Below the pieces are notes generated by a model. The model had not been told where the DNA came from. It worked only from the letters and a program-made list of their open reading frames with translations, and searched no databases. From an uncultured virus (IMG/VR IMGVR_UViG_3300025697_000015) (Duplodnaviria > Heunggongvirae > Uroviricota > Caudoviricetes): a DNA stretch of 20,000 nucleotides. The DNA is taken from IMG/VR virus record IMGVR_UViG_3300025697_000015. One strand, 5' to 3'. The position numbers and the translations under genes are program-made. This document shows, in pieces, positions 1-20,000 of the stretch. How positions within the stretch are numbered: the stretch's first letter is position 1; the number at the start of each line of letters is the position of its first letter.

Positions 1-2263
1 TAATCATCGGGTTACTACACATAATCGGGTTGATGACGTTGACAGCTTCTTCCAGAATCTCCAAGTCTATCTCGAACACGAGTTCATCGTGCATCGTAAT
101 AATCATCTGAACTTTGTCCAGCCAATCACGTTTCTTACATTCGTTAAAGACTAAACCCATAGCAATCTTGGTTACATCTGCCGAAGTCCCTTGAATCGGG
201 CCATTCACAGCATTTCTCTCAGCTTTGGAACGAAAGAAACCGTCTGCATGATTGATATCAGGCAGAGGATACCGACGCTTGAAAGCCGTCACAACGAAAC
301 CATGCTGTTTGCCAAAGGCATGTTGTGCATCCCACCAGTTTTTCAGAGTCCTGTATGTCCCCTCAAACTGCCGTTTCATTCTGTTACCTTCGTTACGGTC
401 AACACCCGTGGCACGTTGAGCAGCCATACCACCACCACCGTAACAGAGAGCAAAGTTCAAAGATTTTGCTTTACCACGATATTCTTTCCAGTCAGGATCA
501 GCTTGGACTTCTTTACCAAAAACACTGATACCTGTCAGAGTATGTAAATCACCGATTTTATCAGAGCCACAATTCGGGCAACGAGCCGGAGGTGGTTCAG
601 GGGTAGTTTGACCATCACCACGGTCGAAAGTCCTGTCACACCCCGAACAATGAAAGAACTCAGTCAGCCACAGAGGTTCTCGTGACAAATTGGTAATAAG
701 CCGAAGTTCAACACCAGCATAATCGATGGCTACGATAACACTGTTCGGACGACGAGCTGTAATGCACTCTCGAAGCCGTCTCATACACTCAGGTCGTTTA
801 GAACCACCAGCACGAGGCAATGCTTGTAAATTAACTTTAGGTGTCCCTACCATCGGTTCTTTAGGTGCAGGAGTACAGTATCTCCCAGTATCAACCTTAT
901 TGCCATTGAAACTGACACGCATCGTATCATCCAAAGGGTCTAAATGGCTGAACATTGGATAGAGATAGGTAGACAGAGCCTTATCAATTTCTCTGAATCG
1001 TTTGATTTTCCCCATAAATGGGAACTGCTTCCCAGCAGTTTCAACAATTCGGTCAAGTTCATCTTTAGATGTTTTAATCTGACCGGATTTTTCAGTTCTC
1101 TTTAATCCTTGGACACCCATATCCTCAAACATAACACCCAACTGTTGAGCTGCCTTCAAATCATAGATTGGTGGCCACTTTTTACCAGCAGCGTCTGTGA
1201 CCTTACCTACCGGATTAGGATGGTTAAATTCAGCATCTACTGCTGCCGTTTTCAGCTGTTCTTTAATGGTTAAACTAGGGTCGTCAGCAATGAATTTCTC
1301 CTTGAGGGATTTATAAACTCCAGGCATTATATCCCGTCCCAGTATCTCTGAGGCTGCCGTGTAAACGTCTATGATAGAAGCAAACCATTCCTTATGGCCA
1401 ACCATAATCAACTCACCAAGTTTCTTCTTATCAAGGTGGATTCGATTCCGTTCCATCCAACGGGTAGCAGCTATAGCTTTTTTCTCAATCTGGTACACAA
1501 CTTTTTGGTCGAACCCGTGAGCTGGTTCCAGAACATCAGGGGCAAATATATCGTAAAGAAGTCTGGTACAGATACCGTCACCACCCCCATACCACAAAGT
1601 CGAAGGTTCTTCTGGGTCAAGTCTGGAGAAATCCAGCCTGACTTTGAGTTTTTTCCCTTTAGCATTTGTCTTCTCTGGGAAAATCTCTTTCAGCTCCAAC
1701 ATCTCTATGTCAAGCAGCTCTTTAGATAGAGCTTTCAAACCTTTTTGACGACGGCGGGAGTCCGAGAGGTAAGCCAGAATGAGGGTGTCATCCCACATAT
1801 AAGTCTTATCCCATTTCCCAAAGGGTTCACCTTCTCCGTGATATTGAAGGAACTCATGATCGAATTTACCATTGTGGAAAATAGCTACTGTTTGTTTCTC
1901 CTCCGTGGCTGTTATCAATCGCCTGAAGGCTTTTGAGAAAGCATCCCAAGGGACATTGCTCTCTCGACGAACTAAGCTACCATCTATCTTTTCTTCGATA
2001 TGGTTCAGAGGAATGTAATAGCCTGTTACACCGTCAGGTGACAGACAAATCCCGACCAATCGGTCAACTGTTCGAAGGACACCTCCATAGTCTAGTACTC
2101 GGTTATCTAGCCCCGTGGTTTCCACGTCCAGAGCATACCGAGGACTATCTATGCAGTGATCCATAATAGTTTCAATATTATCAACTGTGCCAAGGACAAA
2201 CTTTTTCGTTTTCATCCACGGCTTCATTTGTATCGTATCTTCCATATCCCAAGGATCTGACAT
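1..2263 (-). CDS. polA: Phage family A DNA polymerase (3'-5' exonuclease plus polymerase, no 5'-3' exonuclease); 3' end lies beyond the left edge
   Basis: Absent from the ORF track; translated manually from ATG 2263 (SD GGAGG upstream), starting MSDPWDMED. ExoI DVETTGLD, ExoII FHNGKFD, ExoIII YGGGD, DTGR, motif A IDYAGVELR, motif B RGKAKSLNFALCYG (Phe at the E. coli F762 position), AVNGPIQGTSAD, motif C MHDELVFE. Confidence 0.96.
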   Translation of the reverse strand, partial: MSDPWDMEDTIQMKPWMKTKKFVLGTVDNIETIMDHCIDSPRYALDVETTGLDNRVLDYGGVLRTVDRLVGICLSPDGVTGYYIPLNHIEEKIDGSLVRRESNVPWDAFSKAFRRLITATEEKQTVAIFHNGKFDHEFLQYHGEGEPFGKWDKTYMWDDTLILAYLSDSRRRQKGLKALSKELLDIEMLELKEIFPEKTNAKGKKLKVRLDFSRLDPEEPSTLWYGGGDGICTRLLYDIFAPDVLEPAHGFDQKVVYQIEKKAIAATRWMERNRIHLDKKKLGELIMVGHKEWFASIIDVYTAASEILGRDIMPGVYKSLKEKFIADDPSLTIKEQLKTAAVDAEFNHPNPVGKVTDAAGKKWPPIYDLKAAQQLGVMFEDMGVQGLKRTEKSGQIKTSKDELDRIVETAGKQFPFMGKIKRFREIDKALSTYLYPMFSHLDPLDDTMRVSFNGNKVDTGRYCTPAPKEPMVGTPKVNLQALPRAGGSKRPECMRRLRECITARRPNSVIVAIDYAGVELRLITNLSREPLWLTEFFHCSGCDRTFDRGDGQTTPEPPPARCPNCGSDKIGDLHTLTGISVFGKEVQADPDWKEYRGKAKSLNFALCYGGGGMAAQRATGVDRNEGNRMKRQFEGTYRTLKNWWDAQHAFGKQHGFVVTAFKRRYPLPDINHADGFFRSKAERNAVNGPIQGTSADVTKIAMGLVFNECKKRDWLDKVQMIITMHDELVFEIDLEILEEAVNVINPIMCSNPMI

Positions 2264-2284
2264 AAATTACCTCCTGCTTATATG

Positions 2285-2731
2285 TTACCCTAAACTAAAT
2301 TCTTCACCTTCAACAAGAACCACATGCCTGCCTTCAGCCCACGCTAATACAACAATCGTAACTGCCTCTTGACAGTCCTGATCAACATTCGGAGCTATAT
2401 AACAGTCCGGTATTTTTGGACAAGGGAAACAAACTTTGTGGTCATACGTACCACATTCTTTTGCTGCCTGACACTCCCTGAATTTCTTAGGTATTTGTTT
2501 TAAAAGCCCGTGCGGAGCTGGCCCTATTTCGTTCATTAGAGGATTCACATAACCGTGCAGAGCATTAGAGAGATGCTCCCCGGAAACAATAGGAATCAAT
2601 TTACCCCAAGGAGTGTCTTTTAGGCAGGCTAAATCTCCCCAGATATCACCATCTAAAAGGATGGGGCGTAAGATGAGGACATGACCCCATTCCTCACTAT
2701 CAAGACTGAACCGAACTAGGTGTTCCAGCAT
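2285..2731 (-). CDS. Hypothetical protein with a Cys-rich C-terminal part
   Basis: 148 aa ORF co-oriented in the operon between the CHC2 gene and polA; C-x5-C...CFPC-x5-C cluster; no family recognised. Confidence 0.65.
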   Translation of the reverse strand: MLEHLVRFSLDSEEWGHVLILRPILLDGDIWGDLACLKDTPWGKLIPIVSGEHLSNALHGYVNPLMNEIGPAPHGLLKQIPKKFRECQAAKECGTYDHKVCFPCPKIPDCYIAPNVDQDCQEAVTIVVLAWAEGRHVVLVEGEEFSLG

Positions 2732-3332
2732 CCGAGGCCTCTTTTATTGCTTTGTGTAATCGTTCCAACATGTTTTGCATGACGGCCCGACCTTTGATTT
2801 CTGATAAAATTTCTTTTTCTACTAAATAAGCAACCTGATCTGCACCTTCCCAGAAAGCAGCTACTACCCTCATAGGGAGGGATCTGTCTTGAGTTTCCCC
2901 AGTTATCACGGATAAGAAAACTCGAAGATCATCAGCAAACGTCCGTTCCGGATATTTGAGAAGGGCTAGAATTTCTTCCTCTGGTTTCGGAGCTGTTTCG
3001 TAATCCCCTTCTTCCCATGAGATATGTGGTAAATCATATTGAGTTTCTAGTATCTTGAGAGCCTCACCGAAGTTCACACCTTCTTTGGCTTTAACTAAAT
3101 CAACAGCATCTCTACTTACACCACAGGCAAAGCAGTAAAAGGAACTGGTCTCAGGATACATACGAGCTGACGGTTTGTTGTCGTGACCATCTCCGTGTAG
3201 GTCACACGGGAACTGTTCTTCTCGGTCTTCTCCATCGGTTCTTACAGGGTAACCGTAATCAAATAGAATCTGAGCAATAGGAACCATGTCCTTGATCTGA
3301 GCTATTCGTCTTTTTGTGCGTTCATCTGCCAT
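2700..3332 (-). CDS. DnaG-type CHC2 zinc-finger protein (primase zinc-binding domain without TOPRIM)
   Basis: FPCDLHGD...KPS...FYCFACG...DAVDLV...NFGEALKIL matches the primase zf-CHC2 pattern. ATG 3332 overlaps the upstream TGA; GTG 3335 is an alternative start. Confidence 0.85.
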   Translation of the reverse strand: MADERTKRRIAQIKDMVPIAQILFDYGYPVRTDGEDREEQFPCDLHGDGHDNKPSARMYPETSSFYCFACGVSRDAVDLVKAKEGVNFGEALKILETQYDLPHISWEEGDYETAPKPEEEILALLKYPERTFADDLRVFLSVITGETQDRSLPMRVVAAFWEGADQVAYLVEKEILSEIKGRAVMQNMLERLHKAIKEASDAGTPSSVQS

Positions 3333-3946
3333 CACTTCTTTACCCGAAATTGCTTAAAAAACCGAGAAACATAGCCCTCATTGCCGACACTTTGCTTATA
3401 ACGACCTTGGGGTGTTCCATAGACTCTACCTTTTTCTCCCGGGTCAAACCACTTTTTCATTGTACCTGTTTTAGTTATACCGACTGTCTCATTCAGATAA
3501 CGGACAGGGCATCCATCCACACACTCCCATGTTTCCATGGTCTCCAAACCATTATCGTCAGTATAACTAATTTTTTGATAACCTGGAGGTTTCTGACTGA
3601 ATTGTATAGCTCCGTCTGACTGAACATTAACAGGGTTCGGACGATAACCTTCTTTAGGTTTCATTTTCTGAGAGCCTGTACTCTGACACCCGGGCTTATG
3701 TTCCAGAATGACGTTGGTAGGGAATCGACCAGCATCATGAGGTTGAGACTTCCACTCCCGCATCTCAGGGGAGCTGTTGAACATCCGATCATCTCGAACA
3801 GTAGCATTGCTGGTTCCCCAAACACCTGGACCTAATGGCCCTCTTACACGACTTGCATCAAGATTAAGCCCACCAGTACCCCATTGGACTATATTGTCCA
3901 CCACAGCCCCTTTTAAGGGCTTTCTGGCTACTGTTATAACTATCAT
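3332..3946 (-). CDS. Stand-alone methyltransferase variable-region module, copy 1 (long type, 204 aa)
   Basis: MIVITVARKP...WGTGGLNLDASRV...GRFPTNVILEH...WECVDGCPV...SRFFKQ, matching the internal segment of phage N6/N4 methylases; no DPPY or FxGxG motif. Confidence 0.85.
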   Translation of the reverse strand: MIVITVARKPLKGAVVDNIVQWGTGGLNLDASRVRGPLGPGVWGTSNATVRDDRMFNSSPEMREWKSQPHDAGRFPTNVILEHKPGCQSTGSQKMKPKEGYRPNPVNVQSDGAIQFSQKPPGYQKISYTDDNGLETMETWECVDGCPVRYLNETVGITKTGTMKKWFDPGEKGRVYGTPQGRYKQSVGNEGYVSRFFKQFRVKK

Positions 3947-4389
3947 TCTTTAACCTGCTTGAAGAAACGAGAAGCTCCTCCTGAATCCGCATAAACAGGA
4001 CTCGTTACGGCATTTGTTCGCCCGAGTGTAACTGCACCGTGGTTTTTTTTCCAAAGATATTGTTTTCCTGCTTTCCCACCACTTGTTAAAATACCACTTT
4101 GTACGTCAAGTTGCCGTACAGGACAGTTATCAACACATTCAGGATTATGTTCAAAAATGACGTTAGCAGGGAATCGGCCAGAGGGTTGTGGTTTCACCTG
4201 AAATTTACTTTTCTTTTCTTTACCCACAGATGTAAAGCAATCCTCATTTGTATAATGTCTGATATCATATTCACCGGGGTTACTTGCAATACGACATTCA
4301 CCAATGTTGAGTCCACCCGTACCCCATTGTTGGATGTTATCTACTACAGTCCCTGTGATAGGTTTTCTTGCTACAGTGATAACAATCAT
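3943..4389 (-). CDS. Stand-alone methyltransferase variable-region module, copy 2 (short type, 148 aa)
   Basis: MIVITVARKP...WGTGGLNIGECRI...GRFPANVIFEH...CPVRQLD...DSGGASRFFKQVKE; ATGA-coupled at both ends. Confidence 0.85.
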   Translation of the reverse strand: MIVITVARKPITGTVVDNIQQWGTGGLNIGECRIASNPGEYDIRHYTNEDCFTSVGKEKKSKFQVKPQPSGRFPANVIFEHNPECVDNCPVRQLDVQSGILTSGGKAGKQYLWKKNHGAVTLGRTNAVTSPVYADSGGASRFFKQVKE

Positions 4390-4634
4390 GATGTGATTAT
4401 TTCATCCAATACTTTTTGTGATTGTACGATCTTATTCTTGTAATACTTAATAATCTCCTGTTCAGCTACAGTAAGGGCTGATTTTGTTTTTTTTACCTTT
4501 AACTGCATGGAAACCTCAGAGTACTTTGTACCAAGCCACCAATTATCCCCCCGACTGATCCTGTACAGTTCCCAGGATTCAGTATCAAGGCTTACCTTGT
4601 ATTCATTATCACTTATCTTTTTCCAGTTAATCAT
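4386..4634 (-). CDS. Hypothetical protein
   Basis: Start reassigned to ATG 4634 (MINWKK), which overlaps the upstream TGA; its own stop overlaps the next ATG. Confidence 0.65.
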   Translation of the reverse strand: MINWKKISDNEYKVSLDTESWELYRISRGDNWWLGTKYSEVSMQLKVKKTKSALTVAEQEIIKYYKNKIVQSQKVLDEIITS

Positions 4635-4909
4635 TGGCCACACTTAGTGTAGATTTCCTCACAGGTATCTATAGCTTTCAAGCACTGAGGATTTAAAGAA
4701 TGCCCTTTTTCCTGAGTCTCTATACAGAAAACCGTACAGGTTGTTCCGTCTGGGAGATCTTCTCCTTCGGGACAACTAAGCATTTTCAATCTGTCACAAG
4801 CATTCTGACACGATGAAGTACCGGGCGGTTCGATGGGTATCGGCGGCATAGTCTTGCAAGATACTCCTGACAACATAACGACCATTATCAAAATAAATAG
4901 TTTTCTCAT
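4631..4909 (-). CDS. Small Cys-rich putative lipoprotein or secreted protein
   Basis: From ATG 4909 (ATGA overlap, GGAGG upstream): MRKLFILIMVVMLSGVSC signal with a lipobox-like Cys, a Pro-rich linker, then 8 further Cys. Confidence 0.7.
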   Translation of the reverse strand: MRKLFILIMVVMLSGVSCKTMPPIPIEPPGTSSCQNACDRLKMLSCPEGEDLPDGTTCTVFCIETQEKGHSLNPQCLKAIDTCEEIYTKCGQ

Positions 4910-5682
4910 TTCACTTCCTCCCAAGGAGCTGTAAGTACCCAGATGTCGGCGGTCTCACCCCATTTGATGTAATCTTCATCCATTAAGTAGAAACCGTCAT
5001 CACCCCAATGGCTACCCCAGCTATTCTCACCAATGAACTTACCGTTTTCATACCCGACCAAGCAGGTTGCATGACGGCCTGTGATAGCATCAGGCTTGGA
5101 TAATACTTCTCCAAGCTTGTATTGATTCCAGTTTTTACCAACGGCTGTCCCGAATACGACCGGGTTTCCGTTGTTCAAAGCTTGAATGATACTCTCTACT
5201 CGGTTGTCCCCAGAGGATTTGATTCGATAAAAAGCAGCTATCTTGTGCTGATAAGCTTTCCTCATAGCCATCCACGATGGAGTCTGGTTGACTCTCAGGG
5301 TGTTGAAAGGCCAATCTTTCTCAGGGCAGACTCCCCAACGTCTGAGGACATCACAAGCTAATGAGATATAAGTGCCAGCATCTAAACCCGTTGTCTGAGG
5401 GAGCTGGAGTTCTCTGGCCAGATAATAGACGGCCAGAATGGATAAATCCACATGGGCATCACGACCATATTCTTTGATCCGTTTTAATTCCAGAGCCTTG
5501 ACCACAGCATGAGCAACACAAGAACTTGTCCAGCGTTGGTTCTGCACAGGACTAGAGAACTCACGGAGATTTACATCTTCCGTACCATCTTCTAATCGGC
5601 CTTTTAAGGCAGCCTCAAAACTCCATTGTCCGTCTTTCATAGGTTCTGGCATATAACCGTCAAGTTTGATTCCGTCAGTCAT
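4906..5682 (-). CDS. Papain-family (C1) cysteine peptidase
   Basis: NLREFSSPVQNQRWTSSCVAHA (oxyanion Gln and catalytic Cys), GRHATCLVGY (His), ENSWGSHWGDDGFY (Asn). Start ATG 5682 has SD GAAAGGAG and a TAATG overlap. Confidence 0.93.
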   Translation of the reverse strand: MTDGIKLDGYMPEPMKDGQWSFEAALKGRLEDGTEDVNLREFSSPVQNQRWTSSCVAHAVVKALELKRIKEYGRDAHVDLSILAVYYLARELQLPQTTGLDAGTYISLACDVLRRWGVCPEKDWPFNTLRVNQTPSWMAMRKAYQHKIAAFYRIKSSGDNRVESIIQALNNGNPVVFGTAVGKNWNQYKLGEVLSKPDAITGRHATCLVGYENGKFIGENSWGSHWGDDGFYLMDEDYIKWGETADIWVLTAPWEEVK

Positions 5683-5960
5683 TAATCGTTCTCCTTTCTC
5701 ATGTCTAGTGTCTTCGTCCATCTGACTCGTTCCCCATTCTCATGTTCAGTGTCTTCGTCCAGAATCCCAATCTCAATCATCTGGTTAAGGATTGGGTAAA
5801 CCAGCTCACTTAGAGGATTATTAGTTTCTATAAGATGTCGGAATTTTTGATACCTCTCAGGGGTGTCGTCCGTAGCCAAACCCATCACCACCATAATGTA
5901 AAAAGCAGCACTCTCCAGAGACTGCCAATCTTCTAAATATTGTTTCAAAGTTTTTTTCAT
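5682..5960 (-). CDS. Hypothetical protein
   Basis: Start reassigned to ATG 5960 (MKKTLKQY), overlapping the TGA of the C5 methylase gene. Confidence 0.65.
   Translation of the reverse strand: MKKTLKQYLEDWQSLESAAFYIMVVMGLATDDTPERYQKFRHLIETNNPLSELVYPILNQMIEIGILDEDTEHENGERVRWTKTLDMRKEND
5686..5761. repeat. Imperfect direct repeat, two 35-nt copies with a 41-nt period
   Basis: 5686-5720 tcgttctcctttctcatgtctagtgtcttcgtcca versus 5727-5761 tcgttccccattctcatgttcagtgtcttcgtcca; 31/35 identical. Confidence 0.85.
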
Positions 5961-8737
5961 AGCTCCATACCTTTCATTATATGTGTAATAACATCTATAG
6001 TCCAACCGTTTCCAAGCATCCGGCATCTTTGTGATCTTGAAGCTGGGGACGTATATCCTCGTGGGACGGTTTGTAAAGCTTCACATTCTTCCGGGGTTAA
6101 TAGCCGATACTGAGTTTTATCTTCATTGAAAACCCCAATCCCTCTAGTCTTCCCCCCAGCTTCGGCTCTCAAACATTTAGCTTTCCCTTCCGGGCTGGAA
6201 GGAGTGTCTGCTTTATATGGGAATTCCTCTGTCTTTCTCCATAATGCTTTGTCAATGATCTTATTGTCTAAGAGAGAAGTGGTAAGGCAATTTGCTTTCC
6301 CATCAGTCCTAGGGAGTTGGACTTTAGCTTGGAACGGAGTATAATCAGTACCGTGTGTAGCTTGATGTTCTTTCCGTATCCTTTTCCCTTCTTCACTTCG
6401 AGCAGGTCTCAAGACCACTGGTTCTTTTAACTGGTTATCTTCCAAAATATCTTGAAGAAGGATTCCTTTGTCTTCGGGCTGATCAATAAAACTCCCAATA
6501 ACGTAATCACCTTCACCTGGAATATTTGTCCAGTATAAACGGGAACGATTCTGAGCTGATACAAGGTTGGAATTGATTCGAGCACAGCTTACACCTAACA
6601 GCTCAGTGATAGCATACTCATACTCTCGTTTCATCTTGACGTTCTCTAACAAGAAGTATTTAGGTTTGCATTCTCGGAGCAATCGAACGAACTCAAAGAA
6701 CAACATACTCCGAGGGTCTTTGAAATTCAACTGCTTCCCAGCAAAACTGAACCCCTGACAATTATGTACTATATGGTTATTAGCCACATAGGAGTTATCT
6801 TTACCCACCTCAAGGTTATAAACGGTATCTACTACCCCTATATTTTTTATTTTCTTCACTGGATTCCATACTACATCCTCAATGACCCAAGCACGAGATT
6901 GTTTTGTATGGTATTTCCTGTAAGTTATTGTATATGTGTTTTGTTGGTTTACAACACGTCCTTCAATGATGGTCTTTGCAGGTCTAACTGTATACTCGAT
7001 AGAACAAGTTGTCCTATATACTTTTGCTACTGCTAATGCTAAAGTTTCTACCAGACTCTTGGAAATTGTTGTGGTCCTATAGGTTTCTCTTCTACAACTA
7101 CCATCTGCAAAAAGATAACCCTCCAGAACTTTCTCTAATAAAGGTTTTGGTAAATCCAACAGCATTTTAGACAGATATTTGTTTTTAGCCCCTACCCCAC
7201 AATGTTTCTCCGCTATTTTCACTAGGTGTTTACTGGAAAAAACAGCCCTGTAAACACTTTTGGTATGTTCGTAAAAAGAATGTTTTAGTTTTATATTCTT
7301 CTTAAATGAAACCTTTTCGTGTTTCCCTACCGATATAATTAACTGCCAATGTCTATCATTAGGTCGGTTTTCTGAGGTCCTGTAGTCTTTTCTCGTATGT
7401 CCATCTCCTATATAAAGCCCTAATAAATAACATTCATCAGAAGACAAGTTTAAAGGGTTTTTTTCAGTTCTCAAGATCGGTGTCCCAATATAATCACCAA
7501 TTTTTATATCACAAACCTCTACCCATTCAGGATCACTAAAAACCCATTCATAAGTTCTTTTATTGTTATTCCATAATTTTTTTCGTGTTCTGACATAATA
7601 GGGGTGATTGGCTGTAGTTGTAGTTTCAGTGGCCCCTTGACTTAATAAAGTGCATAATGGCTTACTATCATTACCTATTCTTATAATTTTCTTGTAACGA
7701 CCTTTATGAGTTAACACCTTATTACCAACACAAATGTCTTCAATTGACCGAATACCCTTTTCACAAATGATTTTTGTACCAGCCACAAAACATGGAGAAC
7801 CACCTATCAAGAGATCAATCTGAGGCAAGTCTTTAGCAAATACCTGTGTGACATCACCCAGTTGAATTGTGTCGGGATAGTTATGCATAGTAACGGCCAT
7901 AGAATGTTTATCAATCTCACTGGCAAAGTATTTATCATATTTAATGCCCAGTCGGTTAAGAGCTATTTGCCCGCAGCTCATCCCGTCAAATAAAGATAAT
8001 ACATTAATTCCTTTTTCCAATTTAGACTCCTGTTTTATCTGTTTGAAATATCGGGAAGCCCCGCCTAAATCACCGTAGCCCGGGTCTCCTTTCACATCAT
8101 CAGCTAAAAGATCCTGCCCCAAACCTTTCCCACCACCATAGATTTTAGAAGTAGTAGAGATATTAGCAGTTCGGCCACCAGAAGATAAAGAGTTGCCACT
8201 CTGTACGTCAATCTGCCGTACAGGACAATCACCCACACACTCCCAAGATTCAACGGATTCCTGACCTGATTCGTCACCGAACCCAACGGTATAGCTGACA
8301 CCCTTCACACCAATCCCTACACCACGACCCCAGATGTGGCCATGTTGTTCTCCAGATTGGATACGTTCTTCTACAGGGAGTTTATCAACATTGACTTGCG
8401 GAAAACCTTTGATCTTGGCCAGACCTAAAGAGACACAGTCAGGGTTATGTTCCAAAATAATATTGGCAGGGAATCTACCCATCAATGAATGTCGTTTGAT
8501 ATCTTCCTTCATCATTTCAGCATGACGTTTGGCATCTTCAGAACGATGCATCCACGGCTGACTCCAATGACTCTGTTTCTTGTCAATAGTTTCAGGCCGT
8601 TCGTCCCCACCACCCAACCATTCCCCTGTTGGGGTTATTCGGCAAGCATCAATGTTGATGCAGCCTGTCCCGTTCTTCTGGATGTTGCTCACCAGTGTCT
8701 TCGGGAAAGGTTTTCGGGCTACGGTAATAACTATCAT
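5957..8737 (-). CDS. C5 cytosine DNA methyltransferase with an intein and an N-terminal fused variable module (copy 3, about 8030-8737)
   Basis: Motif I LSLFDGMSCG, IV GGSP|CQGFS split by the intein, VI LLENV, VIII AQNRSRLYW, IX RLLTPEECEALQ, X LGNGWT. The N-terminal ~236 aa are MIVITVARKP...GGASRYFKQ. Confidence 0.93.
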   Translation of the reverse strand: MIVITVARKPFPKTLVSNIQKNGTGCINIDACRITPTGEWLGGGDERPETIDKKQSHWSQPWMHRSEDAKRHAEMMKEDIKRHSLMGRFPANIILEHNPDCVSLGLAKIKGFPQVNVDKLPVEERIQSGEQHGHIWGRGVGIGVKGVSYTVGFGDESGQESVESWECVGDCPVRQIDVQSGNSLSSGGRTANISTTSKIYGGGKGLGQDLLADDVKGDPGYGDLGGASRYFKQIKQESKLEKGINVLSLFDGMSCGQIALNRLGIKYDKYFASEIDKHSMAVTMHNYPDTIQLGDVTQVFAKDLPQIDLLIGGSPCFVAGTKIICEKGIRSIEDICVGNKVLTHKGRYKKIIRIGNDSKPLCTLLSQGATETTTTANHPYYVRTRKKLWNNNKRTYEWVFSDPEWVEVCDIKIGDYIGTPILRTEKNPLNLSSDECYLLGLYIGDGHTRKDYRTSENRPNDRHWQLIISVGKHEKVSFKKNIKLKHSFYEHTKSVYRAVFSSKHLVKIAEKHCGVGAKNKYLSKMLLDLPKPLLEKVLEGYLFADGSCRRETYRTTTISKSLVETLALAVAKVYRTTCSIEYTVRPAKTIIEGRVVNQQNTYTITYRKYHTKQSRAWVIEDVVWNPVKKIKNIGVVDTVYNLEVGKDNSYVANNHIVHNCQGFSFAGKQLNFKDPRSMLFFEFVRLLRECKPKYFLLENVKMKREYEYAITELLGVSCARINSNLVSAQNRSRLYWTNIPGEGDYVIGSFIDQPEDKGILLQDILEDNQLKEPVVLRPARSEEGKRIRKEHQATHGTDYTPFQAKVQLPRTDGKANCLTTSLLDNKIIDKALWRKTEEFPYKADTPSSPEGKAKCLRAEAGGKTRGIGVFNEDKTQYRLLTPEECEALQTVPRGYTSPASRSQRCRMLGNGWTIDVITHIMKGMEL
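6761..7792 (-). mobile_element. Intein (344 aa) with a LAGLIDADG homing endonuclease, inserted in the catalytic PC motif of the C5 methylase
   Basis: Begins CFVAGTKI, block B TTANHPYY, endonuclease motifs LLGLYIGDG and LEGYLFADG, ends VYNLEV...HIVHN followed by +1 Cys. Confidence 0.95.
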
Positions 8738-9193
8738 TCTTTTACCTGCTTGAAGAATCTGGAAGGTTTGTTAGGTTCAGTCACATGCCAGCCTTTCTCA
8801 GGTTGAGAAGGTATCCCATCAATGAATTCTCCACCTGACCGTTGGTAACTCATGTGTCGGACTATGTTCTTTGTAACTGAAGACTGTTTATCCATTGCTG
8901 CTACAGCATTTTGACCCAAAATCACATTAGAAGGCCAACGGCCAGCAGGGTTAATCTTGATGTCACCGTCTTTTTTCTGAATTTGGAAAGCTGCCCCACG
9001 GTCTGAACCATGCTTGAATGAATATCCTTGTTGTGTTCGAAACAATGGATTTGATGCTACGTTAGGGGTGTCTTCATATCCGATACGGCAGGCATCAATA
9101 TTGAGTCCACAAGTACCCCATTGGACTATGTTTCCCACCACAGAACCTGAAATAGGTTTTCGGGCTACGGTAATAACTATCATTCTTTTACCT
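8708..9193. repeat. Exact 40-bp direct repeat at module start junctions (8708-8747 and 9154-9193); related junction at 3936-3966
   Basis: aggttttcgggctacggtaataactatcattcttttacct is present twice; 3936-3966 matches 8727-8757 at 30/31 nt. Confidence 0.9.
8734..9183 (-). CDS. Stand-alone methyltransferase variable-region module, copy 4 (short type, 149 aa)
   Basis: MIVITVARKP...WGTCGLNIDACRI...GRWPSNVIL...SRFFKQVKE; lacks the His/Cys cluster of the other copies. Confidence 0.85.
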   Translation of the reverse strand: MIVITVARKPISGSVVGNIVQWGTCGLNIDACRIGYEDTPNVASNPLFRTQQGYSFKHGSDRGAAFQIQKKDGDIKINPAGRWPSNVILGQNAVAAMDKQSSVTKNIVRHMSYQRSGGEFIDGIPSQPEKGWHVTEPNKPSRFFKQVKE

Positions 9194-10190
9194 ATGAATC
9201 AATTATTTCAAAAACACTTAAATCCTCTGGGTCTCCCCACGGAACTTTTAACAAGTCTAAGACTTTACCACCACCCATCTTTTGAGTGATGAAAGCCCAT
9301 TGTTTTGGGTGAGTCTTTTTCATTTTCTCAAACCTGTTTGGGTATTTCTCCATATGAGCACCAAACATACAAAACATGCAACCTGTCCGGGATACTCCGG
9401 TCAATGAAAGCTTCCCTGTATCATCTTTAACTATATTACCATAGACACTGGACATCTTTAACTTATTATCCAGAAGGTATTGCAATATATCTTGCTCTGT
9501 CCAAGCCATTAATGGCCGAGACATCGGGTTCTTCATATTATAAGCATTACACCCAAACCTTTTCCAAGATAGTTCTCGGTCTTTACTCTCTGTTGCTGTG
9601 ACTCCGACATAAGGATACTGTCCCGTTTCCTTAATATGCTTATGTAAAGGTGCTTTCTTCATAACATGACAGCAACGGTGATTTATCTTCAGGTTTCCAG
9701 CTCGAACCTCATCTACTAAATACAACCACTTGTTAGGTATTTTGCCCAAGGATAAATACTCACCCTTGCTTGTCATTCCTGTTAAGCGGAGGGTGTGGGT
9801 AGCCGAACCAATAGAACCACACCCAGCCTCATGGATATACTGAGCATTCCGTTTAGATACAGCTGGCCATCCATACTTCTTAACAACTTCTTGAAAGTTC
9901 ATCTTAGGTTTGAGGACAATTACATTCTCTGTTTCTCTGGCAAACCTCCTGATTTCAGGGTATTCTAATCCTGTGTCACAAAATACTGCCGGAGTGTTAG
10001 GATACAACTGACGAACCAGATGAAGTAGGACGGAGGAATCTTTACCTCCTGAATACGACACTGATACTTTACCTTGGTGGTGTTCGTACCAACTTCTAAT
10101 CCGGCTAAGACTCATTTGAATTTTAAGATCCAATGGGTAACCAGACCGGGTTTTCATTTGCCACTCTTCTAAAGCATTCTCTGGGTTCAT
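9192..10190 (-). CDS. PAPS reductase family (PP-loop) protein
   Basis: VSYSGGKDS PP-loop, FCDTGLEYPE, RCCHVMKKAP, SRPLMAWTEQD, RTGCMFC (CC plus CxxC, putative Fe-S ligands). Confidence 0.92.
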   Translation of the reverse strand: MNPENALEEWQMKTRSGYPLDLKIQMSLSRIRSWYEHHQGKVSVSYSGGKDSSVLLHLVRQLYPNTPAVFCDTGLEYPEIRRFARETENVIVLKPKMNFQEVVKKYGWPAVSKRNAQYIHEAGCGSIGSATHTLRLTGMTSKGEYLSLGKIPNKWLYLVDEVRAGNLKINHRCCHVMKKAPLHKHIKETGQYPYVGVTATESKDRELSWKRFGCNAYNMKNPMSRPLMAWTEQDILQYLLDNKLKMSSVYGNIVKDDTGKLSLTGVSRTGCMFCMFGAHMEKYPNRFEKMKKTHPKQWAFITQKMGGGKVLDLLKVPWGDPEDLSVFEIIDS

Positions 10191-10555
10191 TTTTCATAAA
10201 CCCTTTTTTCAGGGATAACTCCCCGAATACCACCCACAGGGTCAGGGACATCACCTAAAAACCTTGGGATGACGTGTAAATGAATATGAGGTACAGTCTG
10301 TCCAGCAGCATATCCCAAATTCCATCCAACATTTACCCCATCTACGTTTACAAGATTTTTTATTTCCAACTGAGCCAGCTCTAAAATATCCCTCATCTCA
10401 TCACTTGTGATATCCGAAAACTCCTCAACATGTCGAATGGGAACAATCAGCCTATGGCCTTTATTCACAGGATATCCATCAAATAAACAAGCTGCAAGAC
10501 CCTGTGTTTTTTCAAATCTAAGTTCATTACAAAACGGGCATTGTTTCTCTGCCAT
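10187..10555 (-). CDS. HIT family nucleotide hydrolase
   Basis: CPFC, YPVNKGHRLIVPIRH, NVGWNLGYAAGQTVPHIHLHVIPR histidine triad. Confidence 0.95.
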   Translation of the reverse strand: MAEKQCPFCNELRFEKTQGLAACLFDGYPVNKGHRLIVPIRHVEEFSDITSDEMRDILELAQLEIKNLVNVDGVNVGWNLGYAAGQTVPHIHLHVIPRFLGDVPDPVGGIRGVIPEKRVYEK

Positions 10556-10557
10556 CT

Positions 10558-11394
10558 TTAACTCTCCTTCTGTTGAATATCTACTCTCTGCACACGGTTG
10601 TCCTTATCTGCACCGATAAAATATATCTTATTATCAGGGATATCAGCAGTTTCAATATGAGCACCCCAAAGGGAGTTTCCACCAAGGTCAATATACTGGT
10701 CATCGTCCTCAGATTTAACAACCAAGCCGTGAAAGAGAGTCCCACGAGTTTTCTCAGAAACAAGAAGAGTAGAAACACTATCTGTACCAATGGCTGCAAA
10801 AGCATCAACCATAAGTTCTCGTGTCAAAGGACCTCGGAAAGGTTTCCCTGTCCAACCATCAATTCGTGCCATCGTTGCATCATTGGCAGGAAACAACCCA
10901 AACACGTTTAGGAACTCTTGGAACTGCCAGTCCTTCTCATCAACCCACTGATCTTCTTTCCCTTGCTGTTTCATTCGGGCTTGTATTGTGGTGTAACAAC
11001 TGGAAACAACATTGAAAGGAGTGAGTTTAGGGTTTTCTTCACCCGTGTCCTTAAAAGCATTAGATGCTTTTTGAAGAAATTCCTGTGCTGAAATATAATC
11101 AGGGGCACCATGTTTCATGACCCGAAAGCCGTACTCTAGTCCTTCTTGGTACTGGTAAGGTTGCATATTTACTTTCAGGAGCAGGAAAACTTTATCAACA
11201 CCCAAAGACAGGAGCGGTCTCATAGCCGTAGAGATTGAGATGGGGTCATTTGCTCGGTCTTTTGCCCACGGCATCAAAGCCAAAAGTTTCTCCTCAGATT
11301 CTCCAGGGTATTTTGGGTGACCGACGATTTCATCTTTGATGGTCAACATACGGTTGAACGTCGTCCAATGTCCCATTGTTACAAGTCTTTTCAT
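10558..11394 (-). CDS. Hypothetical protein
   Basis: Long co-oriented ORF; start reassigned to ATG 11394 (SD GGAGGAG, ATGA overlap). Confidence 0.75.
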   Translation of the reverse strand: MKRLVTMGHWTTFNRMLTIKDEIVGHPKYPGESEEKLLALMPWAKDRANDPISISTAMRPLLSLGVDKVFLLLKVNMQPYQYQEGLEYGFRVMKHGAPDYISAQEFLQKASNAFKDTGEENPKLTPFNVVSSCYTTIQARMKQQGKEDQWVDEKDWQFQEFLNVFGLFPANDATMARIDGWTGKPFRGPLTRELMVDAFAAIGTDSVSTLLVSEKTRGTLFHGLVVKSEDDDQYIDLGGNSLWGAHIETADIPDNKIYFIGADKDNRVQRVDIQQKES

Positions 11395-11849
11395 TTCCTG
11401 TCTCCTCCCCTGCAATATTTCCTTTTTACGTGATATAATTTCGTAACAAGAGCTTCTCTTCTACCAGGACTCTGAAGAGAGTGTCCAAAAGAATAGTCGT
11501 CAAAATCAATACGTTTTAGAGCTTTAAGACCTTCTGTGGTATTCCATCCTCGTCCTTGGGCTAAAACCAAAGAAACTGAAATAGTTGTCCCACCTACTTT
11601 GAACCCTAACAAGCGGTCCAGAGGGTTATCGTTTAACGTAACTTTCTTCCCAGCATCGTGAGCATCAGCCAATTTGTTAATCCACTCTGCCATCGTTTTG
11701 CATATCAGCTCAGAACCCTCATTCAGATATTTGACATATTCTGCCAACTGATGTCTGGCTATTTCCTCGGTATTAAAAGGTCCAATAATATCCGACCAAT
11801 TCTCATCGGAAAAAAACCATTGGCCATCTTTTTCAATTATAGGATCCAT
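11391..11849 (-). CDS. Hypothetical protein; N-terminus resembles a DUF6316-like motif
   Basis: MDPIIEKDGQWFF...IGPFNTEEIARHQLAEY; start inferred from similarity to the neighbouring gene. The family resemblance is from memory only. Confidence 0.65.
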   Translation of the reverse strand: MDPIIEKDGQWFFSDENWSDIIGPFNTEEIARHQLAEYVKYLNEGSELICKTMAEWINKLADAHDAGKKVTLNDNPLDRLLGFKVGGTTISVSLVLAQGRGWNTTEGLKALKRIDFDDYSFGHSLQSPGRREALVTKLYHVKRKYCRGGDRK

Positions 11850-11854
11850 TACTG

Positions 11855-12103
11855 TTACCCCCATAAAGGTATATTTACTTTCCCACAACTATCACAAGTA
11901 CCTCTACAAATAAGAGCTTCCCAGATTTTCGATGATTTTTTATAAGCACACTCCCGACAAACTTTTTCAGGAGTAACTATTCTTTGAGTCTCTGGCTCTG
12001 TTTCTACAGTATGCTCCGCCAGACGATTAGTTGCAACATTTTCCGTTAGGAAAGGACCACATCTGAAAAACCATTCTCCGTTTTCTTCAAACACTTTGTT
12101 CAT
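11855..12103 (-). CDS. Small hypothetical protein with a paralogous N-terminus and a C-terminal CxxC..CxxxCxxC cluster
   Basis: MNKVFEENGEWFFRCGPFLTENVATNRLAEH; ATG 12103 overlaps the methylase TGA, SD GGGAGG. Confidence 0.65.
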   Translation of the reverse strand: MNKVFEENGEWFFRCGPFLTENVATNRLAEHTVETEPETQRIVTPEKVCRECAYKKSSKIWEALICRGTCDSCGKVNIPLWG

Positions 12104-12981
12104 TCTGGTTTCCTCCCTACCACTATTATTTCCCAAGCGGGCTTGAGTGCCGTCCCATAGCCTTCAAACTTCTTGGCAATATCCGAAGTAGGTAAGGTCA
12201 GTGGTATTTGAATATTGACTTGTTTTACCCCTGCCCCATAAGCTCCACACCCTTTGGCAGAAAGACTATCACCTTTGCCTGGTCGGGATTGATTGTTGAC
12301 ATTATCCCCACCTTTACCTGTTGTAGTTCCTATTACTTGTGGTTCAACTCCAATTTTCTTATCCAAAGCCTTTGATATGTTTAATGACTTCGGAAATCCA
12401 GATCCGTATATCCAGGCATCCATATGAATTTCTACAAAGCCTGCCTGTTCCATAGCTGCTGCCAACCGGTGGTAAGTGCGGGTGCCACCGAAAGCTTTTA
12501 GGACACCTCCAGGTTTCAATACCCTGAAGGCTTCCACCAACCAATTCAGATGCCAAGCCTGTTGAGTGTGTATATTGTCCAAGGAGATGTTTAAGGCTGC
12601 GTCTGCACCGTCTCCTACAGGTTCACCAGCCACAACCCATTCTGGTTCGTCACAGGTACATTTCTTAGCCCCTCTTAGACGGCCACCACAGGCTTTACAT
12701 GTTGGATTGGCTCCACCGAAAGGTTGAGTTCCTCCTAAAGAAGGCCATTCAATCTCACGTTGGCCAATACCAGGTTTACTCATCCCTGCCCCTGACTTCC
12801 ATTCATCAAGGTTATCCCATTTCTTGTTCATAAAGGATAAGCTAAGTTAGCCATAGGGCGGATCACAAACAATACTTCCAATACTGCCTTCAGCAAAAGA
12901 TTGCATTTTTTCTTTGCAATCTCCCATGAGCAATTGAAGTGTTTGTGGAACCACCCTACGGGGGTTCTGTTTCCTTTTCAT
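12100..12981 (-). CDS. N-terminal (DPPY catalytic) half of a beta-class N6/N4 DNA methyltransferase; in-frame TAA at 12847-12849 (split, recoded or pseudogene)
   Basis: From ATG 12981: MKRKQNPRRVVPQTLQLLMGDCKEKMQSFAEGSIGSIVCDPPYG*LSLSFMNKKWD, in frame with ORF 12100-12831, which has RVLKPGG, RTYHRLA, WIYGSGFPKS and GTALKPAWEIIVVGRKPE*. No FxGxG motif. Confidence 0.85.
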
Positions 12982-12997
12982 TATTTCATCCTATCTC

Positions 12998-13039
12998 TTG
13001 ACAATAAAACCTAGTCCATGATACAGTATCACAGGAGGT
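12998..13039 (+). promoter_or_regulatory. Sigma70-type promoter and SD for the endonuclease gene
   Basis: TTGACA 12998-13003, 18-nt spacer, extended -10 TGn-TACAGT 13019-13027, AGGAGGT 13033-13039, ATG 13046. Confidence 0.7.
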
Positions 13040-13045
13040 TTAATA

Positions 13046-13789
13046 ATGCAAACTAGAACATGCCCGATATGTAAAAAAACCTATCAAGCTGATCCTAAAC
13101 GTCTTAAACACGGAAGACAAACCACATGCTCCCGTAAATGCTCGTATAAATTCCGAGCCCAACAACTTAAAAAATCTAAATCTTACACCTGTGTTATCTG
13201 TGGAACTGTTTTTGAACGCCCTCCCTCGACAGCTAAAAAAGCTGATGCAGGACTTCCTTTGTGTTCCAAAGAATGCCATTATAAAGCACGTACACAAGGT
13301 CTGTCTCCACGTCCTATCTGCGGCCCCTATCAACCACCCCCACCAACTCCTACTCCTGTCTTGACTAATGGTTTCGGACATTGGTTGGCAGGTTTCATTG
13401 CCGGAGAAGGGTGTTTTCGAATCCACAAAGTTCGAAAAGGTGCATATTTCGGTTGTGCCTTCTCGTTGAAACTTCGAGATGATGACACCCCTATTTTGAC
13501 TGAGATTGTCAATAAACTCCAACTTGGTAGATTGAAACCTGACAGATCGAGAAATGGGAATAGTAAGCCTTGTATGGTTTGGATAGTAGATACTAAAGCC
13601 GACTGTCCTACCTTGGTTAGTATTATCGACCAATACCCTATTAGGGCTAAGAAAGCTAATGATTTCCGTATTTGGAAAAAGGCTGTTCATTTGTGGACAT
13701 CCTTTAAACCAGGGAAAAGTGTGTGGGTTCGTATGGGACAGATGAAAAAGGAAATAGAAGATGTTCGTACATACAAGCCCCCAACATAA
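13046..13789 (+). CDS. Single-motif LAGLIDADG homing endonuclease with two N-terminal zinc-finger repeats
   Basis: CPIC...CSRKC and CVIC...CSKEC repeats, PPPPTPTP linker, WLAGFIAGEGCF, FSLKLRDDD, YPIRAKKANDFRIWKKAV. It is the only credible + strand gene. Confidence 0.9.
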   Translation: MQTRTCPICKKTYQADPKRLKHGRQTTCSRKCSYKFRAQQLKKSKSYTCVICGTVFERPPSTAKKADAGLPLCSKECHYKARTQGLSPRPICGPYQPPPPTPTPVLTNGFGHWLAGFIAGEGCFRIHKVRKGAYFGCAFSLKLRDDDTPILTEIVNKLQLGRLKPDRSRNGNSKPCMVWIVDTKADCPTLVSIIDQYPIRAKKANDFRIWKKAVHLWTSFKPGKSVWVRMGQMKKEIEDVRTYKPPT

Positions 13790-13817
13790 TGGAGTGTTTG
13801 TGGAACTGGGTTCTGTT

Positions 13818-14114
13818 TCATCTTTTCACCTTAGTTACCTTCATCTGGTAATCTCCGATATTTACCTCTTTGATTGTTACATCAAGCATCTCTTGGGTAA
13901 ATGTCTCAGCATTTGACTTTTCCATAATATTAAGGACTACGAGCATAGCAGCTTTCAGACGAATTAGATCTTTACCTGATGCATCGTAAGGAGCTTTGTT
14001 ATACTGGCATATTTTAACAGCAGAATCTTTAACAGCATTACCAATAGATTCAGAACTCCAGTCCAGAAAAGATAAATCTTTTCTCTCTTTATCAGTGGTT
14101 AAAAGTTTAGACAT
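13818..14114 (-). CDS. Hypothetical protein
   Basis: 98 aa co-oriented ORF with AAAGGA upstream. Confidence 0.65.
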   Translation of the reverse strand: MSKLLTTDKERKDLSFLDWSSESIGNAVKDSAVKICQYNKAPYDASGKDLIRLKAAMLVVLNIMEKSNAETFTQEMLDVTIKEVNIGDYQMKVTKVKR

Positions 14115-14117
14115 TTA

Positions 14118-14315
14118 TCAATCCTTTTCTCCCACGGCTTCGGCCACGGCTTCTGATATCCAATCGGATAGTTCTTCACCTTCCCAAGTTTGTTGAAAAA
14201 TAGGATAACCACAACATATAGGCATCGATGCGGTACTGTCACTCTGAGGTAACAATGCTGCCTCATCCTCAGTCCATTTTTGCCCACAGAAGGCACATAG
14301 ATAATAGTGGGTCAT
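14118..14315 (-). CDS. Small putative zinc-ribbon protein
   Basis: YLCAFCG...PICCG, acidic tail, ATGA overlap with the upstream gene. Confidence 0.6.
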   Translation of the reverse strand: MTHYYLCAFCGQKWTEDEAALLPQSDSTASMPICCGYPIFQQTWEGEELSDWISEAVAEAVGEKD

Positions 14316-14554
14316 TCATTTACCTTATAATTAAAACCATCATAAATAATTGTTTGATGGAGTGTTTGTTCCAATTCTTTCTGAACCTCCGAGGCTAATG
14401 GGTCAAGGAGTCTTGATATAACCCTGCTAAGTCCTGTCTCCCAACCTTCTTGGGTTTGCATCCTTATCAAAGATGTTGTATCGATGGCCACATTCTTGTT
14501 GATGCCAATTTCAATAATGCCATCTGTTATTTGTACTGTAATGCTATTTTTCAT
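14312..14554 (-). CDS. Hypothetical protein
   Basis: 80 aa ORF, ATGA-coupled on both sides. Confidence 0.6.
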   Translation of the reverse strand: MKNSITVQITDGIIEIGINKNVAIDTTSLIRMQTQEGWETGLSRVISRLLDPLASEVQKELEQTLHQTIIYDGFNYKVNE

Positions 14555-15036
14555 TCGTTGTCACCTTTTTCCAAGAAATCCACAGTGTTTAAAAGGATTG
14601 TGGCCAGAGGTTCTTCGATCCCGTGCTTGGGAAACAGAACTTCTATCATTCCTTTTCTGACATCAGTGCCTTTGGCTCCAGATACAGCCACCCAATCACA
14701 GACCATCTCAATTATATCAATCAAATGCATCCCTGCAACTCCGTCCTTGAAATGCTCAGGATGATGTCTGTTGTTTTCATAATGGTGTTTAAGAGCAGGA
14801 CCCAGTTCTTTTATGATCGTTCTGGCCTCTGGTGATCCAAATGGTAGCCCTTTGACTTTAGGAATAACCTCGGCGTATGTTGAGAATTCCTCATCACTAC
14901 TCTTGGATAGATCATGAGTAGCCTGACGATGTTCTATCTCATCAGATACAATCTGCATTTGTTCAAAAACATCCGTCCGATGAATCATGATTTCAGTGTT
15001 ATAATCAGTTTCTGCTTGAGTTAATTTTTTTGTCAT
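14551..15036 (-). CDS. DUF5662-like, HD-related putative phosphohydrolase
   Basis: HDLSK, HHYENNRHHPEH, DIIEMVCDW; SD AGGAGG. Confidence 0.8.
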   Translation of the reverse strand: MTKKLTQAETDYNTEIMIHRTDVFEQMQIVSDEIEHRQATHDLSKSSDEEFSTYAEVIPKVKGLPFGSPEARTIIKELGPALKHHYENNRHHPEHFKDGVAGMHLIDIIEMVCDWVAVSGAKGTDVRKGMIEVLFPKHGIEEPLATILLNTVDFLEKGDNE

Positions 15037-15080
15037 GTTATCCTCCTACATCAACAACCCACGGACAGGGAAAACTAAGC

Positions 15081-17279
15081 TTAATCTTCCATATCCCACA
15101 AATCCACAGGTTCTTTTTCTTCGGTTTCGGATTTGAAATCTGAAACCACTTCTCTATTTATATACCCCTGTTCACTATCCCAGTGACGAATTCGGGAAGT
15201 AGCAATACCAACATAATCTTTTTCTCTATCAGTCCCAATAAAATCATGGCCAGTATGGAGACACGCAATCCCAGTTGAGCCGCTGCCCATAAACGGGTCC
15301 ATTACTGGACCATTATCCACAGGAATACCATCCAATAAACATTCCATCAACTTAATAGGCTTAACCGTATTATGGCTCATTCCTACAACGGTTTGAAAAG
15401 TTGGTGACCCTTCTACAGTCAAATTGACAACGACCCCAGTATAACTAACAGATTTGATTTCTTTAACATATCGAAGAAGGTATGTTTGGCCTTGATACTC
15501 GATATAAGTAGGACGTGAGTTTTTACGGTCAACCCGTTTCTGATTTTGACTATAAAAATATAAATGGTAAGTTGGTAGTGTAGTCTTAAATTTTCGATCT
15601 CCAATACCCTTACCCATTAAGGGGTCATATCTGAACAAATTAGTCCGATACCCTATAGAATCTCCTAATAAAGCCATCAAGGAAGCAAGATCAGGAGAAA
15701 CCGTTTTAGCTTGTTTGTATAAACGGCCTTTTACTTGACAACCATCTCCTGCCAAATACCCATCCAAAATTGCTTTTTTAATTGAAACATTAGCTACAAG
15801 TAAGTCAGGAGCTAATGTTTTAGTATCTGCATGTTGACCCCCATACAAATCAAACATCTGCCCTATTTTGGGATTAAAAGCTATTAATTGAACTGCTTTA
15901 CTTCGAGATTTTGGATAAACCCCAACATTCACACCAGTATTTTCAAAATATTTTTGTACTCTTTTAATTAGTTGGGGTTTATCAAGACCCAATGAATACG
16001 AAGGATATCTGTTAGATCCATGTCCTGCCTGTTGAAGAACCCCATCAGCTAAATACAATCCAAACATAAACCAAAGTTCAATATCATCAGGATATATCAC
16101 ATCAGTAGAAAATGAATTACATAAAGGAGTCATGGTATAATCCCCTTTTTTAATATCTTTTGCCTCAATCCAAGAAGCACAACCTCCTACAATGGAATTC
16201 CGTTTTCGTTCAGGTCTCCATATTAAATAGGGGTGGTTATCTGAAGAGGGGGCCGAATAATTAGTCCCATGAACACCAATGTCATACAGGTGACTAGAAG
16301 TGTAAAGGTGACGGCTAACATCCTTTACAATATGAAATCCCCCATCAGCACTAAACACCTGATCTCCAATTTTTATTTCACCTATAGGACGATAACCTCT
16401 TATAGTCATCACTAATGTATCAGGGTGTAAACAAGGATGGAAGTTCTTAATAGCCCCTGCTCGTGGACTATCTAAACCATCAGACCCCTCTTTACGCCCT
16501 ACAGCCTCAGCACCACTTACAGAAACTGTTTGACAGCCTGCTTCACGTTCTGAACGTGAAGCTTTGGGAACATAATGGAAATGACCTGCTTCTCTGATCC
16601 ATAGGATAGCATCACGAATTTCAAAGCCTGCATCCTCAACCCTACAAGTTCCAGTATGCCCTGTTGGTTCTGACTCTGGGGCAATCAGTAAAAGATGAGC
16701 ACCAGGCATTAAAACTCTTTTCAGATCTGCTGCTTGTTCCTCAGTCGGTTGCCCATAAGCTACAAGCCCTGGATATGAATTATCTTTTTCTTCCCCGACC
16801 TTCCAGGTACTGATGTCATCGTTGTAAAGAGCTTTCATATCAGGAGTAGAGATCATCGTTAAGAGGTAATCTAAAAGTTCTTGTGGGATATTCATAAACT
16901 CATCTTCCTTTAAGCATTTAAAAAATCGTGAAGCACCACCTGAATCATTATAATAGTCAGGGTTGTGATCGAAAGCTTCAAAGTGAAAAGTATTACCTTT
17001 TTTCGTGGTCGAAGCCTTCTTCTTATTACCCGCAGCATGGATACCTGCTTCAAGGCTGTCAATATCCAGTTGTTTCACTGGACAACTTGATATACAATAC
17101 CCAGATCGACACTCTTTAGGGTGACTCAAAATAACATTAGCAGGCCAACGACCTCCAGGATTCTGCTGGTCTTCCCCAATCCTACACCCATCGATGTTTA
17201 AAGCTCCTGTACCCAATATAGCACAGTTCATCGGGGTGGTCTTAATCAATGGGGTTCTACCAACAGTTATAACTCTCAT
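15081..17279 (-). CDS. Rearranged N6/N4 DNA methyltransferase subunit: variable module (copy 5, about 16905-17279), degenerate catalytic region and SAM-binding half, with an intein
   Basis: MRVITVGRTP...GGASRFFK; RVLMPGAHLL and EDAGFEIRDAILW but no DPPY; YVPKASRSERE; NFHP|TVKP split by the intein; motif I VMDPFMGSGSTG. Confidence 0.88.
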   Translation of the reverse strand: MRVITVGRTPLIKTTPMNCAILGTGALNIDGCRIGEDQQNPGGRWPANVILSHPKECRSGYCISSCPVKQLDIDSLEAGIHAAGNKKKASTTKKGNTFHFEAFDHNPDYYNDSGGASRFFKCLKEDEFMNIPQELLDYLLTMISTPDMKALYNDDISTWKVGEEKDNSYPGLVAYGQPTEEQAADLKRVLMPGAHLLLIAPESEPTGHTGTCRVEDAGFEIRDAILWIREAGHFHYVPKASRSEREAGCQTVSVSGAEAVGRKEGSDGLDSPRAGAIKNFHPCLHPDTLVMTIRGYRPIGEIKIGDQVFSADGGFHIVKDVSRHLYTSSHLYDIGVHGTNYSAPSSDNHPYLIWRPERKRNSIVGGCASWIEAKDIKKGDYTMTPLCNSFSTDVIYPDDIELWFMFGLYLADGVLQQAGHGSNRYPSYSLGLDKPQLIKRVQKYFENTGVNVGVYPKSRSKAVQLIAFNPKIGQMFDLYGGQHADTKTLAPDLLVANVSIKKAILDGYLAGDGCQVKGRLYKQAKTVSPDLASLMALLGDSIGYRTNLFRYDPLMGKGIGDRKFKTTLPTYHLYFYSQNQKRVDRKNSRPTYIEYQGQTYLLRYVKEIKSVSYTGVVVNLTVEGSPTFQTVVGMSHNTVKPIKLMECLLDGIPVDNGPVMDPFMGSGSTGIACLHTGHDFIGTDREKDYVGIATSRIRHWDSEQGYINREVVSDFKSETEEKEPVDLWDMED
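15369..16433 (-). mobile_element. Intein (355 aa) with a LAGLIDADG homing endonuclease, in the HP|TVKP motif
   Basis: Begins CLHPDTLV, block B SSDNHPYL, motifs MFGLYLADG and LDGYLAGDG, ends VVNLTVEG...MSHN followed by +1 Thr. Confidence 0.94.
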
Positions 17280-18913
17280 AAATCTAAAATATTCACTGCG
17301 GCATCAACTTCAGCTCCAACAGCTTGATTTTGATTAGTCGTCATTGGCATATCGAAACATGTCAGTACACGACGACAAGGCCATTCTACACGAGCTAAGA
17401 ACATCTCAAAGGGCTTCTGATCACGAGATTTTAAGCACTGGAACTGAACCCTGTTAGCTCCCATCAGATCATCATCAATCCACGAGGATGTGACAATATC
17501 CGCTGACCTCTCAGCTTCATTGGCATAAGATAAAGCCGTAACTTCATATCGAGCCGTACCCGTTTTCTCCTTGATCTTCAGAGCCGACCTGTAACCCTCA
17601 CGAGATATCTGGAACAATGCCACAACAGCCATTCCTGCACCACGATTGAATGACATAGCCAACTTCTTTGTATCACGAATGATCTCATTATCTCGGTCAG
17701 TACGACTTGCCACCCATTTACGAGGTGAAAGTAAACTAACGTGATCGATGACAATCATCCTGAATGGAGTTTTAGAATAGATAAGCTCGGCCTTCTGCCT
17801 GAGCTGGTCCATCGTGAAGTCCATTTTGGTCGGGTCTGCAACCTCAATGAATATTTTTCCGTAGTCACTTGACTTAGGATGAGGTTTGCCAAACTCATCC
17901 ACAGTACAAGTCAAAATTTCTTTAGTCTGAGGGTCGTGATATTTATCACCCGTCAGAGGACAGGTATCCACATCAACAGGTTTACCATTGTAATCAGGTG
18001 TGACATAATCAAACAGGAACTTTCTAGCATTCGGCTCCAGCGTCCCATCACGGATTTGTTCATAATTCAACCCGACTGTTTCTGTTGGGTTAGATTGAAG
18101 GCCAAGGAAATATCTGATAAGCCTGAATTTAGGGTGACTACTGTGGATAGCCCACAGGATATTACGGCATTGGATATAAGGCATCTCCAGACTGAATAAC
18201 AGATTAGAATGGAGATGGTAAATAGCCTGATTGTAAATCCAATTAAGAACCCAAGTGGATTTCATACCACCTGTAAAAGCTGCATGAATCCACAGCTCAA
18301 ACTTTCTGGCCCCATTGGTAGCAACATCTATCTGAGTTAGTCCAGTATGCTGACCGATTCCAGCCAGAGGGTCAGCTTCAACTTTCTCATACCGGCGGGA
18401 GAAGTCTTCTCCATCTCCCGTTACCTCACCTGAAAGCCGGGAACCAGAAGAAGGAGCAACAACGGAATGACTTTTCTCTAAGAAATAATGAACCGCTTCC
18501 ATCGGTCCTTTCAGTATCCTTTTCTCTTTGCCATTCCTGATCTCCAGCCCTGTCGTTAAGATAGTACTGGAGTCTTTCATCAGTTCTGTGACTTCACGGA
18601 TACGACGCTCTTCAACTTTAGCTCCTAATCGGGTATCAAAATCACCCTGAGAGAAGCCTTTGATATTTTCCAAGACTCGAAGACGTTCAGTAACCGTATC
18701 CTCATTCGTTCGAGCAAACTGAGTTTTTAAAGTAGTCAGATCAGGGGCGTGGTTATGTGCCCGAACAAATTGTTTCACGAACTCCCAAATAACCACGTCT
18801 TCAGGAAGATCAAAATGTAACCCTGAATCATCTAATTTAATGTAATTTCGGAGAAATAAATCAGGATTATCACCCGGAGCACCTATGAATGTGGATCTTA
18901 ATAGTGTTTTCAT
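17276..18913 (-). CDS. dnaB: DnaB-like (SF4) replicative helicase
   Basis: TGLTQID, Walker A variant AAFTGGMKST, FSLEMP, IVIDHVSLL, LFQISR, AERSADIV, LKSRD. Confidence 0.9.
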   Translation of the reverse strand: MKTLLRSTFIGAPGDNPDLFLRNYIKLDDSGLHFDLPEDVVIWEFVKQFVRAHNHAPDLTTLKTQFARTNEDTVTERLRVLENIKGFSQGDFDTRLGAKVEERRIREVTELMKDSSTILTTGLEIRNGKEKRILKGPMEAVHYFLEKSHSVVAPSSGSRLSGEVTGDGEDFSRRYEKVEADPLAGIGQHTGLTQIDVATNGARKFELWIHAAFTGGMKSTWVLNWIYNQAIYHLHSNLLFSLEMPYIQCRNILWAIHSSHPKFRLIRYFLGLQSNPTETVGLNYEQIRDGTLEPNARKFLFDYVTPDYNGKPVDVDTCPLTGDKYHDPQTKEILTCTVDEFGKPHPKSSDYGKIFIEVADPTKMDFTMDQLRQKAELIYSKTPFRMIVIDHVSLLSPRKWVASRTDRDNEIIRDTKKLAMSFNRGAGMAVVALFQISREGYRSALKIKEKTGTARYEVTALSYANEAERSADIVTSSWIDDDLMGANRVQFQCLKSRDQKPFEMFLARVEWPCRRVLTCFDMPMTTNQNQAVGAEVDAAVNILDL

Positions 18914-19813
18914 TTATTTTTTGCCCTTCCATTTCTTATTACGAGCATTCTTCTCCATCTTTCGAAGTTCGTCACTAGCCCAATCATCACCAGGAGTGTT
19001 TGAAATCTCCTCGGTTCTTTGGACAGGGGCTCGGATCACGTTTGCTCTTTTAGAGGGAGGAGGGGCTTTATCTTTTCGTGCAGCCGTTGGTGCTCTTTCA
19101 CCCGGAGCATCAGTCCCCATATCCATTTTCTGAATACCTTCATCTAAAGCAACGGCTTCCCAATCTTCAATATGGCTTCCGACATAAGGACTATAAGAGA
19201 TATGCCCTTCCATCAAGGGATACACAGGCTGATCTATCAGCCAAGTCTTTTTGTCTCGGAACTCCCGCAATGTCAGAGTCTCCAAAAGAACTTCCGGCAT
19301 AGCTGAATTTCGAGCAGCTTTAACTCCCAGACAAACAATCAAGAGAGCTGGGTGCTCTACCAATTCAGACAAAGCCTCAATAGGAGATTTGTCTAATCTT
19401 CGACGTTCATCATCTCTCATACCTGAGATATCAGGGTCATAAACATCCAGACCTTTAGAAAGCCAAGCATCCATAAGAGTTGCATCGGAAACCACGAGGA
19501 AATTCCACCGTGGCCCCATCCGGGCAGCAATATGCCTAATATGTTCTTTCATTTGAAAAGTTGAAGAAGTAATCATCAGGTTTTCTGTGTGCCTGCCAGC
19601 CAAAGGAGAGGACTTGATAGGTTTAGCTTTCGATAGCCCTTTCCAGCCTCGTTCAAGATTATGCATGACATCTCGAATCAACACACAGTTGCAAAACTTC
19701 GTAACTTCCCCAATAGCCATTGGAGGTCGTTCTTCTTTTGTTACAGGAACAACTCCTCTGCCATGACAAAACGGGCAGTTGGGAAGTCCATCACCTTGTG
19801 GGTAATCATTCAT
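18914..19813 (-). CDS. Degenerate DnaC/IstB-like helicase-loader homologue with an N-terminal zinc site
   Basis: CPFCHGRG...FCNC N-terminus, spacing similar to DnaC AAA+ elements but Walker motifs eroded; directly upstream of the helicase gene. Confidence 0.6.
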   Translation of the reverse strand: MNDYPQGDGLPNCPFCHGRGVVPVTKEERPPMAIGEVTKFCNCVLIRDVMHNLERGWKGLSKAKPIKSSPLAGRHTENLMITSSTFQMKEHIRHIAARMGPRWNFLVVSDATLMDAWLSKGLDVYDPDISGMRDDERRRLDKSPIEALSELVEHPALLIVCLGVKAARNSAMPEVLLETLTLREFRDKKTWLIDQPVYPLMEGHISYSPYVGSHIEDWEAVALDEGIQKMDMGTDAPGERAPTAARKDKAPPPSKRANVIRAPVQRTEEISNTPGDDWASDELRKMEKNARNKKWKGKK

Positions 19814-20000
19814 TTATCGGCCTCCACGGGCATCATCCAATAATCCATTGAAAATGTCTGAGATGTCATTCTGAACTTCAATAACAGAGGAATCATCCTC
19901 TCCTTTGAAGCGTTTACCAAGAACCATCTCAATCAGCTTCATCTTCTTACCCAACACTTCCATAACCCTTTTGTCAATCGTAATCTTATGCTGGAAACTC
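19814..20000 (-). CDS. C-terminus of a probable SNF2-family helicase (partial)
   Basis: Manual translation SFQHKITIDKRVMEVLGKKMKLIEMVLG...DDARGGR*; the TID.RV..vL..K..l...vlG pattern is typical of SNF2 C-termini. Confidence 0.6.
   Translation of the reverse strand, partial: SFQHKITIDKRVMEVLGKKMKLIEMVLGKRFKGEDDSSVIEVQNDISDIFNGLLDDARGGR

Follow-up and report, generated by a model that had tools for sequence, protein, structure and literature searches.

The window, by which we mean the whole 20,000-nt stretch analysed, from an uncultured salt-lake phage, carries beta-class amino DNA methyltransferase motifs, which are distributed among at least four open reading frames (ORFs), ordered along the strand as a scaffold, an N-half and then modules. 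Motif IV ([D/N/S]PP[Y/F/W]), motif I (FxGxG) and motif X (HPTxKP) are all present, but the order of the single-polypeptide enzymes (IV..VIII, variable region, X, I) is not found. The features of the locus are as follows.

3332–3946, minus strand: module 1, a free 204-aa ORF (profile HMM, E 1.6e-59)
3943–4389, minus strand: module 2, a free 148-aa ORF (profile HMM, alignment)
5957–8029, minus strand: C5 cytosine methylase part of a 926-aa ORF (PF00145, 3.2e-37)
6761–7792, minus strand: intein of the C5 methylase, at the PC/Q region, GGSP/C...HN/CQGF (Intein_splicing, Hint_2)
8030–8737, minus strand: module 3, residues 1–236 of the 926-aa ORF 5957–8737 (profile HMM)
8734–9183, minus strand: module 4, a free 149-aa ORF (profile HMM, alignment)
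12100–12831, minus strand: second piece of the N-half, 243 aa, in the same frame as the first (PHROG 6025)
12841–12849, minus strand: 9-nt insert TAACTTAGC, directly 3' of the DPPYG codons (comparison with the relative L003)
12847–12981, minus strand: first piece of the N-half (44 aa), with motif IV (DPPYG) at its end, followed by TAA (ORF list)
13046–13789, plus strand: free-standing homing endonuclease of the LAGLIDADG type, whose N-terminal domain is rich in Cys (PF00961, 1.4e-14)
15081–15368, minus strand: true C-half after the intein, comprising motif X (TVKP), motif I (DPFMGSG) and the next strands (PF01555)
15369–16433, minus strand: intein that splits motif X into HP and TVKP and contains a LAGLIDADG-like domain (Hint_2, LAGLIDADG_3)
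16557–16895, minus strand: eroded methylase-like domain of the scaffold, without DPPY
16905–17279, minus strand: module 5, residues 1–125 of the 732-aa ORF 15081–17279 (profile HMM, alignment)

The five paralogous modules named in a preliminary description of this DNA are confirmed at these positions: a profile HMM built from 97 unrelated stand-alone homologues matches every one of them far beyond chance (whole-ORF E-values between 4.6e-26 and 1.6e-59). Each module opens with a beta-strand (IVITVARKP), continues through conserved anchors with up to three variable regions, and closes with another strand (SRFFK). The anchor frame with unrelated inserts that had been proposed is likewise borne out, as the five-module alignment (264 columns) holds 22 invariant positions, including M1, V3-V6, R8, P10, G73-R74, P76, N78 and S194-R195-F197-K198, while the variable regions of the paralogues are unrelated. 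All three variable regions are present in module 1, module 2 is without the second and module 5 without the first; module 4 lacks the conserved His/Cys anchor and has ahead of it a 12-nt remnant, GTAAAAGAATGA, that exactly matches another module's tail. The same description took all five for freed, stand-alone subunits, which holds for modules 1, 2 and 4 but not for modules 3 and 5, which are N-terminal fusions to a C5 methylase and to the SAM-binding part, respectively. Module 3 continues in frame into the C5 enzyme, and this fusion also occurs in L003 and L004 at 80–81% identity, hence in three phages in all. The start of module 1 overlaps the stop of module 2 (ATGA), that of module 2 the stop of an 85-aa ORF upstream, and that of module 5 the stop of a DnaB-like helicase gene. 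Modules 1, 2 and 4 match no Pfam family at E<=0.01, and the only PHROG matched by the modules is 3008, 'DNA methyltransferase'; a protein in a public collection (P0001) is 99% identical to module 2.

The SAM-binding part had been described as one gene holding YVPKAS..ER, HP/TVKP and DPFMGSG, and the 732-aa ORF does carry all three, but it is not a plain C-half, for it includes an additional, eroded methylase-like domain with GQPT where the DPPY of motif IV would stand. This domain begins at an internal Met (Met129) with AAGGAAG ahead of it, which might serve as an internal start. PF01555 matches the true C-half at E 4.5e-15, its 56.6 bits exceeding the cut-off of 26.7. When modelled, residues 147–260 of the scaffold align with Rossmann methyltransferases (Z 6.3, rmsd 4.0, 110 residues aligned) and residues 264–380 with the C-half of CcrM (Z 5.9, rmsd 2.6, 86 aligned). 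A module occupies the N-terminus in 65 of 120 scaffold homologues. Both methylases of the window, amino and C5, are interrupted by inteins, each with Cys at position 1, a His-Asn end and then Cys or Thr, inside a conserved host motif; that of motif X comprises 355 residues, with the junctions FHP/C...SHN/TVKP.

The catalytic half departs from the preliminary description, which had a single gene with DPPY stopping at KPAWEIIVVGRKPE*: there are instead two ORFs with a TAA between them. The 243-aa piece, which reaches only 22.6 bits with PF01555, under the cut-off of 26.7, contains a Cys4 insert and bears KPAWEIIVVGRKPE as its C-terminal end. The 9-nt insert opens with the in-frame TAA and is missing from the intact relative L003, and four further runs, recorded for different samples and studies, have contigs in which the TAA is unchanged. 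Stop-bearing interruptions after DPPYG recur in six other contigs, and the stop directly follows the Gly codon at all seven junctions of the N-half family. Gly codons flank the insert on both sides at 6 of the 7, the two codons being identical only in L048 and L070; the window has GGC and then AGC, without a landing Gly. Folding of the seven junctions compared with shuffled sequences gave z-scores from -0.83 to +2.05, and none stands out. The homing endonuclease gene lies 65 nt upstream of the DPPY ORF on the opposite strand, and homologues of it adjoin the same insert site in L020/L076, L049 and L070. T4 gene 60 has a 50-nt bypass element with the homing endonuclease gene mobA adjoining. The junctions described here resemble it in a short stop-first insert right after a Gly codon of a conserved gene with an endonuclease gene nearby, but differ in the length of the insert (5–12 nt), in the lack of a detectable hairpin and, in the window, of the landing Gly; the product may simply be two chains. 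Since the window's only DPPY gene is interrupted, the active piece may be poorly produced or may consist of two chains. A search of RNA runs found the stretch in none.

Stand-alone modules that share the start M-IVITVARKP and the end GGASRFFKQ constitute a large viral family. At E<=0.001 the profile search returned 17012 representatives, of which 3055 pass E<=1e-30, and 66 of the best 150 matches are shorter than 380 aa. Among the 120 stand-alone homologues listed (152 found), 97 have [A/L]RKP in the first 20 residues together with an SRFF-type motif in the last 20, and 104 of the 120 stand-alone N-halves listed (3262 found) end in ...WEPxxVGRK(P). For 29 of 30 Atlas feature matches the cluster has no common Pfam family, and among the matches listed the name is viral 'hypothetical protein'. 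The parts also co-occur: stand-alone modules are accompanied by DPPY-only genes in 8 of the 10 other contigs examined and by SAM-part genes in 6 of the 10. The window, for which alone these numbers are given, rather than for the whole genome, has five modules, one N-half and one scaffold; a 536-kb contig (G005) shows the same ratio, with a module–scaffold fusion, one N-half and five free modules. Another contig, L002, has 6 N-halves, 6 modules and 1 scaffold situated, as in the window, between helicase and primase, and one MAG contig has at least nine modules, 6 N-halves and 1 scaffold. Overlap with a TGA, as ATGA or GTGA, is seen at every one of the 18 module starts examined; for 17 of these an upstream ORF stays open up to that TGA. 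A decayed module with stops is found in one contig (L004/G004).

Relatives with all parts in one chain, which the preliminary description had invoked, do exist: the module is an internal segment at 14 single-chain loci, PHROG 3008 spans module plus C-half, and there are single chains with two to four tandem modules, from N-m-m-C up to N-m-m-m-m-C. These relatives support the view that the modules correspond to what lies between motifs VIII and X of a single chain. The single-chain phage N6/N4 enzymes consist of one polypeptide with one module, each boundary strand occurring once, and have no eroded second domain; in the split enzyme the strands of both boundaries are duplicated, so the division is not a clean cut. 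One such enzyme, the 406-aa 'DNA methylase' gp95 of Mycobacterium phage TeardropMSU (PF01555), shares both the motifs and their order and contains the module internally, and module 4 aligns with it by tblastn over 97% of its length at 34% identity.

The anchors of the modules are under purifying selection, with pN of 0.25–0.45 against pS of 0.57–0.85 over 94 codons. Orthologous modules remain 72–81% identical through the variable regions in which paralogues are unrelated, and in one protein (P0002) variable region 1 is that of module 2 and variable region 2 that of module 1, which indicates that variable regions have been recombined between modules. At the DNA level, the anchors are 60–80% identical over 109 nt.

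A predicted three-chain complex of module, scaffold and N-half scored 0.89 as against 0.45 for the best control, the third, in which the scaffold was replaced; the mark applied is reached by 116 of 157 solved complexes and by 2 of 215 mismatched pairs. The runs, made with our own alignments as input, share at least 80% of contacts, with partner pLDDT of at least 62 and variable regions at pLDDT below 50. Residues 1–12 of the module contact scaffold residues 69–76 and 95–103, so that in the model the first strand of the module docks in the eroded domain. Because the fold resembles solved single-chain enzymes, the pass may reflect structures already known to the predictor, and the docking is to be read as likeness rather than binding. 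The N-half keeps its own copy of the boundary strand and would therefore not need that of the module, and module 5, which shares a chain with the scaffold, should outcompete free modules for the docking site.

Taken together, we consider it probable that the window encodes a split beta-class amino DNA methyltransferase whose modules are exchangeable specificity parts for one core. The N-half, itself cut after DPPYG, would supply the catalytic part and would pair with the true C-half (HPTVKP, FxGSG) to form the active site; a module would insert its first strand between two strands of the eroded scaffold domain and would contact the N-half as well. Different modules, used in turn, would direct methylation to different target sequences, and one catalytic core served by many modules could protect phage DNA from several host restriction enzymes. 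The multi-subunit enzyme originally suggested thus gains from the boundaries, the co-occurrence, the selection and the model, and loses its clean cut, the independence of two modules and an uninterrupted DPPY gene.

Several known systems share some of these features. The Bacillus phage C5 methyltransferases SPR, phi3T and rho11s are multispecific through tandem target-recognising domains in one chain; they likewise have several recognition units per catalytic core, a layout shared by the fused N-m-m-C relatives, but they are of the C5 and not the amino class and keep all units in one chain, whereas here there are also free genes. In type I systems, HsdM is a gamma-class methylase and one HsdS subunit with two domains forms a fixed M2S1 complex; a separate specificity subunit, translationally coupled adjacent genes and recombining recognition domains are common to both, but the modules lack Methylase_S membership and, having no Pfam family at the above threshold, match no HsdS family. 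M.AquI is a naturally split C5 methyltransferase of two polypeptides, similar in its separate chains and different in class, in having two pieces and in having no family of alternative pieces. The proposed assembly would most resemble an asymmetric beta-class dimer of a recognition protomer and a methylating protomer. Such a division of labour between active and recognition protomers is established for M.EcoP15I and CcrM, and a partner with an eroded motif IV for MettL3–MettL14 and MTA1–MTA9 (PMC7544214). The extra domain of the scaffold is like MettL14 in being without DPPY; those dimers are two whole chains, whereas here the protomers would need three or four chains with the recognition part exchangeable. 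No printed description of this split-methylase arrangement was found in the literature.

It is rather unlikely, though a reading to be taken seriously, that the modules are genuine, selected subunits serving as fixed accessories or adaptors, for example by tethering other enzymes such as the C5 methylase to the scaffold, by lending the scaffold stability, or by acting as regulators or inhibitors of the methylase. The persistence of the module 3 fusion in three phages would fit such a role, as would the attachment of module 5 to the scaffold, after which no free docking site is evident; moreover, in L002 the N-halves are as numerous as the modules and themselves vary, so specificity could lie elsewhere. 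Variable regions that are conserved among orthologues, unrelated among paralogues and recombined at anchors are, however, the pattern of target-recognition parts, the module segment sits at the beta-class place of target recognition, and single-chain enzymes contain modules in tandem. Recombination of silent DNA cassettes into an expression site, as in a shufflon or phase-variable hsdS, could likewise draw on the DNA conservation of the anchors and the evolutionary shuffling of the variable regions, but we regard it as extremely improbable: the copies are all in direct orientation, each with its own start and with no inverted repeats, module order is the same in contigs of four runs (although contigs do drop rare variants), and the sole joint with good support (8740 to 10604) reflects an indel in a relative and not an exchange.

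That the pieces are wreckage, ordinary methylase genes broken by homing endonucleases and inteins and now decaying, is suggested by the two inteins and the free endonuclease gene of the region, the in-frame stop in the DPPY gene and the decayed module of the L004/G004 contig; it is nevertheless very improbable in the face of five open modules out of five, pN well under pS, the same boundaries in most homologues listed, an N-half junction without differences in contigs from four other runs, and module starts coupled to upstream stops. Nor do we think it likely that the pieces are rejoined into one chain at expression by ribosomal bypass, frameshifting, RNA splicing or protein trans-splicing, which seems improbable overall and finds its gene 60-like setting, a stop-first insert between two Gly codons, at the DPPYG junction only. 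The stops overlapped by module starts might invite it, but the genes ahead of modules are unrelated (a helicase, the 85-aa ORF), so read-through would give nonsense fusions. No intron family and no split-intein halves were detected, module N-termini read M-I-V, the boundary strand is duplicated rather than shared, and at the DPPYG junction itself the seven loci show no significant hairpin and the window has no second Gly codon.

Pursuing the exchangeable-module reading further, it is possible, as a tentative proposal, that this is a combinatorial methyltransferase in which core and scaffold sample free modules that dock by their own strand, in a manner like donor-strand complementation, with the repertoire set by the genes carried and evolving through swaps of the three variable regions at the anchors, the pieces being kept apart by homing endonucleases and the stop-bearing insert perhaps crossed by a short ribosomal hop. 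The recurring insert with its homing endonuclease offers a second, independent setting in which to follow how phages tolerate such scars, by splitting a gene or by bypass. If modules set the target, they would give the beta class, which ranges from phage enzymes to MettL3–MettL14, a natural plug-in system for methylation specificity, and would provide small parts for programmable methylation. The same reading, if true, would account for the small viral proteins, thousands in number, that appear in metagenomes as 'hypothetical proteins' and 'partial methylases', and would make gene content a direct readout of the restriction arms races between phages and their hosts.

The preliminary description had placed five paralogous modules on the minus strand of the window (modules 1 to 5: 3332-3946, 3943-4389, 8030-8737, 8734-9183 and 16905-17279), and a profile made from 97 stand-alone homologues matched all five at these coordinates (E 4.6e-26 to 1.6e-59), while its search of PDB sequences returned a chance match only (E 0.28). 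The modules are not all separate: 1, 2 and 4 are free ORFs as had been described, but 3 and 5 are fused N-terminally to larger ORFs. Module 3 begins a 926-aa ORF which continues as a C5 cytosine methylase, and module 5 begins a 732-aa ORF holding YVPKAS..ER, HP/TVKP and DPFMGSG, the SAM-binding part or scaffold of the proposed amino methyltransferase. Each of the two methylases contains an intein, in the C5 enzyme at GGSP/C...HN/CQGF, inside the catalytic PC/Q motif (6761-7792), and in the amino enzyme at FHP/C...HN/TVKP, splitting the HP/TVKP motif (15369-16433). The catalytic N-half had been described as one separate DPPY gene ending in the strand with which each module starts; it consists of two in-frame ORFs, the second of which (243 aa) does end in KPAWEIIVVGRKPE, but DPPY itself lies in the first, a separate ORF of 44 aa ending DPPYG-TAA. 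Every one of the 18 module starts examined shares bases with a TGA stop (ATGA or GTGA), and in 17 cases the ORF upstream, whether related or not, is open up to that stop. The exception is module 4, ahead of which stands the 12-nt GTAAAAGAATGA (9184-9195), left over from the tail of another module and comprising final codons and a stop/start overlap as before module 3, the upstream gene ending 12 nt earlier; this remnant is probably the footprint of a cassette insertion or duplication.

These boundaries recur throughout a large family. With module 2 as query, 152 relatives were found among proteins 81-259 aa long; of the 120 listed, 97 carry [A/L]RKP in the first 20 residues, mostly as M-IVITVARKP, and an SRFF-type motif in the last 20, so that most of the listed stand-alone copies share start and end, as the proposed HMM check had asked. 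A stand-alone N-half retrieved 3262 relatives (C-terminus ...KPAWEPxxVGRK(P) in 104 of 120 listed), and the SAM-binding part 332, with an N-terminal module in 65 of 120 listed. Module-less scaffolds among those listed start mostly with M..IPQ(D/E)L.DYL.T.ISPP, and in the fused forms a linker Met often stands at the same point. Against 1.84 billion representatives, the module profile matched 17012 proteins at E<=0.001, 13641 at E<=1e-10 and 3055 at E<=1e-30; among the best 150 matches, 66 are shorter than 380 aa, mostly 200-230 aa, with one match covering the entire protein. Matches in the Atlas fell in clusters without a common Pfam family in 29 of 30 cases, the rows shown being viral 'hypothetical protein' clusters. 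In PHROGs, the N-half (6025) and the module-plus-C-half (3008) are already distinct families, and hence a two-piece form exists among the phage genomes of that collection. Some modules (L002 10597-11148 and L004 9998-10741 on other contigs, and the homologous proteins P0004, P0005, P0006, P0020 and P0034) have a Cys-rich C-terminal tail, ...CGxxYYKHPxDGxxPFLNVLCNGxRxKL, after or replacing SRFFK.

The five modules of the window are old paralogues under constraint. Over 94 ungapped anchor codons, pN is 0.25-0.45 and pS 0.57-0.85, so that the dN/dS-type check suggested for the anchors gave pN below pS across all five. The conserved frame comprises the strand, GTGGLNIDxCRI, GRWPAN, a His/Cys cluster and SRFFK; the variable regions are kept among orthologues and have nothing in common among paralogues. 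Full-length identity of module 3 to its orthologues in L003 and L004 is 80% and 81%; for module 5 and the L003 orthologue the figure is 72%. P0032 and P0041 differ from module 1 in little more than one replaced central block, and P0002 is chimeric, combining variable region 1 of the module-2 type with variable region 2 of the module-1 type (window 3332-4389). Thus the module is a conserved frame carrying three independently recombining variable regions, a pattern as would be expected of target-recognition parts. No module exchange was seen in contigs of four other runs, where several joints with short sides (20-30) were put down to repeats or to other organisms and left out of account. A relative from sequencing run X4 lacks 8741-10603, and thereby module 4 and the PAPS-reductase-like and HIT genes; there, 8740 is followed by 21 other letters and then by 10604. 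A decayed module in a relative's array (L004 7943-8086, a 48-aa fragment; G004 33148-33499, matches with two internal TGA stops) suggests module turnover.

The window genes form a phage replication region, with tightly packed ORFs in the standard code; every long ORF is on the minus strand, the single exception being an endonuclease gene (13046-13789). Recognisable replication genes are:

2-2263, minus strand, family A DNA polymerase
2700-3335, minus strand, primase zinc finger
17276-18913, minus strand, DnaB-like helicase

Further products are a PAPS-reductase-like protein, a HIT protein and a papain-like protease. The PAPS-reductase/PP-loop and HIT genes (9192-10555) are placed between modules and N-half, and the pair may serve another DNA or nucleotide modification function. 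Searches of the window found no Rfam family at gathering thresholds and, with ARAGORN, no tRNA, and thus no sign of introns or suppressor tRNAs. Two 35-nt direct repeats, 41 nt apart and 89% alike (5686-5761), sit where ORFs 4906-5721 and 5682-6026 overlap; DEDT(E/R)HE(N/K)GER, which they encode, closes one protein and opens the following one. Megablast with the whole window gave no DNA-level match in phage records. Contigs of 17 DNA runs carry the stretch (label salt lake metagenome in 16, marine in one), and at least half of the window's words are present in nine of the 17; no RNA run was among the runs listed. Proteins identical to modules 1 and 4 are encoded on contigs of up to 402 kb. A contig scan gave 10 loci, all on uncultured MAG contigs, and no cultured host.

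The expected co-occurrence of modules with DPPY-only genes was checked in ten other contigs whose modules lie outside single chains: a stand-alone N-half is present in the fetched stretch of eight (L001, L002, L003, L004, L020, L021, L084 and the contig with L079, L081 and L082), and absent from that of L080 and L085, which are short contigs. Co-occurrence with a SAM-part gene held for six of the ten (L001, L002, L003, L021, L081, L084) and not for the other four, in the fetched stretches. The ratio of the window is repeated in contig G005, rated complete at 536 kb, where a module-scaffold fusion is accompanied by one N-half and a run of five free modules. In L002, one scaffold, six N-halves and six modules lie between helicase and primase, with synteny as in the window, and its helicase contains an intein too. 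One MAG contig has at least nine modules, six N-halves and one scaffold, frequently in the order N-half, module; this pairing, seen in L002 as well, may mean that a module also serves an N-half directly.

The division of the DPPY gene is not peculiar to the window. In the L003 relative, DPPYGLSFMNKEWD is uninterrupted, and in the window TAACTTAGC is inserted after the Gly codon (12841-12849); four other runs have contigs with the same TAA. Scanning viral contigs for the pattern gave 57 loci, six of them of the N-half family (L020/L076, L049, L070, L030, L001/L048 and L004/L032), the window being the seventh case. All seven inserts begin with a stop codon; they measure 5, 5, 6, 9, 11, 12 and 12 nt, three shift the frame, and six are followed by a second Gly codon and (L/I)(E/S)F-ATG. 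A homing-endonuclease-like gene is adjacent in five of the seven loci: LAGLIDADG enzymes in the window (13046-13789) and L070, enzymes sharing the N-terminal Cys-rich domain of the window enzyme with a different nuclease domain in L020/L076 and L049, and an HNH plus DUF559-like gene downstream in L001. The inserts and their endonuclease setting resemble the T4 gene 60/mobA cassette; however, no hairpin stands out in RNA folds of the seven junctions and one intact control, and the window junction has no landing Gly codon. Re-initiation at the conserved Met, with two polypeptides as the product, is no less likely than a ribosomal hop. An in-frame TGA after DPPYG in another methylase family, DPPYG-TGA-(L/I)GTTACKWD (L025, L027, L033, L040, L045, L051, L062 and L065), was set apart from the stop-led inserts; since natural relatives have DPPYGW, these eight contigs probably read TGA as Trp.

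In the SAM-binding gene, about 110 residues before the true C-half resemble the N-half stretch LKPGG...AGFEIRD..W, without DPPY. An AlphaFold model of the intein-free L003 orthologue (405 aa, pLDDT 77.6, pTM 0.68) has two parts which align separately, residues 147-260 with Rossmann methyltransferases (2pwy_B: Z 6.3, rmsd 4.0, 110 aligned) and residues 264-380 with the CcrM C-half (Z 5.9, rmsd 2.6, 86 aligned), as well as RsrI and M.BceJIV; variable regions have pLDDT <50. Full-length Foldseek superpositions were rejected (rmsd ~20 A) in favour of per-domain alignments. The multimer prediction proposed for halves plus module was made once, as three chains with per-chain alignments, from natural, separately encoded L002 proteins (N-half, scaffold residues 141-449, and the module as partner), and scored 0.89 against 0.45 for the best control; a control with a replaced scaffold still scored 0.45. 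Of 157 solved complexes 116 reach the docking mark, compared with 2 of 215 mismatched pairs; at least 80% of contacts agree between runs, and partner pLDDT is at least 62. In the model, module residues 1-12 pack against the two strands of the eroded domain (scaffold residues 69-76 and 95-103), the module tail touches the scaffold N-terminal helix, and the module touches N-half residues 117-139 and 184-201. Given that single-chain enzymes of similar fold have been solved, and that the alignments were custom-made, this pass may reflect likeness and not binding.

According to PMC7544214, beta-class enzymes characterised so far are dimers, M.EcoP15I recognises DNA by one protomer and methylates by the other, and some heterodimers include a partner with eroded motif IV. 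The pieces of the window fit such a pair: the active protomer would be the N-half plus the true C-half, a pairing that fold logic leads us to infer, the recognition protomer would be the eroded domain plus a module, and swapping modules would give a different target. Two difficulties are that module 5 is covalently tethered at the predicted docking site and that the N-half carries its own copy of the strand.

Full-text searches, largely outside the subscription journals and outside REBASE, gave no account of free recognition modules or a three-part beta-class methylase, nor did passages of PMC7824862, PMC7544214 and PMC12880540. Gene fragmentation by introns and inteins is described for Jug phages in PMC12880540, whose main text contains 'methyltransferase', 'methylase' and 'methylation' 0 times each. 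Split methylases, trans-acting specificity subunits and multispecific phage methylases are already known kinds, of which this arrangement is a variant.

Bacillus phages have multispecific C5 methylases, to which the relatives with tandem modules can be likened. P0365 comprises N-half, two modules and C-half, P0363 has four modules between the halves, and P0362 has three modules before a scaffold. Methylases with two to four modules in tandem occur among P0362-P0445, of which P0362, P0365 and P0368 were inspected, with the linkage ...SRFFKxxxxx-LKPxHEPIxxARKP..., and such single chains are possible multispecific amino-methyltransferases. These relatives establish several modules per core as a regular state of the module-methylase family.
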